Virus record (IMG/VR): IMGVR_UViG_3300047388_000185
Location: 128,738-192,737 of that record
Origin: a virus
Lineage: Duplodnaviria > Heunggongvirae > Uroviricota > Caudoviricetes
Reading direction: 5' to 3' (one strand)
DNA length: 64,000 nt
The notes beneath the pieces were generated by a model, which saw nothing but the letters and a program-made list of their open reading frames with translations, had not been told where the DNA came from and searched no databases. How positions within the stretch are numbered: the first letter of the stretch is position 1; every line of letters begins with the position of its first letter. Shown piece after piece: positions 1 through 64,000 of the stretch. Made by a program: the position numbers and the translations under genes.

Positions 1-193
1 CCATTCATTTCAGCAAGATCGATACCCGGCGCTTGATTATTCGAGATGAGAAGGGGAATGTAATCTTCAGCTCGTCATATGAGTACACCGGCCTGGCAAG
101 CTTTTCGAACGAGGCTAACCGGGGGATAAAAAGTCTTTCACTGGATCCTCCTAGCTTCCAAGCCATCCAAATCACTGAACACAGGGCCTAAAC

Positions 194-484
194 ATGGGAC
201 AAGCAAAGAATCGCGGCACCGCCGCACAACGCCAAGCCGAGGCAATCGAAGCCGGTCGAATCAAGACCTCAGCGACACAAGCGTTTCACTCAATGCCAAG
301 TTTCGAGTTGAAGGGCTACAAAAAACCTCTGATCGAGCAATTGACGACACGGTCGAATGCATCGTCGGTGATTGGGGCTGCGACCATTCAATCTCCTCCT
401 CCGGAACCGTTCCATCAAATGGCCGAAACCACGATGGCTTCGCCGGAAGAGTTGGACCTACCTGGACCCCCGTTCGGGGGTTAA
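194..484 (+). CDS. hypothetical small protein
   Basis: 96-aa ORF, + strand like its neighbours; no recognisable motif. Confidence 0.35.
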   Translation: MGQAKNRGTAAQRQAEAIEAGRIKTSATQAFHSMPSFELKGYKKPLIEQLTTRSNASSVIGAATIQSPPPEPFHQMAETTMASPEELDLPGPPFGG

Positions 485-488
485 AGAA

Positions 489-758
489 ATGACCCTCAAC
501 TTCCGCGCCTTCCTCTTTGTCGTCTTGGTAGTCGTCTGCTGCTTCAAGGCATTCGCCAGTCCACCGGCAGTACTCACAGGGCTGTACTACAAGACCGCTG
601 GGGCCCCCGTAGCAGCCTCGGCAGTAGCTACCCAGCCTAAGGCGTCTTCAAGCCCTGTAAACGCCGATCCTGGCTTTTCTGGCCCAGCCACCGCACTGAT
701 TCTGTCGGCCGTTGGCTGTGCCTTCATCCTCGCTATCGTACTCTGTCTAAGGAAATAG
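489..758 (+). CDS. small membrane protein (two predicted TM helices)
   Basis: ATG at 489 directly after the previous stop; hydrophobic segments FLFVVLVVVCCF and ALILSAVGCAFILAIVLCL. Confidence 0.4.
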   Translation: MTLNFRAFLFVVLVVVCCFKAFASPPAVLTGLYYKTAGAPVAASAVATQPKASSSPVNADPGFSGPATALILSAVGCAFILAIVLCLRK

Positions 759-1140
759 CAATATGATCGCTCAAAATTGGAATTCTTTCGGACCCATCGA
801 GGGAGAAGAAGACTTGATCGTTCAGATCGAGGAAAACGTTAAGGAGGCCCCGGCGAAGCTGGGAGAAACTGTTTGGTTCGGATCCAAGCCATACGCGGCT
901 CCGACGTTTCGCCTGAAACTCTTGGGAGAAGACTAAGTGTTGGCTTGGCTTTGGAATCTCCTGATAGGGCAGTTCTGTAATCACAGGTGGAATACGGAAA
1001 AAACGGTGAGTCTCACTAATGATGATGGGGAGTCTATCGGAACCGTCAAACATCTGCATTGTCCAAACTGCGGCAATTGGAAAAAGAAGATAATGATGAA
1101 CTGCTGATTCCAGGATCAACTTCAATTCTCCTTGATTTCC

Positions 1141-1149
1141 TGGTATAAG
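1141..1149 (+). promoter_or_regulatory. TGGTATAAG promoter-like motif (extended -10-like), copy 1
   Basis: exact 9-mer in an intergenic gap 85 nt upstream of the 1226 ORF; one of 13 identical copies. Confidence 0.5.
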
Positions 1150-1225
1150 TAATTATCGTCAAGTATTATCTTGACGCCACAAAGGAAAGGGCGTAGTCTC
1201 TTTCTTTTTAGAAAGTTCAATTACA

Positions 1226-1465
1226 ATGTCTACCCCCTTCGCTCTTGCCATTTTCCTTGCTACGTTCGCTCTGGCAGCAGTTCCAGCCAGTCCACCAAAT
1301 TCATATCCTCCGGTCACAGAAAAAGAAGCCCGTAGTATCCTCACGATTCTCGGCCATCACTGTGACGGAACTGGCGCGATCGATTCTCTCGCCGTTGCGA
1401 CTGATGGCGCAGGCCCGCATTTGATAACTTGGAACAACGAAGAGCTTTGTGGGAAAAGGTCTTAA
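1226..1465 (+). CDS. small secreted/signal-peptide protein
   Basis: N-terminal hydrophobic signal-like segment (ALAIFLATFALAAVPA). Confidence 0.45.
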   Translation: MSTPFALAIFLATFALAAVPASPPNSYPPVTEKEARSILTILGHHCDGTGAIDSLAVATDGAGPHLITWNNEELCGKRS

Positions 1466-1490
1466 ACAATAATCCCCTAATCGGTTTTAC

Positions 1491-1808
1491 ATGGACTATC
1501 TAGACTACGATAATTCTAATCCAGGCTTACCAGGTGTATTTCGAGTAGGAGAACTTGAAGGGTCGACTGAGGGCAGAGGTTACTATCGAAAGTGGGATGG
1601 GCAAAGCTGGTATATGGTGTCGTACTCGGACACAATCTTATCGGCCCGGTTAAAAGATAAGAAATATGGATATGCCTGTGATGGTGAAACGAAACTATTC
1701 TACGTGGCTGATCTAGAAGGTAATCTAGTCGAACCTCGAGAAGCTCGGCGCATTGGGGATCCGCTTTGGAATTCCAGACCCGAACCTGAACAACTGGAGC
1801 TATTTTGA
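1491..1808 (+). CDS. small protein, paralog family A, C-terminal QLELF clamp-binding-like motif
   Basis: ends ...EPEQLELF*; shares the RKWDG..WY core with the next three ORFs. Confidence 0.6.
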   Translation: MDYLDYDNSNPGLPGVFRVGELEGSTEGRGYYRKWDGQSWYMVSYSDTILSARLKDKKYGYACDGETKLFYVADLEGNLVEPREARRIGDPLWNSRPEPEQLELF

Positions 1809-2095
1809 CGTATGATCTTAGGCACCCTGGTCCAGCTGGATACTATCTCTTTCGATACTCCGATGGAGCTAAAGCCTACCACCGCAAATGGGATGATGGT
1901 CACTGGTGGTATGGAAATCAACCGGAAACTACCCTAAAACAACTAGTAGGGAAGAAAACTGATGCCGTGCCAGACTGGAGGATAAACGAGTGGATCAAAC
2001 AGCGACACAGCGTAGAATTAGTCGCAGATCTTCACGGAAATCCGATTGCGACTGAGACCCATCCTATTCAAATCCAACTGGACTTATTCGAGTGA
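1805..2095 (+). CDS. small protein, paralog family A, C-terminal QLDLFE
   Basis: ends ...IQIQLDLFE*; YHRKWDDGHWWY core; ATGA overlap with the upstream ORF. Confidence 0.6.
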   Translation: MTYDLRHPGPAGYYLFRYSDGAKAYHRKWDDGHWWYGNQPETTLKQLVGKKTDAVPDWRINEWIKQRHSVELVADLHGNPIATETHPIQIQLDLFE

Positions 2096-2346
2096 AATAC
2101 ACAGAAGTCACAATTCCAGGGATATATGCATTCCTACTGCCGGACGGGACCGTGGACTGGTATCGGAAGTTCGATGGAATCAATTGGTATACCGGTCATG
2201 GTAGTCCAAAAAAGGCTGCCAAGGTAGATAGTGAGGCTGATAGTGAGAGAGTTTCACGTTGGGCAGCCCAGTACAGTCTAGTTGAGCACGCGGCGGATAT
2301 CAATGGAGATCCCTGGGCCGAATTTATTCAACCCATTCAAACTTAA
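2092..2346 (+). CDS. small protein, paralog family A; QLDLF motif cut off by an in-frame TAA
   Basis: WYRKFDGINWY core; ORF ends ...IQPIQT* but the same frame continues LDLF* (caa ACT TAA ctg gac tta ttc taa). Confidence 0.5.
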   Translation: MKYTEVTIPGIYAFLLPDGTVDWYRKFDGINWYTGHGSPKKAAKVDSEADSERVSRWAAQYSLVEHAADINGDPWAEFIQPIQT

Positions 2347-2360
2347 CTGGACTTATTCTA

Positions 2361-2630
2361 ATGGCAATACCGAATAGTACTGACCCGGGTATTTACTACG
2401 TTGTCACACGTTTGGACAACGGTTATTTCCGTAAATGGGACGGGGAGAGATGGTATACAAATGGCACAACCTTGGAGGCTGCGATCCACAAAGATTGGCG
2501 AAGTTTCGAGCAATCGTTTTATCTCAGTAAAATCAAAGAAGCCGTCTCCGTAACCCTAGTCGCCAATTTCGATGGTACTCCGTTGGAAGCGCCGAGAGAA
2601 TCTTTTCAACAACTCGATCTATTTCAATAA
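2361..2630 (+). CDS. small protein, paralog family A, C-terminal QQLDLFQ
   Basis: YFRKWDGERWY core; ends ...ESFQQLDLFQ*. Confidence 0.6.
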   Translation: MAIPNSTDPGIYYVVTRLDNGYFRKWDGERWYTNGTTLEAAIHKDWRSFEQSFYLSKIKEAVSVTLVANFDGTPLEAPRESFQQLDLFQ

Positions 2631-2643
2631 TAGTAAGAGCCTG

Positions 2644-2652
2644 TGGTATAAG
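2644..2652 (+). promoter_or_regulatory. TGGTATAAG promoter-like motif, copy 2
   Basis: intergenic, 39 nt upstream of the 2691 ORF. Confidence 0.5.
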
Positions 2653-2690
2653 GAAGTAATAGAGCCTATGCTTAAACCCGAGGGATTATC

Positions 2691-3368
2691 ATGAACAGAG
2701 ACGACGAATGGTATAATTCCTTGGCAAACGGTGTTTATCCCATCCTGAAGTGCCCGGGATGTGGTCACGTTCCGAGACGGGACAACCTAAGAGACTCGCT
2801 GCACCCAACCCGTTTCACCCCGGATTGCCTCTTCGTCTTTGGTTGCCTAGTTTGTGAAGGTGGTTGCGATGACTGGCAAGTTCACGGACGTACGGCCAAG
2901 GAAGCAATTGATCGTTGGAACTGGGCTTCTCAGAATCCGCAAGAGCCGGATGTGCTCATCATACGACAATTGCACAAACAGATGGGTGACAGCATAGGAT
3001 TTTGGGCAAATCGCTACGAAGATACCTCCCAGAAGCTCAAAGAACAAACGGCTATCACCGAGTCTCTGAAACGTGACTTGGCAACTCTGCAAGGTCGCAC
3101 GGTTCAACCCTGCCCTGCCGCCAAGACGATGGGAGAGCACGCGTGTTCAAACCAGCATAACTGCTGGGAGCCGTGCGGAAGTCTAGGTAATGATAGCAGG
3201 TTTACCGTCGTCAGCCGCCGCAAAGATCCTAGCGTAATCTTCCGGGGAATCTCTGTCGTCAATGACGTAATCCCTGCCGATCCGGATCCAAAGAACCTTA
3301 CTGTCCGGCCTGCTCGCCGGGCTGAAGCATCTGTCGACAATGGTGAGCGTCGCCGTAAGACAGACTAA
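2691..3368 (+). CDS. zinc-ribbon protein (Lar-like restriction-alleviation family suspected)
   Basis: CPGCGH ... CLVCEGGCDD plus the AIDRWNW motif; weak family resemblance only. Confidence 0.4.
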   Translation: MNRDDEWYNSLANGVYPILKCPGCGHVPRRDNLRDSLHPTRFTPDCLFVFGCLVCEGGCDDWQVHGRTAKEAIDRWNWASQNPQEPDVLIIRQLHKQMGDSIGFWANRYEDTSQKLKEQTAITESLKRDLATLQGRTVQPCPAAKTMGEHACSNQHNCWEPCGSLGNDSRFTVVSRRKDPSVIFRGISVVNDVIPADPDPKNLTVRPARRAEASVDNGERRRKTD

Positions 3369-3402
3369 AGTTTCCTCAACCACACCTTACCAGGAGTTTG
3401 AA

Positions 3403-3954
3403 ATGCCCGGACCCATGAATCGTGCACCCGCACCAGCCAAACCTGTCGACCCTTTGAATATCCCGCTCGGTACTCGAGTCAAGGAAGAAATCACGGGCCT
3501 GATCGGGATCGTTGGGATGAAATCCTTCAACTCGGCGGGCAACATCCGCTACGCAGTTCAACCGATGGGCGACGGGACCAGTGTGCCAGAAGCCATCTGG
3601 TTCGACTACCACACGCTGCTGATCGTAGATGCAGGCGTCAGTGTTAGCGTCACTCCGATCACCAAACCAACGGCCATCCGGATGGGGGAGGAAGTCAAGC
3701 ACAAGATCTCCGGGGTCAAGGGTATCGTGACCGAGATGGTCGGCTTCATGAATGGCTGCCAACACTTGGTCGTCCAGGCGAAGAAGACAACGACCGAAGA
3801 CAAGCACTTCCGCACCGAAGACGATGTCGGTATGTGGGCTCGGCTCGGAGATGGTCTGGCCGGGCCTGTCGCCAAGCCCGCAGCCCCAAAGGTCAAGGAC
3901 CCCGTCGGCGGCCCCATGATCCGCATCGCTCGTCCCGTGGCCATGCGCCGCTGA
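3403..3954 (+). CDS. hypothetical protein with an internal duplicated KOW-like segment
   Basis: AGGAG RBS before ATG 3403; repeats GTRVKEEITGLIGIVGMKSF and GEEVKHKISGVKGIVTEMVGF. Confidence 0.45.
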   Translation: MPGPMNRAPAPAKPVDPLNIPLGTRVKEEITGLIGIVGMKSFNSAGNIRYAVQPMGDGTSVPEAIWFDYHTLLIVDAGVSVSVTPITKPTAIRMGEEVKHKISGVKGIVTEMVGFMNGCQHLVVQAKKTTTEDKHFRTEDDVGMWARLGDGLAGPVAKPAAPKVKDPVGGPMIRIARPVAMRR

Positions 3955-3965
3955 AAGGAACCGAC

Positions 3966-4307
3966 ATGATCGACAGCAAACTCCTGGGAGTCATACCCCT
4001 GAACCTGCTCAAGCCGGACTCGGACGAGTTCCTCATCGCCCTGGCGTGTCGTCTAGACGCCGGAGACGACTTCATGGACCTGGGTGATCAATGCGGCAAG
4101 AACGCGCAAACGATCGCCAAGCTAGCCGAAAAGGGTCGCAAGATCCGCGACCGGTTGATCCGCGAGGGATCAGAGCGCATGATCAAGGCCGTGCAGATGG
4201 GAGAAGTCCCACCGCCGAAGGTCGTTCAGCTCGTGGTGACACGAGTGACCTTCAACAGTCCTCCTCGGGGCCTGTACGTTCCAAATGCATCGACGATGGT
4301 GCACTGA
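3966..4307 (+). CDS. hypothetical protein
   Basis: AAGGA RBS before ATG 3966; inner start taken from the 3834 ORF. Confidence 0.4.
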   Translation: MIDSKLLGVIPLNLLKPDSDEFLIALACRLDAGDDFMDLGDQCGKNAQTIAKLAEKGRKIRDRLIREGSERMIKAVQMGEVPPPKVVQLVVTRVTFNSPPRGLYVPNASTMVH

Positions 4308-4349
4308 ACGATGTGCGGACGTGGAGCCGAAAGCGAAAGTAACTAGGCT

Positions 4350-4769
4350 TTGAAGCGCCGGCACTCCAGTCAGAGAAGATGGTTGAAACTACCCGCGATG
4401 GTGGAACTGAACTTCTCTGATGCTACTCAACCGCCAGTGAACCCTGAGATGTTGCCAGTTACTCTCTTGGACGACGGTTGGGTAGTTAGGAACTGGCTAC
4501 GGTTAAAGCATGGCAGACGGCCCGACTCACCAAATTGGACCGCATTATTGCCCGGTAGGTGGACAGACACGACACTTATATCGGTCAGTATAGAAGCAAC
4601 ACTTGGATCCCTCCAGAACTCGGCGCTGCCTAGGGACGGCTGGAGCAATAGAAGAGTGTTCGTCTGGGATGCAACCGACCCGGACCCAACTACGAAAACG
4701 TTGGGACAACTTTGTCAGGGGTCTCCTTGGGCAGTCAGCAACGACTACAATTGGCGACAAACGAAGTAG
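4350..4769 (+). CDS. hypothetical protein
   Basis: 139-aa ORF; start uncertain (alternative ATG at 4398). Confidence 0.3.
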   Translation: MKRRHSSQRRWLKLPAMVELNFSDATQPPVNPEMLPVTLLDDGWVVRNWLRLKHGRRPDSPNWTALLPGRWTDTTLISVSIEATLGSLQNSALPRDGWSNRRVFVWDATDPDPTTKTLGQLCQGSPWAVSNDYNWRQTK

Positions 4770-4890
4770 CCCCAAAAACTGGGTGAACCAAGATCCCAAC
4801 CGGTGTTCCCGGTGCCTGCACTGGGCTGCACAATGCAGGCGGAGCCCTGACACCAGCTCCCAGTTTTTCATTTCACCCCTGGAGTTTTAC

Positions 4891-5862
4891 ATGTTTCTTC
4901 TAGCACTATTCGCAGTTCTGGCCACGAGTTTCGTTGGCTGGTGCGTTCTCGGCATCAGCGCCGTCATGGTCATTTGGTTGGTGGCTCGTATCCACCAAGA
5001 ATTCTCGGGAGGCAGTGGAACGAAAAAGCTCTGGCCGACCATCTGGTTCTTGACCATTCCAACGCTCTATCTCTTCGTGGCGGCACAGAAGCCTGCCACC
5101 TTTCCGGACGGTGGTCAAGCTGCAGTCGGCTTCGTTGCGAACATGTGGGCCCATCTGACGGTCTGGAATGCCTTGGGCTTCCTCGGTTCCTACGTTGGTA
5201 TCGGCCTACTATACTCTCTCTTCGAGATGCGCGTGACGTTGTGGCGTGACAAGAAGAGCGTGGTGACGAAGTTCGAAGGCTACATCGGCCAGGACATCAA
5301 GAAGGAATTTCTCTACTGGCTGAACAAGTCGCTGGGAAGTTCACAAACGGGCAATGAAGATCCGACCCTGTCCGCAGCCAAAACGGCCGCTGCTTCGGCA
5401 ATCGCCAGCTCTTCGTCCCAGTTCGTCGCCGTGGAAGTGAAGTTCCGGACCTGGCTGCATTTGCTCCCGGAGAAGTTCACTCTCGCAGAAGCATTCATCC
5501 GTAACGCCAACCCGAAAGTGTTGTTGGCAGAAGCGGAACAAGCTTTCAAGGACGACGTTGCCAAGTTCGAAGCCGGCCTGAAGGAGTTCCTGTCCCTGTA
5601 CAACCACGCCAGCTTCAATCCGTACACGGCGTACCTGGAACTGAAGATGAACACGACCGGTGCGCTCGACGTGTCGATCAAGAAGGCTGACCTGACGATC
5701 TGTCTGGCCAACTGGACGTTCTGGTGGCCGGGCTACGGACTGAACTTCGTGTTCGGTGACATGTTCGAAGCCATCTTCACGCGCCTGTCGGCCTGGATTG
5801 TCAAGATCTACGGCGGCTACGTTCAGAAGTACTTCGCGGACATCATGGCCGTGAAGGTGTAA
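4891..5862 (+). CDS. integral membrane protein with a C-terminal soluble domain
   Basis: GGAG RBS before ATG 4891; 4-5 hydrophobic helices at the N-terminus; high GC. Confidence 0.5.
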   Translation: MFLLALFAVLATSFVGWCVLGISAVMVIWLVARIHQEFSGGSGTKKLWPTIWFLTIPTLYLFVAAQKPATFPDGGQAAVGFVANMWAHLTVWNALGFLGSYVGIGLLYSLFEMRVTLWRDKKSVVTKFEGYIGQDIKKEFLYWLNKSLGSSQTGNEDPTLSAAKTAAASAIASSSSQFVAVEVKFRTWLHLLPEKFTLAEAFIRNANPKVLLAEAEQAFKDDVAKFEAGLKEFLSLYNHASFNPYTAYLELKMNTTGALDVSIKKADLTICLANWTFWWPGYGLNFVFGDMFEAIFTRLSAWIVKIYGGYVQKYFADIMAVKV

Positions 5863-6360
5863 GAGTCCTGGATTGCGGCGCCGCTTGAGGTTGGCGCGTT
5901 CTAGGTTGGGAACCCCGGTGACAGACGGGTTCCTGCTTCTGTCTCCACGCGGGAGACGCCGGACAAGTAACCGGACGGCTAGACCTTTGTTCGTAACTGA
6001 CATTAATCGAGCCCTTCGTGAGGTGGGCACCCATGCAGTAGTTTGACCCCCAAAGCTGAACAGGCAAACTCTAATGCGCGAAATCCTGTAGCGATGCCGT
6101 AGTCGCAAGGTCGAGGTGCTCAATGCGAGACTCGTAACCCAACGGTAGTCCGTGCCAAAGCGAAAGCAGGCCGGGCCGCTCTGAAAAGAGTGTTATACAA
6201 GTGTGAAGATGTGAATTCTGACGCGCAATACTAGTCATACATTATGTTATGAGCTAGTTTGTGTTTCGCTGGATAAGTAACCAGCATTCCGGAGGCGGCC
6301 CACTCTGCCTTAAATGGCATCTTGTCGTCTCCGGTCTTAACCCCAAACAACGTTTTAGCG
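5863..6360. other. 500-bp GC-rich ORF-free region with multiple hairpins (candidate structured RNA or regulatory region)
   Basis: only short overlapping antisense ORFs in the track; stems such as GGAACCC/GGGTTCC and TCTCC/GGAGA. Confidence 0.3.
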
Positions 6361-6369
6361 AGGCACGAA

Positions 6370-6762
6370 ATGGCCAAGTACGAAAAGGGGCGACGTTGCC
6401 TCGTGTTGAATCACACCCACGACCGTTCGATCATCGGACATGAAGTGATCCTCGGGGACCGAGCACAGACTGGAAGGGTTTCAGACGGACGCGGCGGGTT
6501 CGAAGCCTCTGGTCTATTCTGGAGAACCGATCCTCCGATCTTCGTCCCCGGACACCCAAACTTTCAGCTGGTCTTTCGTGAGCCTTGGCTCTTCCCGATC
6601 GATGACGAGACGATCAATGAAGAACTTCGCAATGAAGTAGTTGACGATCCAGGGACGAAGAGGGTAGAATTAGATACTGCGTTCAAGAAATTGGATAAAG
6701 CGCTCAGTGATCTAGAAGAGCATTTGAAGAGAAGACTAGCAGAAAAGAAGCAAGCGATCTAA
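6370..6762 (+). CDS. hypothetical protein
   Basis: GAGG RBS before ATG 6370. Confidence 0.4.
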   Translation: MAKYEKGRRCLVLNHTHDRSIIGHEVILGDRAQTGRVSDGRGGFEASGLFWRTDPPIFVPGHPNFQLVFREPWLFPIDDETINEELRNEVVDDPGTKRVELDTAFKKLDKALSDLEEHLKRRLAEKKQAI

Positions 6763-6781
6763 GATCGTCAAGTAAAAGTAC

Positions 6782-6870
6782 GGAAATGTGGGCGAGAGGC
6801 TTATGCCAGCACCCTGCTAAGGTGCCGATCCCAGCAATGGGATCCGAAAGTTCGAATCTTTCCATTTCCG
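6782..6870 (+). tRNA. tRNA-Ser (anticodon GCT), class II with long variable arm
   Basis: perfect 7-bp acceptor GGAAATG/CATTTCC; anticodon stem GCACC/GGTGC with loop CTGCTAA; variable arm GATCCC-AGCAAT-GGGATC; T-arm GAAAG-TTCGAAT-CTTTC; CCA encoded. Confidence 0.7.
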
Positions 6871-6882
6871 CCAAGAATAAAT

Positions 6883-6967
6883 GGATGTGTACTCAAGTGG
6901 TTTACGAGAACGGTCTTGAAAACCGTCGGCTGGCAACGGTCCGTGAGTTCGAATCTCACCACATCCT
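6883..6967 (+). tRNA. tRNA-Ser (anticodon TGA), class II
   Basis: acceptor GGATGTG/CACATCC; anticodon stem ACGGT/ACCGT with loop CTTGAAA; T-arm GTGAG-TTCGAAT-CTCAC; CCA encoded. Confidence 0.7.
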
Positions 6968-6990
6968 CCAAACAACGCTCCAGAGGAGCC

Positions 6991-7350
6991 ATGCAAAAAT
7001 ACAATAAAACCCCGCTGATCGCAGGCATGCGCTGTTTGATTATCGCCTCGAAGACGAAGGCTCATCTTGGCCGAGAAGTTATCTTAGTTCGGACCTATGA
7101 ACTCAACGGGGGCAGAACGTACTGGGAAACTTCTCCGCAGCTAATTCGTATTGCCGAGGACGGGGAGAGGAAGGTCGTAGGCCTCACGTCAGGTTGCTTC
7201 CTGGCTCTAGACGAGCCCAAGATTCACGGTGAGTTGACCATCGAGCGCCGTGAAGACTGCAAGGCCGACCCTCGCATGGCCGGCTATATCCTCGGCAAGG
7301 AAGCTGCCTACAACTGGAAACAGAACAATCCCGGCGCTTCTGCCGGCTAA
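6991..7350 (+). CDS. hypothetical protein
   Basis: GGAG RBS before ATG 6991; the longer upstream ORF extension would overlap the tRNA. Confidence 0.4.
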   Translation: MQKYNKTPLIAGMRCLIIASKTKAHLGREVILVRTYELNGGRTYWETSPQLIRIAEDGERKVVGLTSGCFLALDEPKIHGELTIERREDCKADPRMAGYILGKEAAYNWKQNNPGASAG

Positions 7351-7497
7351 GTTATGCCCGGACTTCACCGAAACGCTTGCAACTAAGGTAAATTAAGCCC
7401 TGGAAATATTCAGGCCTAAAGCCAAGTCAAGCGCCACGTAAGTGAAGTTCGGGCACCACTCGCCCGTTTCTTTTTGTTCAACAATATCAGTCGATAC

Positions 7498-7506
7498 TGG
7501 TATAAG
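7498..7506 (+). promoter_or_regulatory. TGGTATAAG promoter-like motif, copy 3
   Basis: 12 nt upstream of the GTG 7519 start and overlapping its AAGGAG RBS. Confidence 0.45.
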
Positions 7507-7518
7507 AAGGAGTTAGTC

Positions 7519-7800
7519 GTGAGTGAAAATGTCTCGTATGTAGTTCTATTTACCATCTGCGTCCTCGCTTGGAACGTAAGCGACTGGATCGAAAAGTGGA
7601 AGGGACGCCCTGCTGAAGAAGACTGGGAACCCAGCGATGAAGAAATGTTTCAGCTCGGCTATCAAACCACTGCGGGACATCTCCTACAGGGTCATCCGAT
7701 CGATACTCTGAAGGAAGATCTGAGTCACGAATGGTCCACTGCTTTTGACAATGGAATTACCGTCGCAATCAATGCCTGGAAAGAGAAGGTGAAAGCATGA
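7519..7800 (+). CDS. small membrane protein
   Basis: GTG start with AAGGAG RBS at 7506-7511; hydrophobic N-terminus. Confidence 0.4.
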   Translation: MSENVSYVVLFTICVLAWNVSDWIEKWKGRPAEEDWEPSDEEMFQLGYQTTAGHLLQGHPIDTLKEDLSHEWSTAFDNGITVAINAWKEKVKA

Positions 7801-8093
7801 AGCTCGCAGTAATTTGGAGCCTCGGTATACTCACGGCTTTGGCGGGAGTGCTGGTTGGATGTAAGGCTGAAACGGAAGAACGCACTAGTCAATACGTCCT
7901 ACCTAATGGGCTACAGGATTGCAAGATCTATAAGATGGTCGGGGAAAACGGAGATTCGATGAAGGTGATGCGTTGCCCCAATAGCTCCACAACAACTACC
8001 TACGAAACGGGGGGTAAGTCCAAAACTACCCATACCGAAATCATCATCGACGGTGTAACGTATATTCCCTCGGATAAAGAGGTGAAACAATGA
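7797..8093 (+). CDS. lipoprotein (lipobox LVGC), paralog 1
   Basis: signal peptide plus LVG|C; C-terminus ...IIIDGVTYIP matches the next ORF. Confidence 0.55.
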   Translation: MKLAVIWSLGILTALAGVLVGCKAETEERTSQYVLPNGLQDCKIYKMVGENGDSMKVMRCPNSSTTTTYETGGKSKTTHTEIIIDGVTYIPSDKEVKQ

Positions 8094-8416
8094 AAACTCA
8101 AATCAATCGATGGATACTCGCTGCTCTTATGGCCATAGCAGGGCTGCTGGTCGGAGGATGTGTGCCCCCAACGTCAACGAATCCTGACAACACGGGTCAA
8201 TACGCAGTGCCTCAATCTCTGCCTGCCGGATACGAAGGTTGTACGGCAAATTTCATTCACGGCCCCGGTGCCCAGCAGTACCAAGGCTATGTCGTCCAAT
8301 GTAGCGGCAATCAGACGACAATCGAGACACATAAGACTGGGAAAACGAATGTAACAACTGTTACTATCAACGGTGTCACCTACGCCCCAGTCGCAGCCTC
8401 TGGAGCCGACCAGTGA
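8090..8416 (+). CDS. lipoprotein (lipobox LVGGC), paralog 2
   Basis: signal peptide plus lipobox; C-terminus ...VTINGVTYAP. Confidence 0.55.
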   Translation: MKTQINRWILAALMAIAGLLVGGCVPPTSTNPDNTGQYAVPQSLPAGYEGCTANFIHGPGAQQYQGYVVQCSGNQTTIETHKTGKTNVTTVTINGVTYAPVAASGADQ

Positions 8417-9225
8417 ACCGTCACGACTTCGAACTCCTCGGGGACAAGCACAAGCGCTATGAAGCCCGGGAAGACTCGACCATCATGCCAGGCATCCCCG
8501 TCCTGGTTCGTTTGGACGGCCGAGCCTTTCACACGTTCACGCGTGGGCTGGAGCGTCCGTTTGACAAGAACTTCACCGACTGCATGGTTGAAGCGACGAA
8601 GGCTCTCGTCAAAGAGATGCATGCAAATGTCGGCTACACGCAGTCAGACGAGATCACGCTTGGCTACCTGAACCCGGACCCAGCTGTCGAAATGATGTTC
8701 GCCGGCCGCGTTCAGAAGATTGTTTCGATCCACGCAGCCTATGCATCAGTGAGGTTCAACAAGCTCGTTGAAAAGCTTCTACCGGAAAAGGCAGCATTTC
8801 ACCCTATCTTCGATGCCCGAGTCTACGCCTATCCTAATTGGGACTTGGCTGCCGAGTCCTTCCTTTGGAGAGAAACCGATGCCACCAGAAATTCCCTGGC
8901 CATGGCCGCCCAAGCGCACTTCTCGCAGAAAGAGCTCGAAGGCAAAGGGCGATCCGCCATGCACGAAATGCTCTTCCAAAAAGGGATCAACTGGAACGAC
9001 TACCCGACGTTCTTCAAAAAAGGGACGTACGTAAGGCGTGGAGTTGAGGCAAGGCTTCTCACAGAAGAAGAACTTCTTCGAATTCCAGTAGATCGTCGGC
9101 CGACTGGACCTGTCACACGCGGCATCATGGTCACGACGGATATCCCTCCGGCTGAACGAATCCTCAACTTGGCGCCTGTGCTGTTTAATGGCGCCACTCC
9201 AATCACTGAACAACCCAAGGAATGA
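8413..9225 (+). CDS. Thg1-like protein (tRNA-His guanylyltransferase family, 3'-5' nucleotidyltransferase)
   Basis: N-terminus ...KRYEAREDSTIMPGIPVLVRLDGRAFHTFTRGLERPFDKNF matches the Thg1 catalytic-core signature (VVRIDGRxFHxF...KPFD). Confidence 0.65.
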   Translation: MNRHDFELLGDKHKRYEAREDSTIMPGIPVLVRLDGRAFHTFTRGLERPFDKNFTDCMVEATKALVKEMHANVGYTQSDEITLGYLNPDPAVEMMFAGRVQKIVSIHAAYASVRFNKLVEKLLPEKAAFHPIFDARVYAYPNWDLAAESFLWRETDATRNSLAMAAQAHFSQKELEGKGRSAMHEMLFQKGINWNDYPTFFKKGTYVRRGVEARLLTEEELLRIPVDRRPTGPVTRGIMVTTDIPPAERILNLAPVLFNGATPITEQPKE

Positions 9226-9938
9226 ATATGCAACACTTCGGACATGGCGAACGCGCCGGTTGGACCTTCACGTACACGGCTGGGCAACTGGCGTATGGCG
9301 CACAAAAGCAGAAGGACTACCGAGAAGACCGGTCTCGCCTCTGGTCCGCGACTCAGGAAAAGGTCATGGCTGAAATCCGAGCTTCTGGGATCGAAATCAC
9401 CCAGGATGTCATGACCCAGCTCCAGATTTCGGCAACGTACACCAAGTCTGGCGGAATGAATCGCGGTCCGACGGTGAGCATCAACCAGGACTTGGCTGAC
9501 AAGTTTGCCCAGTGCGTGGCCAAGGTCAAGGAGCACAAGGACCTGGCTGAGCAGTACGAGGGTTGGATCCAAACCTTGTCGGCCCAGTCGGAGAAGGAGC
9601 TGGAAGTCACGCAACAAGATTTCTTGTTCTTCTTCTTCAATGTCAAGGACATTCCCGGTGTTGTTTCGAAGACTGTCCTGACCCCGGCTGTGGCTACGCA
9701 AACCCTTGCATCTATGCCTCAAGTCCAGATCACCTCCACCAAGCCCGCAAAGGCTCAGTTGATTCCGCCGATCAACCCGTTGTCGCCAATGACCGCTCCG
9801 CCACTCAAACCCAAGGCTGGAGAAGTCCCGATGGCAACCGTTCCCTCTCTGGGTCCGGCCGCTGCGAACGTCTTCGTCCCGCCGGACTTCGACGATGACT
9901 TGGGTGGCAACCCGGGTAACGACTGGCCCCAGGATTGA
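9222..9938 (+). CDS. hypothetical protein with Pro-rich C-terminus
   Basis: 238-aa ORF coupled by ATGA overlap. Confidence 0.45.
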   Translation: MNMQHFGHGERAGWTFTYTAGQLAYGAQKQKDYREDRSRLWSATQEKVMAEIRASGIEITQDVMTQLQISATYTKSGGMNRGPTVSINQDLADKFAQCVAKVKEHKDLAEQYEGWIQTLSAQSEKELEVTQQDFLFFFFNVKDIPGVVSKTVLTPAVATQTLASMPQVQITSTKPAKAQLIPPINPLSPMTAPPLKPKAGEVPMATVPSLGPAAANVFVPPDFDDDLGGNPGNDWPQD

Positions 9939-9979
9939 TTTCGAAAACCAGCCCTACAGTTCAATAATACTGTAATTGT

Positions 9980-9988
9980 TGGTATAAG
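9980..9988 (+). promoter_or_regulatory. TGGTATAAG promoter-like motif, copy 4
   Basis: precedes the ORF-free tRNA-like region at 10000-10320; upstream palindrome TACAGT..ACTGTA. Confidence 0.45.
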
Positions 9989-10099
9989 GAATTGTAAGAC
10001 AGAATATGCCCTGAAAGCTCTGACGGTCCTGTGGCTCAAAGCAGGCGAACGTTGAATACCTCAGTGGATGTCCGGACTGAAGCTGAGGTATTTGACATC

Positions 10100-10159
10100 A
10101 TTCGAGAGCAGCGCAAAGATAAAGCGTATGCGGTGGTTCGAATCCACCTCGGGGCGCCA
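10100..10159 (+). ncRNA. tRNA-like 3' element: T-arm GGTGG-TTCGAAT-CCACC plus acceptor 3' strand plus CCA; no matching 5' half found
   Basis: canonical T-loop and ...TCGGGGCGCCA; no complementary 5' acceptor within 90 nt upstream. Confidence 0.3.
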
Positions 10160-10229
10160 TAAATCGCTAGGGACAAAACAACCTGACTGCCCGTGTCGAG
10201 TCGGGCCGATCCATTTTCTCCTTCTTTTT

Positions 10230-10309
10230 GGTTGTGTAAGCTCAGGGGCAGAGCTCGACAATGCCGGCTGTACAAAATCGGTGCGATGGTTCTAGTCCAT
10301 CCACATCCA
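10230..10309 (+). ncRNA. atypical tRNA-like element
   Basis: acceptor GGTTGTG/CACATCC with a 3:70 T.T mismatch; D-arm AGCT-CAGGGGCAG-AGCT; T-arm GATGG-TTCTAGT-CCATC; anticodon arm could not be folded canonically. Confidence 0.3.
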
Positions 10310-10599
10310 TCAGTTTCTTTTTGGTTTTCGACCTTACTGGAAAACCAGTTTTATACCAATCGATCATTCCTCTTTTCGAGGTTGTTCTTTTTCGTTGTTG
10401 TGACTTCAGTGTCGCGTATGCAACTCCCCTGTGCATTCATATAGCCAACGCTTTCAGCGTAACGCCACGGATGTGGTAGGCCTAATGAATAGGGTTTGAG
10501 ATCGGTTGGTTTTCCAGTGCGGTTTTCGCGCTACAGCAGTTCTGGTGAACTTAAGTAACTCCAGCTTGTTGTTAATGTTTCTTTAGCTAAAGGTATAAA

Positions 10600-11409
10600 A
10601 TGAGTCTGCAAAACAAGTTCATGAATCGCATGTTCCGTCGGATCTCGGGCGTGGTCATCGATGCTCTGTCGGGCAAGGTCGGCATCAAGACGGACGACGG
10701 CGTGTTCACCTGCGAACTCACCGGTTCGGGAGCCACGCTCTCGCACGAAATCTCGGTCAACATCCTCGACGGCCTGAGCTTCAACGTTCCGGGCTTCGCC
10801 AGCCAAGTCGAATTCGACAAGGTCAAGGCGGGTGACCTGGTCGTCAATGACAAGGGCATCGGCGGCTGGGTTGTGGGCAAGACGGCCAAGGCACTGAAGC
10901 TGGCCGACCACACCGGCTCGGTCAAGACTTATCAACCGCCGAAGGTCACCATCATGGGTGGCGCTGGTCCGAGCGGCGTGCTGGTCGTCCAGACCCTGTT
11001 CTCCCTGACGGGCTCGGCTGAAGGCGCTGCTGGCATCGGCCAAATGCTCCCGATGTTGATGCTTCTGGGTGACGGCAATGATTCGAAGCTGGATTCGATT
11101 CTGCCTCTGATCCTGATGCAAGGCGCAACCGGTGGCGCTGCCGCTGGTGGCCTGCAAAGCATCCTGCCTTTCCTTCTGATGAAGGACGGCGGTCTGGGTG
11201 GCGGCAACAGCAAGCTGGACAAGCTCCTGCCCCTGCTGGCCATGGGTGGCCTGGGCGGCGCTGGCGCGGCTGGCGGCGCGATGAATCCGATGCTGCTGAT
11301 GGCCCTGATGGGTGATGGCGACATCTTCGGTGGTTCGTCGGCTGCCAAGGTGGCTCCGGCCCTCCAACGCAACGGTGCTCCTCAGCTCCGGAACGTCGGC
11401 AGCTGGTAA
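10600..11409 (+). CDS. Gly/Leu-rich repeat protein
   Basis: repeats ILPLILMQG, ILPFLLMKDG, LLPLLAMGG, MLLMALMGDGD; high-GC segment. Confidence 0.5.
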   Translation: MSLQNKFMNRMFRRISGVVIDALSGKVGIKTDDGVFTCELTGSGATLSHEISVNILDGLSFNVPGFASQVEFDKVKAGDLVVNDKGIGGWVVGKTAKALKLADHTGSVKTYQPPKVTIMGGAGPSGVLVVQTLFSLTGSAEGAAGIGQMLPMLMLLGDGNDSKLDSILPLILMQGATGGAAAGGLQSILPFLLMKDGGLGGGNSKLDKLLPLLAMGGLGGAGAAGGAMNPMLLMALMGDGDIFGGSSAAKVAPALQRNGAPQLRNVGSW

Positions 11410-11510
11410 GTCAAATCCAGTCGGGAGACTGGTTGAGTGAGTGAAACTGGGACTGGCTTCGACTGGTCCCAGTTTTCCTTTTGCTTCTCTTTTTATATTT
11501 GGATAATACA

Positions 11511-12146
11511 ATGTCAATCTTTGACGCACTCTTCGGCCGGAAAACTCCCGAACTGAAAACGATCCCGCAATGGGAAGACACAGCTCCTCCGGTTCTAGAA
11601 ATTCATCCGGACGCGAATTTCGAGCCCGTCGCCCTAGCCGCAGCTTGGCCGTTCCCGAGCGCCGCATCTCATCCTGAGCCGATCGTTGAAACGGAAACCA
11701 AGCCCCTCGTCGTCAACACTGCCAAGCTGGCCCAGCACCATGCTGCCCTTGCAGAAGAACGCAAAGCCCTCAAGCAATACCTGAAGGAAATCGTTCAATC
11801 GGCTTCGGAGCACGGCATCGAGTTCGTCCATGTCGGAACGACGACCTTTGCCTGGCGCTATGCAACTTCGGCCGAAGAAGGCTACGTTCGCAACAAGCGC
11901 GTCATCCACATCTCGACGGCTGTCTGCAATCCCGCAGATCAGTTCGCCAAGTGGCACGGTAGTGCTATCGCTGCGGAGAACATGCTAGATGGCAAGTTCA
12001 TCACATTGCGGATCGATTCGGGGTATAAGAGCCCACGGGATGCGATCAATACGATGGGCTTGGTGACCTGGACGTCCGAGCAAATGCACGAGGCGTTGGA
12101 TCAAATTGCCGCGAAAAAGGCCGAACTTTCTAAAGGATGGAACTAA
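11511..12146 (+). CDS. hypothetical protein
   Basis: ATG 11511; upstream extension is less likely. Confidence 0.45.
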   Translation: MSIFDALFGRKTPELKTIPQWEDTAPPVLEIHPDANFEPVALAAAWPFPSAASHPEPIVETETKPLVVNTAKLAQHHAALAEERKALKQYLKEIVQSASEHGIEFVHVGTTTFAWRYATSAEEGYVRNKRVIHISTAVCNPADQFAKWHGSAIAAENMLDGKFITLRIDSGYKSPRDAINTMGLVTWTSEQMHEALDQIAAKKAELSKGWN

Positions 12147-12148
12147 TC

Positions 12149-12871
12149 ATGGCAAAACAGGCATCATGTCCCAAGCCAAGAGTCCCGACGCTCTACAAAG
12201 TCTTGTTCGACGGCAAGTCGTGCAACGGGGGGAGCTACGAGTGGGACACGTCAGGCGGAGTCAATCTGCTTCCAGCGAATCAGCGCCAGCTACCCCTGAA
12301 ACATTGCAGCGTCGGATTTCACCTGACCACGGACTGGAAGCGTTGGTATAAGTTCGGTCGGGACGTCTACCGAGCTACGGTTCCGGGCGACGAAATCTTG
12401 GTTAAACGAGATGGGAGCGTCCGCTGTGAGGACAAGGTCGTTGTCAGGTCCTGCCGACTATTCGACAAGAACGCCGATCCTCAAGTCCGCCTGTTGAATC
12501 AGTTCTACGACGACGCAATTCTGGTTCGTGACGGCTTCGAGGCAGCACGTCGTCGTCGGAAAGAGAAGACGGCTCCGAGGGGGACGGTGCTTCTGCCAGC
12601 CAATGGACATACCGGAGGTCTCTTCTCGCTGAAGGCATTTGGGTCCAGTTGGTATGTCCAGTCCCGGCTGCACGCCAGCGAGGAGCATTTCGGTGAGTAC
12701 TACTATCGATTCCGAGGCACCATCTATTTCATCTGCACCGCCCTAATTAAGTCCGAAGAAGGCACGATGACGGAAGCCGAGAAGAAGTCGGTCCACGACG
12801 TGTGGAACCTATGGAAGGCTGGTTGGATCGTGCACGGAACGAATAAAGCCGGGAAGTACGTCGTTTCTTGA
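12149..12871 (+). CDS. hypothetical protein
   Basis: AAGGA RBS before ATG 12149. Confidence 0.45.
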   Translation: MAKQASCPKPRVPTLYKVLFDGKSCNGGSYEWDTSGGVNLLPANQRQLPLKHCSVGFHLTTDWKRWYKFGRDVYRATVPGDEILVKRDGSVRCEDKVVVRSCRLFDKNADPQVRLLNQFYDDAILVRDGFEAARRRRKEKTAPRGTVLLPANGHTGGLFSLKAFGSSWYVQSRLHASEEHFGEYYYRFRGTIYFICTALIKSEEGTMTEAEKKSVHDVWNLWKAGWIVHGTNKAGKYVVS

Positions 12872-12890
12872 CGTGACCGGGGAAACCCGG

Positions 12891-12897
12891 TTATAAT
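12891..12897 (+). promoter_or_regulatory. TTATAAT -10-like element (variant of the TGGTATAAG motif) upstream of tRNA-Thr
   Basis: GGTTATAAT sits 28 nt before the tRNA 5' end and is preceded by the hairpin CCGGGGAAACCCGG. Confidence 0.35.
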
Positions 12898-12925
12898 CAA
12901 TCTTTTCGGGGCGAAAGCTTCGTAT

Positions 12926-12996
12926 GCCCTCTTAGTTCAGTGACAGAACAATTGCCTTGTAAGCAAAAAACGGGAGTTTGATTCTCTCAGGGGGCA
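12926..12996 (+). tRNA. tRNA-Thr (anticodon TGT)
   Basis: acceptor GCCCTCT/AGGGGGC; D-arm GTTC-AGTGACA-GAAC; anticodon loop CTTGTAA; T-arm GGGAG-TTTGATT-CTCTC; CCA encoded. Confidence 0.7.
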
Positions 12997-13013
12997 CCAT
13001 TTAAAGGACTTTC

Positions 13014-13466
13014 ATGACGAAAGTTGAAGAGAAGAAGGAAGAGTTCAAGCCAATTCCCAACGGCGCAATCTACGTCTTCGGATCCAACGAAAGTGGCATT
13101 CATGGGTCGGGAACGGCCCGTACTGCCAGGGAAGACTACGGTGCCATCATGGGCAACGGCTGGGGACTTCAGGGCAAGAGCTTTGCCATCCCCACGAAGG
13201 ACTGGGATATCAACACGCTAACCTACGGCGCTGTTGAATTCTACGTAGAACGTTTTATTGCCTTTGCACTTTCTAGGCCAAAAATGACGTTCTACGTCAC
13301 GAAGATTGGGTGCGGGCTTGCTGGATTAAATGAAGAAATAATCAAGCGGATGTTCATAGGTGCTCCTGAGAATTGCATTCTCCCGTACGGTTGGGAGCCC
13401 CCGGAATCGAAAGGTTACACTCATGGTCCAGCCCGCCCTCCTGCTGGACGGGCAATGACGAAATGA
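13014..13466 (+). CDS. conserved Gly-rich protein (motif FGSNESGIHGSGTA...GNGWGLQGKSFAIPTK), function unknown
   Basis: distinctive Gly-rich motif; Rossmann-like fold suspected but family not named. Confidence 0.45.
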   Translation: MTKVEEKKEEFKPIPNGAIYVFGSNESGIHGSGTARTAREDYGAIMGNGWGLQGKSFAIPTKDWDINTLTYGAVEFYVERFIAFALSRPKMTFYVTKIGCGLAGLNEEIIKRMFIGAPENCILPYGWEPPESKGYTHGPARPPAGRAMTK

Positions 13467-13568
13467 CAATTGAAACCCACACCATCAAGTCCTGGACCAT
13501 GTTCTTCGGAGATATGCAGTGCTAAGCATCCGACTAATTCCCGAGCACGAACAGTCTGGGTTTTGATT

Positions 13569-13590
13569 AGAGGCTTTGGCCTCTTTTTTA
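13569..13590 (+). terminator. rho-independent terminator
   Basis: hairpin AGAGGC-TTTG-GCCTCT followed by TTTTTT. Confidence 0.6.
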
Positions 13591-13612
13591 GATTACAAGA
13601 AATGAGAATACA

Positions 13613-14053
13613 ATGCATAAAATTGCAATTATAAAGATAACTGAAACGAACCGATACGATACGGAGGGTGTAAATAGAGACTCCAAAATCATCGAGAGCA
13701 TTACGGAATGGACCGAAGTTTCTAACGAAGAAATGGCCGCGCTTCGTCACTTTGAATCCCTGCGACGCTATACAAATGATAAGTTCATCCTACTTGAACA
13801 ACCAACTAACGTTAAAGAATTTGTCGCCAATACGGTATCAAGTTATGTAAAGGCCGCCCAAGAAGCCAAAAAGAAGGCTGATATCGTTGCAGCCAAAGCC
13901 AAGAAGGAAGCGGCTGATAGAGCTGTAAAAGCTAAGGAAAAGGCGGAGGCCAAGGAACGAGATCAACTCAAGAAGCTACTGGTTAAGCATGGATCAAGTA
14001 TTGGACTAACAGCGCCTATGGTCGAAGCCTCCGATAAGTCAACAAAAGCTTGA
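13613..14053 (+). CDS. Lys/Ala-rich coiled-coil protein
   Basis: AT-rich ORF with the AKKKADIVAAKAKKEAADRAVKAKEKAEAKERD segment. Confidence 0.45.
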   Translation: MHKIAIIKITETNRYDTEGVNRDSKIIESITEWTEVSNEEMAALRHFESLRRYTNDKFILLEQPTNVKEFVANTVSSYVKAAQEAKKKADIVAAKAKKEAADRAVKAKEKAEAKERDQLKKLLVKHGSSIGLTAPMVEASDKSTKA

Positions 14054-14058
14054 ATAAT

Positions 14059-14067
14059 TGGTATAAG
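14059..14067 (+). promoter_or_regulatory. TGGTATAAG promoter-like motif, copy 5
   Basis: 25 nt upstream of the transglycosylase start. Confidence 0.5.
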
Positions 14068-14091
14068 ATAGTACGGAAAGGATTCGCACGC

Positions 14092-14733
14092 ATGCTTAAA
14101 TATCTAACGTTCCTACCCCTCCTACTCGTCTTCTTATTCAAGCCCGTCTTGACTCAGGAACCCGAGACTCCTCAATACATGGCTATCGAAGCCTTTAAAG
14201 ATGCTCGTGTCGCAGCTGCAAAGGAAGCGCAAGCTAAAGCCCAAGTCGAAGCCCGTAAAAAGGCCATTGCTAACCTCGTCACCTATTTGGAGCGAAAATG
14301 GAAACAACCTCGAAACGAAATCTGGGAAACGGTAACGGCAAGCTTCGCCTTAACCACGAAAAGTTCGGCCTCCCGATCGCAGCAGGATTGGCCGCAGCCG
14401 CTGGATATCTTGGCGGTGGTCCAAGTGGAGTCGGGATTCAATCGACAAGCCCGGGACTCTCAGAGTGGCTCAGTGGGTCTGATGCAGATCAACACGGACG
14501 ATCATCACATCAGCATCGAGAAGTTGACCAAGCCTGCTACATCGATCTCGTATGGCTTGGCTCTGCTGTACAAATATCGTCGGGAAATGCAAAGTGAGAG
14601 CAGGGCTTTGGTGGCATACAACCAAGGTCCTATCTCAGCTCAAGCGACGTGCGGCAAACGCAAGCATTGCGAAACGCCGTATACCCTTCGTGTCGCTCTT
14701 GCCAAACAAGAGTTGACCCGTCACTTTCAATAG
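14092..14733 (+). CDS. lytic transglycosylase (SLT domain) with N-terminal hydrophobic anchor/signal
   Basis: SLT motif VVQVESGFNRQARDSQSGSVGLMQI; N-terminal LKYLTFLPLLLVFLF; AAGGA RBS before ATG 14092. Confidence 0.7.
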   Translation: MLKYLTFLPLLLVFLFKPVLTQEPETPQYMAIEAFKDARVAAAKEAQAKAQVEARKKAIANLVTYLERKWKQPRNEIWETVTASFALTTKSSASRSQQDWPQPLDILAVVQVESGFNRQARDSQSGSVGLMQINTDDHHISIEKLTKPATSISYGLALLYKYRREMQSESRALVAYNQGPISAQATCGKRKHCETPYTLRVALAKQELTRHFQ

Positions 14734-14751
14734 ACATCGAAAGGATGTACA

Positions 14752-14898
14752 ATGGGAACCATCGTTAAAATCCTCGTCGTCGGTGTCTTCGCAGTTTGGA
14801 AGCTCTTCGAGGCACAGACGAACGCAAGAAACTCTTGGGGCAATTTCCTCTTCAAGGGGAAGAAACCCTGGCCGTACAAAGACGGTGAAAAGTGGTAA
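14752..14898 (+). CDS. 49-aa single-TM protein (holin-like candidate)
   Basis: AAGGA RBS; MGTIVKILVVGVFAVWKLF followed by a charged tail; directly downstream of the transglycosylase; shorter than the ORF-track cutoff. Confidence 0.3.
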   Translation: MGTIVKILVVGVFAVWKLFEAQTNARNSWGNFLFKGKKPWPYKDGEKW

Positions 14899-14911
14899 AT
14901 AATAATAACGA

Positions 14912-15202
14912 ATGAAACACTCCGCCATTCTTCAGACACAAAACCACGCAATTGTAGCAGCAAACGCACTACCTGGAAATCCTGCTTTGGCAGCCTCCGC
15001 TGTAATGATCCAGGACGTCAGCTTCAGTGACGCCTGTCGGATCTCAGCTGAGGTTGCTCGACACGGGCTTCCTGCTTTAGTATGGGAACCGTCCATTACT
15101 GTCCCAGCTGAACCAGGTCCTCCCGTGCAGACGCAACAAGCTACAACTCCGGAAGTCCCCGCCTCCACTGAACCTCCACCTGAACCCGAACAGCCGGCTT
15201 AA
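14912..15202 (+). CDS. hypothetical Pro-rich protein
   Basis: 96-aa ORF. Confidence 0.4.
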   Translation: MKHSAILQTQNHAIVAANALPGNPALAASAVMIQDVSFSDACRISAEVARHGLPALVWEPSITVPAEPGPPVQTQQATTPEVPASTEPPPEPEQPA

Positions 15203-15218
15203 ACAATCGGCCAATTCC

Positions 15219-15227
15219 TGGTATAAG
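15219..15227 (+). promoter_or_regulatory. TGGTATAAG promoter-like motif, copy 6
   Basis: intergenic, 58 nt upstream of the 15285 ORF. Confidence 0.5.
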
Positions 15228-15284
15228 AGTGTACGGATACACCTTTTTCTTTTTCAACAATAACTATAAGGGAGTTGAACAACG

Positions 15285-15977
15285 ATGTTCAACATTTCAC
15301 CAAAGATTATCGAGACGCTGTTCGAGATTTACCCAGATCCGACCGAAGCTGATTTCGACGAAATTGCTACGAAGTGCATCGTTCAGTTGCAAGCCAACAT
15401 TGCGACTCTGAACAGCTTCCTCTTTTCAACGAGGGGTAAGAAGATCACAGATAAACGTCGTGAGATCACGACGGAGTTGATCGCCAACATGTTGTTTTAC
15501 GCGGCCATTCTCATTCATCTGAATGATCTGCCGCCAGATGCGTTCAGCATGGATGAAGATGCCGAGGAAAACGGTGTTGTGGAAATGGTCAGTATGTTCG
15601 ACGAGGCGTATTTCCATTCGCCTCTATTGCTCGGTAATCACCTGATGGGTATCTGTGCAGATATCGGTGAGTACATGTGGTCGGATAAGTTCAATTCAGA
15701 TGAAGGCGAGCCTGCTGCAGAAACTACAGTCGCCGCCACGTCCAAGACCACTGAAATCCCAGAAGAACCTGGGTATAGTAACTTTATGACCAATTTGCTG
15801 GAAGGCATGCAGCCGGACCTGGCAGAGGAAGACGATACGTTCTTCCCGTGGGATGATGACAATGACGCCGAGCCTATGCTGGCTCGGTTCCTGGCGGGAC
15901 TAATGATTCTAGCCAATTTGTGTGATATTGATCTGGGCGTGTGCATGTATAATGCCTCGCAGCAGACGGAGATTTAA
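15285..15977 (+). CDS. acidic hypothetical protein
   Basis: 230-aa ORF rich in Asp/Glu. Confidence 0.5.
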   Translation: MFNISPKIIETLFEIYPDPTEADFDEIATKCIVQLQANIATLNSFLFSTRGKKITDKRREITTELIANMLFYAAILIHLNDLPPDAFSMDEDAEENGVVEMVSMFDEAYFHSPLLLGNHLMGICADIGEYMWSDKFNSDEGEPAAETTVAATSKTTEIPEEPGYSNFMTNLLEGMQPDLAEEDDTFFPWDDDNDAEPMLARFLAGLMILANLCDIDLGVCMYNASQQTEI

Positions 15978-16427
15978 GTGTTTATCAAGATTAAGAAGCT
16001 GCACAAAGACGCAGTGATTCCCGCGTACAAGACAGATGGGGCAGGAGCCTTTGACATCCATTCCTTGGGAGAAGGGGTCCTGCACCCCGGAGATACCTAT
16101 ACATTCTGTACAGGATTGGCTTTCGAAATTCCGCCCGGATTTGCGCTCATGATTTATTCCCGCAGCGGGCATGGCTTTGGACCTGAGGTCAAACTGGTCA
16201 ACGGAACGGGAATAATCGATTCGGACTACCGAGGTGAAGTTATGATCAAGTTGGAGAGATTCCGAAATAGGATCTCAACTTCGGATGACGCCCCATTCAA
16301 AGTCAGTGTCGGAGATCGCATTGCTCAGGGAATCATCCTCCCCGTCCCCCGTGTTTCGTTCATCGAAACCGAAGAGCTCTCTGAGACTGTCCGTGGTACT
16401 GGCGGCTTCGGATCCACTGGAGCATAA
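15978..16427 (+). CDS. dut: dUTP diphosphatase (dUTPase)
   Basis: motifs AGAFDIHS, RSG, GIIDSDYRGEVMIKL, C-terminal RGTGGFGSTG. Confidence 0.85.
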   Translation: MFIKIKKLHKDAVIPAYKTDGAGAFDIHSLGEGVLHPGDTYTFCTGLAFEIPPGFALMIYSRSGHGFGPEVKLVNGTGIIDSDYRGEVMIKLERFRNRISTSDDAPFKVSVGDRIAQGIILPVPRVSFIETEELSETVRGTGGFGSTGA

Positions 16428-16429
16428 CC

Positions 16430-16708
16430 ATGACTCTAAAAACCTATCGCGTCGAACTCACGGGCGACGACGTCCAGCCCATCACCGTACCCAACGGTGC
16501 TCAATTTCTCTATGCTGTGCGGTGGCCCGGCATGTTCGTAGAGATGTACTTCCTCGGTGACGAAGTCGCTGATGCCACGACTATGGTCATCGAACAAGTC
16601 ATCGGTGAAAAGAAGCTAAAAGAAGAGTCCGTACGTTATGTCGGCTCAGCTCAGGGAATTTGGGAATCCAGATTCACTGTGACACACCTGTTTGAAGTTT
16701 TCCCTTAA
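16430..16708 (+). CDS. hypothetical protein
   Basis: 92-aa ORF immediately after dut. Confidence 0.45.
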   Translation: MTLKTYRVELTGDDVQPITVPNGAQFLYAVRWPGMFVEMYFLGDEVADATTMVIEQVIGEKKLKEESVRYVGSAQGIWESRFTVTHLFEVFP

Positions 16709-16753
16709 ACAATCCAGGCTGCGCTACGCAGCCATTTTCTTCTTGGAGTTTTC

Positions 16754-17455
16754 ATGTTCAATCAAAACAAGGTTTTCCTGCTTCGTTCGCTGACGATGAA
16801 GCACTCTCCGTTCTCTGATGGTCCGGCCGACACGACCGGCAAGGTTGCGGCCCAACCCAAGAAGAAGTTCACGTACAAGAATCATCTCGGTCAGCCACTG
16901 TCCCCGGTAAAGAAGAAATACACTTGGTCGGACGCAACCAAAAGAGACAAAGACGGGAAGCCTGAGGGGCCCGTCATCGAAGCTGTGCTGAAGTCCGAGA
17001 ACGTCGGCCAGTACAACTACGAAGAATACGAGCGAAACGAGTTCGAACGTATGGCAATTGCCGAAGGTTGGCCAGTTGAACAAGTCCTGCAGATGCTCCA
17101 GAATGCACCGGATACGATCGAGAAAGAGATCAAAGAGCAGAAGACGAACTTCGCCAAGTACGAGAAGAAGCAGGCTGACATCGATGGGAAGCTCAATACC
17201 GTCATCGCAAATTACGTAACGCTTTTCGAAACGTACGATAACGTTCGGATGGAAGTCTCGGCCATGGCAGTCGAATTGCCTGCATTGAAGGGAACTCCAT
17301 ACGACCGCCCGTACTTCCTTGACTTGACCCCGATTGTCGAAAACATGGCCAAGATTAACTTCCCCGATTTGGTTAAAGATCCGGCCGTTGCGCCGAAACT
17401 GAAGCCAGTTCCGGTTGGTGAAACCGTTGAAGCCAAGGTGAAGGCGAAAGTCTAA
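16754..17455 (+). CDS. hypothetical Lys-rich protein
   Basis: GGAG RBS; the overlapping 419-aa antisense ORF is judged spurious. Confidence 0.5.
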   Translation: MFNQNKVFLLRSLTMKHSPFSDGPADTTGKVAAQPKKKFTYKNHLGQPLSPVKKKYTWSDATKRDKDGKPEGPVIEAVLKSENVGQYNYEEYERNEFERMAIAEGWPVEQVLQMLQNAPDTIEKEIKEQKTNFAKYEKKQADIDGKLNTVIANYVTLFETYDNVRMEVSAMAVELPALKGTPYDRPYFLDLTPIVENMAKINFPDLVKDPAVAPKLKPVPVGETVEAKVKAKV

Positions 17456-17518
17456 ATCTACACGCCGCCTAACTAGCGGCCTTTCCCCGAGAAGAAATTG
17501 AGGCGAAAGCCCTTTTAG

Positions 17519-17551
17519 AAGCCGCCTGATATAAAGCTTGGCGGCTTTTTT
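17519..17551 (+). terminator. rho-independent terminator
   Basis: AAGCCGCC...GGCGGCTT hairpin followed by TTTTTT. Confidence 0.6.
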
Positions 17552-17572
17552 AACCAACAAAAGAAAGAAAAT

Positions 17573-18148
17573 ATGAACTTCGATGAAGAAAAAGCAATGG
17601 CTCGCCGCATTCAAGGTGGGCTGCATGGGGCTGGGTTGAAGCCTACGTTTGGACAATGCAACGTAGATACGAAGCAGTACGCTCCGGCAGCGACCGGAGG
17701 AGGTTGGGTAGGTCCAGTTACTGGAGCCCCCGTACCAAACACGAAGTGGCAAGAAGTTGGCCCTGTCACAGCTTACCTCCCCTCGGATCCGATTACCCCG
17801 AATACAGGCTACCTGAAGGTCTCTGGACCTCCGGCTGTAGATACCGAACGAATGATCCAAATGATGGACCAGCTGACAACCGGGTTCCACGCCTTGAGTC
17901 GTCGGGCTGATGCTCGTTTGAGCATGTTCTGCACCCAGCAACCGAAGCCGGAGACTGCGAAGCAAGCAGTGGACAGCCGACAATGTGAATCGGATTATTT
18001 CCGCATGCTCGAGAGTCGTGTTGAAATGCTCAACGAAGAACTAACGTATCTGAGCAATCTGATTGGTGCCGTTTCGGCTCCATCTCAATCGTCGACGCTT
18101 CAGGGCACTGCTGGCTTAACGACTACGCCAACTCCAGGCTACTACTGA
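17573..18148 (+). CDS. hypothetical protein
   Basis: 191-aa ORF. Confidence 0.5.
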   Translation: MNFDEEKAMARRIQGGLHGAGLKPTFGQCNVDTKQYAPAATGGGWVGPVTGAPVPNTKWQEVGPVTAYLPSDPITPNTGYLKVSGPPAVDTERMIQMMDQLTTGFHALSRRADARLSMFCTQQPKPETAKQAVDSRQCESDYFRMLESRVEMLNEELTYLSNLIGAVSAPSQSSTLQGTAGLTTTPTPGYY

Positions 18149-18153
18149 TTCCC

Positions 18154-18176
18154 GCCGGGCTGGTCCCGGCTTAATT
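18154..18176 (+). terminator. terminator-like hairpin
   Basis: GCCGGG-CTGGTC-CCGGC followed by TTAATT. Confidence 0.35.
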
Positions 18177-18221
18177 ACCTTAGACTGAAACAGGTCAAAT
18201 AAAAATGAAATCTATCAAAAC

Positions 18222-18893
18222 GTGCAACCTCTTAAAAATTGCCCTTTCTGCTCCCCACCTTTTACACCCTCCTTCCTGAAACAGGTATACTGTACTCAAA
18301 GGTGCTATGCCGATTCCCTTAGAAAAGATAGAACTCCGAACGTATCATGTGATATATGTTCTAAGCTATTTTGGAAACCTGAACCGCAAGTAAGAAATTC
18401 TAAGACGGGAAAGCACTATTGCTGCAAAGAACATCGACTGGCAGGTCGAAAGGACCCCGTTCTAAACAATCGGATCTCGACTAGAGAAATAAGAATCAGA
18501 GATCATATGGGGTACATACTGTGCCCCAAGGGGACTCCTGATATCCACAAACATTGGGCACTGCATCGGCTCATAACGTGTCAAGTTTTAAAAATTGAAG
18601 TTATCCCTAAAGGATTTCATGTTCACCACCGAGATTGTGATAAAGTCAACAATGCAAAAGAAAACTTAGCGTTGTTGACACGATCAGATCATTTTTGGTT
18701 ACATAGCGAATTTGGAAATTCTCCTCTGAAGGGCTTCATGCAAGGAGAAATTTCTCTGTCTCAGTTACTGAAGTGGTCCAAAGATCCCGTAAGAGCAAAA
18801 CAGCTACTTTTAACATCGATCCTGAATCAAAATGTTGAAAGTTTAGGGATACCTTCTCGTTCACCTATCAAAAATATAACAAATAATGAGTGA
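18222..18893 (+). CDS. HNH homing endonuclease
   Basis: HVHHRDCDKVNNAKENLALLTRSDH HNH core; N-terminal Cys-rich zinc finger; AT-rich insert ending 7 nt inside the helicase gene. Confidence 0.7.
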   Translation: MQPLKNCPFCSPPFTPSFLKQVYCTQRCYADSLRKDRTPNVSCDICSKLFWKPEPQVRNSKTGKHYCCKEHRLAGRKDPVLNNRISTREIRIRDHMGYILCPKGTPDIHKHWALHRLITCQVLKIEVIPKGFHVHHRDCDKVNNAKENLALLTRSDHFWLHSEFGNSPLKGFMQGEISLSQLLKWSKDPVRAKQLLLTSILNQNVESLGIPSRSPIKNITNNE

Positions 18894-20586
18894 TACTGTC
18901 GATACAAAAGCTGTGCTTGGAGGCAGCATAATGTCATTCTTTCCTCTTGCCACCGCCCGCCCAAGCCAACGGCTCGTCATCGAAGAAATAGAAAATCGTT
19001 TCTCCAGTGGCATAAAGATAGTTATTCTCGAAGCGCCAGTTGGCAGTGGTAAGTCCGCTATAGCTATGACTTTTGCCCGTAGACATGCAGCTAATCCTTC
19101 TCGGATTTCTGAAGAGGAAGGTGAAGAACCGCCAATGCCGGTTCACGTATTGACGCCGTCAAAGGCCCTTCAGACACAGTACCACGTCGACTTCCCAAAT
19201 GACCTGGTAACAATGAGGGGTCGGGCTTCCTACCCATGCACGACCGATGCAAAACCAAGGGAAGCTGCAGTTGTTTTTCGCCAAGTGAGAGCTGGGAATG
19301 TTACTCCCCCTAAGTTTTCAGAGGCTAATTGTAGAGACGCACCTTGTCAAGGAAGTCCGGCCTACTACAAGTCGTGCGTAGAATCGAATGGACATTGCCC
19401 GTATACCTTAGCCATTGAGGTAGCACAAGAGTCAAGCGTAATCGTTCACAACCTTCATTCCTTCATCTGTCAAACGAACTTCAGCGCAAAGTTCAAGAAA
19501 CGTAGTCTTATGATTGTGGATGAATGCCATGAGATTGAGGGTATTGTTAGGGACTTTGCCAAGAAGAAGTTCGTGATTCAGAAGGCTATTTCCGAAGAAG
19601 TCGTTCGAAGCATGTCAGATCTGAATGTTTGGATTCGCTTCCTAACTCGCCCTGAAAATGTTCCAGAGGAGTCGGATGCTGAACGGGCCAAGAAGCTCGG
19701 AGATCCGGCTTTCAAGTCTCTGCGCGACGAATACATGGATCGGGTGTCGTTTCTGGAAAGTAAGGAAGAGACGTATAAGAAGGGTTTCTCCGTTGAGTAC
19801 GAGGCTGGATTTAAGCCGGGCGAGGCTCAGCAGTCGAGTACCATTCTCGAGTTCGTCCCGAAGTATGTCGGAGCTGAAGCACAGCGGTTGATTCTCTCGT
19901 ACGGCGAGCGAATTTTGCTGATGAGTGGAACAATTTATGACAAGGCTGTGTTCTGTCGTAAGCTCGGCATCAATCCAGCAGACGCTGCGTTCATTCGCAT
20001 CCCGTCTACGTTCCCAGTCGAGAACCGCCCTATCTATCTGAAGCCTCAATACCAAGTTGACACATCATTTGCCAAGTGGAACGAGAACTTCGGAGAAATG
20101 GTTGAGAAGGTTGAGACGATCATGAATATCTTCAAGGACGACAGGGGTATTATCCACGCTCCTTCCTATATGGCCGGTGAGCAGTTGGCCAATGCGCTTG
20201 GAAGTCGTCGGATCCTGACTCACAACAAGGGGAACTTCTTGTCGACCTTGCATGGGTTTTTTGAGTCTGAGACGAACCAAGTTCTAATTAGCCCGAACAT
20301 CTCCCAGGGTGTGGACTTCAAGGAAGACCGGGCTCGGTTCCAGATAGTCCTGCGAGTACCTTACATGTCAACCCAGTCGAAGTTTGCAGAGGACATGGTT
20401 CAGAACTCATTTCAGGACTATAACTATGAGGCTCTTGTCGTATTCGGTCAACAGTGCGGCCGGGTCAACCGAAGTGAAGACGACTACGGAGCTACGTTTC
20501 TCATGGACTCTCGGTTCCAGAAGTTCATCATGAAGAACAAGAATTTACTGCCTCAATGGCTTTTGAAGGGGATGATCTATAAATGA
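18886..20586 (+). CDS. SF2 DNA helicase, XPD/DinG-like with Fe-S domain
   Basis: Walker A APVGSGKS; four Cys between motifs I and II (C..C..C..C); DExH box VDECHE; C-terminal QGVDF motif. Confidence 0.75.
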   Translation: MSDTVDTKAVLGGSIMSFFPLATARPSQRLVIEEIENRFSSGIKIVILEAPVGSGKSAIAMTFARRHAANPSRISEEEGEEPPMPVHVLTPSKALQTQYHVDFPNDLVTMRGRASYPCTTDAKPREAAVVFRQVRAGNVTPPKFSEANCRDAPCQGSPAYYKSCVESNGHCPYTLAIEVAQESSVIVHNLHSFICQTNFSAKFKKRSLMIVDECHEIEGIVRDFAKKKFVIQKAISEEVVRSMSDLNVWIRFLTRPENVPEESDAERAKKLGDPAFKSLRDEYMDRVSFLESKEETYKKGFSVEYEAGFKPGEAQQSSTILEFVPKYVGAEAQRLILSYGERILLMSGTIYDKAVFCRKLGINPADAAFIRIPSTFPVENRPIYLKPQYQVDTSFAKWNENFGEMVEKVETIMNIFKDDRGIIHAPSYMAGEQLANALGSRRILTHNKGNFLSTLHGFFESETNQVLISPNISQGVDFKEDRARFQIVLRVPYMSTQSKFAEDMVQNSFQDYNYEALVVFGQQCGRVNRSEDDYGATFLMDSRFQKFIMKNKNLLPQWLLKGMIYK

Positions 20587-20873
20587 GAAAGCCTGAAAAA
20601 CTGCAGTTTGGCGTTGAGTACAAGTGCGTCAACGGAGACGTTACTAAGATGTCAGAAGACCAGTTCGATCCAAACTCGTCAGATGAATTAGAGAAAACAG
20701 GGGCGCAGTGGTCCGCGAGGCTCTGTGAAGGGTGGCACTGGGCGGACGGGCCAATGATTGGAAAGTGGGTAGATGATCGAGACCAATATTCGACTGCTGT
20801 GTGTCGATGGGATATAGTTTTTGATCCAGATCCGACTGAGCCGCAGTTGGAACAACTTTCTTTGTTTGACTAG
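20583..20873 (+). CDS. small protein, paralog family B (GDGPMIGKWV core), C-terminal EQLSLFD
   Basis: ends ...QLEQLSLFD*. Confidence 0.55.
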   Translation: MRKPEKLQFGVEYKCVNGDVTKMSEDQFDPNSSDELEKTGAQWSARLCEGWHWADGPMIGKWVDDRDQYSTAVCRWDIVFDPDPTEPQLEQLSLFD

Positions 20874-20880
20874 GAAAACT

Positions 20881-21156
20881 ATGCGGCCAGATAGATTAGA
20901 AATAGGTCAGATATGGAGGACGCAGGGTGGGATACGGGTTATCATTTCGGAAATTAGATCATACGGTCTGGATGATACGAGAAGAACTGGATCCTTAACC
21001 TTTGCCCGTTCCAATAATGGATGCTACATAGGGGCTGGTCCAATGACAGGCCTTTACTGTAGTTTCGATCGAAGCATAGATAACCCGGGGAGTGATACGC
21101 ATGACTTGGTTTTTCCAGAGTTTGTCCAGGCTGTGCAACTGTCTTTGTTTGACTAG
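20881..21156 (+). CDS. small protein, paralog family B, C-terminal QLSLFD
   Basis: ATG 20881; ends ...AVQLSLFD*. Confidence 0.55.
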   Translation: MRPDRLEIGQIWRTQGGIRVIISEIRSYGLDDTRRTGSLTFARSNNGCYIGAGPMTGLYCSFDRSIDNPGSDTHDLVFPEFVQAVQLSLFD

Positions 21157-21162
21157 GAAATC

Positions 21163-21441
21163 ATGAGACCAGAAAAGCTTGAAACCGGTCAAAAGTATCT
21201 TAACGGTCGCGGTGGTGAAGTGACTATCCACGGTAAAATTGATACCATTCACGCCAGCATTCAGAAACTAGGATCGACATTCTCTATTAATTCAACTCAT
21301 GGTTGGTTTTACGGGGATGGTCCGATGATTGGAAAATGGGTGCTCTCATCTCGACAACTTGTCGAAGTTGAAAAATATGACGAAGATCTTATCCTTCCCG
21401 ACTTCGTTGAACCAAGTTTTCAATTATCTCTATTCGACTAA
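21163..21441 (+). CDS. small protein, paralog family B, C-terminal QLSLFD
   Basis: YGDGPMIGKWV core; ends ...SFQLSLFD*. Confidence 0.55.
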   Translation: MRPEKLETGQKYLNGRGGEVTIHGKIDTIHASIQKLGSTFSINSTHGWFYGDGPMIGKWVLSSRQLVEVEKYDEDLILPDFVEPSFQLSLFD

Positions 21442-21462
21442 TTCAATAAAACAATAAGTTCG

Positions 21463-21471
21463 TGGTATAAG
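21463..21471 (+). promoter_or_regulatory. TGGTATAAG promoter-like motif, copy 7
   Basis: intergenic, 97 nt upstream of the 21568 ORF. Confidence 0.45.
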
Positions 21472-21567
21472 CGTTTGTCCGACAACGTCAATGCTTTGCC
21501 AGACCATTCGTGAACGTTGCGTGTGCAGCGTTTAATTCTCAGCGCTCCTACTATTTTGGAGTACTAA

Positions 21568-21768
21568 ATGCAAAAACAATATCTCGGCCCTATTCCAGCG
21601 CGCCGACCCAACTGTCCTATTTTGGAGGCTCTTACTTCTCGTGGCTACGATATGTGTCAAAAGGAGAAGCTGGAAAATACTGATCTGGATACCCTTGGTG
21701 TGTCTCACAGTCATCGGTCCTACATCGAACATGATTTCGCTGGGGTGAGTGACTCATGGCTGGATTGA
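21568..21768 (+). CDS. small hypothetical protein
   Basis: 66-aa ORF. Confidence 0.3.
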   Translation: MQKQYLGPIPARRPNCPILEALTSRGYDMCQKEKLENTDLDTLGVSHSHRSYIEHDFAGVSDSWLD

Positions 21769-21836
21769 CCAATCTTTGGAATTGGGACGCATGGGTTGCT
21801 CCCCCACCTGACGCCGAAGACGATGCTGACTAGTAT

Positions 21837-22673
21837 TTAGTCAAACGGGTTAACTCCACCCAAAGCTGATTTAAGTGACTCTAGCGCCTCTTTACGCAGG
21901 GTCTTGACCTTCTCCTTGCTGAGCTTCAATTCAGCAGCTACTTGTGCAACGTTCCGGTCTTCTCCATCGAAGATACCGAAGGACAGTTCGATGACCTCCC
22001 GTTGGTCATCCGGTAGTGCAGCGATTCGCTGGTGAAGACGGTCTCGGTCAAGTCTGGTGTTAACTTCATCCTCGATAGGATTGATCTCAAAGGCTGGATC
22101 TTCATCCATGTCTGAGATGTAGAACGTAAGAAAACGAGTTCCCCACAATTCTCGGAGATCTTTCTCCTGGATATCTGGAAACTCGTTTTTTAGCCCTTCA
22201 AATGTAATATCAGGCCGCTTTTCCAAGATCTTTTGAATACGAGCTGAAAGCTGTTGACGCCAAATCGGGAGAGAAACTATTCTTTGCATCGCCATGCTAT
22301 AGAGCATTCTTTGACGGGTCCAGAATCCTGCATAAGTTAAGTATCTATATCCGCTTTCCGGTTTGAACTTCTCGAATGCAACTAGTAGACCATCGTTACC
22401 AGCAGCGATTAGTTCTTCGAATACATCGGGATCATTCTTGGAATACTTCTTAGCTTCTTTGAAGACAAATCTGAGATTAGATTCTATGATCCGGGATCGG
22501 ATTTGGAGCTTTCTCTTCTCTGACGTGGTCTCGTCTTGGTATTCTAAGAAGAGATCTAACTCTTCTTCCCGAGTGAGCATCGGGGTCTTGCTGATTTTCT
22601 CGTAATAAATGGAAAGGGACATTTGACGCATTATAGTAGAAAGTGTATGACCGTGCAACTTAATAATAATCAA
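21837..22673 (-). CDS. RNA polymerase sigma factor (sigma-70 family)
   Basis: region 2 ELIAAGNDGLLVAFEKFKPESGYRYLTYAGFWTRQRM; region 4 HTH AELKLSKEKVKTLRKEAL; the only convincing minus-strand gene. Confidence 0.8.
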   Translation of the reverse strand: MIIIKLHGHTLSTIMRQMSLSIYYEKISKTPMLTREEELDLFLEYQDETTSEKRKLQIRSRIIESNLRFVFKEAKKYSKNDPDVFEELIAAGNDGLLVAFEKFKPESGYRYLTYAGFWTRQRMLYSMAMQRIVSLPIWRQQLSARIQKILEKRPDITFEGLKNEFPDIQEKDLRELWGTRFLTFYISDMDEDPAFEINPIEDEVNTRLDRDRLHQRIAALPDDQREVIELSFGIFDGEDRNVAQVAAELKLSKEKVKTLRKEALESLKSALGGVNPFD

Positions 22674-22674
22674 A

Positions 22675-23082
22675 ATGACAATTCAATCGTTACTAACACT
22701 TATAAATCCCGACGTGGTAAACGGATTTTTCGAATTCGGAGGGGCAGTCTCAATTGGGTACAACAGCTTCCGAGTTTGGAAGGACAAATCAGTGAAGGGG
22801 GTATCTCTCTGGAGCACTGGATTCTTTCTGGTATGGGGATGTTGGAACCCGTTCTGGTACGGAAGTCTGAGCCAACCGTACTCACTGACCGGGGGTATCG
22901 CTATCGTCCTAGCGAACGTCGTCTGGCTAAGCCTGATGTTGAAATTCAGGAATGGGACTGGAACGGGAGCCCCGATCCCTACTGAGCCAGCGGTAATGGA
23001 CTTCGATACTATCTGTGAAATGTTGGATAACAATGGGACTCTACCCACCACTCCTATGATTCCGATTGACACGAAGAAGTGA
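22675..23082 (+). CDS. membrane protein
   Basis: several hydrophobic helices; start is 2 nt from the divergent sigma gene start. Confidence 0.4.
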   Translation: MTIQSLLTLINPDVVNGFFEFGGAVSIGYNSFRVWKDKSVKGVSLWSTGFFLVWGCWNPFWYGSLSQPYSLTGGIAIVLANVVWLSLMLKFRNGTGTGAPIPTEPAVMDFDTICEMLDNNGTLPTTPMIPIDTKK

Positions 23083-23320
23083 AATCGTATATACTGGGTA
23101 CATGATTAAGGTTCAATACAAATTAGACGAAGAAAAGGGTTTGGCTCTTTTCTCGTTCGAAGGTAGTCGTGAGGAAGATTACGAGGCGCTGGACAACCTC
23201 TGCATTGCTTTGACTCAACGGCTTGAGTCTCGTGCGGCTATGGTCAGCAGCAATCGTCTAGTAGTGCATTTCAAGGGTGTGGTTACTCCGACTTCCGATT
23301 CACCGACAGTATACGAATAA
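23066..23320 (+). CDS. hypothetical protein
   Basis: 84-aa ORF. Confidence 0.35.
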   Translation: MTRRSEIVYTGYMIKVQYKLDEEKGLALFSFEGSREEDYEALDNLCIALTQRLESRAAMVSSNRLVVHFKGVVTPTSDSPTVYE

Positions 23321-23354
23321 TTACAACAAATTACATTAATTTTACCAGCAAATA

Positions 23355-23561
23355 TTGGTAGAAGAAGATATGGAAAAGAACTCGTCCGTCGTGCTCACCA
23401 AAGACGAAGTCGAACAAGTCAAAGCTGGTAAAATCCCAATGAGGATTGCAGCAACTTGGGGCTTTACTTTAGAAGAGCTTACAGCTATAATCAATGCTGG
23501 CACATACACCGTCACTTCTTGGGAAGCCTCTCTTCCCGGATCTGAGGGTTTCAATCTCTAA
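23355..23561 (+). CDS. hypothetical protein
   Basis: 68-aa ORF. Confidence 0.35.
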   Translation: MVEEDMEKNSSVVLTKDEVEQVKAGKIPMRIAATWGFTLEELTAIINAGTYTVTSWEASLPGSEGFNL

Positions 23562-23585
23562 ACAACTAAAAACAAAGATAAACAA

Positions 23586-24470
23586 ATGAAAAATCTCGAA
23601 TCTCTCGCCGAACCCACCCAGGCACTTCCCGATGATCTGAAGGCTAATGTCCAAGAGCTGATCGCTCGCATGGGTGCAGTTCTTGAAGGTATCGGTGACG
23701 AAGGTGTTGAGTGGCGCATGCCTCTCCTCAAGCTCTTCCAGGCTACCTCTAGCCGCGAAGGTCTGCCCCGTGGCATCGCCCCGGGTGATCTGATCCTTGG
23801 TGAACAAGTCCTGGAAGCTCCGCTGAGCTTCATTCCGATTCGCATCTATGAACAGCGTCAGTTTTGGGATCCGGACATGAGCCAGAAGAAGATGCTGTGT
23901 CAGAGCCCGGACGCTGTCCTGGGTCAGATCGGCGTGGAATGCAAGACCTGCCGACACTCGGCTTGGGTCGAAGGTCAAGGTACGGACTGCAACAAGATCC
24001 ACACGGTCATCGGCATCACTGCTGACCTGAAGGAAGTGTTCAGCATGAACTTCGCCAAGTCGCAGTACAAGGTAGGGACCGAGTTCAAGTCCATGCTCAA
24101 GAAAGCTGGCGTTGCCCCCTACGCCCGTACGTATGCCCTGTCGTCGGAAACCAATCCGAACACCAAGACGGTTGAGCAGTTCAAGATCGAAGCTCTGCCG
24201 GCTGACAAGCGTCGCACTCCGGATGCAGTGATTCCGTTTGTCAAGGCTTTCTTTGACATGACGACGACGGATCGCAAGGAGTTCTTGGAAGCGTTCCGCA
24301 AGTCCATCGAAGACCGCCGCGCTGCTGGCACCCTGCCTTTGGGTGTTGCAGGTGCTCCGGCTCAGTTGGAAGATGCTTCGGCTGGGGATGCCACTCTGGC
24401 ACTTCCTGCTGAAAGCGGAGAAACTGTCACCGCTAAGGTGAGTCCGAAGGCCAAGGGATACTCGGTTTAA
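23586..24470 (+). CDS. hypothetical protein (possible ssDNA-annealing/recombination partner of the downstream nuclease)
   Basis: 294-aa ORF 0.7 kb upstream of the PD-(D/E)xK nuclease; no diagnostic motif. Confidence 0.45.
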   Translation: MKNLESLAEPTQALPDDLKANVQELIARMGAVLEGIGDEGVEWRMPLLKLFQATSSREGLPRGIAPGDLILGEQVLEAPLSFIPIRIYEQRQFWDPDMSQKKMLCQSPDAVLGQIGVECKTCRHSAWVEGQGTDCNKIHTVIGITADLKEVFSMNFAKSQYKVGTEFKSMLKKAGVAPYARTYALSSETNPNTKTVEQFKIEALPADKRRTPDAVIPFVKAFFDMTTTDRKEFLEAFRKSIEDRRAAGTLPLGVAGAPAQLEDASAGDATLALPAESGETVTAKVSPKAKGYSV

Positions 24471-24480
24471 AGAAGAAGTA

Positions 24481-24510
24481 AACGGGCTAAGCTAAAACTT
24501 ATCCCGTTTT
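24481..24510 (+). terminator. terminator-like hairpin
   Basis: AACGGG...CCCGTT stem followed by TTTT. Confidence 0.35.
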
Positions 24511-24534
24511 GCCACATACAACAAGGACACGTAG

Positions 24535-25131
24535 ATGTCTGAACATAATAAAGACAACGCTTCTTCTTTTTACATTCCTAGTTTGGACGAAGTTGTTGAA
24601 TACGTAAAAGATCGCCCCACCTCATCAGCGGAAGACATTTTTCTCAGGGAAATCTATCACCTCAATGACCCCGGTCCTTTCTTCGGGGAAGAGGGTAGAA
24701 TTGCCCTCCGCGCCTTCGCATACAAGGACGTGACTCTGTTCGGATTCCTGGTTGAAGAGACCCGTGAAGCCTTTATGGTGCTCTTACCAGCCTCTCTGTC
24801 TAGAGACGAAGAAGGTGTTAAGGCTACGCAGATCATTGCTTCTCCCTTAGCTAAATTGATGAAGTCAAGCGTAGGTATAATGTCTCTGCCGACGCCGGTT
24901 CAGACCTTGTACTACCTAAGTCTATCGTTGAAACAGTTCGGCACCTGTCCAGGTTACTTCACCGAGGTTCGAATTCAACAAATCACGAATCTAGTAGGAA
25001 TGCTGAAAATTGCGATGAGCGTATCCGAGACGGTACCTTTAAACGACGGCGCTAAGCCGAAGGCTGAGGCTATTCCGAAGAAAGATACCTTCCAAGTTCC
25101 GGACTCGCTGATTCCGAGAATCACACACTAA
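24535..25131 (+). CDS. hypothetical protein
   Basis: 198-aa ORF. Confidence 0.45.
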   Translation: MSEHNKDNASSFYIPSLDEVVEYVKDRPTSSAEDIFLREIYHLNDPGPFFGEEGRIALRAFAYKDVTLFGFLVEETREAFMVLLPASLSRDEEGVKATQIIASPLAKLMKSSVGIMSLPTPVQTLYYLSLSLKQFGTCPGYFTEVRIQQITNLVGMLKIAMSVSETVPLNDGAKPKAEAIPKKDTFQVPDSLIPRITH

Positions 25132-25136
25132 TAACA

Positions 25137-26174
25137 ATGACAACTCCTATCCAGAAGGATGCAGGAGGGATCCCGAGCTTCTTTGCAGAACTTCCACCCA
25201 TCCCTGAGAACCTCAGAGTTAAGGCTCCGCCCCGGACATTTCCGGACGGCCTGACCGAAGAGATCAAGCAAGAATTCATTGCCGATATCAAGAAGCTAGA
25301 CACTGAAGCTGTTCCGTTTGAGCTGACTCCGTATAGTTTCGGAGCCTGGAGCCCTTCGAAGCTCAAGTCGCTTCAAAAGTGTCAGTGGCAGTTCTACCTG
25401 AAGTACATTCTCAAGTACAAGATCCCTGAGCAACTTCAGTCCGCCAACGATCCGGTATCGGCCAACGTAGGTAAGGCTGCCCATCAAATCCTCGAATACA
25501 CCCAAATGGGTAAAAAGGTCGAGGACGCGTACAAGAAGACTAAAGTCGAGTACGTAGATAGAGATAAGAACTTGACTGAGGAGCAATGGGTTGAACTCGT
25601 TGACACTCTTCACTACAATATTGTTTCGTTCAACGAACGTATTGAGGCTCTTAGTCGCAACACGAAGATCCGTCGAGTTATGACGGAGTTGAAAATTGCG
25701 ATCACTAAGGATTACGAACCCACGGGGTTCATGGCTGATGACGCTTGGCTGAGAGGCGTTGTTGACTTGATCTTCCAATTGGAAAATGGTGACATTATCA
25801 TCATTGACCATAAGACCGGTGGGGGAGAAGGTTCTCCGCTAGTATATAGATCTCAGCTTGATTGGTACAAAGTCCTGTTTCATTACGGGATTGAGAATAT
25901 TGAAGGGGCCCAAACCGGGATTCACTTCATTAGGGCTGGCGAAATCAAAATGGTAGATTACTCTGATACAAAACAAATTCAGGGCAACCTAAAGAACACG
26001 CTAGAAATGTCGATTGAAGGTGCGATAGACACCGTAAAGGAGAAGGGTTATTTCAAACATGTCCGAGGGGGATACTGCAAGTGGTGCGAATACGACAACG
26101 TCGGATGCAAGTCCGGCGAACTTAAACCCACCGAACTTGGCACGAAGAAGTGGTTTGCAATCAAGCCTGTATAA
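25137..26174 (+). CDS. PD-(D/E)xK exonuclease, Cas4/RecB-like, with C-terminal Cys cluster
   Basis: DLIFQLENGDIIIIDHKTG (D..E.K) and C-terminal C..C..C.....C (GGYCKWCEYDNVGC). Confidence 0.65.
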   Translation: MTTPIQKDAGGIPSFFAELPPIPENLRVKAPPRTFPDGLTEEIKQEFIADIKKLDTEAVPFELTPYSFGAWSPSKLKSLQKCQWQFYLKYILKYKIPEQLQSANDPVSANVGKAAHQILEYTQMGKKVEDAYKKTKVEYVDRDKNLTEEQWVELVDTLHYNIVSFNERIEALSRNTKIRRVMTELKIAITKDYEPTGFMADDAWLRGVVDLIFQLENGDIIIIDHKTGGGEGSPLVYRSQLDWYKVLFHYGIENIEGAQTGIHFIRAGEIKMVDYSDTKQIQGNLKNTLEMSIEGAIDTVKEKGYFKHVRGGYCKWCEYDNVGCKSGELKPTELGTKKWFAIKPV

Positions 26175-26214
26175 CACCCGTTTTCCGGAGTTTTTCCCTC
26201 CAGGCCGGGTATTT

Positions 26215-27090
26215 ATGATTGACGAAGCGGGAGACGCTGAGTTCAGCGGAACGATTGTACAAGCCGTTCGCCCTAATCCTGAGACGTTCAATCCGAACAC
26301 GGCCAGGGAACCCATACGCGGCATAACCGAAGCTCAATTTCATCTATGGGCTGCTATGAAAGCCGATCAGATCATTGAGAGTTCGAGAACTGAAGTGGTC
26401 CAGTTTAGCGGGGCCAGTCTTAGGCACGGAGAGTCGACGTCTACATTTCTTGGCCGAACAATGCACGTCGTCTTGTATCCCAGTCGGACTTATAGCCTAC
26501 CTAGATTAGCATTAGAAGAACAGCTCCTGGTGTCTTTTTCGGTATCGGAATTAAGTCAGCTCCGACGTACGGAACCTGATTACCGGGGAGAAGCCCTTGT
26601 TCAATTTAAAGCTATGCTTGTCGATCGGATTAACCAAGCGTATGCGGAGTTCGATCCCAGAAGCATACGCTACATCCCGCCACTATATAGCGTTACGGCC
26701 GACGCGTTCGTAGAGCTTGGAAATGAGCCTTGGAATTCTCGGCCGCGCTGGAATGCAGCAACTAGTGGGATTACTACCACTACTCCAACTCAAACGATAA
26801 CAGCAGAGTCTATTAGACAATCTGTCGATTTACTCCAACGTCAGATGACCCAGACGGAGCCGTTTTGGAGTAATTCACGTACGCCTTCAACCTGGGGTAG
26901 TACGGCTGACGGGATTCACGAAACGGCCCAAGCCTACGACATTCTAGGTACGCGACTTACGGACGGTCAAATGATCGGTGCTGCTCGTCGGACCGGAAAA
27001 TCAAGGTTAATGAAAGAATGGTTCGATAAGCACAACAAGCCTAAGCCCGCTGAACCAACGGGTCCTCAGCAACTAGACCTATTCGACTAA
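26215..27090 (+). CDS. hypothetical protein with C-terminal QQLDLFD clamp-binding-like motif
   Basis: ATG 26215; ends ...TGPQQLDLFD*. Confidence 0.5.
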   Translation: MIDEAGDAEFSGTIVQAVRPNPETFNPNTAREPIRGITEAQFHLWAAMKADQIIESSRTEVVQFSGASLRHGESTSTFLGRTMHVVLYPSRTYSLPRLALEEQLLVSFSVSELSQLRRTEPDYRGEALVQFKAMLVDRINQAYAEFDPRSIRYIPPLYSVTADAFVELGNEPWNSRPRWNAATSGITTTTPTQTITAESIRQSVDLLQRQMTQTEPFWSNSRTPSTWGSTADGIHETAQAYDILGTRLTDGQMIGAARRTGKSRLMKEWFDKHNKPKPAEPTGPQQLDLFD

Positions 27091-27217
27091 TCCTGCTACA
27101 CTGGCAACTCATCTTGCCAGATCCAAGCCACTCACATGAATGGCCTACTACAAACGGCTGAGTTCATCTCAGCTTTTTCTATTAGCCCATTCCAACCTTA
27201 CCTAACAACAAGAATAA

Positions 27218-30200
27218 ATGTTCGATATCATTAAGAACCAAGTTAGTCTCCTCGCTGAAGTGGAGAAAGACCTGCACGTCACTTTCCGTCAGATGGGTGA
27301 CAAGAACTGGGTCGTAGATGGAGACAAGGACGTAGATGGTTGCCCGTTCTGTAACCATCGGGAGTGCTTCCGTGTCATGCACGTTGAGGGTGAGAACCAG
27401 AGCTCCGCGTATAAGTGCTTCAGCTGTGGGGAATACGGGGACGTTATCGCTTGGCGTTCGAAACGGCATGGGATTTCCATCGGGGACGCCGTAGTTGCCT
27501 TGGCCAAAGAAAACAACATTCCCTTGCCTCGTGAAACTAATCCTGTCCAACAAGTTTTCACGCTCGCAGCCGCGTACTACCATCAAGGCCTCCTAGAAGG
27601 GTCGGATCGCCCCCAGCCCTTGCTTGGGGGAAAGACACCAAGTCAATATCAGACTGAACATCGCAAGCGCAAGGCCGAGTCGCTGTCGAAGTATAAGATC
27701 GGTTATTCTGATGGCGGCCTTACTGACTATTTGGACGCAGTCGGTATCAGTGTAGAACTGGCCGTAGAAAGTGGACTTGTCAAGCAAAAGAAGAAAGATG
27801 GCAAACTTGTTCCAGGACAGTATCACGACTTTCTTCCATCCAACTGCTTCATTTACCCTCACTACGTCAAGGGTCGGGCCAGCCACTTCACCTTCAAGGA
27901 TCCTACTAAACGTCTAGCATATCAGTTGCCGAAGAAGTGCAGCCTCAACCACTATACGTTCTACGGGCAAGACACATTCTCTGCGTCCGAATTTCTCATG
28001 CTGGTTGAAGGTGAAAACGACTGGCTGGCTGTCATGGAGTCAGGTAAGTCTCCTGCAACATTTGCTATCATCGGGCAAATCTCCGGCGAACAATTGGAGT
28101 GGTTAAAGAACCATTGCGGTGAAAAGAAGATCATCACCATGTTCGATCCGGATGATGCTGGTGATAAGTATCGTATCAAGGTCGAACTGCTACGCAAACA
28201 CTTCAAAGGCCTGGTTCACGTCAAGCCGCCAGAAGACAAAGACATTGATGAACTCCTAATCGGCGGCGCTGATCTAGAGGCCATCGTCCGAGGCAACATG
28301 GTCAAGGTCGATACGACCAAGCAAGTTGCGCCAGAGGCAATGGCCGCTATATGGGACGAGGTCGTGGAGCCCCTAAAACCGGTCGCCAAGCCCTCAGCAG
28401 CCGAAGTTGAGGCCTCGGTAGCCACCGCTGAGGAATTGCCCTACAAAGCGATCCTAGAGGCTTCTGTGTCCTCAGTTGAAGCGGTCGAAGCCAAGGACCA
28501 TTCTGTTGCCTTAATCGACGGTCAGGAAGCGGACGTGGTTGCCGCCAAGCCTAGTCTTGGAAGCTACGTGCCGCCGAACATCCCGAGTGAGCAGGACGCT
28601 GACCGCGATGGGACAACAGAAGACGGTGACACATCTCTTGAACTCATTCAGCTTGATGACTCCCCGGTCATTCAACGTCGAGGACAATACGAGAAGATTG
28701 AATCTAAGGATGGCATTGAAAAGTTCAAGCGTATCTCAGATTTCACTATCAAGCTGCTCAACGTCTACGTCAAGGAAGATGGGGATCGAGAGCGAGAGAT
28801 TATCGTCACCAAGGCAAACGGCCTCAAGAGTGATCCTATCCTGGTGAACTCCGAGACTAAGGTCACGCCAAAGGACTTCAAGCGATTGATGGCTAAGGCT
28901 GTGGACGGTGAGTGGCTAGGCCAGGCTTGGGACTTAGACGCTATGTGGCGTCTTGTCTATAACCAGGCCCGGGATACGGAAATTCGGGTTCCTCAACAGG
29001 TTGGCCGCCATGAGCGTCACAACTGCTGGATCTTCAACAATGTTCTGATCACGGGCTCCGGAGTTGGCATTCGTCCTGATGAGAATGGCGTCTTCTGGAC
29101 TGTAGGAAAGACCCGAGGCATCAAACCCGATGGCCTGAACGTCGACAAAGAAGCTGTCTCATCCTTGCCTTCGTTGGAAATGAGCCTGAGTCGAGAAGAG
29201 TCTGACGAATTGCTAAAGGGTGCATTGCACCACTATGCAAAGAACCTGGACTCCATAGGGGATGCGCTATTGGCGTTTGGTTGGATCTACTCGAACATAT
29301 ACTCTGATCGTATCTACAAGCTCAATGGGGGTATGTCTATTCTATTGCTGTGGTCGCTGTTCGGCGAAGGCAAGACCACACTCGTAGAATGGCTGCGTTA
29401 CTTCTTCGGCTTCCTGGACAAGACTGGTCGAACGACCCCAACGATGATGGGCTCAGGCATTGGCTTCTTGCGACAAGGGGAGTACTACTCTTCGATGCCG
29501 CTATTCATTGATGAGCTTCGACAGGATGAGGAATCCAAGGCTTGTTTGGGTCGTATCCGTTCTTGGTATGACCGAGATGGCCGGACTCTGGCAACCCGAG
29601 AAACGCACGGTATCCGGATTCAAAAGCTACGCTCTACGTTGATCGTTGCTGGGGAAGACCTGCCAGCTGATCCTGCAACTCGGGAACGCTGCGTCTCTAT
29701 CCGGGTCAAGAAGAAGCCGGAGACGGGCTCAACCGAAGCACTAGAAGGCAAGGGTCGGGAAACGGTCGAGTCTTTTGCTTGGTTCCAGAAGAATGGGACT
29801 AGTCTCAGCAACGTGATGTACTATTGGATTATCGACGCTGTGCAAGAAGACAATAACGTCCTAGTCAAGGGGATGGCAGAGATAGACAAGGCCCTGCGGG
29901 CTTCCGGCTGTAGCAGTCGAACCAGTAAGAACTGGTCTGCTGCCGGGTATCTAGGTCAACGTCTTGCGGACAAGTTCTATCCGAACTTTGACTTCAAGGC
30001 GTACATGGCTCAAGCGTGTGTGACGGAGCATAAGCAGCAACGTGAGGACACCAGTCTTCAGCAGTTCTTCGAGATTATGGAAGCTATGATGGCTCAAGAA
30101 GATTCCCGTATCAACGACGCTCATATTCAATATAACGCAGTGGACAATACTCTCTACATCTGGTTCGCGGCAGTGTTCAAGGAAGTGTTTGACGAAATGC

Positions 30201-30385
30201 GGGGGAAGTTGCCGTGGTCTAAGAACGCCATCCTCAGGGCTCTGCGAGAAGAGAAGTACTTTGTCAGGGATGATCAGAAAATTACGATGGGTATTGGCAT
30301 TGAAGGTGCAAAGCGTAATGTAATCACGCTAAGCATGAAGAACTGTCCGGACGTGTTGCATAACATCGCCAAGACAAATATGTAA
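27218..30385 (+). CDS. DNA primase/helicase (DnaG-type zinc finger + TOPRIM + P-loop NTPase)
   Basis: CHC2 zinc finger CPFCNHRE...CFSCGEYGDV; TOPRIM LVEGENDW...FDPDDAGDKY; Walker A GEGKTT; Walker B LFIDELRQDEE. Confidence 0.8.
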   Translation: MFDIIKNQVSLLAEVEKDLHVTFRQMGDKNWVVDGDKDVDGCPFCNHRECFRVMHVEGENQSSAYKCFSCGEYGDVIAWRSKRHGISIGDAVVALAKENNIPLPRETNPVQQVFTLAAAYYHQGLLEGSDRPQPLLGGKTPSQYQTEHRKRKAESLSKYKIGYSDGGLTDYLDAVGISVELAVESGLVKQKKKDGKLVPGQYHDFLPSNCFIYPHYVKGRASHFTFKDPTKRLAYQLPKKCSLNHYTFYGQDTFSASEFLMLVEGENDWLAVMESGKSPATFAIIGQISGEQLEWLKNHCGEKKIITMFDPDDAGDKYRIKVELLRKHFKGLVHVKPPEDKDIDELLIGGADLEAIVRGNMVKVDTTKQVAPEAMAAIWDEVVEPLKPVAKPSAAEVEASVATAEELPYKAILEASVSSVEAVEAKDHSVALIDGQEADVVAAKPSLGSYVPPNIPSEQDADRDGTTEDGDTSLELIQLDDSPVIQRRGQYEKIESKDGIEKFKRISDFTIKLLNVYVKEDGDREREIIVTKANGLKSDPILVNSETKVTPKDFKRLMAKAVDGEWLGQAWDLDAMWRLVYNQARDTEIRVPQQVGRHERHNCWIFNNVLITGSGVGIRPDENGVFWTVGKTRGIKPDGLNVDKEAVSSLPSLEMSLSREESDELLKGALHHYAKNLDSIGDALLAFGWIYSNIYSDRIYKLNGGMSILLLWSLFGEGKTTLVEWLRYFFGFLDKTGRTTPTMMGSGIGFLRQGEYYSSMPLFIDELRQDEESKACLGRIRSWYDRDGRTLATRETHGIRIQKLRSTLIVAGEDLPADPATRERCVSIRVKKKPETGSTEALEGKGRETVESFAWFQKNGTSLSNVMYYWIIDAVQEDNNVLVKGMAEIDKALRASGCSSRTSKNWSAAGYLGQRLADKFYPNFDFKAYMAQACVTEHKQQREDTSLQQFFEIMEAMMAQEDSRINDAHIQYNAVDNTLYIWFAAVFKEVFDEMRGKLPWSKNAILRALREEKYFVRDDQKITMGIGIEGAKRNVITLSMKNCPDVLHNIAKTNM

Positions 30386-30478
30386 TGAAAAGACGACAAA
30401 GTACCTGCCGGGACTCAAAGTTTCGGTTACACTAGACTTTTACAACAATAAGACTCGTAAATAAGCGAGCAAATAATA

Positions 30479-30781
30479 ATGAATATCGTAACTAAGCTGG
30501 CTGTTGAGAAGTTCCCCAATGTCTCTGTTGGGGAGTTTTCCTCTCAAGAAGCTGAGTACTCGTACCGAAAGTTCTTCGGGCGGGGTGAGAATAAGTATGG
30601 AGTATATCCTCAAGGTTGGAGTGAAAATCTCTACGGACGTGCTCCGATGCTAGGAATCGTATATGCAGATGACGAGTTTCTGGCTGAAAAAGTGGCGTAT
30701 GATCGAGGTCTTGTGCCAGGTTCTATGCCTCCAGTTGTCAAGCTTCTGGGAACGGCCCGACGTGCCGAAAACGCTCAATAA
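30479..30781 (+). CDS. hypothetical protein
   Basis: 100-aa ORF. Confidence 0.45.
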   Translation: MNIVTKLAVEKFPNVSVGEFSSQEAEYSYRKFFGRGENKYGVYPQGWSENLYGRAPMLGIVYADDEFLAEKVAYDRGLVPGSMPPVVKLLGTARRAENAQ

Positions 30782-30807
30782 ACTCAAATAACTAAAAGGA
30801 AAATAAA

Positions 30808-31065
30808 ATGAGTAACCGCACCCTCCTCGTCGACCGTCTGTCGGCCGCTCTCGGATCTACCAAGGTAGACGCTGATGGCATTCTAAAGATCTTTTCGACT
30901 GTGCTGCAAGACCATCTGGCTGAGCATCGCAATGCTGTCATCCCAGGCTTCGGTCGCCTGAAGGTAGTAGCCCGTCCAAGCCGTGTTGGCCGCAATCCAA
31001 AGACCGGCGCCTCGATCACTGTTCCTGCCAAGGACGTGGTTAAGTTCAAGAAGTTCAAGGCTTAA
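30808..31065 (+). CDS. HU/IHF-family DNA-binding protein
   Basis: GFGRLKVVARPSRVGRNPKTGASITVPAKDVVKFKKFKA matches the HU beta-arm signature. Confidence 0.8.
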   Translation: MSNRTLLVDRLSAALGSTKVDADGILKIFSTVLQDHLAEHRNAVIPGFGRLKVVARPSRVGRNPKTGASITVPAKDVVKFKKFKA

Positions 31066-31088
31066 GCCGTTCAAAACTAAATAAACAA

Positions 31089-31110
31089 GCCGCCTAACAA
31101 GGCGGTTTTC
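31089..31110 (+). terminator. rho-independent terminator
   Basis: GCCGCC-TAACAA-GGCGG followed by TTTT. Confidence 0.6.
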
Positions 31111-31130
31111 TAATAGCAAAGAAGAAGAAA

Positions 31131-31373
31131 ATGGAAACGTATTATATTGAAGTCGGCTCGGAAGTTATCCTGAACAGTGGCGGGCCTCGCATGACAGTTG
31201 AGGACATCGTTATGGACGAGGATGATACTGGGGGTGGAATTGTCTCGTGCGTTTGGTTTCAAGATGAAGGTGAGCCCTACGGTCCTCTTGCGTCATATCG
31301 AGGCCATCCTTTTTCTGCCAAGTTCCGCTCAGAGTCCCTGAGCCTTCTTGCTGACGAAGATGAAACGGACTGA
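31131..31373 (+). CDS. DUF2158/YodC-like small protein, paralog 1
   Basis: GSEVILNSGGPRMTVEDIV motif. Confidence 0.45.
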   Translation: METYYIEVGSEVILNSGGPRMTVEDIVMDEDDTGGGIVSCVWFQDEGEPYGPLASYRGHPFSAKFRSESLSLLADEDETD

Positions 31374-31374
31374 T

Positions 31375-31569
31375 ATGACTGGATCAGAAATCAAGCCTGG
31401 TAATGTCGTTCGTCTGAAAAGCGGTGGCCACAAAATGACGGTGGAATACGTCGATGGAGATGGTAAGATCAATGTCTGTTGGAATCCAGTTGACTGGGAG
31501 GGCAAGCCCTTTTCAGGAGCGATGCTGCGAGAAAAGGTTTGGCCGGCATGCTTGAAGGTGGTTGAATGA
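31375..31569 (+). CDS. DUF2158/YodC-like small protein, paralog 2
   Basis: GNVVRLKSGGHKMTVEYVDG motif; ATG 31375 directly after the previous stop. Confidence 0.45.
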   Translation: MTGSEIKPGNVVRLKSGGHKMTVEYVDGDGKINVCWNPVDWEGKPFSGAMLREKVWPACLKVVE

Positions 31570-32330
31570 GTGTGAAAATTGAAGATAGCACAGTCGAACT
31601 GATCGATTCTATGGGCTCGGACTTGAGCGTGTGTAATGCGGCGAGAGTCTCGTTTCATAAAAAGTCTGAATGGGAAGAGGAGGGTCCTTGGATCAAGAAA
31701 ACAAATGAGGATGGAACTCACGAGTTCTCTACGCCTCGATTGGCTGAGCCTGACCAAAAACTTATTCGCTATCTGGCCAAACATGGGCACTGGTCGCCGT
31801 TTGCACATGCCTTCCTGAGTTTTCGTGTCAAAGCTGATTTTGCGACAGTAGCTCAATTGTTTAAACACCAAGTTGGGTTAGCAGCAAATTCAGTATCTCG
31901 CCGATACGTTTCTGATCTTCCGGGCGTGTTCTTACCGGAAACCTGGCGTAGTCGTCCGGAAAACGTCAAACAAGGATCAAGCGAAACTGACATTGTTACG
32001 GTTACGTTGGAGCAGTATGCCAATGCCGGCGGCCTACCCTTTCAAGAACCAACTCTAAACAATTTGGTTACGCAACACTATGGGCGATGTTTAGCTCTCT
32101 ACGAGAACATGCTGGCTATGGGCGTGGCGCCAGAACAAGCCCGTTGGGTTCTCCCGATCGGAGCTATGACAGAATTCATCTGGTCAGGGTCGCTGATGGC
32201 CTTTGCCCGCGTCTACAAACAGCGTTCAGATCTTCACGCTCAAAAAGAGATCAGAGATGTGGCTCATAAAATCTCGAGTCTCATCCCACACAACATGCAG
32301 CACTCATGGGCTGCGCTAACAGAGAACTAA
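31566..32330 (+). CDS. thyX: flavin-dependent thymidylate synthase ThyX-like
   Basis: N-terminus VELIDSMGSDLSVCNAARVSF plus SRRYVS; the RHR motif looks partly degenerate. Confidence 0.65.
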   Translation: MSVKIEDSTVELIDSMGSDLSVCNAARVSFHKKSEWEEEGPWIKKTNEDGTHEFSTPRLAEPDQKLIRYLAKHGHWSPFAHAFLSFRVKADFATVAQLFKHQVGLAANSVSRRYVSDLPGVFLPETWRSRPENVKQGSSETDIVTVTLEQYANAGGLPFQEPTLNNLVTQHYGRCLALYENMLAMGVAPEQARWVLPIGAMTEFIWSGSLMAFARVYKQRSDLHAQKEIRDVAHKISSLIPHNMQHSWAALTEN

Positions 32331-32536
32331 AAATGAACGCAATGATTGAACTATCGCCCGCAGAGGCAACCCGTACGTATCGTTTCCCAGGTGGAGAAAC
32401 TGTTGTCCTGAAGGATGTTACGCACTTCCTTAATCGGCCGACTAATCATCGTCTAAAGACGGCTGATGGCAAGCTGCACATCGTTCCGACGGGATGGATC
32501 CACGTCGAGATTGATGCCAAGGAGTGGACGCTGTGA
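32306..32536 (+). CDS. hypothetical protein
   Basis: 76-aa ORF. Confidence 0.35.
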   Translation: MGCANRELKMNAMIELSPAEATRTYRFPGGETVVLKDVTHFLNRPTNHRLKTADGKLHIVPTGWIHVEIDAKEWTL

Positions 32537-32907
32537 GTTGGACCATTTACTGCGTTGAGAACACGACTAATTTGTCGGCTGAGTGCGCCCAGAAAATCAA
32601 GGATGTCATCGGAAACGAATTGACCATCCAAGATCCATACTACGGCTCTGGGTGGATCACGGAAGACGGTGAAGGAGAAGGTGGCGCTCTGTATTTCGAT
32701 GTAGATCACAATGAGCACATGGATTGGGTGGGTAACGAAGCTTCTCCGGAATTCTTTGATATCATGGAAGAATTCAAAGTCAATGGAGAAGTCCATTTCA
32801 TGGATCCGGGCCAAGGAGAACCAGTCTTCTGGGGTCATCGGTGGGTTGATGGGAAATACACAAGTTTGACCGGTGAATACAACATTGTTTGGACGGAAGA
32901 TGAGTAA
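32524..32907 (+). CDS. hypothetical acidic protein
   Basis: 127-aa ORF. Confidence 0.4.
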   Translation: MDAVSWTIYCVENTTNLSAECAQKIKDVIGNELTIQDPYYGSGWITEDGEGEGGALYFDVDHNEHMDWVGNEASPEFFDIMEEFKVNGEVHFMDPGQGEPVFWGHRWVDGKYTSLTGEYNIVWTEDE

Positions 32908-33220
32908 TTACGAAGACCGAGAAGCAATCAAAATCCCAGTTGAGAAACACGATTGTAGGCATTTCGCTCGAGGAGATTGGGACGGATTCACGACCGTCGA
33001 TGAGATCGAGGATGAGGGGTATAAGGATCTCGCTCCGGTAACCACGATCCTCGCTCGGATCAGCGATAACACCTACTGGGAGTTCAACTGGGAAAAGTGC
33101 ACGTCTTACTACGGTTCTGGAGATAGCTACTACGACAACGACCCCTACCTGTATAAGGTAGACAAGATCGAGAAAGTTGTGACTCGAACTGAAGTGACTT
33201 GGGAGAAAGTAAAGCCGTGA
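32900..33220 (+). CDS. hypothetical protein (paralog of the next ORF)
   Basis: ATG 32900; motif SYWEFNWEKC...YYGSGDSYYD. Confidence 0.4.
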   Translation: MSNYEDREAIKIPVEKHDCRHFARGDWDGFTTVDEIEDEGYKDLAPVTTILARISDNTYWEFNWEKCTSYYGSGDSYYDNDPYLYKVDKIEKVVTRTEVTWEKVKP

Positions 33221-33534
33221 AATACCAAGATCCCGACGCGTTCCACCTGGAACTTGATCAAGAAGATCGGGAAGCTTTTGCTCTTGGCTATTTGCCAGGA
33301 TTCACCGAAATTGATACGATCGATGGGGGTCCATTCAAGGATAGGGTTTGTTTTACAACTATCTGCGAGCGGGAGTCCGACGAGTCATTTTGGTCATATC
33401 AGTGGAGCGAACACTTGAACGCAGTTGGAACAGATCAGAATGACTATGGCATGGATGGGCACATTCATCGTGTCGATAGGATCATTATTGGGATAACGCG
33501 GACTTGCGTGGATTGGGTCAGGAGTAGGGCGTGA
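33199..33534 (+). CDS. hypothetical protein (paralog of the previous ORF)
   Basis: TTG/GTG start; motif SFWSYQWSEHL. Confidence 0.35.
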   Translation: MGESKAVKYQDPDAFHLELDQEDREAFALGYLPGFTEIDTIDGGPFKDRVCFTTICERESDESFWSYQWSEHLNAVGTDQNDYGMDGHIHRVDRIIIGITRTCVDWVRSRA

Positions 33535-33752
33535 AAACAAGAATACACGTTAATCAACACGCCATCAAGGCCAATGCCAAGAATGGCACGAACGAACCCG
33601 TTCTGACAATCAAGACTTACAAAAGCAATACGTACGCGCACCGCGTTCAGATTAACGGGCCGTCACAAGTCGTGTATAGCCCGGACGATCCATTGAGTTG
33701 CGGAGCTAAGGTTTGGATTGAGACGGACGCGGAAGTCGTGGTTCAAGAATAG
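33531..33752 (+). CDS. hypothetical protein
   Basis: 73-aa ORF. Confidence 0.35.
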   Translation: MKTRIHVNQHAIKANAKNGTNEPVLTIKTYKSNTYAHRVQINGPSQVVYSPDDPLSCGAKVWIETDAEVVVQE

Positions 33753-33762
33753 ATAGAACAGT

Positions 33763-33771
33763 GGTATAAGA
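33763..33771 (+). promoter_or_regulatory. TGGTATAAG promoter-like motif, copy 8
   Basis: 5 nt upstream of ATG 33776. Confidence 0.45.
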
Positions 33772-33775
33772 GTAT

Positions 33776-34072
33776 ATGAGAAAAGTAACTATTAAACCCA
33801 AAATCGAAACTCTTACGTACCTCGACCTCTTCGACGCTATGTATTATGTCGAAGGACTTGGTCATCCTGGATTCAAAGAGAATTTCTGGGATGATATATC
33901 TGATGATATTCCAGGAAACGACTGTTACTGGAAATGGTATCCACCGAGCGAAGGGGAACTTCGATACCTGGAATCGAAAGAAGATAAGGGATCTTACGAA
34001 CGAGGTAGATTGTTTGGAGCAACGTTTGGTATCTCGGACCGTGATGGAATAGTATTCCACATCAGTTGGTGA
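33776..34072 (+). CDS. hypothetical protein
   Basis: 98-aa ORF. Confidence 0.4.
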   Translation: MRKVTIKPKIETLTYLDLFDAMYYVEGLGHPGFKENFWDDISDDIPGNDCYWKWYPPSEGELRYLESKEDKGSYERGRLFGATFGISDRDGIVFHISW

Positions 34073-34092
34073 TAAAATAGAACACACACACA

Positions 34093-34116
34093 GAGGCCTC
34101 AAAGCCTCTTTTTTTA
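34093..34116 (+). terminator. rho-independent terminator
   Basis: AGAGGC-CTCAAA-GCCTCT followed by TTTTTTT. Confidence 0.65.
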
Positions 34117-34190
34117 ATTAGGAGACATAGACATGAAATGTAAACAATTTTCAATCTTCTCCGCGTTAAATAGCAACCGAAAGGAACTCC

Positions 34191-35531
34191 ATGGCAGGGC
34201 TTAAAGACCTCAGCTTGGATGAGCTATACGCGAAGGAAAAGAAGAGCAAGGCGGTCGAGATTCAGATCATGGCGAAGTCGGACTTCGACAAAATCAATCT
34301 TCGGTGGTGCGACAACATCTGCAAGCTGAAGTGCAAGAACCCAGAAGGGGTCAAGCTGATTCGGCAAGAGGTTGATATCCTCATTATCCAGGATCATATG
34401 GCTCCGCCGGGGAAGTATGACAAGTGGGAAGGTCAGCAAGAGGGGATCCAAAGCGGCGTCATCAACTTCCTGGCTAAGGAAGCGGGCTTTCACGGGTTGA
34501 AGTACCAAGTCACTAGTCTGTTGAAGTGTTCGGCTACTCATGACGACTTTCCCAACGGGAAGCCGCCGACTCAAACGACGATGCAGAAGTGCAGCCCCTA
34601 TTTGCAGGCTGAGATTGACCGAGTTAAGCCGAAGGTGATTATCTCATTGGCTACGGCTGTGACGAAGACGCTGGGGTTGAGCAAGGCTTCTAACACAGGA
34701 GATCGGGGGACGATCCAATTTACGGAGGATGGGATTCCGGTTGTGATTTCATTGCATCCTAGAATCTTAACGTTCATTCGGCAAAACGCCCGTGGCTCTG
34801 CTGGTATGTGGGGCCCGGACTACTTGAAGGTCATTCAACGTGACTTCGAGAAGGCTAAAGACCTGGCAACAGGTAAGCTGAAATACACAAAGAACACGCT
34901 GGTCGAAGCGATCGAACTGATTAAGGCTAAGTACCTTCGCGTGGCTAAAAGTATCGACGATGTCAAAGCGTTCATGGCTGAGATTTGGGCACTGCCTGAG
35001 ACGCAGATTGTGTCTTGGGATACTGAGACGACCAGCCTGGATCCGCTTGACCCGTACTTGAAATTGCTCACAACTCAGTACGGCTGGAGAAACGCGGTCG
35101 GGGATCTTCAAACGGTTGTCATTCCTCTCTGGCACCGAGACAACAATGCCTACGACCCGGCTGAAGCCTGGGAGATTGTCAAGCCCTACATGTTAAGTGA
35201 GCGACCAAAAGTTGGCCATAACATTAAGTACGATGTGTTGGCGACATACTGGTCCACTGGTATTCGAGTCAAGGGTATACAGTTTGACACGCTGCTCTTG
35301 ATCCATTCGATCTACAGCGGCCAGCAGGGCTGCTACGGCTTGAAGGTAGCGACTTGGGACTACTTGACAGAAATGGGTATTGGCGGATATGAAGACATGC
35401 TCGGAAAGCTGTCGGACTTGGCCAAGAAGATGAACAAGGAACGAGCCCAGATTCAGCTCGAACAAGCAGCAATGGAAGCTGCCCTTGAAGGAGTCGAAGA
35501 AGAACAAGGAGATGAAAATGAGTTTCGGTGA
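34191..35531 (+). CDS. DNA polymerase 3'-5' exonuclease subunit with N-terminal UDG-like domain
   Basis: Exo I VSWDTETTSLD; Exo II VGHNIKYDVLA; Exo III Y..KVATWDYL; N-terminal uracil-DNA-glycosylase-like fold region; ends 14 nt inside the polymerase ORF, in another frame. Confidence 0.65.
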   Translation: MAGLKDLSLDELYAKEKKSKAVEIQIMAKSDFDKINLRWCDNICKLKCKNPEGVKLIRQEVDILIIQDHMAPPGKYDKWEGQQEGIQSGVINFLAKEAGFHGLKYQVTSLLKCSATHDDFPNGKPPTQTTMQKCSPYLQAEIDRVKPKVIISLATAVTKTLGLSKASNTGDRGTIQFTEDGIPVVISLHPRILTFIRQNARGSAGMWGPDYLKVIQRDFEKAKDLATGKLKYTKNTLVEAIELIKAKYLRVAKSIDDVKAFMAEIWALPETQIVSWDTETTSLDPLDPYLKLLTTQYGWRNAVGDLQTVVIPLWHRDNNAYDPAEAWEIVKPYMLSERPKVGHNIKYDVLATYWSTGIRVKGIQFDTLLLIHSIYSGQQGCYGLKVATWDYLTEMGIGGYEDMLGKLSDLAKKMNKERAQIQLEQAAMEAALEGVEEEQGDENEFR

Positions 35532-36634
35532 TTTGTTCGAAGAGGGGCCAATTGCTCCGGTCAAGCCCCGGGGTATTGCTTCTTTAGAAAAAGCAAGAGT
35601 CAAGGAGGCAGAGTGGTTGTCGGAGAAACTGAAGTATGCTCCTACCATTGAGTTTATGCACGAGCTACCTGATGCACCTGATCGCATTACGTACGAGGAT
35701 TTTCCGTTCAACGATCTGAACATCTACGCTGGAGTTGACTGCATTGCAACCAGTGGCATCTTGGGAAAACTTTGGGGAGACCTGACGAAGACCGAGATGA
35801 TGAAGGTGCCGGACGCCAAGGGTAAGCCTCAGATAGTAGAAGCCCCTGCTGTTATCGACAGCGTGGTGGACGTAGAGATGCCGGCTCACGAGTTCATCTT
35901 GGACTTGGAAATCAACGGCATCGGGTACTCCGTGGCTCGTAACGAGTTCATCACGAAGAAGATGACGGCTGAGATCGAGGAGCTTGATGCTCGGATCTGT
36001 GAGTCCGTTGGCCGTCAATTGGACATGAACTCGGGCGCAGCATTGGCCAAGTACTTGTACGAGGAGCGTGGCTTTGACGTTCCGTTCAAGACGAAGAAGG
36101 GTGAGCCGGCGGTTGACGGGAATGCGTTCTTGACGATCGCGGGATTGGATCCGATGGGGAAGAGTCGGACTGCGAAGGATCCGACTTTGCAGTTCTTGGT
36201 GGATATGGCAAAGCGTCGGGATTTGAGTTCAGTTCGAGGGACGTTCTTGTCAAACTACGTCAAGGACTTCGTCAAGAGAGATGGGCGCGTTCACAGCTCG
36301 TATAACGCTTTTGGCACAAGTGGGTTTCGTATCAGTGGGGATACTCCAAATTTAACCCAACTACCTAGGTCTAAACACGGGTATAATATTCGGACATGTT
36401 ACACTACTCGTCCAGGATACGTGTTCATCAGTTTTGATTTCAGCAGTGCCGAAGTTAAAATTTTGAGTGCCGTTTCGAAAGAGCCTACGATGTTAAGGGC
36501 CATTCAAGACGGTCTGGATTTTCATACCTTCAGTGCGAGTTCCATGAGGGGAATTCCTTATGATGAAATGATGGGCGTGCTTTCGGACGAAAAGCATGAA
36601 AAATATAGAGAATACAAAGAGCTCCGTCAACTCT
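35518..36634 (+). CDS. family-A DNA polymerase, exon 1 (palm motif A, up to motif B)
   Basis: AAGGAG RBS before ATG 35518; motif A ISFDFSSAEVKILSAVS; the ORF ends ...ELRQLSK, aligning to PolA ...EQRRSAK. Confidence 0.6.
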
Positions 36635-37919
36635 CCAAAGTGTTAGAATAAGTTAGCACCTTTAGCGGGCGACCGCTATAGCAAATCCTGTTAATTGAAA
36701 ATAGATAATTGTGAGAAAAATACCCAAAGAGGATATCATAGAGAAGGCTACGAATCTTCTAAAACAAGAAGGTCGTTATCTAACTCAACGTGAAATTTCT
36801 AAAGGTATTGAAATATACGAAGGCGTGTTTCGAAAAAACGACATTGACACTGAAAAATTAGCCAATGAACTTGGATTTTTCAAGTCGGATTTATTCTACG
36901 CAGAATCTGCCAAATATCTGGATTTGTATAAAAAGTACACAATCGAGAAGGCCAGTGTAGTTTCTATTCCTGAATTTTCCGATTACATTGGTATTCCTGC
37001 CTGGAAGATTTATAAGTTTCAATGGGATTTAGAAGCCGTTTACGAAGAATGTACGAGCACTTGGATTAGTGAAGAACAAGCTTTGATTCTTTATAAAAAC
37101 ATGATTAAAGAAGCGAAATCAAGTACGCCTTTAATTAAGTTTAGTCAAGAAACCGGCATGAGTTTTCATCGTCTTTATCATTTTGGCTGGGATATCAAAT
37201 CTATCCATGAGGAGTGTGGGGTCACAGGTCGAATGTTTGATCGGATGACCTCCTTACCTCAAGCAAATCAAATTCTGAAAAGTTTGATAGAAAAGAAAAA
37301 TCGATACGTTACCAGAAAAGAACTCGCTTCTTATCTAGGTGTCTCATCGAGTTTACTATCAGTCTATAAACTTCCTTTAGAAAATATTAATGCTGAGTAC
37401 AGATTTTATCCCCGAGCCAAAGGCTACGAAATGTTTGTAGGCGAGGTTTTCTCAGAGATGTTCCCTATGTATTCGTTAGTAAAACAGAAGACATATTCGG
37501 ATTGTCGGGCAAGTGAATCAAAACGTAGTGTTTTAAAGTTTGATTATTACTGTCCGGAATTAAATCTTCTATTGGAAGTTGACGGTCCAGGTCATTTCAA
37601 CCCTGCGTGTAAATATTATGCGCCAGAGGTTGTGATCCGGGATCAAATCAAAAATGAATATTGTCAACAAAACGGGATTCCTTTAATCCGAATCCCCTAC
37701 GAACCAAAGTACTTTAAATCTCACGTTCAAAGTTATCTATCGGGAATCTCCTCGCCTGAAAAGGACGGACAACCCGCAGCCAAGCCTGATGAAAATCAGG
37801 AAGGTTCAACGACTAGTCGAAAGACGTAGGGCTCAAGAGAGCTCGAAACGCAGGGGCACTCTAGTAGTGCGTGATATAGTCTGAACTCATGGGAAACCAT
37901 GAGAGGTTTTGGGGAATCG
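36635..37919 (+). mobile_element. intron-like insertion (group I intron suspected) splitting DNA polymerase motif B; carries a homing-endonuclease ORF
   Basis: AT-rich 1.3-kb insert; 5' exon can end in T (CTCT|), insert ends in G (..GGAATCG|), and joining the ORFs restores in-frame RQLSK-TATNIVTFSILYG. Confidence 0.5.
36711..37829 (+). CDS. intron-encoded PD-(D/E)xK (DUF559/Vsr-like) homing endonuclease
   Basis: C-terminal core KFDYYCPELNLLLEVDGPGHF (E-VDG-x-H signature); GTG start; AT-rich. Confidence 0.5.
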   Translation: MRKIPKEDIIEKATNLLKQEGRYLTQREISKGIEIYEGVFRKNDIDTEKLANELGFFKSDLFYAESAKYLDLYKKYTIEKASVVSIPEFSDYIGIPAWKIYKFQWDLEAVYEECTSTWISEEQALILYKNMIKEAKSSTPLIKFSQETGMSFHRLYHFGWDIKSIHEECGVTGRMFDRMTSLPQANQILKSLIEKKNRYVTRKELASYLGVSSSLLSVYKLPLENINAEYRFYPRAKGYEMFVGEVFSEMFPMYSLVKQKTYSDCRASESKRSVLKFDYYCPELNLLLEVDGPGHFNPACKYYAPEVVIRDQIKNEYCQQNGIPLIRIPYEPKYFKSHVQSYLSGISSPEKDGQPAAKPDENQEGSTTSRKT

Positions 37920-38557
37920 CCAAAACCGCAACAAACATTGTGACATTCTCGATTTTATATGGCTCGTCTGAGGGGGGGATTGCTTTGCAATTAGGCATCT
38001 CCAAAGAAGAAGCCATTCGCCTTATGACCCTTTATTTTGATACCTTTCCGAAGGTTAAGGATTACATTGAAAAATCTCATCTAACGGCCAAGTGGAACCA
38101 GTTCGTTATCACGCCACTTGGTCAACGCAAACGGGAGTTTGGTACATTCGAGTGTTTCCGTCGCACAGCTGCTTACAATGCCGCTCTCCGCAATGCTCAG
38201 AATGTGATCATTCAATCGACGACTTCATCGGTCGGTTTGATGACCTTCACGGAGCTGAATCGACGGATTAAACCGTTTGGCGCAGTTAGTACTTGCTCCG
38301 TGTACGACTCTTTGGAAATCGAATGTCCATTGGAGAAAGCAGCCGAAGTCATTGCCGTCTGCTATGACACTTTGGATAACTGGCCTGTCGAAAACTTCGA
38401 TTGGTTGGAGCTACCAATCGGCTGCGAAGGAGACGTCGGAGTCAGTTGGGGAGAAACCAAGATCGTCCACCCCGGAGTCACGCAAGCTGAGGTCGAAGCT
38501 CTGGTTCAAAAGACCCGAGAAGAGTCCATCAAGACGTTTGGTGAATGGCTTCAATAA
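37920..38557 (+). CDS. family-A DNA polymerase, exon 2 (motifs B and C)
   Basis: motif B (K)TATNIVTFSILYGSSEGGIALQLGIS; motif C VYDSLEIECP; no RBS ahead of the in-frame ATG, consistent with splicing. Confidence 0.6.
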
Positions 38558-38570
38558 CCCGTTACAATTG

Positions 38571-38579
38571 TGGTATAAG
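38571..38579 (+). promoter_or_regulatory. TGGTATAAG promoter-like motif, copy 9
   Basis: preceded by the palindrome ACAATTGT; upstream of the 38654 ORF. Confidence 0.5.
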
Positions 38580-38653
38580 TAAGTAAGCCCAAAAATAAGC
38601 CTTTACCTAATCTGTAAGGGCTTATTCCCATTCAACTCTTGTTAAGGAATATC

Positions 38654-39001
38654 ATGCTCGAACTCCTTCAAAACCATCCGATCCCGATGATCTTCTTCGG
38701 CTGGTTCGTCCCCGCTGTATTCGTCTTCTGGTACAGCATTGGCGAGTACATGGAACTTCGTGAGATCGAACACGAGGCCCTGACTCAGGAAGCCAACTAC
38801 CGTCCGGTTATGTCACTTGGGGATAACATCCTCTTCTTCGTCACGGTGCTCCTGCCGTTTGCCAATCTCTTCTGTGCCTCGATCGTTATTGGTGTAGAAG
38901 CTTCGGATGGCTTCATGACCTGGATTCTCGATGTCTGTCATGGACGCGAGTATCGCAAGCAAGAACGAGAACATGCTGCCAAGTGGACGACGCCTCTGTG
39001 A
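38654..39001 (+). CDS. membrane protein
   Basis: AAGGA RBS; two TM helices. Confidence 0.5.
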   Translation: MLELLQNHPIPMIFFGWFVPAVFVFWYSIGEYMELREIEHEALTQEANYRPVMSLGDNILFFVTVLLPFANLFCASIVIGVEASDGFMTWILDVCHGREYRKQEREHAAKWTTPL

Positions 39002-39083
39002 AATCTCCAACTGTTCGCGTACTAGCAGTGGTCATAATCGCCCTGCTTAGCGCAATCATCATTTCGCAACAAGGAAAATAATC

Positions 39084-39539
39084 ATGCACGTCATCATGCA
39101 CTTCATCATTCCCATCTTGGTTCTTGTGATCGCCTGCTCCTTGTCGTACTACATCATCATCAACGGCGATATCAAAGGTTCCCTGGTCGACTTCGGCAAG
39201 TGGGCCTGGCCCAAGCTCCGGGCCCTGAGGCACACCCGCCGTCTGGTCAACGTCCCGTTCCACGTTCACTTGCATCGTCGGACCCGAGAGATGCCTTTCT
39301 GCCTCGGCCAAGTCTGGAATGGCATCGGCAAGTCTGTTCGTCTCATCGGTAAGGCCGAGAACGGAGACTGGATCTTGGACTTAGGTGATGATATCACCGG
39401 CCTGGAATCGTCCCAGAACCTGCGCAATCGGATCTATGATGATATCCTGTACCTCTACGAATGGGACCAAAGCATCGACTACATCCCGACCATCGGGAAC
39501 ATGAATGGCCTAAAAACCGTCGTGCTGAAAAGGTACTAA
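39084..39539 (+). CDS. membrane protein
   Basis: N-terminal TM IIPILVLVIACSLSYYIII. Confidence 0.5.
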   Translation: MHVIMHFIIPILVLVIACSLSYYIIINGDIKGSLVDFGKWAWPKLRALRHTRRLVNVPFHVHLHRRTREMPFCLGQVWNGIGKSVRLIGKAENGDWILDLGDDITGLESSQNLRNRIYDDILYLYEWDQSIDYIPTIGNMNGLKTVVLKRY

Positions 39540-39542
39540 CCC

Positions 39543-39564
39543 GAAGAGCTTCGGCTCTTTTTTG
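39543..39564 (+). terminator. rho-independent terminator
   Basis: AAGAGC-TTCG-GCTCTT followed by TTTT. Confidence 0.6.
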
Positions 39565-39577
39565 CTAGGCTAAAACT

Positions 39578-39838
39578 ATGCCAAATGAATTAGAAATCGG
39601 AGTTACGTATGAGAGTCGAGAGGGAATTCTCTTCCAACGCCGAGATGGAAATAAGATTTATGACACCAAGAACGGACCTTACCAGCATTGTACCGATGGT
39701 TGGAATCGATTCATATCAGGCCCGTATGTAGGCATGTGGGTTGGCAGAGAACACGAATCCACTTACAAACGCCATACGATACTAACTCTCTTCGTAGAAC
39801 AAATGTCAGAACAACTGGATCTATTTGATGTTGACTGA
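39578..39838 (+). CDS. small protein with C-terminal EQLDLFDVD motif
   Basis: ends ...MSEQLDLFDVD*. Confidence 0.55.
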   Translation: MPNELEIGVTYESREGILFQRRDGNKIYDTKNGPYQHCTDGWNRFISGPYVGMWVGREHESTYKRHTILTLFVEQMSEQLDLFDVD

Positions 39839-40142
39839 AATCATCCCCGGACACCGATATCTTCGAGTCGACGGTGTCGAAGTAGAAGCCTATTGCGATG
39901 GCTCTGAAGATACGAATAGAATTGCAGTACGTCCCGTTAATCCCCGGGAGAACGATGGCCTATATCGCTGGATGAAATCTGGAACCCAGTGGAACAGTTT
40001 GAAAGGAAATCTCCTGGATAAAATTCCAGTGGCTGGCAGAACTCTTATGAGTGATATTATCGGAAAACGTCAGGATCACCTCCAACTCACTATTTGTCTA
40101 ACTACCCAACCAAAACAAGAACAACTGGACTTATTCGAATGA
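39825..40142 (+). CDS. small protein, paralog family C (EIIPG..Y.R.DG...YRWMKSG), C-terminal EQLDLFE
   Basis: shares its N-terminus and the RWMKSG core with the 40800 and 41116 ORFs. Confidence 0.55.
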   Translation: MMLTEIIPGHRYLRVDGVEVEAYCDGSEDTNRIAVRPVNPRENDGLYRWMKSGTQWNSLKGNLLDKIPVAGRTLMSDIIGKRQDHLQLTICLTTQPKQEQLDLFE

Positions 40143-40600
40143 CCGCAACAATGAGAATCGAATCTTTCACCGGACCTTACCGGTTTCTGAGCAACTTCGA
40201 GCCTTGTCCTATCTACTACGGGGGCATTCACTTCTACCACGTTGAAGGTGCATACGTAGCTGCTAAGACGCTTGATCTAGAACTGCGTAAAGAAATTGCA
40301 ACGATTGTTGAGGCAGGCAAAGTCAAACGTAAAGGTCGTCAGATCGAGCTATGTCCAGACTGGGAAGAAGAGAAGCTCTCAATCATGGAGTCCCTTCTTC
40401 GCCGTAAGTTTGAACAAGGAGGTGAGTTGGCCGAAAAACTTCTCGCCACGAATGACGCCGAGCTTATCGAAGGCAACTGGTGGGGCGATGTCTTCTGGGG
40501 TGTTTGCCGGGGTAAGGGTGAAAATCATCTCGGCAAGTTGTTGATGAAAATCAGAGAGGAATTGAGATGCGAAAACTTGAACTCGGAGTCCCCTATCTAA
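40139..40600 (+). CDS. NADAR-family protein (YbiA-like, ADP-ribose processing)
   Basis: RFLSNFEPCPIYYGGIHFYHVEGAYVAAK and GNWWGDVFWG...GENHLGKLLMKIR signatures; ATGA-coupled to the upstream ORF. Confidence 0.65.
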   Translation: MTATMRIESFTGPYRFLSNFEPCPIYYGGIHFYHVEGAYVAAKTLDLELRKEIATIVEAGKVKRKGRQIELCPDWEEEKLSIMESLLRRKFEQGGELAEKLLATNDAELIEGNWWGDVFWGVCRGKGENHLGKLLMKIREELRCENLNSESPI

Positions 40601-40800
40601 CGAAGGCGGGGAAGAGGGTCGAGGGGATCCAGATTAACTACGACTACATGCTATTCGATGACCAACTTTGTCGCTATATTGAAAGCAGTGGGCCTAGGGT
40701 TATTGGCCGATTGATTGATTCAGATCATAGGGAATTCAAGGAGGATTTGGATCCTTCTCAGTTCGAGTTGATTCAATTTTCTCAGCTGGAGTTGTTCTAA
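40567..40800 (+). CDS. small protein with C-terminal QLELF
   Basis: ends ...FSQLELF*. Confidence 0.5.
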   Translation: MRKLELGVPYLTKAGKRVEGIQINYDYMLFDDQLCRYIESSGPRVIGRLIDSDHREFKEDLDPSQFELIQFSQLELF

Positions 40801-41123
40801 TGCTTGATGAAATCATCCCCGGAGAACTATACCTTCGAGAAGATGGTGCCGTTTTACAGGCGCATCTTGACGGGGGAGAAAGCCTCAACTGTATCTCTTT
40901 CATGGACGTCGGAAGAGGTCAATCTGACGGCCGATATCGTTGGATGAAATCTGGCGTTCGTCCCGCAGAATGTCCTGGAAGCTGGGATAAAAACCCTATA
41001 GCCGGGACAGTTCCCAATAATGACGTTCGAAAAGAAAAAGGGATGCTTACTGGATTTGCTTTTATCGAGTGCGTTTCTAAGCCGAAATATCAACCGACGC
41101 AATTGGAGCTTTTTGATGTTTGA
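40800..41123 (+). CDS. small protein, paralog family C, C-terminal QLELFDV
   Basis: MLDEIIPGELYLREDG...RYRWMKSG. Confidence 0.55.
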   Translation: MLDEIIPGELYLREDGAVLQAHLDGGESLNCISFMDVGRGQSDGRYRWMKSGVRPAECPGSWDKNPIAGTVPNNDVRKEKGMLTGFAFIECVSKPKYQPTQLELFDV

Positions 41124-41463
41124 TGAAATCATCCCGGGAGCTATATATAAATGCCGTGATGGAAAACTCGTTCAGGCGTACCTTTGTCTCGAAAAGCCGG
41201 ATTATCAAGGTGGGGAACTTATTCTGGCTCAATATGTAAATGAGGCGGGGGAACCTACGGGAAAGGGCGATGACGGAGTCTATTGCTGGAGACGTAGTGG
41301 CCCGAAGCCTGATACTGTGTCGGCTAGTTGGAGAGATACTATGATTGCCGGTCACGTACCTAAAATTAAAAGTATCCCTGCAAATCTAGAAGCGGATAGG
41401 AGAGATCTAGTAGAATGTATCTCGCATCCTAGACGTCAATTAATTCAATTGGAGTTGTTTTAA
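41116..41463 (+). CDS. small protein, paralog family C, C-terminal QLELF
   Basis: MFDEIIPGAIYKCRDG...YCWRRSG; ATG 41116. Confidence 0.55.
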   Translation: MFDEIIPGAIYKCRDGKLVQAYLCLEKPDYQGGELILAQYVNEAGEPTGKGDDGVYCWRRSGPKPDTVSASWRDTMIAGHVPKIKSIPANLEADRRDLVECISHPRRQLIQLELF

Positions 41464-41717
41464 TGCTGCAAATTGACCTGAAAAAGCTAGCCGAAGACGC
41501 GCTCACAGCGGCGTACGAGAAAGGTCTTGGGGATCATAGTGAGGATCGAGAAGCCTGGACTTTAAGAGAGGCTGTTGCTAAAATAGCTAAGAAAGAGCTT
41601 CTCGACGGAGTCGAATGTTTGGATAAAGAAAATAAAAGGCTTCGAGCGAAGTTATCCAACGCCCAACAAGCAATAGAGGATATGGAGAATGACAAAGACT
41701 ATAAGTACGGCTACTAA
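41463..41717 (+). CDS. small coiled-coil protein
   Basis: 84-aa ORF. Confidence 0.4.
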   Translation: MLQIDLKKLAEDALTAAYEKGLGDHSEDREAWTLREAVAKIAKKELLDGVECLDKENKRLRAKLSNAQQAIEDMENDKDYKYGY

Positions 41718-42009
41718 GCAGCTAGATCTCTTTCCAGAAGCGCCGATCAAGCTGTCACCGCGAACGATCTATCTCGTTGGCATTGACACAGACAGCGCAG
41801 ACATCGACGTCATTCCTTTTTACGATAAGTACGACGCCCTGTCATATGCGCACCAGCAATTTGCTGAATATACAAAGGATTATGCTGACTACGCTGAAGT
41901 CCGAGAAGAGGGTGATCTATCTGTCTACGCAATCAAAGATGGGTGGTTATACACTGCAACTGATGGGGACGGGATTCATATCTGGGTCCGGGAGGTAAAG
42001 ATCAAATGA
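41689..42009 (+). CDS. small protein with N-terminal KQLDLFPE motif
   Basis: QLDLF lies near the N-terminus (residues 11-15). Confidence 0.45.
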   Translation: MTKTISTATKQLDLFPEAPIKLSPRTIYLVGIDTDSADIDVIPFYDKYDALSYAHQQFAEYTKDYADYAEVREEGDLSVYAIKDGWLYTATDGDGIHIWVREVKIK

Positions 42010-42242
42010 ACACTCACGTTTTTATCGTCATAAAGCATGATCGGCGCATTGGAGTAAACGGAGAACCAGAACTGCATTCAACCTATTCGGACGCAGAGAA
42101 ATCGGCAAACGAATATTTGAAATGGTATGCGGAGCCGGGCTTTGAGATTTCTAAGGCAAACGGGGTTCAAGTCGGAATTGTCCAAGCTCGATACGGTGAT
42201 GGGTTCTCCATTGAAATTTATCGAAAACTTCTCCCCGCCTAG
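42006..42242 (+). CDS. hypothetical small protein
   Basis: 78-aa ORF. Confidence 0.4.
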   Translation: MNTHVFIVIKHDRRIGVNGEPELHSTYSDAEKSANEYLKWYAEPGFEISKANGVQVGIVQARYGDGFSIEIYRKLLPA

Positions 42243-42264
42243 ATTCAACTAATTACAACATCTT

Positions 42265-42273
42265 TGGTATAAG
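42265..42273 (+). promoter_or_regulatory. TGGTATAAG promoter-like motif, copy 10
   Basis: 12 nt upstream of the 42285 ORF. Confidence 0.45.
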
Positions 42274-42284
42274 GATATACACAC

Positions 42285-42695
42285 ATGGTATGGGTTGTTA
42301 GTATTGATAGCCGATTTCAAGAAGGGCGATCAGTCTTCTTCATGAAGCAGCCTAATCCAACCAATCAATGGTGGACAGTTGTCCTTGAAAAAACAGCTAT
42401 TTTCAAAGACAGGGATGACGCGCAGAGATTAGTCAACAAGCTGAAGTATAACAACCCTAAAGTGATTTCATTGCAGGCTGCTCATGAAGCAGTTGCAAAC
42501 TGGAACGTCGTCGATTATACTGTGGCCGGAAAGAAGAATAACTATGACCGACAAATATCTCCCCTCGTCCTCAATCGCAACCGGCCCAGCATTCGCCAAA
42601 CTCGGGCCGCCCAGTACGATCTGTTCGAACCCGAGTACGAACACGAGCTCGATCATCTCTTTGGCCTCGACGGCTGGGGTAGCGAAGGTCGGTAG
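42285..42695 (+). CDS. small protein with internal QYDLFEPE motif
   Basis: ...RAAQYDLFEPEYEHELDHLFGLDG... Confidence 0.45.
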   Translation: MVWVVSIDSRFQEGRSVFFMKQPNPTNQWWTVVLEKTAIFKDRDDAQRLVNKLKYNNPKVISLQAAHEAVANWNVVDYTVAGKKNNYDRQISPLVLNRNRPSIRQTRAAQYDLFEPEYEHELDHLFGLDGWGSEGR

Positions 42696-42850
42696 CCTGA
42701 TTCTCGAGCCAGAAAAGTGGGCCGCTGAGTATCACACCCTCGCAGTAGACTATCTCGGTGAACCCGAACAAGTCTACTTCATGAATGCATCCCGTCGTTT
42801 TATGGCCCTGGCAAAGGCGCTGAAAATCGAAGAGAATAAGGAGAAGCCTG

Positions 42851-43123
42851 ATGGCTTTGTCGTGCTTGGGGATATTGACTGACGAGGAAATTCGTAGACA
42901 TGCTATCTACAAGCAGGGATACGATCTCTTTAAAGGTAAGCCTAAACATTTCTCGTCAAGTAGTCCGTATCCGTACGATACCCTGGAAATTGATCTCTGG
43001 CGAGTCGGTGCACATCAAGCGCTAGAAGAGGACCGAGGTCGAAATACAGGTTGGCAAGGGGGTCGAGGAGTCCCCCTTTCTGGTACGCCTATCTTCGTCC
43101 AGCTAGATCTATTCGGAGATTAG
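42851..43123 (+). CDS. small protein with C-terminal VQLDLFGD
   Basis: ends ...IFVQLDLFGD*. Confidence 0.5.
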   Translation: MALSCLGILTDEEIRRHAIYKQGYDLFKGKPKHFSSSSPYPYDTLEIDLWRVGAHQALEEDRGRNTGWQGGRGVPLSGTPIFVQLDLFGD

Positions 43124-43125
43124 AT

Positions 43126-43410
43126 ATGACTCTCGATGAAATTCGAGCTACAAAAGAGTATCTCGAAGGTTGGACCGTCTACTCCCCGTACTTCGAGAAT
43201 AACTGTAGTTGGCCTCCTGGACTGGGTCGTCAAGATTGTCCTTATAAGAGTGGAATAAGTTCGGATCTTTGGTATTGCGGCGCTAATTCTGCATATGGCA
43301 ATCGATATCATCCGGGGACACACACGGAATGTTATGAGATCCTCCTTGCCAGATCTGAGCCTACTTACGGTCGACGGTCGACTCAAGAACAACTATGCCT
43401 TTTCGATTAG
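43126..43410 (+). CDS. small Cys-containing protein with C-terminal EQLCLFD
   Basis: ATG 43126; ends ...QEQLCLFD*. Confidence 0.5.
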   Translation: MTLDEIRATKEYLEGWTVYSPYFENNCSWPPGLGRQDCPYKSGISSDLWYCGANSAYGNRYHPGTHTECYEILLARSEPTYGRRSTQEQLCLFD

Positions 43411-43418
43411 GAGTCTCA

Positions 43419-43688
43419 GTGCTACCATCTGAAATACAAGTTGGCGAGACTTATGAAACACGAGCCGGGCGTATCGTGACTGTTATCGGTTTGAAGCCCG
43501 ATCTACGTTACGGAGATGCACTCTACGCCGTTGAAACTTCGGAAGACACCCCATTCGGCTATAGAACATTGGTCTGGGGCACGGGAGAATCTCGGGGCAA
43601 GATCTCAGTACACACAGAGAGTGACCGAGACCTAGTGGCATTGATATCGGGAATACAGGGATCGGTTCAATTTGATTTGTTTGACTGA
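43419..43688 (+). CDS. small protein with C-terminal VQFDLFD
   Basis: GTG start with AGGAG RBS; ends ...SVQFDLFD*. Confidence 0.5.
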   Translation: MLPSEIQVGETYETRAGRIVTVIGLKPDLRYGDALYAVETSEDTPFGYRTLVWGTGESRGKISVHTESDRDLVALISGIQGSVQFDLFD

Positions 43689-43699
43689 GGAAATAAACG

Positions 43700-43945
43700 G
43701 TGGAACGTAGAGTTTCCAAACAGAATAAAGCCTTCCGTCTCGGGTGGACTGCATGCAAAAACTGGGGGATGGGGGAAGCGTACCCAGACTGCCCCTATGA
43801 TTATTACGATGACGTCGAGCACTTCAAATGGCTCGATTGGAGTAAGGGATTTTCTCAAGCATTGAGTACATATTCTGATTATGTCGACGATCTCCCTGTC
43901 AAACCCAAGCCGCCTGAATTAGGCGAACAACTTTCCCTTTTCTAA
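43700..43945 (+). CDS. small protein with C-terminal EQLSLF
   Basis: ends ...LGEQLSLF*. Confidence 0.5.
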   Translation: MERRVSKQNKAFRLGWTACKNWGMGEAYPDCPYDYYDDVEHFKWLDWSKGFSQALSTYSDYVDDLPVKPKPPELGEQLSLF

Positions 43946-43977
43946 CCGCTAATCGTTCTAACCCAAAAGGAACACTC

Positions 43978-44784
43978 GTGTCCAATGTAACCAATCCCCT
44001 CGGCCCCCGTGGTCAAAAACTCAACGGCTTCCTTAAGTGGGGTTTGCTCCTGGCTGGCGCGTATGCCATCAGCCACATCATCCTCGGTATCATCGCAGGA
44101 ATTGTCGGCGTCGCAGTCGCAGTAGGTGTCTACACTTTCCTGGTGGCCGCAGCGCCGCTGATCTCGCTCAAGATCTCCAACTTCGTGATGAAGCGATTCG
44201 TTGCCGAGGTTCGAGCCAATCCTGTCGAGGCCCGAATGAAGGTCTTTGCCGAGAAGAGTGATGAACTCAAAAAGGGTCAAGATGCCCTGGAAGAGTTCAA
44301 CAAGGCCGTTCGTCAATACGCCATGGAAATCCAAGATGTGGTAAAGAACTACCCGGACGAAGCCCCAAAGTACCTAGAGCACCAAACCCGGATGGTGCAG
44401 ATGCTTGATCTTCGATATAAGGGTTGGCAAAAGGCTAAGCAAGCCCTAGTTGACTACGACAAGATGACGGACAAGGTTCGTGTGATCTGGAAGGCTACTT
44501 TGGCTTCGGACCGTATGAGCAAGGCTGCTGGCATCATGGCAACTGAATCGGCCTGGAACAAAATCATCAACGATGAGTCCATCCGTGTCGCAGAAGAAGG
44601 TATGGCCAATTCGTTCGCGGATCTGGATCACATGCTGCGTATGGAAAGCATCGAGGATCATCCTCAAGCAGCTCAATTGGCCAACAATCCGACCCCCACT
44701 CTGCTCGTGCAGAATTCGGATGGATCGTTCAAGCTTCCGTCAATGGTCATTCCTCAAGCTCGGGTAACCGTGGCGGCGGACTGA
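43978..44784 (+). CDS. membrane protein
   Basis: two long N-terminal TM helices followed by a coiled-coil soluble domain. Confidence 0.5.
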   Translation: MSNVTNPLGPRGQKLNGFLKWGLLLAGAYAISHIILGIIAGIVGVAVAVGVYTFLVAAAPLISLKISNFVMKRFVAEVRANPVEARMKVFAEKSDELKKGQDALEEFNKAVRQYAMEIQDVVKNYPDEAPKYLEHQTRMVQMLDLRYKGWQKAKQALVDYDKMTDKVRVIWKATLASDRMSKAAGIMATESAWNKIINDESIRVAEEGMANSFADLDHMLRMESIEDHPQAAQLANNPTPTLLVQNSDGSFKLPSMVIPQARVTVAAD

Positions 44785-44805
44785 TTCCAATCCAAGGAGA
44801 ACTAT

Positions 44806-44994
44806 ATGAATTTGAAATACACCATCGGTGCTGTCGTCATCGGCCTGCTCTTCATCGGCGGAGCTTGGCTGTTCCAAGATGAAGGCACGACCTCGAAGAA
44901 CAACGCCCCACAGTCCAGCGGCGGTCAAGTCTACGACGCTCCGGCTCAAACACAAGCGCCGAAGAACAGCAGTTCTGGTGACGCCAACTTCTAG
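44806..44994 (+). CDS. small single-TM protein
   Basis: MNLKYTIGAVVIGLLFIGGAWLF... Confidence 0.4.
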   Translation: MNLKYTIGAVVIGLLFIGGAWLFQDEGTTSKNNAPQSSGGQVYDAPAQTQAPKNSSSGDANF

Positions 44995-45301
44995 GAAAGA
45001 CATGGTCAAACCGATTCATCCTTGGCCGAATCGACCTCATACAAACTCTCTACCCCCGGTCACTCCTGGAGCTCCCGGTGGGGAATGGGATCCGCCGGAA
45101 GGGGTCACAGATGTGGCTGTATTAATTCCCTACCAAGACCTCAAGGCGATGAAGTCGGTGCGAAAGGAAACGCACTTGGTCTTCTTCGAGGTCAAGGGAC
45201 TGGACGGCTCTTACATCCTTTCCTCCGACGGTTCCACCCGTCCTTACGGCGAAGGTCATTGACCAAGAAGGCTCAAGCCTTCTTTTTGATTAGGAAAATT
45301 A

Positions 45302-45571
45302 ATGTTGAATGACCTAGAAGTTGGACGACGTTATCTAACCAGGAATGGTAAGGAAGTCATGGTTTCTTCTACGTGCGACTGGGGTTTGGATTCGAAGGGG
45401 AGTGGAAGGTTATCCGTGGCATATTATCGTATAGATGGTTACGATCGATGTGTATTTGCAAATGGAAGAAATCGAGGAACTCCTACCTTCGACGATTTTA
45501 AAGACCCCAGGGATATCGTCTCTGAACTATATGTCTATGAACAAGAACAACTCGATCTATTCGGAGATTAG
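45302..45571 (+). CDS. small protein with C-terminal EQLDLFGD
   Basis: ends ...EQEQLDLFGD*. Confidence 0.5.
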   Translation: MLNDLEVGRRYLTRNGKEVMVSSTCDWGLDSKGSGRLSVAYYRIDGYDRCVFANGRNRGTPTFDDFKDPRDIVSELYVYEQEQLDLFGD

Positions 45572-45573
45572 AT

Positions 45574-45879
45574 ATGGCAAGACAACGACCTAACGGATTC
45601 GAACCCGGCGCTAGACTGGAAGTTGGTAACTGGTATCGAACTAAGGGGGATAACGTTATTCAAGTATTGACCGTGATGAAGTACACTACCCAAAGAGATA
45701 GTGATAGGGGTTGGGGACATGCTGAATGTAGTGATAACGTAACCCGGATCGTTGCAAACGAATATGTAGGCGCGTCTACCTGGGCTGATAAAATTATGGA
45801 TAGGTGTTTTATCTGTGAGTGCAATGCAGATGGCTCTGATCTAGGTACCTACAAACAAGAACAACTGAGCTTATTCTAA
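45574..45879 (+). CDS. small protein with C-terminal EQLSLF
   Basis: ends ...KQEQLSLF*. Confidence 0.5.
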   Translation: MARQRPNGFEPGARLEVGNWYRTKGDNVIQVLTVMKYTTQRDSDRGWGHAECSDNVTRIVANEYVGASTWADKIMDRCFICECNADGSDLGTYKQEQLSLF

Positions 45880-54460: not shown

Positions 54461-54805
54461 ATGGATAATATAGACGACTTCGCCAAGTGGACTCGATCAA
54501 ACTGGTTTGCTTTAGAAGAGAAGTTTGACAACGCAACGCCCCTAGATGAACACGACTTGTAAGTCATGTCTTTGGGGCTGCCAGAAGAGGTTGGAGAAGT
54601 ACTATCCGTACTCAAACGTCGCATCAGAGACGACAACTTCGATCAAGACAAAATGAAGAAGGAACTCGGCGATGTCATCCACTACTGGTCGATGATGTGC
54701 AACTACTTCGGCTACAAGCCCAGTGACATCATCGACATCAACATCGCAAAGATCAATGACCGCCGAAGCCGTGGAGCTTTGCGTGGGTCGGGTGACGATC
54801 GCTAA
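54461..54805 (+). CDS. MazG-like nucleotide pyrophosphohydrolase interrupted by an in-frame TAA at 54560-54562
   Basis: C-terminal part LGLPEEVGEV...ELGDVIHYWSMM is MazG core; the upstream same-frame 33 codons (FAKWTRSNWFALEEKFDNATPLDEHDL) look like MazG helix 1; only a TAA separates them. Confidence 0.45.
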
Positions 54806-54847
54806 GACGATCTAAAGATTTGAAACTAATAATAACTATAAAGAAAT

Positions 54848-56743
54848 ATGAACGAAACTAAGTATCTTCCTACGCAACTTCAACAGTACATTCACCTGTC
54901 CCGCTATGCTCGCTGGATCGACCGAGAAAATCGTCGTGAATCCTGGCCTGAAACCGTCAACCGCTATGTGAGCTTCTTCGAGGCCAAGCACCCGGATACG
55001 TATCCGACGGAACTGCTACGGGACGCCATTCTGAATCTGAAGACCATGCCTTCGATGCGTGCTCTGATGACTGCTGGACCGGCATTGGAACGCGATAACG
55101 TTGCAGGTTTCAACTGTTCGTTCATTGCCATTGACCACCCTAAGGCTTTTGATGAGGCCCTATTCATCCTGGCTTGTGGAACCGGCTTGGGCTTCTCAGT
55201 TGAGCGCCAATCCATTGCTAAGCTCCCGGACGTTGCGGATGAATTCTTCCCGACGGACACGGTCATTTCTGTACGAGATAGTAAGATTGGCTGGGCTTCG
55301 GCTTACCGTGAACTGATTACGCTTCTGTACTCTGGTCAAGTCCCGAAGTGGGATGTCTCCAAGGTTCGCCCTGCTGGTGCTCGTCTAAAGACGTTTGGTG
55401 GCCGTGCTTCTGGCCCTAAGCCGCTCGAAGATCTGTTCCGTTTTACCATCGATACCTTTCGGCGCGCTGCTGGTCGCAAGCTCAACAGTGTGGAATGCCA
55501 CGACATGATTTGTAAGGTCGCAGATATCATCGTGGTAGGTGGGGTGCGGCGCAGTGCTTTGATCTCGCTCTCGAACCTCTCCGACGATCGTATGCGTATT
55601 GCCAAGAGTGGGCAATGGTGGGAATCGCAGCCTCAACGGGCTCTGGCCAATAACTCGGCTGTGTATACTGAGAAGCCAAGCGCTGAGATCTTCATGAAGG
55701 AATGGTTGTCCCTGATTGAATCCAAGAGTGGCGAGCGAGGCATCTTCAACCGAGTGTCGGCCAAGAAGAAGGCCGCTGAGTCTGGCCGTCGGGATGTTTC
55801 GTACGACTTTGGAACGAATCCTTGCGGGGAAATCTTGCTGCGTAACTGCGGATTCTGTAACCTGACGGAAGTTGTCATTCGTGCTGAGGATACGCTCGAG
55901 ACTTTGCTAGAAAAGGTTGAGGCTGCAACGATCATGGGGACGTTCCAGTCAACGCTAACGGACTACCGTTATCTGCGTCCGATTTGGAAGAAGAACGCTG
56001 AAGAAGAGCGTCTGCTTGGTGTGTCCATGACTGGTATCATGGACCATCCTTTGCTGAGCCGGGCTTCAGATGAGGCTGCTTCTTGGCTGCAGGCGCTAAA
56101 AGATAAGGCTATCGCTGTCAACGCTTTCTGGGCCGCCAAACTCGGTATCAATCAATCAGTGGCTATCACGACGGTCAAGCCTAGTGGTACCGTGTCACAG
56201 CTCGTGGATTCGGCTTCGGGTATCCATGCTCGTTATGCGGAATTTTATGTACGGACTGTGCGCGGAGATAAGAAAGACCCGCTGGCTATCATGATGCGTG
56301 AGCAAGGCTTCCCAGTAGAGGACTGTGTCATGAAGCCGGATACGACCGATGTATTCTCCTTTCCGGTTAAGGGGCCTGCTACGGGAGTATTTCGTAATGA
56401 TATGAATGCCATCGAACAACTTGAGCATTATTTGATGTACAAAGAAATTTGGTGTGAACATAATCCTTCAATTACTGTGTATGTCAAAGATGAAGAGTGG
56501 CTACGAGTTGGAGCATGGGTTTACGATCACTTTGAATCGATTGGCGGCGTATCCTTCTTGCCGCATACAGAACATTCATATCGTCAAGCGCCGTATTCCG
56601 AAGTAAATAAAGAAGAATATGAGGCCTTGCTTGCTCGTATGCCCGAAGTTAATTGGAATGATCTTAAAAAGTATGAAAAACAAGATACCACTACTGGGAC
56701 CCGTGAACTGAGTTGTAGTGCGGGCGTTTGTGAGCTAATTTGA
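54848..56743 (+). CDS. ribonucleotide reductase, large catalytic subunit (class II NrdJ-like)
   Basis: NPCGEI active-site motif; GG..RR..L thiyl-radical region; 631 aa; no separate radical-generating subunit seen nearby. Confidence 0.8.
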   Translation: MNETKYLPTQLQQYIHLSRYARWIDRENRRESWPETVNRYVSFFEAKHPDTYPTELLRDAILNLKTMPSMRALMTAGPALERDNVAGFNCSFIAIDHPKAFDEALFILACGTGLGFSVERQSIAKLPDVADEFFPTDTVISVRDSKIGWASAYRELITLLYSGQVPKWDVSKVRPAGARLKTFGGRASGPKPLEDLFRFTIDTFRRAAGRKLNSVECHDMICKVADIIVVGGVRRSALISLSNLSDDRMRIAKSGQWWESQPQRALANNSAVYTEKPSAEIFMKEWLSLIESKSGERGIFNRVSAKKKAAESGRRDVSYDFGTNPCGEILLRNCGFCNLTEVVIRAEDTLETLLEKVEAATIMGTFQSTLTDYRYLRPIWKKNAEEERLLGVSMTGIMDHPLLSRASDEAASWLQALKDKAIAVNAFWAAKLGINQSVAITTVKPSGTVSQLVDSASGIHARYAEFYVRTVRGDKKDPLAIMMREQGFPVEDCVMKPDTTDVFSFPVKGPATGVFRNDMNAIEQLEHYLMYKEIWCEHNPSITVYVKDEEWLRVGAWVYDHFESIGGVSFLPHTEHSYRQAPYSEVNKEEYEALLARMPEVNWNDLKKYEKQDTTTGTRELSCSAGVCELI

Positions 56744-57246
56744 TGGATTCCCGAGCCGCAAAAATTAGTGCAAGTCGGCAAGCTTACTGGGATAATAAGT
56801 TTAAGGATATCCCGGAAGGATTTAGAATCTGTACTACCTGTGATCAATTACTTGAATATCATTTATTCTCAAAACAAAAGGATGGTAAGCATGGCTTAGC
56901 ATCCGAATGCAAAAAATGTCGTCGTCTATATAAGGATAAGTGGTGGGGGAATTTTTCACCTGAGGCCAAATTACACGGATACGCTCGAAAGAGGGCAAAG
57001 GGTAAAAATAGGGAATTCGATATTGAAGTTGAAGATGTAGTGATTCCAGAAATTTGTCCAGTATTAAAAATTCCTATGATTAAACCAAGTATTGATAGGA
57101 TAGATAGCTCCAAGGGTTATATAAAAGGAAATATTCGAGTAATTTCTTATCGGGCTAATCAGCTTAAAAGTAATGGAACTTTAGAAGAAATGAAATTAGT
57201 CGTTGAAGATTTTGAACGCATCGAAGCCGAAAAGAATAAGAACTAA
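56740..57246 (+). CDS. HNH homing endonuclease
   Basis: IDRIDSSKGYIKGNIRVISYRANQLKSN HNH core; Cys-rich N-terminus; AT-rich; overlaps the RNR stop. Confidence 0.65.
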   Translation: MMDSRAAKISASRQAYWDNKFKDIPEGFRICTTCDQLLEYHLFSKQKDGKHGLASECKKCRRLYKDKWWGNFSPEAKLHGYARKRAKGKNREFDIEVEDVVIPEICPVLKIPMIKPSIDRIDSSKGYIKGNIRVISYRANQLKSNGTLEEMKLVVEDFERIEAEKNKN

Positions 57247-57250
57247 ACAA

Positions 57251-57270
57251 AGGCCCTTCGGGGCTTTTTC
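57251..57270 (+). terminator. rho-independent terminator
   Basis: AGGCCC-TTCG-GGGCTT followed by TTTT. Confidence 0.6.
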
Positions 57271-57275
57271 TAATA

Positions 57276-57542
57276 ATGACAAAACGACAACGAAACGAGC
57301 AACAACCATTCACCATAGATGAATTGGAGCTAATCCATACTTGCCTCATGGATGAAGAGCCGTTAGAATTAGTTGGTACGAAAGAGCTTAATTTCACGTA
57401 CGCAATCAAGGCTCAATTACCGGATCTCTTCCACGTATGGAGGGCAAAAGACAGGGCAGATGCAGAGGCGTTTTATGAACAAGGCGTCCTGTGGCACATT
57501 ATAAAAACAATGAAGGACAAAGAACAAAATGGCAGTCGGTGA
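57276..57542 (+). CDS. hypothetical protein
   Basis: 88-aa ORF. Confidence 0.4.
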   Translation: MTKRQRNEQQPFTIDELELIHTCLMDEEPLELVGTKELNFTYAIKAQLPDLFHVWRAKDRADAEAFYEQGVLWHIIKTMKDKEQNGSR

Positions 57543-58194
57543 TGTAAACAGTAATGAAAAGGGCAGCGGGGCCCGTTACAACGAGGGGAAGCCGGACTTC
57601 TCTCTGATCCCGTTCTGTACAATGGAAGACGAAGCTCGAGTCTGGGCTTACGGCAAGAAGAAGTACGCCGCTTGGAATTGGTGTAAGGGCATGGATTGGG
57701 ACGTCCCATTCGCCTGCATGATGCGTCATATGGCTAAGTGGCAAATGGGAGAAGAGAACGATTCGGAATCGGGGCTGCCTCACCTAGCTCATGCCCTGTG
57801 TAATCTTCGTATGTTGACGCTGTTTGCGAAGACGTACAAAGAAGGGGACACTCGGCCGACTAAATGGTTGGAGGATTTCTTTGATAAGGCTCCAGTTCAG
57901 ACTGATATTCATTCCAGTCTACAGAACAACAATCTTCCAACTACGGCGGGGGTCCGAGATAATGGTATGATGACTACGAAACCTCAATCTCCTCCTCCTC
58001 AAATCTTGAGGGGTGTATCGGAGGGAATCTCTCCAACCCACAGCCCAGATTATATAAGGGGAGAGGTAGATTCCAGGAGTATTATTCAACGGGCTTTGGA
58101 TTCGGATCATCCTACGGCCGTGACCAATAACCCTTTCCAAATTGGTCCTGAAACCTATGGGTGGACAGCAAGTGCAACAAACAAAACTAAGTAG
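57529..58194 (+). CDS. dATP/dGTP diphosphohydrolase-like (DUF5664-like) protein
   Basis: RYNEGKPDFSLIP...YGKKKYAAWNWCKG...RHMAKWQMGEENDSESGLPHLAHALCN pattern; family assignment is from memory. Confidence 0.45.
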   Translation: MAVGDVNSNEKGSGARYNEGKPDFSLIPFCTMEDEARVWAYGKKKYAAWNWCKGMDWDVPFACMMRHMAKWQMGEENDSESGLPHLAHALCNLRMLTLFAKTYKEGDTRPTKWLEDFFDKAPVQTDIHSSLQNNNLPTTAGVRDNGMMTTKPQSPPPQILRGVSEGISPTHSPDYIRGEVDSRSIIQRALDSDHPTAVTNNPFQIGPETYGWTASATNKTK

Positions 58195-58429
58195 CCTTAT
58201 CGAGGCTCTAGTCAACATCGTCATTGGTTTCACAATCAATTACTTTGTTAACCTGATGGTATTTCCATTGTTTAACATGCACATTAGTGCGTTGAACAAC
58301 TTCTACATGGGATTGATTTATACTCTTATTTCTGTCGTACGTAGTTATGCCTTACGTCGCTGGTTTAATGCTCATCTGCACGATGCTGCTTCTTCGGTTG
58401 CCGCTTGGTGGGTGAGGGTTAGAACATGA
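58142..58429 (+). CDS. small membrane protein
   Basis: hydrophobic helices; overlaps the previous ORF. Confidence 0.3.
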   Translation: MVLKPMGGQQVQQTKLSSLIEALVNIVIGFTINYFVNLMVFPLFNMHISALNNFYMGLIYTLISVVRSYALRRWFNAHLHDAASSVAAWWVRVRT

Positions 58430-58737
58430 CAGCTCAACTAGCAATCATCGGCTCTCAATGTGCAGGTCATTGCACCGGGCACTCCGGTGGTAGAAACTGG
58501 ACGGGGGTAATCTCAACCACGCCTCAGTCCATTGGAACAGCCGGTGGCACTGCGCTGGCTCTGATCGGATCCACTGGGGTGGCAGACTGTGGACATACGT
58601 TTACAGTCATCGATGGGTCTACGATTGCAACTGAGGCTGGAGTTGGCTTAGCCATTGTAGGTAGTCATTGTCCGACTTCACCCGGGGGTAGTACGGGAGT
58701 TATAACCACGGGGTATGCGTATGGAACGACCGCCTAA
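58426..58737 (+). CDS. PAAR-like repeat protein (tail-spike tip candidate)
   Basis: three repeats IIGSQCAGHC / LIGSTGVADCGH / IVGSHCPTSPGG resembling PAAR motifs. Confidence 0.4.
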   Translation: MTAQLAIIGSQCAGHCTGHSGGRNWTGVISTTPQSIGTAGGTALALIGSTGVADCGHTFTVIDGSTIATEAGVGLAIVGSHCPTSPGGSTGVITTGYAYGTTA

Positions 58738-59305
58738 AGTAGGTTTTGGATTTGATCCCGCCTGGAAAACTTTGGGATCTGCAGTTGTTCAAGAGACGAC
58801 TAAACCCTTTAAATTCGACGTTATCTTCTCGAGTACGACTTCCCCCGGGGATGATCCAAGTGGTCCCTGCTTCCACGTTGCTTCATTAGTGGAAAGCATG
58901 TTGGCGTACGCTGGACAGAATCCTGCGAATGAAATCTCAGTCTGCCTAGAGCGTTTCGTCTCGTATGGGAATGTTCGATCTTCTCATACAGAGGAGATAA
59001 CGAGAATCATTGGGCAGTTAGAAATGAAGGTAGAGCTTACTCCAGGTTTATATGGGCCTTTGATGCTCAAAGCTATTGACTGGAAGACAAAGTTATGTCA
59101 GACTCTTGTTAAATATGCTGGCTTTGATAATCCCTCCGCTTCTCTAGACAAGAAGTTTTCTATCGCTGCAGCTAAACATATCTCTACTACTCCCGATGAC
59201 AAAATCTCAGACCACGAAGCCGATGCGATTTGCCTGGCTGCATACCCTCACATCCTGGCTCAAGTTCACGCCGCCAGAACCAGCGGACGAGCATCGCTGG
59301 GTTAA
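58715..59305 (+). CDS. RuvC-like Holliday-junction resolvase
   Basis: GFGFDPAWKTLGSAV (Asp 1), ERF (Glu), SDHEADAICLA (Asp/His) catalytic signature. Confidence 0.6.
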   Translation: MRMERPPKVGFGFDPAWKTLGSAVVQETTKPFKFDVIFSSTTSPGDDPSGPCFHVASLVESMLAYAGQNPANEISVCLERFVSYGNVRSSHTEEITRIIGQLEMKVELTPGLYGPLMLKAIDWKTKLCQTLVKYAGFDNPSASLDKKFSIAAAKHISTTPDDKISDHEADAICLAAYPHILAQVHAARTSGRASLG

Positions 59306-59531
59306 AAGCCCGCCTGGGGCTGAATTTCCCAGGCACATCCTGGAAGATGACGTACAAGAAGAAGAGTTGCCAGTCTTCGATATTCAGAAAGATGTGCTCG
59401 TTCTTCCACTTGGTTTTGACACTAGCAAGTACAGTACTAAAAGCAAGCTTACGCTTGAACTACTTGATGAAATGGGAAAAGTCATATACATCTCTTCTTT
59501 AACTAAACCAGCAATTATAAAGGTTCGCTAA
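59196..59531 (+). CDS. hypothetical protein (uncertain; overlaps the RuvC 3' end)
   Basis: 111-aa ORF whose stop overlaps the dCMP deaminase start (TAATG), suggesting coupling; no start downstream of the overlap. Confidence 0.25.
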   Translation: MTKSQTTKPMRFAWLHTLTSWLKFTPPEPADEHRWVKSPPGAEFPRHILEDDVQEEELPVFDIQKDVLVLPLGFDTSKYSTKSKLTLELLDEMGKVIYISSLTKPAIIKVR

Positions 59532-60016
59532 TGAATACTAATAGTCCCAAATGGGATTTTCGCTTTTTAGACCAGGCCAAACTTATCTCTACTTGGTCTA
59601 AGGATCCCAGCACTCAAACAGGTGCTGTCATCGTTGCTCCCAATGGCGCAGTTGTTTCTCAAGGCTTCAACGGCTTTCCTGCAAATATGGAAGACAAGCC
59701 TGAACTGTATGCCAACCGAGAAGAGAAGTATAGTCGTATCGTTCACTGTGAAATGAATGCGGCTATGTACGCTCAACGTAGCCTGGCTGGATGCACTCTG
59801 TACACGTACCCGTTCATCTCGTGTGATCGTTGTTTCGTTCATATGCTTCAGCTGGGTATTACTCGGTTTGTAGCACCTAAGGCGACTGAAGAACAACTGA
59901 CTCGTTGGGGTCCGGCGTTTGAGAGGGTTCGAGGATATGCTAAAGAAGCTGGCGTTGAGTTGATTGAAGTTGATTACAATACATTACGTTCAATTCCGGG
60001 CGAAAAGCTGGTATAA
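59531..60016 (+). CDS. dCMP deaminase
   Basis: zinc-binding HCEMNA ... PCxxC (PFISCDRC). Confidence 0.8.
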   Translation: MNTNSPKWDFRFLDQAKLISTWSKDPSTQTGAVIVAPNGAVVSQGFNGFPANMEDKPELYANREEKYSRIVHCEMNAAMYAQRSLAGCTLYTYPFISCDRCFVHMLQLGITRFVAPKATEEQLTRWGPAFERVRGYAKEAGVELIEVDYNTLRSIPGEKLV

Positions 60017-60017
60017 G
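60009..60017 (+). promoter_or_regulatory. TGGTATAAG promoter-like motif, copy 13
   Basis: overlaps the dCMP deaminase stop; 71 nt upstream of the 60088 ORF. Confidence 0.45.
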
Positions 60018-60087
60018 CTAGTACGAAACAGTCTTATTGTTTCTGAATTCAAAAACAACAATTTCACACATAATAAAAGAGATAACT

Positions 60088-60327
60088 ATGTCGACCAAGA
60101 CTTTTGCCAACAACCTGATCCGCACCCAAAAGGCGTTTTCGCTGAACAACACGGATCTGTCCTACGTTCTGGGTACTAGCCGTCGTACCCTGGGTCGGAT
60201 TAAGTCCGCCACCCCGTACTACACCCCGTCTGAAGAAACGATCGAAACGATCGCTGATGCCTACGGAGTCGCCCCTCAGCAAGTGACCAAACGCCTCAAG
60301 GCTGCCGTCATCGCTAGCGTTCTGTAA
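60088..60327 (+). CDS. small HTH DNA-binding protein
   Basis: LSYVLGTSRRTLGRIKS helix-turn-helix-like segment; AAAGAG RBS. Confidence 0.45.
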   Translation: MSTKTFANNLIRTQKAFSLNNTDLSYVLGTSRRTLGRIKSATPYYTPSEETIETIADAYGVAPQQVTKRLKAAVIASVL

Positions 60328-60374
60328 TCTCCCTTTCGTCTTTTCTCGTCCTTGTCTTTCATTGGAGTTTCATC

Positions 60375-60569
60375 ATGAGTACCCAAGTAGTTGCACAGTA
60401 TCCCGAACTCGGTTTCACTGTTTTAGAAGACGATGTAGGTCAGTTCCTGCAACTGGCTGAAAAGGATCAGATTGTCCCAGTTCGGGACTATAAAAAGACG
60501 ACAGTCAAGGCTCTTCTATCTGCGTTTGTTCGGCCAAAGGTCGCGGCAGTGGAACGAGCCCGAGCATAA
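60375..60569 (+). CDS. hypothetical small protein
   Basis: 64-aa ORF. Confidence 0.35.
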   Translation: MSTQVVAQYPELGFTVLEDDVGQFLQLAEKDQIVPVRDYKKTTVKALLSAFVRPKVAAVERARA

Positions 60570-60921
60570 GTACCGAACAAAGTTAGACGTATAGCATAGC
60601 GGACGCGAACGTTCAACCGGGGTGAGAAGCCCCGTCCGATGTAGTACACTGCCAAAAGCAAAGAATAAAGTAACTTTGTTCAAGTTCGCTTCGGCTGTGC
60701 CGAGCGGATCTGGGACCACGGACCCAGTTACAACTATTAATCGGCTCACTAGTGTCGACGACATCTGCGTCGCCGGAGACCCGATGAGTACATCAAGAAT
60801 TAGTAATACCCTTTGAATTGTATGATCTAAGAAGATCAGAGTAGAGTAACTCTGCTCACGTCATCTTCTGCAAATCTCCAAGAGAAAGCAGAATCGGTCG
60901 CACGAGAATTCAAAGTTCCCA

Positions 60922-61040
60922 GACCCCTTAGCTCAGTGGGAGAGCGGCCCGGTGCCCCGGGTGAATCCAAACTTGTTCATTGAACCTTAGCGGGTTCTAC
61001 ATGCCGGTTAGCGTCGTTGGTTCGAATCCAACAGAGGTCA
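60922..61040 (+). ncRNA. atypical tRNA-like element (119 nt: canonical 5' half and T-arm/acceptor 3' separated by an extra ~50 nt)
   Basis: GACCCCT-TA-GCTC-AGTGGGA-GAGC then a GCCCG stem with a 6-nt loop containing TGCC (a GCC/Gly anticodon if canonical); 50 nt later GTTGG-TTCGAAT-CCAAC-AGAGGTC-A. Confidence 0.3.
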
Positions 61041-61298
61041 TCCAGAATCGCGTTATGTATAACGGTTAAAACAGTATGTACGGTCGTTGAGAAAACGTAT
61101 AACTGGGACGGGTAGGCCTATAAGCCTATGAAATGTCCATCTAAACCTAGAAGATTGAAACAGTCTTCAAGTTCGGTTCAGGTCAGCGTACGCGCTTCTC
61201 CTGATCTCAGCTTAACAGCTGTTCGAAGAGCTCCTCGAGATCTGCAGGCTGCCTGGCGGCCCAGAATCGCAGATAACGCATTATAATAAGGTTCCTAA

Positions 61299-61373
61299 TG
61301 GGGAATCGTCAAGCGGCTTAAGACACTACACTTTGACTGTAGCATTTCGTAGGTTCGAATCCTACTTCCCCTG
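61299..61373 (+). tRNA. tRNA-Gln (anticodon TTG) with a T1.T72 mismatch
   Basis: acceptor TGGGGAA/TTCCCCT; anticodon stem CTACA/TGTAG with loop CTTTGAC; T-arm GTAGG-TTCGAAT-CCTAC; CCA encoded. Confidence 0.55.
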
Positions 61374-61382
61374 CCAAGATTT

Positions 61383-61455
61383 TCCGGGATAGCTCAGTTG
61401 GTAGAGCGCTCGATTGTTACTCGAGTTGTCCGAGGTTCGATCCCTTGTCCCGGAG
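61383..61455 (+). tRNA. tRNA-Asn (anticodon GTT)
   Basis: acceptor TCCGGGA/TCCCGGA; D-arm GCTC-AGTTGGTA-GAGC; anticodon stem CTCGA/TCGAG with loop TTGTTAC; T-arm CGAGG-TTCGATC-CCTTG; CCA encoded. Confidence 0.7.
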
Positions 61456-61781
61456 CCAATTTCCAGCACTCCGGTGCTTCGCACGTTGAGTATGTCAGCG
61501 AAAATAATCTCAGTATAATATGATGTTAATCAATGAATCACTGAGTTGTTTTGTCCTAGAATATCTAACCTATTAATGTCCTAGATATTCGAAGTCCCTG
61601 AGTCAAGTGCAACACTTGGCAATTACCCTGGGTCTGCGCCCCGCTTCTATGGCCACTCCGGCCAGGCGGTGACCGGGTCCTATACTTCCCAATAATTCTG
61701 GGAGCTCCCAACAGCTCCGGGATGCAGTCAACGTAACCTTAAGAAAATCGAGATTTTCTTTTAACTGTTCTAATTATAACT

Positions 61782-62663
61782 ATGACAACTTCTCCTGTCT
61801 TTATTCTCTTTCATGCGGGGTGCCAGGATGGGACTGCGAGTAAATACGCCGCTTGGTGTAAGTACGGCGATGAAGGTGCCAAGTACTTCCCAGTTGCCTA
61901 CGGCGACCCAATCCCGGCCATCCCGGATGGCTCGGAAGTCTACATCATCGACTTCAGCTACGACAAAGCCACGCTGGAAGCCCTAAACGCGCGTTGTTCG
62001 AAGGTCGTAGTACTCGACCACCATAAGAGCGCAGAAGAGGCCTTGAAAGGCCTGGATTTCGCTTTCTTCGATATGAACCGTTCCGGGGCTGTCATGGCTT
62101 GGAACTACTTTCATCCTGACACCCCTGCGCCCCGAGTCTTATTACGAGTTCAGGATCGGGATCTATGGCGCTGGCAGTACAAGGATACGAAGCCTGTTAC
62201 GTCTGCTCTTCAAGTTCTCGGTGATGACATGATGGCTTGGGATTCGTATCTTGGCGCCAACTCGGTCTATGAAAAAGACACCCTGGCTCAGAATGGTCAA
62301 TGGATCGAGAAGTATAAAGAAGTTTCCATCGAACGCGCCTCCCGAGCCTACCAAGTTACTTTGCGTGTCTGGATGGGTTTCAAAGTTGCCATCATCAATT
62401 CCAATGATCTGCAGTCCGAGATTGGCGCTCATCTGTACGAGAAGTACCCAGTCGACTTTGTCATCATCTATTCTCTGAACGGTGCGGGCCTCGTCAACAT
62501 CGGCCTTCGTAGCAAAGATCCCACTGGAACTGACGTTTCTAACGTAGCTAAAATGTATGGAGGCGGCGGTCACAAACACTCTGCTGGATGTTCGGCCGCT
62601 ACTGAAATTATTCATCAGTGGTATTCTTCTCCGTTTTTCTCCGTTCCCCAATCCAACGAATAA
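61782..62663 (+). CDS. DHH-family phosphoesterase (NrnA-like nanoRNase/pAp phosphatase)
   Basis: DHH motif VVLDHHKS; DHHA1 motif GGGGHKHSAG. Confidence 0.7.
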   Translation: MTTSPVFILFHAGCQDGTASKYAAWCKYGDEGAKYFPVAYGDPIPAIPDGSEVYIIDFSYDKATLEALNARCSKVVVLDHHKSAEEALKGLDFAFFDMNRSGAVMAWNYFHPDTPAPRVLLRVQDRDLWRWQYKDTKPVTSALQVLGDDMMAWDSYLGANSVYEKDTLAQNGQWIEKYKEVSIERASRAYQVTLRVWMGFKVAIINSNDLQSEIGAHLYEKYPVDFVIIYSLNGAGLVNIGLRSKDPTGTDVSNVAKMYGGGGHKHSAGCSAATEIIHQWYSSPFFSVPQSNE

Positions 62664-62675
62664 AAGGTTTTCTTC

Positions 62676-63509
62676 ATGGCAAAACTCCCCAAGATCCCAG
62701 AAGGCATGAGCACCAATCTTCCTATGCCTAGTCTCAGTCAAATCGTTGTAGACAACCAATTTCCAGCTTATCTCCGCATGGTTGCCATGGATCTGTCCGG
62801 AGAAAGCTATTCGACGGTGGGCTCAGTTCTGTCGAAGATGTGCAACCAAGATCTTTGTTCCTTATCCAACGACTGGGTGCGGCAAACCTCTCAGGCTGCA
62901 GAAGAGCAACGCGGGGATGAGGAAGACGATGGGGAAGAAAACAGCGCATTCATTCTGCGCTTGACGAATCCCGCGACTCTGTCATATCTCATCTTCACAG
63001 CCATGATCGTCAAGGCTGAGACTGGTGAAGCCAAGTTCGACCCGCTTCTGACCGGGTTCCAAGCTGAGCTTCTGGCCTCGTTCATGCAAGCAATCGTGGT
63101 TGCCAACCAGTTCGAACGGGTAACCCTCGACTTGACCAAGTTCACTCTGAACATGGAATTCTTGGATCAAAACTTCGAGTACATCATGTCCACGGACAAC
63201 TTTAAGGCCATGAAATACGTGGCTCAACTGAAGGACGTTTGGCGCAAGATGCAGAAGTCCGAAGTCTTGGCCTTGCTGCGTGCACCGAAGGAACCTGTCA
63301 AGGAAGAGTTCAAGTCGAGTCATGGCCGGGGTCCATTTGGTAAGTTCAAGACTAAGACCGAGCGCGGCGGAGAAACATTCGGGTCGTTTAAAGACATGGC
63401 GGCAAGTCTAAATCAGACCAATTCGGAAGAGCCCAAGGAAGAACCTGCTTCGAAGGGATCGTCCCTTAGTGACTTGGAAGCTCGGCTGAGGAAACTCTCC
63501 GGCGGTTGA
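62676..63509 (+). CDS. acidic hypothetical protein
   Basis: 277-aa ORF. Confidence 0.5.
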   Translation: MAKLPKIPEGMSTNLPMPSLSQIVVDNQFPAYLRMVAMDLSGESYSTVGSVLSKMCNQDLCSLSNDWVRQTSQAAEEQRGDEEDDGEENSAFILRLTNPATLSYLIFTAMIVKAETGEAKFDPLLTGFQAELLASFMQAIVVANQFERVTLDLTKFTLNMEFLDQNFEYIMSTDNFKAMKYVAQLKDVWRKMQKSEVLALLRAPKEPVKEEFKSSHGRGPFGKFKTKTERGGETFGSFKDMAASLNQTNSEEPKEEPASKGSSLSDLEARLRKLSGG

Positions 63510-63526
63510 AAATACGAAATCGATTT

Positions 63527-63550
63527 AAAAGGGCTTTGCGGCCCTTTTTT
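63527..63550 (+). terminator. rho-independent terminator
   Basis: AAAAGGGC-TTTGCG-GCCCTTTT followed by TT. Confidence 0.6.
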
Positions 63551-63699
63551 AGTTTCTGGCTGGGTGTGTATCAGATTTGAATTTAAACGCTAGGATGGGC
63601 TGTTTAAATCGATTTCAGGCTATCCCACGGAGTGGATACCAAACCCCTTCTTTTAGCCAAGTACAGAGAAGGGGGACACTAAGGGTTAACCCTAATCTC

Positions 63700-63980
63700 G
63701 TGCCTCATTTTTAGGCAGTTCCGATGTTTTTGACTGAGTTCCGAAAAAAGGTTGGAACTTTCTGAAATTATTTTTTAGAAAGTAGAACCGAAATATTGTT
63801 ATAAATCAACGACTTAGGTGCTAAGTTCCGAAAATCTGACGTTTTTCCGGAAATATATAAGAGACTATTTTTTCGCCACAGAACAGGAGGCTTGGGTAGG
63901 CCCCCTAATAATAATAATGTCTTCTCTAAACAGTATATATATATATAGGGTTTCAGTCCCAAAACATCGGAACTGTGGTA
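63700..63980. repeat. AT-rich iteron/inverted-repeat region (AGTTCCGA repeats plus a (TA)n tract)
   Basis: AGTTCCGATG at 63717 with its inverted copy CATCGGAACT at 63968; AGTTCCGAAAA at 63738 and 63823; TTTTCCGGAAA palindrome at 63842; (AT)8 at about 63935. Confidence 0.5.
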
Positions 63981-64000
63981 GCTAAGCAACAAAATCTGTC

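Follow-up and report, generated by a model that had tools for sequence, protein, structure and literature searches.

In the Bacillus phage SPO1, transcription passes through a cascade from the host sigma-A to gp28 and then to gp33/34, and in T4 the early promoters also have conserved features beyond the host consensus. In the coliphage phiEco32, sigma-70 serves the early genes and gp36 acts at AATGTA elements for the middle/late genes (PMC12276001, PMC13401047). The virion polymerases of phiKZ and AR9 lack any sigma-70 homologue and act at promoters without the bipartite -35/-10 design (PMC7598289, PMC13282480). Here, a 64-kb stretch of phage DNA (the window) was analysed for the 9-mer TGGTATAAG; the sequence evidence strongly supports this motif as the core of a two-part, phage-specific promoter family, which would be common to a large and little-studied group of phages (~180 kb) that themselves encode sigma factors and an RNA polymerase.

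Architecture of the motif sites

The + strand of the window contains 14 exact copies of TGGTATAAG and the - strand none, against an expectation of 0.22 copies and a maximum of 2 in dinucleotide-preserving shuffles. This agrees with the original prediction, which called the number far beyond chance and proposed a count including coding regions and the - strand as a check. It had listed thirteen copies, rightly confined to the + strand, and overlooked the one at 12344; eleven of the thirteen coordinates were exact, with 33763 corrected here to 33762 and 48044 to 48034. Every copy had been described as intergenic, which applies to 13 of the 14. The exception (12344..12352, + strand) reads in frame as TGG TAT AAG (W-Y-K) inside the ORF 12137-12871 and has no TTCAA block upstream, so it is most simply regarded as a chance or coding occurrence, outside the family.

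The 13 intergenic copies and a variant at 23356 share one layout, consisting of a TTCAAy block, a spacer of 17 or 18 nt (seven sites each) ending in TGG, the hexamer TATAAG, and a T-purine pair 5-6 nt further on, with T at the fifth position after the motif in 13 of the 14 sites and a purine at the sixth in all of them. The 14 sites are oriented toward downstream + strand genes, at 5-96 nt from the motif end to the best start codon, within the 5-105 nt first given. Even at intergenic copies, the -35 block often overlaps the final codons of the upstream gene. Among one-mismatch variants in the window, only 23356 has a -35 block, and no comparable site was found on the - strand. The second block at fixed spacing, the T-purine pair, the orientation and the conservation in relatives bear out the proposal of a phage-specific family similar to extended -10 promoters. 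From this layout we infer that the sites are active promoters, in which initiation would fall at the conserved purine, 6 nt past the final G. In two sites, an ATG lies exactly at that predicted position (23370 and 33776), implying leaderless mRNAs.

All candidate promoters of the family are on the + strand. Promoter 1 (1121..1155) has TTCAAT at 1121-1126, a 17-nt spacer, TGGTATAAG at 1141-1149 and its predicted start at A 1155, followed by leader hairpins at 1157-1176 and 1181-1209 (the latter with a T-run) and an ATG at 1226. In promoter 2 (2623..2658), TTCAAT and an 18-nt spacer precede the 9-mer at 2644-2652, and the ATG at 2691 has a Shine-Dalgarno sequence. Promoter 3 (7477..7512; TTCAAC, 18-nt spacer, 9-mer at 7498-7506) comes immediately after an intrinsic terminator (7450-7475, hairpin and T-run) and is followed by a GTG start at 7519, while promoter 4 (9960..9994; TTCAAT, 17-nt spacer, 9-mer at 9980-9988) precedes a small gene of uncertain start (~10068). 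The -35 block of promoter 5 (14039..14073; (g)TCAACA, 17-nt spacer, 9-mer at 14059-14067; ATG 14092) overlaps the end of the ORF 13613-14053. A terminator-like hairpin with a T-run (15229-15254) spans the predicted start of promoter 6 (15199..15254; TTAAAC, 17-nt spacer, 9-mer at 15219-15227; ATG 15285); transcripts arriving from upstream could be stopped by it, while those begun at the promoter itself would not form it.

Promoter 7 (21442..21477; TTCAAT, 18-nt spacer, 9-mer at 21463-21471) lies ahead of a small gene (21568-21768) and is convergent with the 3' end of the sigma gene, with strong structure across the junction (21741-21860). The variant is a probable diverged member (23336..23370; TTAATT, 17-nt spacer, TGGTAGAAG at 23356-23364), having a PWM score of 25 bits (next best, 11.5) and an ATG at 23370 only 5 nt past the -10 element, the same leaderless geometry as at 33762. 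In promoter 8 (33742..33776; TTCAAG, 17-nt spacer, 9-mer at 33762-33770), the ATG at 33776 coincides with the predicted start, so its mRNA is probably leaderless. The TTCAAT of promoter 9 (38550..38626; 18-nt spacer, 9-mer at 38571-38579) overlaps the stop of a PolA C-terminal fragment, and a 13-bp leader hairpin (38594-38626) precedes the ATG at 38654. Promoter 10 (42244..42279; TTCAAC, 18-nt spacer, 9-mer at 42265-42273) has its ATG at 42285, 11 nt past the -10 element. Promoter 11 (48013..48048; TTCAAT, 18-nt spacer, 9-mer at 48034-48042) is located immediately after a terminator (47986-48008), with an ATG at 48079 and a Shine-Dalgarno sequence; promoter 12 (52476..52510; TTCAAC, 17-nt spacer, 9-mer at 52496-52504) precedes an ATG at 52530. 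In promoter 13 (59989..60023; TTCAAT, 17-nt spacer, 9-mer at 60009-60017), the stop codon of the ORF 59531-60016 (60014-60016) lies inside TATAAG, and the ATG at 60088 is followed by a tRNA cluster. Canonical intrinsic terminators are found directly before the 7498 and 48034 copies only, so the statement that copies often follow a terminator was too strong; another terminator lies ~100 nt before the 52496 copy, and at 15219 and 1141 a terminator-like hairpin lies just downstream.

The sigma gene and conservation in relatives

The sole clear - strand gene of the window encodes a primary-like protein of the sigma-70 family (21837..22622, 261 aa, phrog_351), with Pfam regions 1.2, 2 and 4 and best partial matches to RpoS/RpoD. 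The original prediction placed this gene at 21837..22673; the gene is real, and its translation most probably begins with the ATG at 22622. It is preceded on the same strand by a host-consensus-type promoter (22623..22658), with TTGCAC at 22658-22653, a spacer of 17 nt and TATAAT at 22635-22630. The ATG is 7 nt past TATAAT and has no Shine-Dalgarno sequence, so this mRNA too is probably leaderless. The same signal, TTGnnn-17/18-TAnnnT, is present before the sigma gene in the window, in the relatives L122 and L172-L176 (including L172, L174 and L175) and in Salmonella phage Arash; lying beside the motif promoters, it indicates that both promoter types are used by the same phage. The sigma gene is always the one gene antiparallel to the block, or else, in Vibrio phage D69, is parted by a terminator from the nearest upstream motif.

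Two further + strand sites of the window are of host type. The GGTTATAAT element upstream of tRNA-Thr, originally listed as a variant of the motif, is present at 12889-12897 and was ruled out as a family member, since it is part of a TTGACG-N18-TATAAT site (12868..12897, 11/12 to the sigma-70 consensus) ahead of the tRNA at 12926. The candidate TTGACA-N18-TATACT (23066..23095, 11/12) would restart the + strand block past the sigma locus. Host-type matches are not enriched across the window as a whole, so the evidence for this class is its conserved presence in front of the sigma gene only.

The motif is kept identical in relatives with protein identities of only 38-55%. L122 and L152 (sigma 55% identical) have the exact 9-mer with TTCAAC on the block strand. 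In Arash, no k-mer is more over-represented than the reverse complement of the motif (30 vs 1 by strand), each copy lying just upstream of a ribosome-binding site, and D69 has TTCAAy-N14-TG(T/G)TATAAGTAA. The motif recurs in about 50 metagenomic relatives; across 45 further loci of 39-55% GC, it occurs 186 times on the block strand vs 6 on the other. Across the clade, including 13/13 window sites and 30/30 Arash copies on the block strand, the last -10 base is G; T is tolerated at this position in at least one site, as shown by a TGGTATAAT variant close to the end of the Arash genome. The motif of Arash and D69 extends to TATAAGTA, which differs from TATAAATA by one base. Besides the signal of the sigma gene, the clade has a further promoter type, (C/T)TAAAATA, before the structural genes and on their strand in relatives. 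In the divergent gaps of Arash, the motif stands back-to-back with a second promoter-like element, and its only copy on the structural strand, kept in 8 loci, is upstream of gp9-gp10, which includes the gene of a second sigma. The Arash paper (PMC10585845) contains no promoter analysis.

The clade encodes a second protein of the sigma-70 family (Gp10 in Arash) and also a virion-packaged multisubunit RNA polymerase, the latter present in the window lineage as well. In Arash, Gp206 is beta fused to the N-terminal part of beta', with the catalytic ADYDGDA intact, and Gp216 corresponds to the C-terminal part of beta'. Gp206, Gp216 and Gp10 rank with the most abundant proteins of the virion and gp196, the window-type sigma, was undetected; according to the authors, the detection may reflect carry-over of abundant late proteins (PMC10585845).

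Candidate readers of the promoter

The motif departs from the host consensus by having G at the end of the -10 element (-7), where T is near-universal and strongly required by sigma-70, an invariant G at -13, and C and A in the -35 block where the consensus has G and C, which argues against host sigma-70. Together with the second sigma and the virion polymerase of the clade, this suggests that the reader is probably phage-encoded rather than host machinery. Which sigma and which polymerase core act here is, above all, inferred. In a HMMER alignment to RpoS/RpoD structures, the window sigma retains the -10-reading residues TYA..W.RQ, whereas the positions reading the extended -10 and the -35 element change from PVHMIET to PIWRQQL and from TRERIRQ to SKEKVKT. 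Residues R584 and R588 of sigma-70 reportedly read -35 positions 5 and 3, exactly where TTCAAy departs from TTGACA. The -35 block holds 6.2 bits of information in the window lineage, 5.7 in D69 (canonical-like helix) and 2.8 in the Arash lineage, in which the region 4.2 helix has diverged and has no Pfam r4 match; across these three lineages only, -35 strength tracks region 4.2 of the window-type sigma. One covariation test, at the extended -10, failed, since the base at -13 does not vary with the residue in region 3.0 (W or Q). The conserved host-type promoter of its gene, the residue pattern and this tracking make the protein of 21837-22622 a plausible cognate factor, as originally suggested, and our leading hypothesis.

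Here it is proposed, with about even confidence, that these promoters are a phage-specific class read via a sigma cascade, in which the window sigma directs RNA polymerase to TTCAAy/TGGTATAAG. Host RNA polymerase with its primary sigma would transcribe the antiparallel sigma gene from its own canonical promoter, and the phage sigma would then bring RNA polymerase to the motif, region 2 reading TATAA, the altered region 3.0 the preceding invariant G-G, and the altered region 4.2 TTCAAy in place of TTGACA. The class would transcribe, as operons of ~1-10 kb, the block of early, nucleotide-metabolism and replication genes, which runs in one direction. An order from host sigma to window-type sigma to Gp10 would fit the location of the Gp10 gene behind the only structural-strand motif.

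An equally coherent alternative, which we hold as a tentative possibility, is that the motif is an early promoter of an injected virion polymerase (Gp206 and Gp216) with a Gp10-type sigma, independent of host polymerase; the window sigma would in that case be a product of host polymerase and act on a different class, such as the late (C/T)TAAAATA. The virion content of Arash and the catalytically intact polymerase, encoded in the window lineage too, are consistent with this, and an injected enzyme would be expected to read early promoters. The ~30 highly uniform one-directional promoters per genome resemble phiKZ-type early sets, and the motif upstream of gp9-gp10 could be positive autoregulation. 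However, Gp10 has lost -10-reading residues (TYATWWIRQ to THVYNWTRK), several of them reading TATAAT-type elements, yet the motif retains TATAA; -35 strength follows the other sigma, no known phage multisubunit polymerase works with a sigma-70 homologue, the virion signal may be carry-over, and Gp10-type genes are known from relatives such as Arash, not from the window lineage.

It is unlikely that the sites are instead strong extended -10 early promoters of the host primary sigma holoenzyme, their extra features being phage tuning as in T4 and the phage sigmas serving later classes only. TGnTATAAx matches 8/9 positions of the extended -10 pattern, the spacing and the geometry of the start site fit the usual sigma-70 layout, the driven genes are of early and replication type, and Arash has its TGGTATAAT variant; set against this are the base departures described above, the canonical TTGnnn/TAnnnT signal, which is available before the sigma gene and yet does not serve the block, and a motif unchanged at 39-55% GC and in hosts as unlike as Salmonella and Vibrio. 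Strand-specific intergenic repeats can serve other roles, such as RNA processing, replication/packaging or mobile repeats, but here this is highly improbable: two blocks stand at 17/18-nt spacing with T-purine at the expected start distance, the sites lie directly 5' of ribosome-binding sites or start codons, they pair with a second promoter-like element in Arash, and they show no flanking repeat structure and no Rfam matches.

Comparison with known systems

As in the SPO1 and phiEco32 cascades, the phage encodes a protein of the sigma-70 family, itself behind a host-type promoter, and the promoter of one gene class is tightly conserved and differs from the host consensus. Unlike in those phages, this promoter stays near the extended -10/-35 design (TTCAAy...TGGTATAAG) and is not an entirely separate kind of element; the sigma resembles primary factors (RpoD/RpoS-type, regions 1.2 to 4) and is not minimal or ECF-like; its gene is always antiparallel to the putatively controlled block and often leaderless; and the clade has in addition a second sigma and an RNA polymerase of its own. 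With bacterial extended -10 promoters (TGnTATAAT, with or without TTGACA), the motif shares TG two bases before the hexamer, TATAA, 17-18 nt to an upstream hexamer starting with TT, and a purine start 6-7 nt downstream. It differs in that the last hexamer base is always G, the 'n' is always G (T in D69), and C and A take the place of G and C at positions 3 and 5 of the upstream hexamer; the motif's thirteen identical nine-base copies are far more uniform than host promoters. As in phiKZ and AR9, a few dozen uniform one-directional promoters occur in phages that package a beta/beta'-type polymerase; the present clade has instead a single fused beta-beta' enzyme and two genes of the sigma-70 family. 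Similarly to the T4-type late promoter TATAAATA (gp55), the motif is a short AT-rich -10-like element, but in the window it comes with a -35 block and would serve early and replication genes, the T4-late-like element of this clade being the separate signal (C/T)TAAAATA.

The repeated signal and its setting in the window

The window covers a phage early and replication region that is transcribed almost wholly from the + strand, with genes for a primase, a helicase, PolA split by an HNH endonuclease gene, a class II ribonucleotide reductase, ThyX and a PD-(D/E)XK nuclease, as well as six tRNA genes. The sigma-70-family gene is the sole clear - strand gene. The 9-mer TGGTATAAG occurs 14 times in this stretch, compared with a mean of 0.22 and a maximum of 2 in dinucleotide-preserving shuffles. 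The original prediction had listed 13 copies; two of its positions are corrected here (33762 instead of 33763, and 48034 instead of 48044), and a copy at 12344 had been overlooked. The count including the - strand, which it had proposed as a check, places all 14 on the + strand. The copy at 12344 encodes an in-frame Trp-Tyr-Lys within the ORF at 12137-12871 and has nothing else in common with the other copies, and is therefore treated as a chance coding occurrence.

Alignment of the flanks revealed a longer signal, of which the 9-mer is just the core. It comprises a TTCAAy block, a spacer of 17 or 18 nt (seven sites each) whose final three bases are TGG, and then TATAAG. Five bases past TATAAG there is a T at 13 of 14 sites, and the next base is a purine at all 14 (A at 11). 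This geometry points to a bacterial promoter with -35, extended -10 and start site, and the likeness to an extended -10 element noted earlier for the 9-mer is borne out by the TGG before TATAAG, together with the -35 block and the T-purine step at start distance. A position weight matrix built from 13 sites found one extra candidate at 23356 (TTAATT, 17 nt, TGGTAGAAG), with 25 bits versus 11.5 for the next match, and no match on the - strand of the window. None of the other one-mismatch variants of the 9-mer in the window has the upstream block.

Compared with sigma-70 promoters, the -10 hexamer has the A at position 2, but position 6 is G instead of T at 13/13 window sites, at 30 sites in Salmonella phage Arash and clade-wide, and a generic sigma-70 scan requiring T at position 6 recovered none of the motif sites. 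The TG one base before the hexamer is present, with TGG preceding TATAAG at 13/13 window sites; the Arash lineage has an invariant G before the hexamer and a variable T. The hexamer at -35 spacing (17 or 18 nt) reads TTCAAy, not TTGACA, with the most conserved G changed to C. Because the predicted promoter breaks the universal TATAAT rule at a last base that is normally invariant, it lends itself to easy testing.

The gaps that contain the sites are short, and the -35 block frequently extends into the final codons of the gene before it; at 60009, TATAAG itself includes the stop codon. The earlier remark that copies often follow a terminator is overstated, as the sites at 7498 and 48034 are the only ones with a canonical terminator directly before them. 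The predicted start at 15219 lies within a terminator hairpin, which could halt transcripts arriving from upstream and yet not be formed in transcripts starting there. From the motif to the best downstream start codon the distance is 5-96 nt. At 33762 and 23356 the ATG starts exactly at the predicted start position, which would imply leaderless mRNAs and backs the start-site assignment. The putative promoter at 1141 is followed within ~10 nt by two hairpins (1157-1209), of which the second has a T-run, and the next start lies beyond them at 1226; the hairpins have no match in Rfam and could be a ~55-nt small RNA or a transcription attenuator.

An extra promoter class after the + strand terminators that lack the motif was considered and rejected, since their hairpins lead directly into a ribosome-binding site and start codon; these look like internal, leaky or attenuating terminators. 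Terminator T-tails recur in the clade as (T)CTTTTTAG, at 7467-7475, 13585-13592 and 48003-48008 in the window, at 17 Arash sites and in Vibrio phage D69, often leading directly into the TTCAAy block to form compact terminator-promoter modules. A second strand-specific Arash k-mer, CTAAAAAG, was rejected as a promoter, being the reverse complement of the terminator tail CTTTTTAG.

Two further features of the gene content were observed. The PolA region (34191-38557) encodes a family A DNA polymerase with an N-terminal uracil-DNA-glycosylase-like domain in three pieces (34191-35531, 35485-36651 and 37889-38557), and the HNH homing endonuclease gene (36711-37829) separates the second piece from the third; this UDG-PolA fusion has likewise been noted in phage PaBG (PMC7412058). 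The sixth tRNA is an Rfam match at 60922-61040 (119 nt, 39.8 bits) upstream of tRNA-Gln and tRNA-Asn, not called by ARAGORN, and may be intron-containing or otherwise atypical.

Conservation of the signal among relatives

A contig in the data of a public sequencing run matches the window. A blastn search with the primase gene gave no DNA-level match to deposited phages, and relatives were found at the protein level only. The metagenomic homologues of the window sigma number at least 230, the longest of their contigs reaching 188 kb, and the nearest cultured relatives of this sigma are those of Arash (41% identity) and of Vibrio phages D69, D181 and D148 (38%). In a metagenomic locus with a 55% identical sigma (L122), 17.8 kb contain five exact copies of the 9-mer, all of them on the strand opposite the sigma gene and with TTCAAC upstream. 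Unbiased k-mer counting in Arash returned CTTATACC(A), the reverse complement of the motif, as the most over-represented word; its copies number 30 on the strand of the one-directional early block versus 1 on the other, each just 5' of a ribosome-binding site. The form in D69 is TTCAAy-N14-TG(T/G)TATAAGTAA, and in 45 further loci (39-55% GC) GGTATAAG has 186 copies on the block strand versus 6 on the other. This conservation in L122, Arash, D69 and the 45 loci indicates a functional element of the whole clade, irrespective of genome composition and host.

Near the right genome end of Arash (180740-180790, - strand), the tandem variants TGGTATAAT and TGGTATAGA lie upstream of gp251c, one of them with the canonical T at the last -10 position. 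Arash also has an intergenic ~30-nt repeat, AAGGGTTTCTTTGTAACTTTTCGTGTAAC, in at least three copies (66593, 138695 and ~173450). A scan of viral contigs with the composite TTCAAY-N16-18-TGGTATAAG gave 120+ matches, mostly single and at chance level for a collection of that size, and was uninformative. No description of the motif was found in the searchable literature, where text matches to GGTATAAG were primers and oligos only.

Putative promoter types of the clade

The structural genes of Arash, on the other strand, have a different signal, (C/T)TAAAATA, ~25-35 nt before the start codon, with + strand examples upstream of structural-gene starts at 30632, 109248, 137630, 139406, 142676, 173498 and 180789. 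This looks like a promoter class of the T4 late type and is separate from the motif. In divergent gaps of Arash it abuts the motif reverse complement (CTTATACC-CTAAAATA; the reverse complement of GGTATAAG). The window, which contains no structural genes, has a single copy at 41578 (+). The motif sites themselves do not resemble the TATAAATA-like single element found before late structural genes, as they precede early and replication genes and have a -35 block.

The sigma gene has neither the motif nor (C/T)TAAAATA upstream. In the window it is preceded on the - strand by a predicted TTGCAC, 17 nt, TATAAT promoter (22623-22658); 7 nt separate its end from the ATG at 22622, and a Shine-Dalgarno sequence is lacking. 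The counterparts at seven other sigma loci (-35, spacer, -10) are TTGAAT, 17, TACAAT in L122; TTGCAT, 17, TATGCT in L172; TTGCTT, 17, TAAACT in L173; TTGCCA, 17, TATAAT in L174; TTGACA, 18, TATACT in L175; TTGCAT, 18, TACACT in L176; and TTGACT, 17, TACTAT in Arash, whose host Salmonella has the consensus TTGACA/TATAAT. The sigma gene thus has TTGnnn-17/18-TAnnnT in 8 lineages, versus TTCAAy/TGGTATAAG for the block. Sigma is the one gene running antiparallel to the block at every sigma locus examined except in D69, where a terminator lies between sigma and the nearest upstream motif. The promoters and this layout together suggest that a host-consensus promoter precedes sigma, and that a different, sharper one precedes all the genes sigma might control. 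Host-consensus promoters are not significantly enriched in the window (7 and 8 matches of at least 10/12 per strand versus ~5 in shuffles), so the host-type class rests on the cross-clade conservation upstream of sigma.

Sigma and the next + strand gene are 52 nt apart, and in this gap the sigma TATAAT overlaps the opposite-strand TATAGT of a + strand TGGAAA-16-TATAGT match (22610-22637), giving two divergent promoter-like sites with one common AT-rich core. A - strand ORF at 22683-23072 was unsupported as an operon partner of sigma, as gene calls in the loci L001 and L172 give a block-strand gene there, diverging from sigma. At the 3' end of sigma (21837), the convergent junction with a small + strand gene ending at 21768 folds with -44.5 kcal/mol over 120 nt (21741-21860), and may be a bidirectional terminator preventing antisense read-through into sigma.

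Candidate readers and comparison with known systems

The window sigma (21837-22622, - strand; Pfam Sigma70 r1.2, r2 and r4; phrog_351) aligns to RpoS/RpoD structures in HMMER with E ~1e-22 and is primary-like. It retains the core that reads the -10 element (TYAGFWTRQ versus TYATWWIRQ) and differs in region 3.0, for extended -10 reading (PIWRQQL versus PVHMIET), and in the recognition helix of region 4.2 (SKEKVKT versus TRERIRQ). According to classical sigma-70 genetics, the two region 4.2 arginines that are lysine in the window sigma read -35 positions 3 and 5, and it is at these two positions that TTCAAy diverges from TTGACA. At the level of three lineages, the information in the -35 block tracks region 4.2 of this sigma, with 6.2 bits in the window lineage and 5.7 bits in D69, where region 4.2 is canonical-like, and 2.8 bits in the Arash lineage, where it has diverged. 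Covariation of region 3.0 (W/Q) with the -13 base was rejected, since the Arash lineage (Q) and the window lineage (W) both have GG, and D69 (Q) has GT. The chances that the window-type sigma reads the motif promoters are roughly even. Reading by the host sigma-70 is unlikely, at least as the main activity, because G always takes the place of the nearly universal T at the end of the -10 element, the G at -13 is invariant and the -35 block has C in place of the conserved G. Very little weight is given to a non-promoter role of the motif.

A serious rival, even if somewhat improbable, is a holoenzyme injected with the virion, formed by the phage polymerase and Gp10, the second sigma-70-family protein of Arash. 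The polymerase consists of Gp206, a beta fused to the N-terminal part of beta' with an intact catalytic motif, and Gp216, the C-terminal part of beta' (130093-134670 and 139441-141261 in Arash OQ632216.1); the corresponding genes in the metagenomic locus L152 are at 10001-13390 and 20994-22817. Gp206, Gp216 and Gp10 are all abundant in Arash virions, in which the window-type sigma was not detected (PMC10585845). The packaged polymerase of Arash has its equivalent in the window lineage as homologous genes on a related contig. However, Gp10 has lost several of the residues that read the -10 element, and its gene lies behind the sole structural-strand copy of the motif, an arrangement conserved in eight loci. 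This position fits a cascade that would run from the host sigma to the window-type sigma and then to Gp10; autoregulation would explain it too. A sigma-independent virion polymerase reading a single AT-rich element does not match the data, as the motif is bipartite with sigma-type geometry and the clade has two sigma homologues.

It is tentatively proposed here that TTCAAy/TGGTATAAG is read by the viral multisubunit RNA polymerase, with its fused beta-beta', together with a genuine phage-encoded sigma-70-family subunit. If true, no earlier viral multisubunit polymerase holoenzyme that uses a true sigma would be known, and the motif would specify the promoter of this enzyme throughout a large clade of ~165-190-kb phages of Salmonella, Vibrio and unknown hosts. 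The motif also offers a ready operon map for the early half of this almost unstudied clade, which includes Arash-like phages, D69 with its relatives and metagenomic relatives numbering well over a hundred, and an orthogonal sigma/promoter pair near the sigma-70 design may serve engineering.

Phage-specific promoter families are a kind already well known, and the closest systems are the sigma cascades of SPO1 (gp28) and phiEco32 (gp36); in the latter, sigma-70 reads the early genes and gp36 reads the middle/late genes at an AATGTA element. The phiKZ and AR9 groups have no sigma homologues, whereas the motif clade encodes two. Reviews describe phage multisubunit polymerases without sigma homologues and large phages encoding sigma without polymerases, and the combination of a beta and beta'-N fusion, a separate beta'-C and two sigma-70-family genes is not described in the jumbo-phage reviews consulted. 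The motif clade has both a multisubunit polymerase and sigma homologues, plus three separable putative promoter types, so that the question of which polymerase and which sigma read which promoter becomes a direct experiment with defined templates.

Follow-up and report, generated by a model that had tools for sequence, protein, structure and literature searches.

Thg1-like proteins (TLPs) have been described as widespread enzymes whose function is unknown (PMC5041481). For the TLP of Bacillus thuringiensis (BtTLP) and for MaTLP, 3'-5' addition is known to depend on a template and to favour 5'-truncated tRNAs. BtTLP prefers 5'-truncated over full-length tRNA by 5- to 160-fold and is not restricted to tRNA-His, and tRNA-directed 5'-end repair is the documented biochemistry of the family (PMC3061083). 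A part in tRNA modification or RNA repair was previously discussed for phage genes annotated as 'tRNA-His guanylyltransferase' (PMC3601020, PMC5852040, PMC2904730, PMC7824862), and an RNA-repair role against host defences was proposed for phage TLPs in 2010 and again in 2021 (PMC2904730, PMC7824862). On the function of phage TLPs, the searchable literature yielded only gene annotations and two proposals based on comparative genomics, and no experimental study, and phages are not mentioned in a 2019 field review on TLPs.

The window considered here is the whole stretch of phage DNA that was analysed (64,000 nucleotides). The sequence-only reading had recognised a Thg1/TLP signature in one of its ORFs and had named a match to the Thg1 family profile PF04446 as the way to check it.

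8413 to 9225, plus strand: ORF of 270 aa coding for a Thg1-like protein (TLP), a predicted templated 3'-5' RNA polymerase (Pfam, PHROG and structure matches)

The ORF starts with a GTG codon overlapping the stop codon of the preceding ORF (8090 to 8416) and contains IPVLVRLDGRAFHTFTRGLERPFDKNF. The signature was confirmed by a near-full match to PF04446 (105.2 bits, E=3e-30, profile positions 3-130 of 130, for a cut-off of 29.2 bits), by PHROG 4717 'tRNA-His guanylyltransferase' (E=5e-74) and by the best match among solved structures, which was BtTLP (4kgk, E=3e-39, residues 8-207). Scores of 138 bits to BtTLP were obtained versus 43-60 bits to the Thg1 of yeast, Candida and human. An AF2 model of the protein (pLDDT 92.9, pTM 0.88) was used for a Foldseek search, in which 4kgm and 4kgk were the top matches (E=3e-19 for 4kgm); the 32 best PDB matches were all Thg1 or TLP chains, which points to the polymerase-like palm fold.

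With the catalytic residues numbered according to PMC3701042 (BtTLP D30/D75/E76, R28, E12, H35, M158), residues D35, D79 and E80 of the phage protein align with the metal-site carboxylates of hTHG1 (D29/D76/E77) and of BtTLP (D30/D75/E76). These three residues, together with R33, E17 and H40, were invariant in an alignment with 27 homologues. The nearly invariant M164 aligns with M158 of BtTLP, at the position of N158 in hTHG1, the Asn of the eukaryotic activation step. Compared to BtTLP, the protein carries approximately 60 extra C-terminal residues (210-270), which were modelled with confidence, are conserved in phage and myxobacterial relatives, and gave a weak match to Pfam Thg1C (22 bits, below the cut-off of 26.3). 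As judged from the alignments and the predicted structure, the product of ORF 8413-9225 is a bacterial-type TLP, a member of the TLP subgroup and not of eukaryotic Thg1, with intact active-site residues.

Homology searches returned 7815 TLP homologues at E<1e-10, the closest cellular ones belonging to Myxococcota and Planctomycetota. Phage TLPs are common: the gene was found in 156 GenBank phage records and in at least 586 IMG/VR contigs, and hundreds of large phages have it, often within tRNA arrays. The IMG/VR contigs were recovered by an alignment-based scan instead of exact peptide words, with which no close relative had been found in IMG/VR. The nearest TLP relatives are encoded on metagenomic contigs (64-79% identity), and no near-identical DNA was found among GenBank phages.

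Five closely spaced ORFs, one of them the TLP gene, form a block; on either side of it, on the same strand, lie tRNA and tRNA-like genes that have separate promoters. The remaining ORFs and the promoter-like sites are the following.

7477 to 7506, plus strand: promoter-like site TTCAAC-N-TGGTATAAG preceding the five-ORF block with the TLP gene; putative, from its motif
7474 to 7800, 7797 to 8093 and 8090 to 8416, plus strand: three small ORFs preceding the TLP gene, with overlapping stop and start codons
9222 to 9938, plus strand: ORF of 238 aa overlapping the TLP stop codon, with no family match and with a syntenic ORF in the sister phages L002, L089 and L091
9960 to 9988, plus strand: putative promoter-like site TTCAAT-N17-TGGTATAAG, located 20 nt before the tRNA-like element E1

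The first promoter-like site lies directly after a terminator-like hairpin (7450-7466) and its motif recurs at least 13 times on the plus strand, while the motif before E1 occupies the same place in L002, L089 and L091. Two of the small ORFs (7797-8093 and 8090-8416) are lipoprotein-like (DUF4884 / PHROG 902), and no link to tRNA function was found for any of the three ORFs between 7474 and 8416. The block partners of the TLP gene, two of them lipoprotein-like and the others with no family match, bring no functional support for a role in repair. A cREC gene is located approximately 9 kb upstream of the TLP gene, just outside the window, and a NADAR gene within it; PNK or RNA ligase genes were not found in the window. 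At its far end, a record look-up for ORF 51051-51974 gave nothing.

Analysis of the window with ARAGORN and Rfam revealed exactly five tRNAs, all with an encoded CCA.

6782 to 6873, plus strand: tRNA-Ser(GCT) with a perfect acceptor stem and encoded CCA, syntenic in L002 and L091
6883 to 6970, plus strand: tRNA-Ser(TGA) with a perfect acceptor stem and encoded CCA, syntenic in L002 and L091
12926 to 12999, plus strand: tRNA-Thr(TGT), preceded by a sigma-70-like promoter of its own at 12868-12897
61299 to 61376, plus strand: tRNA-Gln(TTG) with U1.U72, G73 and CCA, followed by tRNA-Asn
61383 to 61458, plus strand: tRNA-Asn(GTT), found by ARAGORN and Rfam, with encoded CCA

Genes for tRNA-Gly, tRNA-Cys and tRNA-Leu lie just upstream of the window, giving a dispersed tRNA region with the order Gly, Cys, Leu, Ser, Ser, TLP, E1, E2, Thr. 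The same-strand arrangement of TLP and tRNA genes is kept in the sister phages L002, L089, L090 and L091. Besides the five tRNAs, three atypical tRNA-like elements had been named from the sequence, and all of these were recovered with ARAGORN, Rfam or relaxed ARAGORN.

10008 to 10159, plus strand: E1, a tRNA-like RNA of 152 nt, found by relaxed ARAGORN
10230 to 10309, plus strand: E2, a tRNA-like RNA (Rfam tRNA, 31.0 bits)
60922 to 61040, plus strand: E3, a tRNA-like element of 119 nt (Rfam tRNA, 39.8 bits; ARAGORN -i)

E1 displays a 7-bp acceptor stem, G73, CCA and a normal T arm, with approximately 75 nt inserted in the D loop; its anticodon-like loop reads AAGAUAA, with GAU at the anticodon position and consequently A33. 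Its orthologue in L089 (1997-2146) carries changes on both sides of six pairs. A shorter relative is found in another phage, at position 9852-9954 of L069, 47 nt upstream of the TLP gene there, and E1-type copies adjoin TLP genes in three phages, one of which shows only 41% TLP identity. E2 has normal acceptor, D and T arms, a non-canonical anticodon region, T3.T70, A73 and TCA in place of CCA; four pairs are changed on both sides in its L002 orthologue (11862-11944), which has U3-A70 and CCA. E1 and E2 are located 0.8-1.0 kb downstream of the TLP gene, behind their own conserved promoter-like site. E3 also shows normal acceptor, D and T arms, with C5.A68 and without CCA, and approximately 62 nt replace its anticodon and variable arms. 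The stability of its fold equals that of shuffled sequences (z=-0.5) and no orthologue of it was found.

Covariance models of E1 and E2 run over 1.7 Mb of fetched loci retrieved the known orthologues and ordinary tRNAs only, with no wider family. Exact-pattern scans of IMG/VR and of JGI metagenomes with the E2 core gave no match; the source contig itself was missed as well and is therefore absent from these collections. A pattern for the L069-type E1 hairpin matched its own contig only. Rfam scans of the whole window at the gathering threshold and of region 6000-14000 at E<=1 yielded tRNA and one sub-threshold plastid UTR family only, so that the insertions are not accounted for by a ribozyme, an intron or a YrlA family. 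Separately, E2 was considered as a mimic of tRNA-Ser(TGA), with which it has the 3' acceptor strand CACATCC in common in the window; this was rejected as the corresponding pair in L002 differs. A YrlA match of 24 bits, at chance level, was seen in L091 only.

The reading that we prefer, with a probability of roughly 55%, is that the TLP would refill missing 5' nucleotides of tRNA acceptor stems and act as a general repair and quality-control enzyme in infection. The steps were deduced from what is known biochemically of the TLPs of B. thuringiensis and archaea. On an RNA that lacks one or a few nucleotides in the 5' strand of its acceptor stem, the enzyme would activate the 5' phosphate, then add the missing nucleotides in the 3'-5' direction with the intact 3' strand as template, making the tRNA again able to be aminoacylated. 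Host and phage tRNAs may both be served in this way, and the TLP may be part of an optional translation-maintenance toolkit of large phages, to which tRNA genes, RNA ligases and CCA-adding enzymes also belong.

The genomic context of phage TLPs was examined across viral loci. In 20-25 of 77-80 other viral loci, tRNAs were present within 5-10 kb of the TLP gene. Their density is higher in the first 3 kb than at 7-9 kb, and of the 183 tRNAs found, the 153 that were assigned to a mapped TLP locus all lie on the TLP strand. Repair is also favoured by neighbouring genes: the commonest neighbours of phage TLPs include cREC domains (5 loci) and RNA ligases, with PF09511 present in 6 loci and PF09414 in 5, and the present phage has the cREC and NADAR genes named above. 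Against repair, no tRNA is present within 10 kb in 55 of 80 viral TLP loci, nor within 20 kb of the TLP gene of BcepSauron. Clustering of 2292 ORFs from 84 loci revealed no conserved partner gene, the commonest neighbour family being dCMP deaminase with only 10 of the 84 loci.

It had also been proposed from the sequence that the TLP could repair tRNAs cleaved by host defences. This idea is reasonable and already published; the 5'-truncated tRNAs preferred by TLPs are not a reported product of any known defence nuclease. Cuts by the known tRNA-targeting defences fall in the anticodon arm or loop, in the D or T loop, or in the 3' strand of the acceptor stem. Trimming of the 5' end is reported for none of them, which leaves the repair substrate hypothetical.

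The database name 'tRNA-His guanylyltransferase' implies G-1 addition, and the phage enzyme could accordingly add G-1 opposite C73 to phage or host tRNA-His lacking the extra 5' G, either after RNase P processing or damage. BtTLP can perform this addition and weakly complements yeast thg1, though kinetically it prefers truncated tRNAs of any identity (PMC3061083). In four Gemmata-type bacterial loci the TLP gene is followed on the same strand, at a distance of 75-500 nt, by a tRNA-His gene, and one tRNA-His gene near a phage TLP (L059, identical to L060) has a T at position -1. However, of the four distinct tRNA-His genes near phage TLPs, three encode G-1 with C73, as do all four Gemmata genes, and therefore no addition is needed there. 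Moreover, tRNA-His accounts for only 5 of 183 TLP-adjacent phage tRNAs, and it was detected neither in the 64-kb window nor in the approximately 7.3 kb read upstream, out of a genome of approximately 193 kb. G-1 addition as the role of this TLP is considered unlikely.

Some TLPs, such as DdiTLP4, reportedly act on non-tRNA RNAs. The phage TLP might serve E1, E2 and their relatives, or other non-tRNA RNAs, for instance by completing or capping their 5' ends, with canonical tRNAs not being the main substrate. The position of E1 and E2 near the TLP gene behind a conserved promoter-like site and their compensatory changes are in line with this possibility, as is the presence of E1 relatives beside TLP genes in three phages including the one with 41% TLP identity. 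Nevertheless, only three E1-type and two E2-type copies are known from the loci analysed, and most phage TLP loci are devoid of such an element. The 5' ends of E1 and of the L002 copy of E2 are perfectly paired and in no need of addition. Taken together, this role appears quite improbable. It is very doubtful that the TLP is used on the unusual RNAs of its own lineage, be it for rewriting U1 to A1 in tRNA-Gln or for servicing E1 and E2. If true, the former would be the first case of tRNA 5' editing that does not take place in a eukaryotic organelle, and E1 and E2 might be decoys or specialised adaptors with 5' ends built or repaired by the TLP.

The sequence-only reading had paired the TLP with mismatched tRNA genes. 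In a programmed-editing model of this kind, mismatched 5' nucleotides (U1 of tRNA-Gln, T3 of E2) would be removed and rewritten by the TLP from the 3' strand, as happens in amoebozoan mitochondria. The mismatches listed in that reading (T1.T72 in tRNA-Gln, T3.T70 in the 10230 element and C5.A68 in the 60922 element) are all real bases. An edited tRNA-Gln would have A1-U72, as encoded in the tRNA-Gln genes of L094 and L099, and DdiTLP3 performs such a reaction in Dictyostelium mitochondria (PMC6471195).

Yet the acceptor stems are fully paired in seven of the eight canonical tRNAs (the five of the window and Gly, Cys and Leu upstream), and U1.U72 of tRNA-Gln is the single exception. Related phage tRNA-Gln genes have U1-A72 in four loci and A1-U72 in the two just mentioned, so that the mismatch is not a conserved feature across relatives. 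Mismatches at positions 1-3, where known mitochondrial 5' editing acts, occur in one of the eight canonical tRNAs (Gln) and in one of the three atypical elements (E2); that of E3 lies beyond, at position 5. T3.T70 of E2 is absent in the L002 orthologue, where other pairs of this stem have changed in a compensatory manner. As E. coli GlnRS unpairs U1-A72, U1.U72 in tRNA-Gln should be tolerated unedited.

The wider survey gave a similar picture. None of the 13 canonical tRNAs of the sister phages has a 5' mismatch except for U1.U72 in tRNA-Met(CAT). In 25 viral loci, 183 tRNAs lie within 10 kb of a TLP gene; acceptor mismatches are absent from 160 of them, and seven of the eight position-1 mismatches are in tRNA-Met(CAT). 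Mismatches at positions 1-3 were not enriched in these 183 tRNAs compared with a small control set of 52 phage tRNAs chosen without regard to TLP, and the mismatch count in the tRNAs of this phage is not unusual for phage tRNAs. A candidate nuclease for 5' trimming was not found either. Most likely, the mismatches in the tRNA genes of this phage are incidental and not programmed editing sites, and editing of them by the TLP is considered extremely improbable. From the proposal that the phage edits or repairs its own tRNAs, a genuine TLP-type enzyme in a tRNA region is retained, while the link to mismatched tRNA genes finds no support.

Phage systems would offer a practical route to the natural substrate of bacterial-type TLPs, and their study could also reveal whether a host defence that trims tRNA 5' ends exists. 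This opportunity is not specific to the present phage, since cultured TLP phages exist (BcepSauron, CcrColossus, Bc431v3).

Nearest to the phage protein are BtTLP (4KGK/4KGM), its best sequence and structural match, and further TLPs of bacteria, for instance of Myxococcus and Sorangium. With BtTLP it has in common the catalytic carboxylates, the NTP-contacting Arg, Glu and His, and the TLP-type Met in place of the eukaryotic Asn. In contrast to BtTLP, it is phage-encoded within a tRNA gene region and has the C-terminal extension of approximately 60 residues, and its activity is predicted. DdiTLP3 and the phage TLP belong to one superfamily and would have the same chemistry, i.e. templated 3'-5' refilling of the 5' strand of acceptor stems; many tRNA genes mismatched at positions 1-3 define the mitochondrial editing system, whereas here it is one of eight and not conserved. 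The concept of a phage enzyme that restores damaged tRNAs is the same as for Pnk and Rnl1 of phage T4 acting against PrrC. T4 ligates breaks in the anticodon loop, while 5' refilling is proposed for the TLP, and neither PNK nor RNA ligase was found in the window.

The TLPs of BcepSauron and BcepSaruman (Burkholderia), CcrColossus (Caulobacter), Bc431v3 (Bacillus) and XacN1 (Xanthomonas) belong to PHROG 4717 and show 37-52% identity to the TLP described here. These phages are large, as is the present one, and tRNA-rich. Unlike them, the present phage has no close DNA relative among sequenced phages, and atypical tRNA-like RNAs are encoded next to its TLP gene. The tRNA cluster of phage T4 offers a case comparable to E1 and E2, as it includes the stable small RNAs RNAC and RNAD of unknown role (PMC3014915). 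The point specific to this locus is the presence of tRNA-like RNAs with compensatory changes beside a TLP gene.

The gene in which the sequence-only reading had recognised Thg1/TLP catalytic-core motifs is the following:

8413-9225, plus strand: Thg1-like protein (TLP) ORF, 270 aa, GTG start overlapping the stop codon of the preceding ORF

The motifs are indeed present, and the HMM check named in that reading gave an end-to-end Pfam match to Thg1 (PF04446) with 105 bits (cut-off 29.2). The match to Thg1C was weak (22 bits, below the cut-off of 26.3), and PHROG 4717 'tRNA-His guanylyltransferase' was matched at 5e-74. Among solved structures, the Thg1-like protein of Bacillus thuringiensis (BtTLP, 4KGK) was the top match (3e-39, 138 bits), against 43-60 bits for eukaryotic Thg1 enzymes. 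The AlphaFold model, obtained from an alignment of 27 homologues, was confident (pLDDT 92.9); all of its 32 best PDB matches were Thg1/TLP chains, with BtTLP ranking first. Active-site residues were mapped following the BtTLP numbering (PMC3701042). D35, D79 and E80 correspond to the metal-binding carboxylates D30, D75 and E76 of BtTLP, and R33, E17 and H40 to R28, E12 and H35, all of them being invariant in the homologue alignment. M164 corresponds to BtTLP M158, a position occupied by Asn in eukaryotic Thg1. From the family and structure matches and the conserved active-site residues, the ORF is predicted to encode an intact TLP-type 3'-5' polymerase.

The five tRNAs attributed to the window, Ser(GCT), Ser(TGA), Thr(TGT), Gln(TTG) and Asn(GTT), were all recovered by ARAGORN and Rfam, each with an encoded CCA. 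The three atypical tRNA-like elements also exist:

10008-10159: E1, detected by relaxed ARAGORN
10230-10309: E2, Rfam tRNA, 31 bits
60922-61040: E3, Rfam tRNA, 39.8 bits

On the same contig, tRNA-Gly, tRNA-Cys and tRNA-Leu lie upstream of the window, with clean acceptor stems and CCA. Together with the window tRNAs, they place the TLP gene in a stretch of about 16 kb along which tRNA genes are scattered on the same strand. The 480-nt non-coding gap from tRNA-Cys to tRNA-Leu (L100 4190-4671 in the upstream DNA, about -3120 to -2640 relative to the window) holds a degenerate tRNA-like sequence, GGGGATG...CATCCCC, with the odd T loop AGAATCC.

The window corresponds to the part of a large phage genome devoted to replication and nucleotide metabolism, and nearly all of its genes lie on the plus strand. 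It encodes a helicase, a primase, a family A DNA polymerase, ribonucleotide reductase, Thy1, dUTPase, dCMP deaminase, a MazZ-like diphosphohydrolase and a NADAR protein. Five tightly packed ORFs (7474-9938) form a block in which the TLP gene comes fourth and is the only one with a recognisable RNA function. Directly 5' of the TLP gene lie two small paralogues (7797-8093 and 8090-8416; DUF4884 / PHROG 902), joined by overlaps of stop and start codons. Both have lipoprotein-like signal peptides, with a Cys after the hydrophobic stretch, which makes them odd company for a tRNA enzyme. Further features are:

7450-7466: terminator-like hairpin preceding the TLP ORF block
7477-7506, plus strand: promoter-like site heading the block, after the hairpin
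9960-9988, plus strand: promoter-like site, copy of the same motif, 20 nt 5' of E1
1121, 2623, 7477, 9960, 14059, 15219, 21442, 33762, 38550, 42265, 48013, 52496, 59989, plus strand: approximate starts of motif TTCAA(T/C)-N17-TGGTATAAG
15978-16427: dUTPase
31566-32330: Thy1
34191-35531: exonuclease/UDG-like piece of the family A DNA polymerase region
35485-36651: polymerase piece
36711-37829: HNH homing-endonuclease-like ORF, 372 aa
37889-38557: C-terminal part of the polymerase
40094-40600: NADAR-domain protein
57529-58194: MazZ-like domain
59531-60016: dCMP deaminase
L100 6576-6944: protein with a cREC domain ('cyclic-phosphate processing receiver'), same contig, ahead of the window start by about 0.4-0.7 kb

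The promoter-like motif, with at least 13 plus-strand copies in the window, precedes many gene blocks and E1 as well as the upstream tRNA-Gly, and sister phages have it in the corresponding position; it is probably the main promoter class of this phage. tRNA-Thr has a sigma-70-like site of its own. The only clear minus-strand gene of the window (21837-22673) codes for a sigma-70 family protein with regions 2 and 4. A non-coding stretch of about 280 nt (10321-10600), 5' of ORF 10600-11409, is 78-81% identical in three sister phages (L002, L089, L091), and its runs of near-identity are longer than those of the genes on either side; a leader, a regulatory region or an RNA may lie here. The family A polymerase gene (34191-38557) lies in pieces interrupted by the HNH ORF, suggesting that it is split or intron-interrupted. 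The dCMP deaminase, Thy1 and dUTPase are accompanied by the N-terminal domain of a MazZ-like dATP/dGTP diphosphohydrolase, a nucleotide-pool toolkit that could hint at a modified DNA base. NADAR and cREC proteins were tied to NAD/ADP-ribose and RNA-end processing in a 2021 survey of jumbo phages (PMC7824862).

The identical TLP protein was found on a 52.6-kb Logan contig and a 192.7-kb JGI contig. Of 8000 candidates scored, 7815 were homologues at E<1e-10. TLP is present in 156 GenBank phage records, most of which belong to jumbo phages of hosts such as Bacillus, Caulobacter, Mycobacterium and Burkholderia, and on at least 586 IMG/VR contigs, while cellular relatives come mainly from Myxococcota and Planctomycetota. 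The local gene order, including the upstream Ser-Ser tRNA pair and downstream tRNAs, is retained in four sister phages from metagenomes, whose TLPs are 64-79% identical to that of the window. In 25 of 80 more distant viral loci, at least one tRNA was found within 10 kb of the TLP gene (183 tRNAs in total), and 20 of the 77 loci with a mappable TLP ORF had a tRNA within 5 kb of it. All 153 tRNAs assignable to mapped loci lie on the TLP strand, and tRNA density falls from about 0.16-0.22 per kb in the nearest 3 kb to 0.02-0.10 per kb at a distance of 7-9 kb. In BcepSauron, no tRNA lies closer than 20 kb to the TLP gene. The association of TLP with tRNA arrays, evidenced by these counts, strand and density, is thus real, yet far from universal.

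No conserved partner gene of TLP was found among 84 loci. The commonest neighbour was dCMP deaminase (10/84), followed by two kinds of RNA ligase (6 and 5), Acb1-type 2H phosphoesterase (5) and cREC (5), which lends a weak RNA-repair flavour to the neighbourhood and nothing beyond. Some phage tRNAs near TLPs have anticodon loops of 8 or 6 nt, called by ARAGORN as four-base or two-base anticodons (L042 2664-2740, L050 16118-16192, L020 8514-8585, L066 16853-16926), and two loci (L014, L032) carry CUA-anticodon, amber-reading tRNAs.

The acceptor mismatches on which an editing role had been proposed (U1.U72 in tRNA-Gln, T3.T70 in E2, C5.A68 in E3) are all as described. The defining feature of mitochondrial 5' editing is that many tRNA genes encode mismatches at positions 1-3. 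This pattern is absent in the window phage, where one of the eight canonical tRNAs, the upstream three included, has an acceptor mismatch. The 13 canonical tRNAs of the sister phages have a single one, U1.U72 in tRNA-Met(CAT) of L002; a 1:72 mismatch is a usual feature of initiator tRNAs. The T3.T70 of E2 is a single-lineage change, as the L002 copy has U3-A70 and CCA; between the two acceptor stems, a compensatory change from G-C to U-A is seen at 6:67, and at 2:71 U.G has changed to G-C. The mismatch in E3 falls at position 5. Acceptor mismatches are absent from 160 of the 183 TLP-adjacent tRNAs. tRNA-Met(CAT) accounts for seven of the eight mismatches at position 1, and positions 1-3 are mismatched in about five further tRNAs, some of which are doubtful predictions. 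A small control set, 52 tRNAs of phage loci that had not been picked for TLP, contained four mismatches, none at positions 1-3; no difference between the two sets is apparent, and they are too small to show one.

Programmed editing of tRNA-Gln, rewriting U1.U72 to A1-U72, is unlikely. The T arm and 3' acceptor strand of this tRNA recur in seven IMG/VR loci, four with U1-A72 and two with A1-U72, so that the window U1.U72 is a hybrid of both states. The product expected from editing is a natural state in two related loci; however, the U.U would need no correction, because E. coli GlnRS unpairs 1:72 of tRNA-Gln. The observation itself is confirmed: the gene is a real TLP in a phage tRNA region, probably active. 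Its interpretation is supported in part; the comparative evidence gives no support to a coupling of TLP with mismatched tRNA genes.

A role in adding G-1 to tRNA-His is less likely for the phage enzyme. Four bacterial loci of Gemmata and other Planctomycetota (L115, L126, L144, L151) have tRNA-His(GUG), with genomic G-1 and C73, 75-500 nt downstream of TLP on the same strand. This conserved pairing suggests some tRNA-His-related role in that clade, which does not transfer to the phage. The window has no tRNA-His, and three of four distinct tRNA-His genes in phage TLP loci show the ordinary bacterial G-1 and C73, the fourth having T at -1.

By homology to BtTLP, the phage TLP would most likely restore 5' nucleotides that are missing from the acceptor stem, with the 3' strand serving as template. 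BtTLP favours 5'-truncated tRNAs of any identity by 5-160-fold (PMC3061083). The defence nucleases described to date cut tRNAs in the anticodon arm, the D/T loops or the 3' acceptor strand (PMC12916289, PMC13462974, bioRxiv 10.64898/2026.07.10.737580). A Thg1 gene in phage 201phi2-1 was proposed in 2010 for RNA repair against host defences (PMC2904730), Thg1 was counted among phage RNA-repair enzymes in the 2021 survey (PMC7824862), and the genome papers of Bc431v3 and XacN1 mention a Thg1 gene beside tRNA sets (PMC3601020, PMC5852040). Given these reports, the window TLP is a new, divergent member of a group already known and interpreted; no experiments on any phage TLP were found in the literature.

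E1 (152 nt) folds as a tRNA-Ile(GAU)-like cloverleaf with a 7-bp acceptor stem, G73, CCA, a standard T arm and a GAU anticodon arm. An insertion of about 75 nt follows the D-loop GG and is closed by the D stem GCUCU/AGAGC. Its orthologue in L089 (1997-2146) is 83% identical, with six pairs kept by two-sided changes in the acceptor, D and T stems and the inserted hairpins. A shorter relative with one inserted hairpin (D-loop insertion of about 22 nt) lies at L069 9852-9954, 47 nt upstream of the TLP gene of an unrelated phage (TLP 41% identical); its alignment with E1 scores 83, whereas shuffles reach 41 +/- 6 and ordinary tRNAs 41-50. All three E1-type copies encode CCA and have a phage TLP gene no more than 1 kb away. 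Position 33 is A instead of U in two of them, which argues against a function in ordinary decoding. In E2 and its L002 counterpart (11862-11944), the acceptor, D and T arms are preserved, four pairs being compensated, and a palindrome covaries (GCCGGC in the window, TCCGGA in L002). The anticodon arm of E2 is displaced and non-canonical (shifted 5-bp arm, 10-nt loop), and the 3' end is TCA in the window and CCA in L002. In L091, the position of E1 and E2 is taken by a non-coding region of about 330 nt (10332-10665), closed by a perfect 13-bp stem (GCTTAGTCGAGGC / GCCTCGACTAAGC) and rich in repeated CCGAAT / CCGAGT motifs; Rfam gave no significant match there, only chance-level hits, besides tRNA genes elsewhere in the locus. 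The association of TLP with E1-type (n=3) and E2-type (n=2) RNAs is only suggestive. The E1/E2 RNAs have a conserved promoter-like site of their own, and their nearest precedent is found in RNAC and RNAD of T4, small RNAs of undefined role encoded in the T4 tRNA region (PMC3014915).
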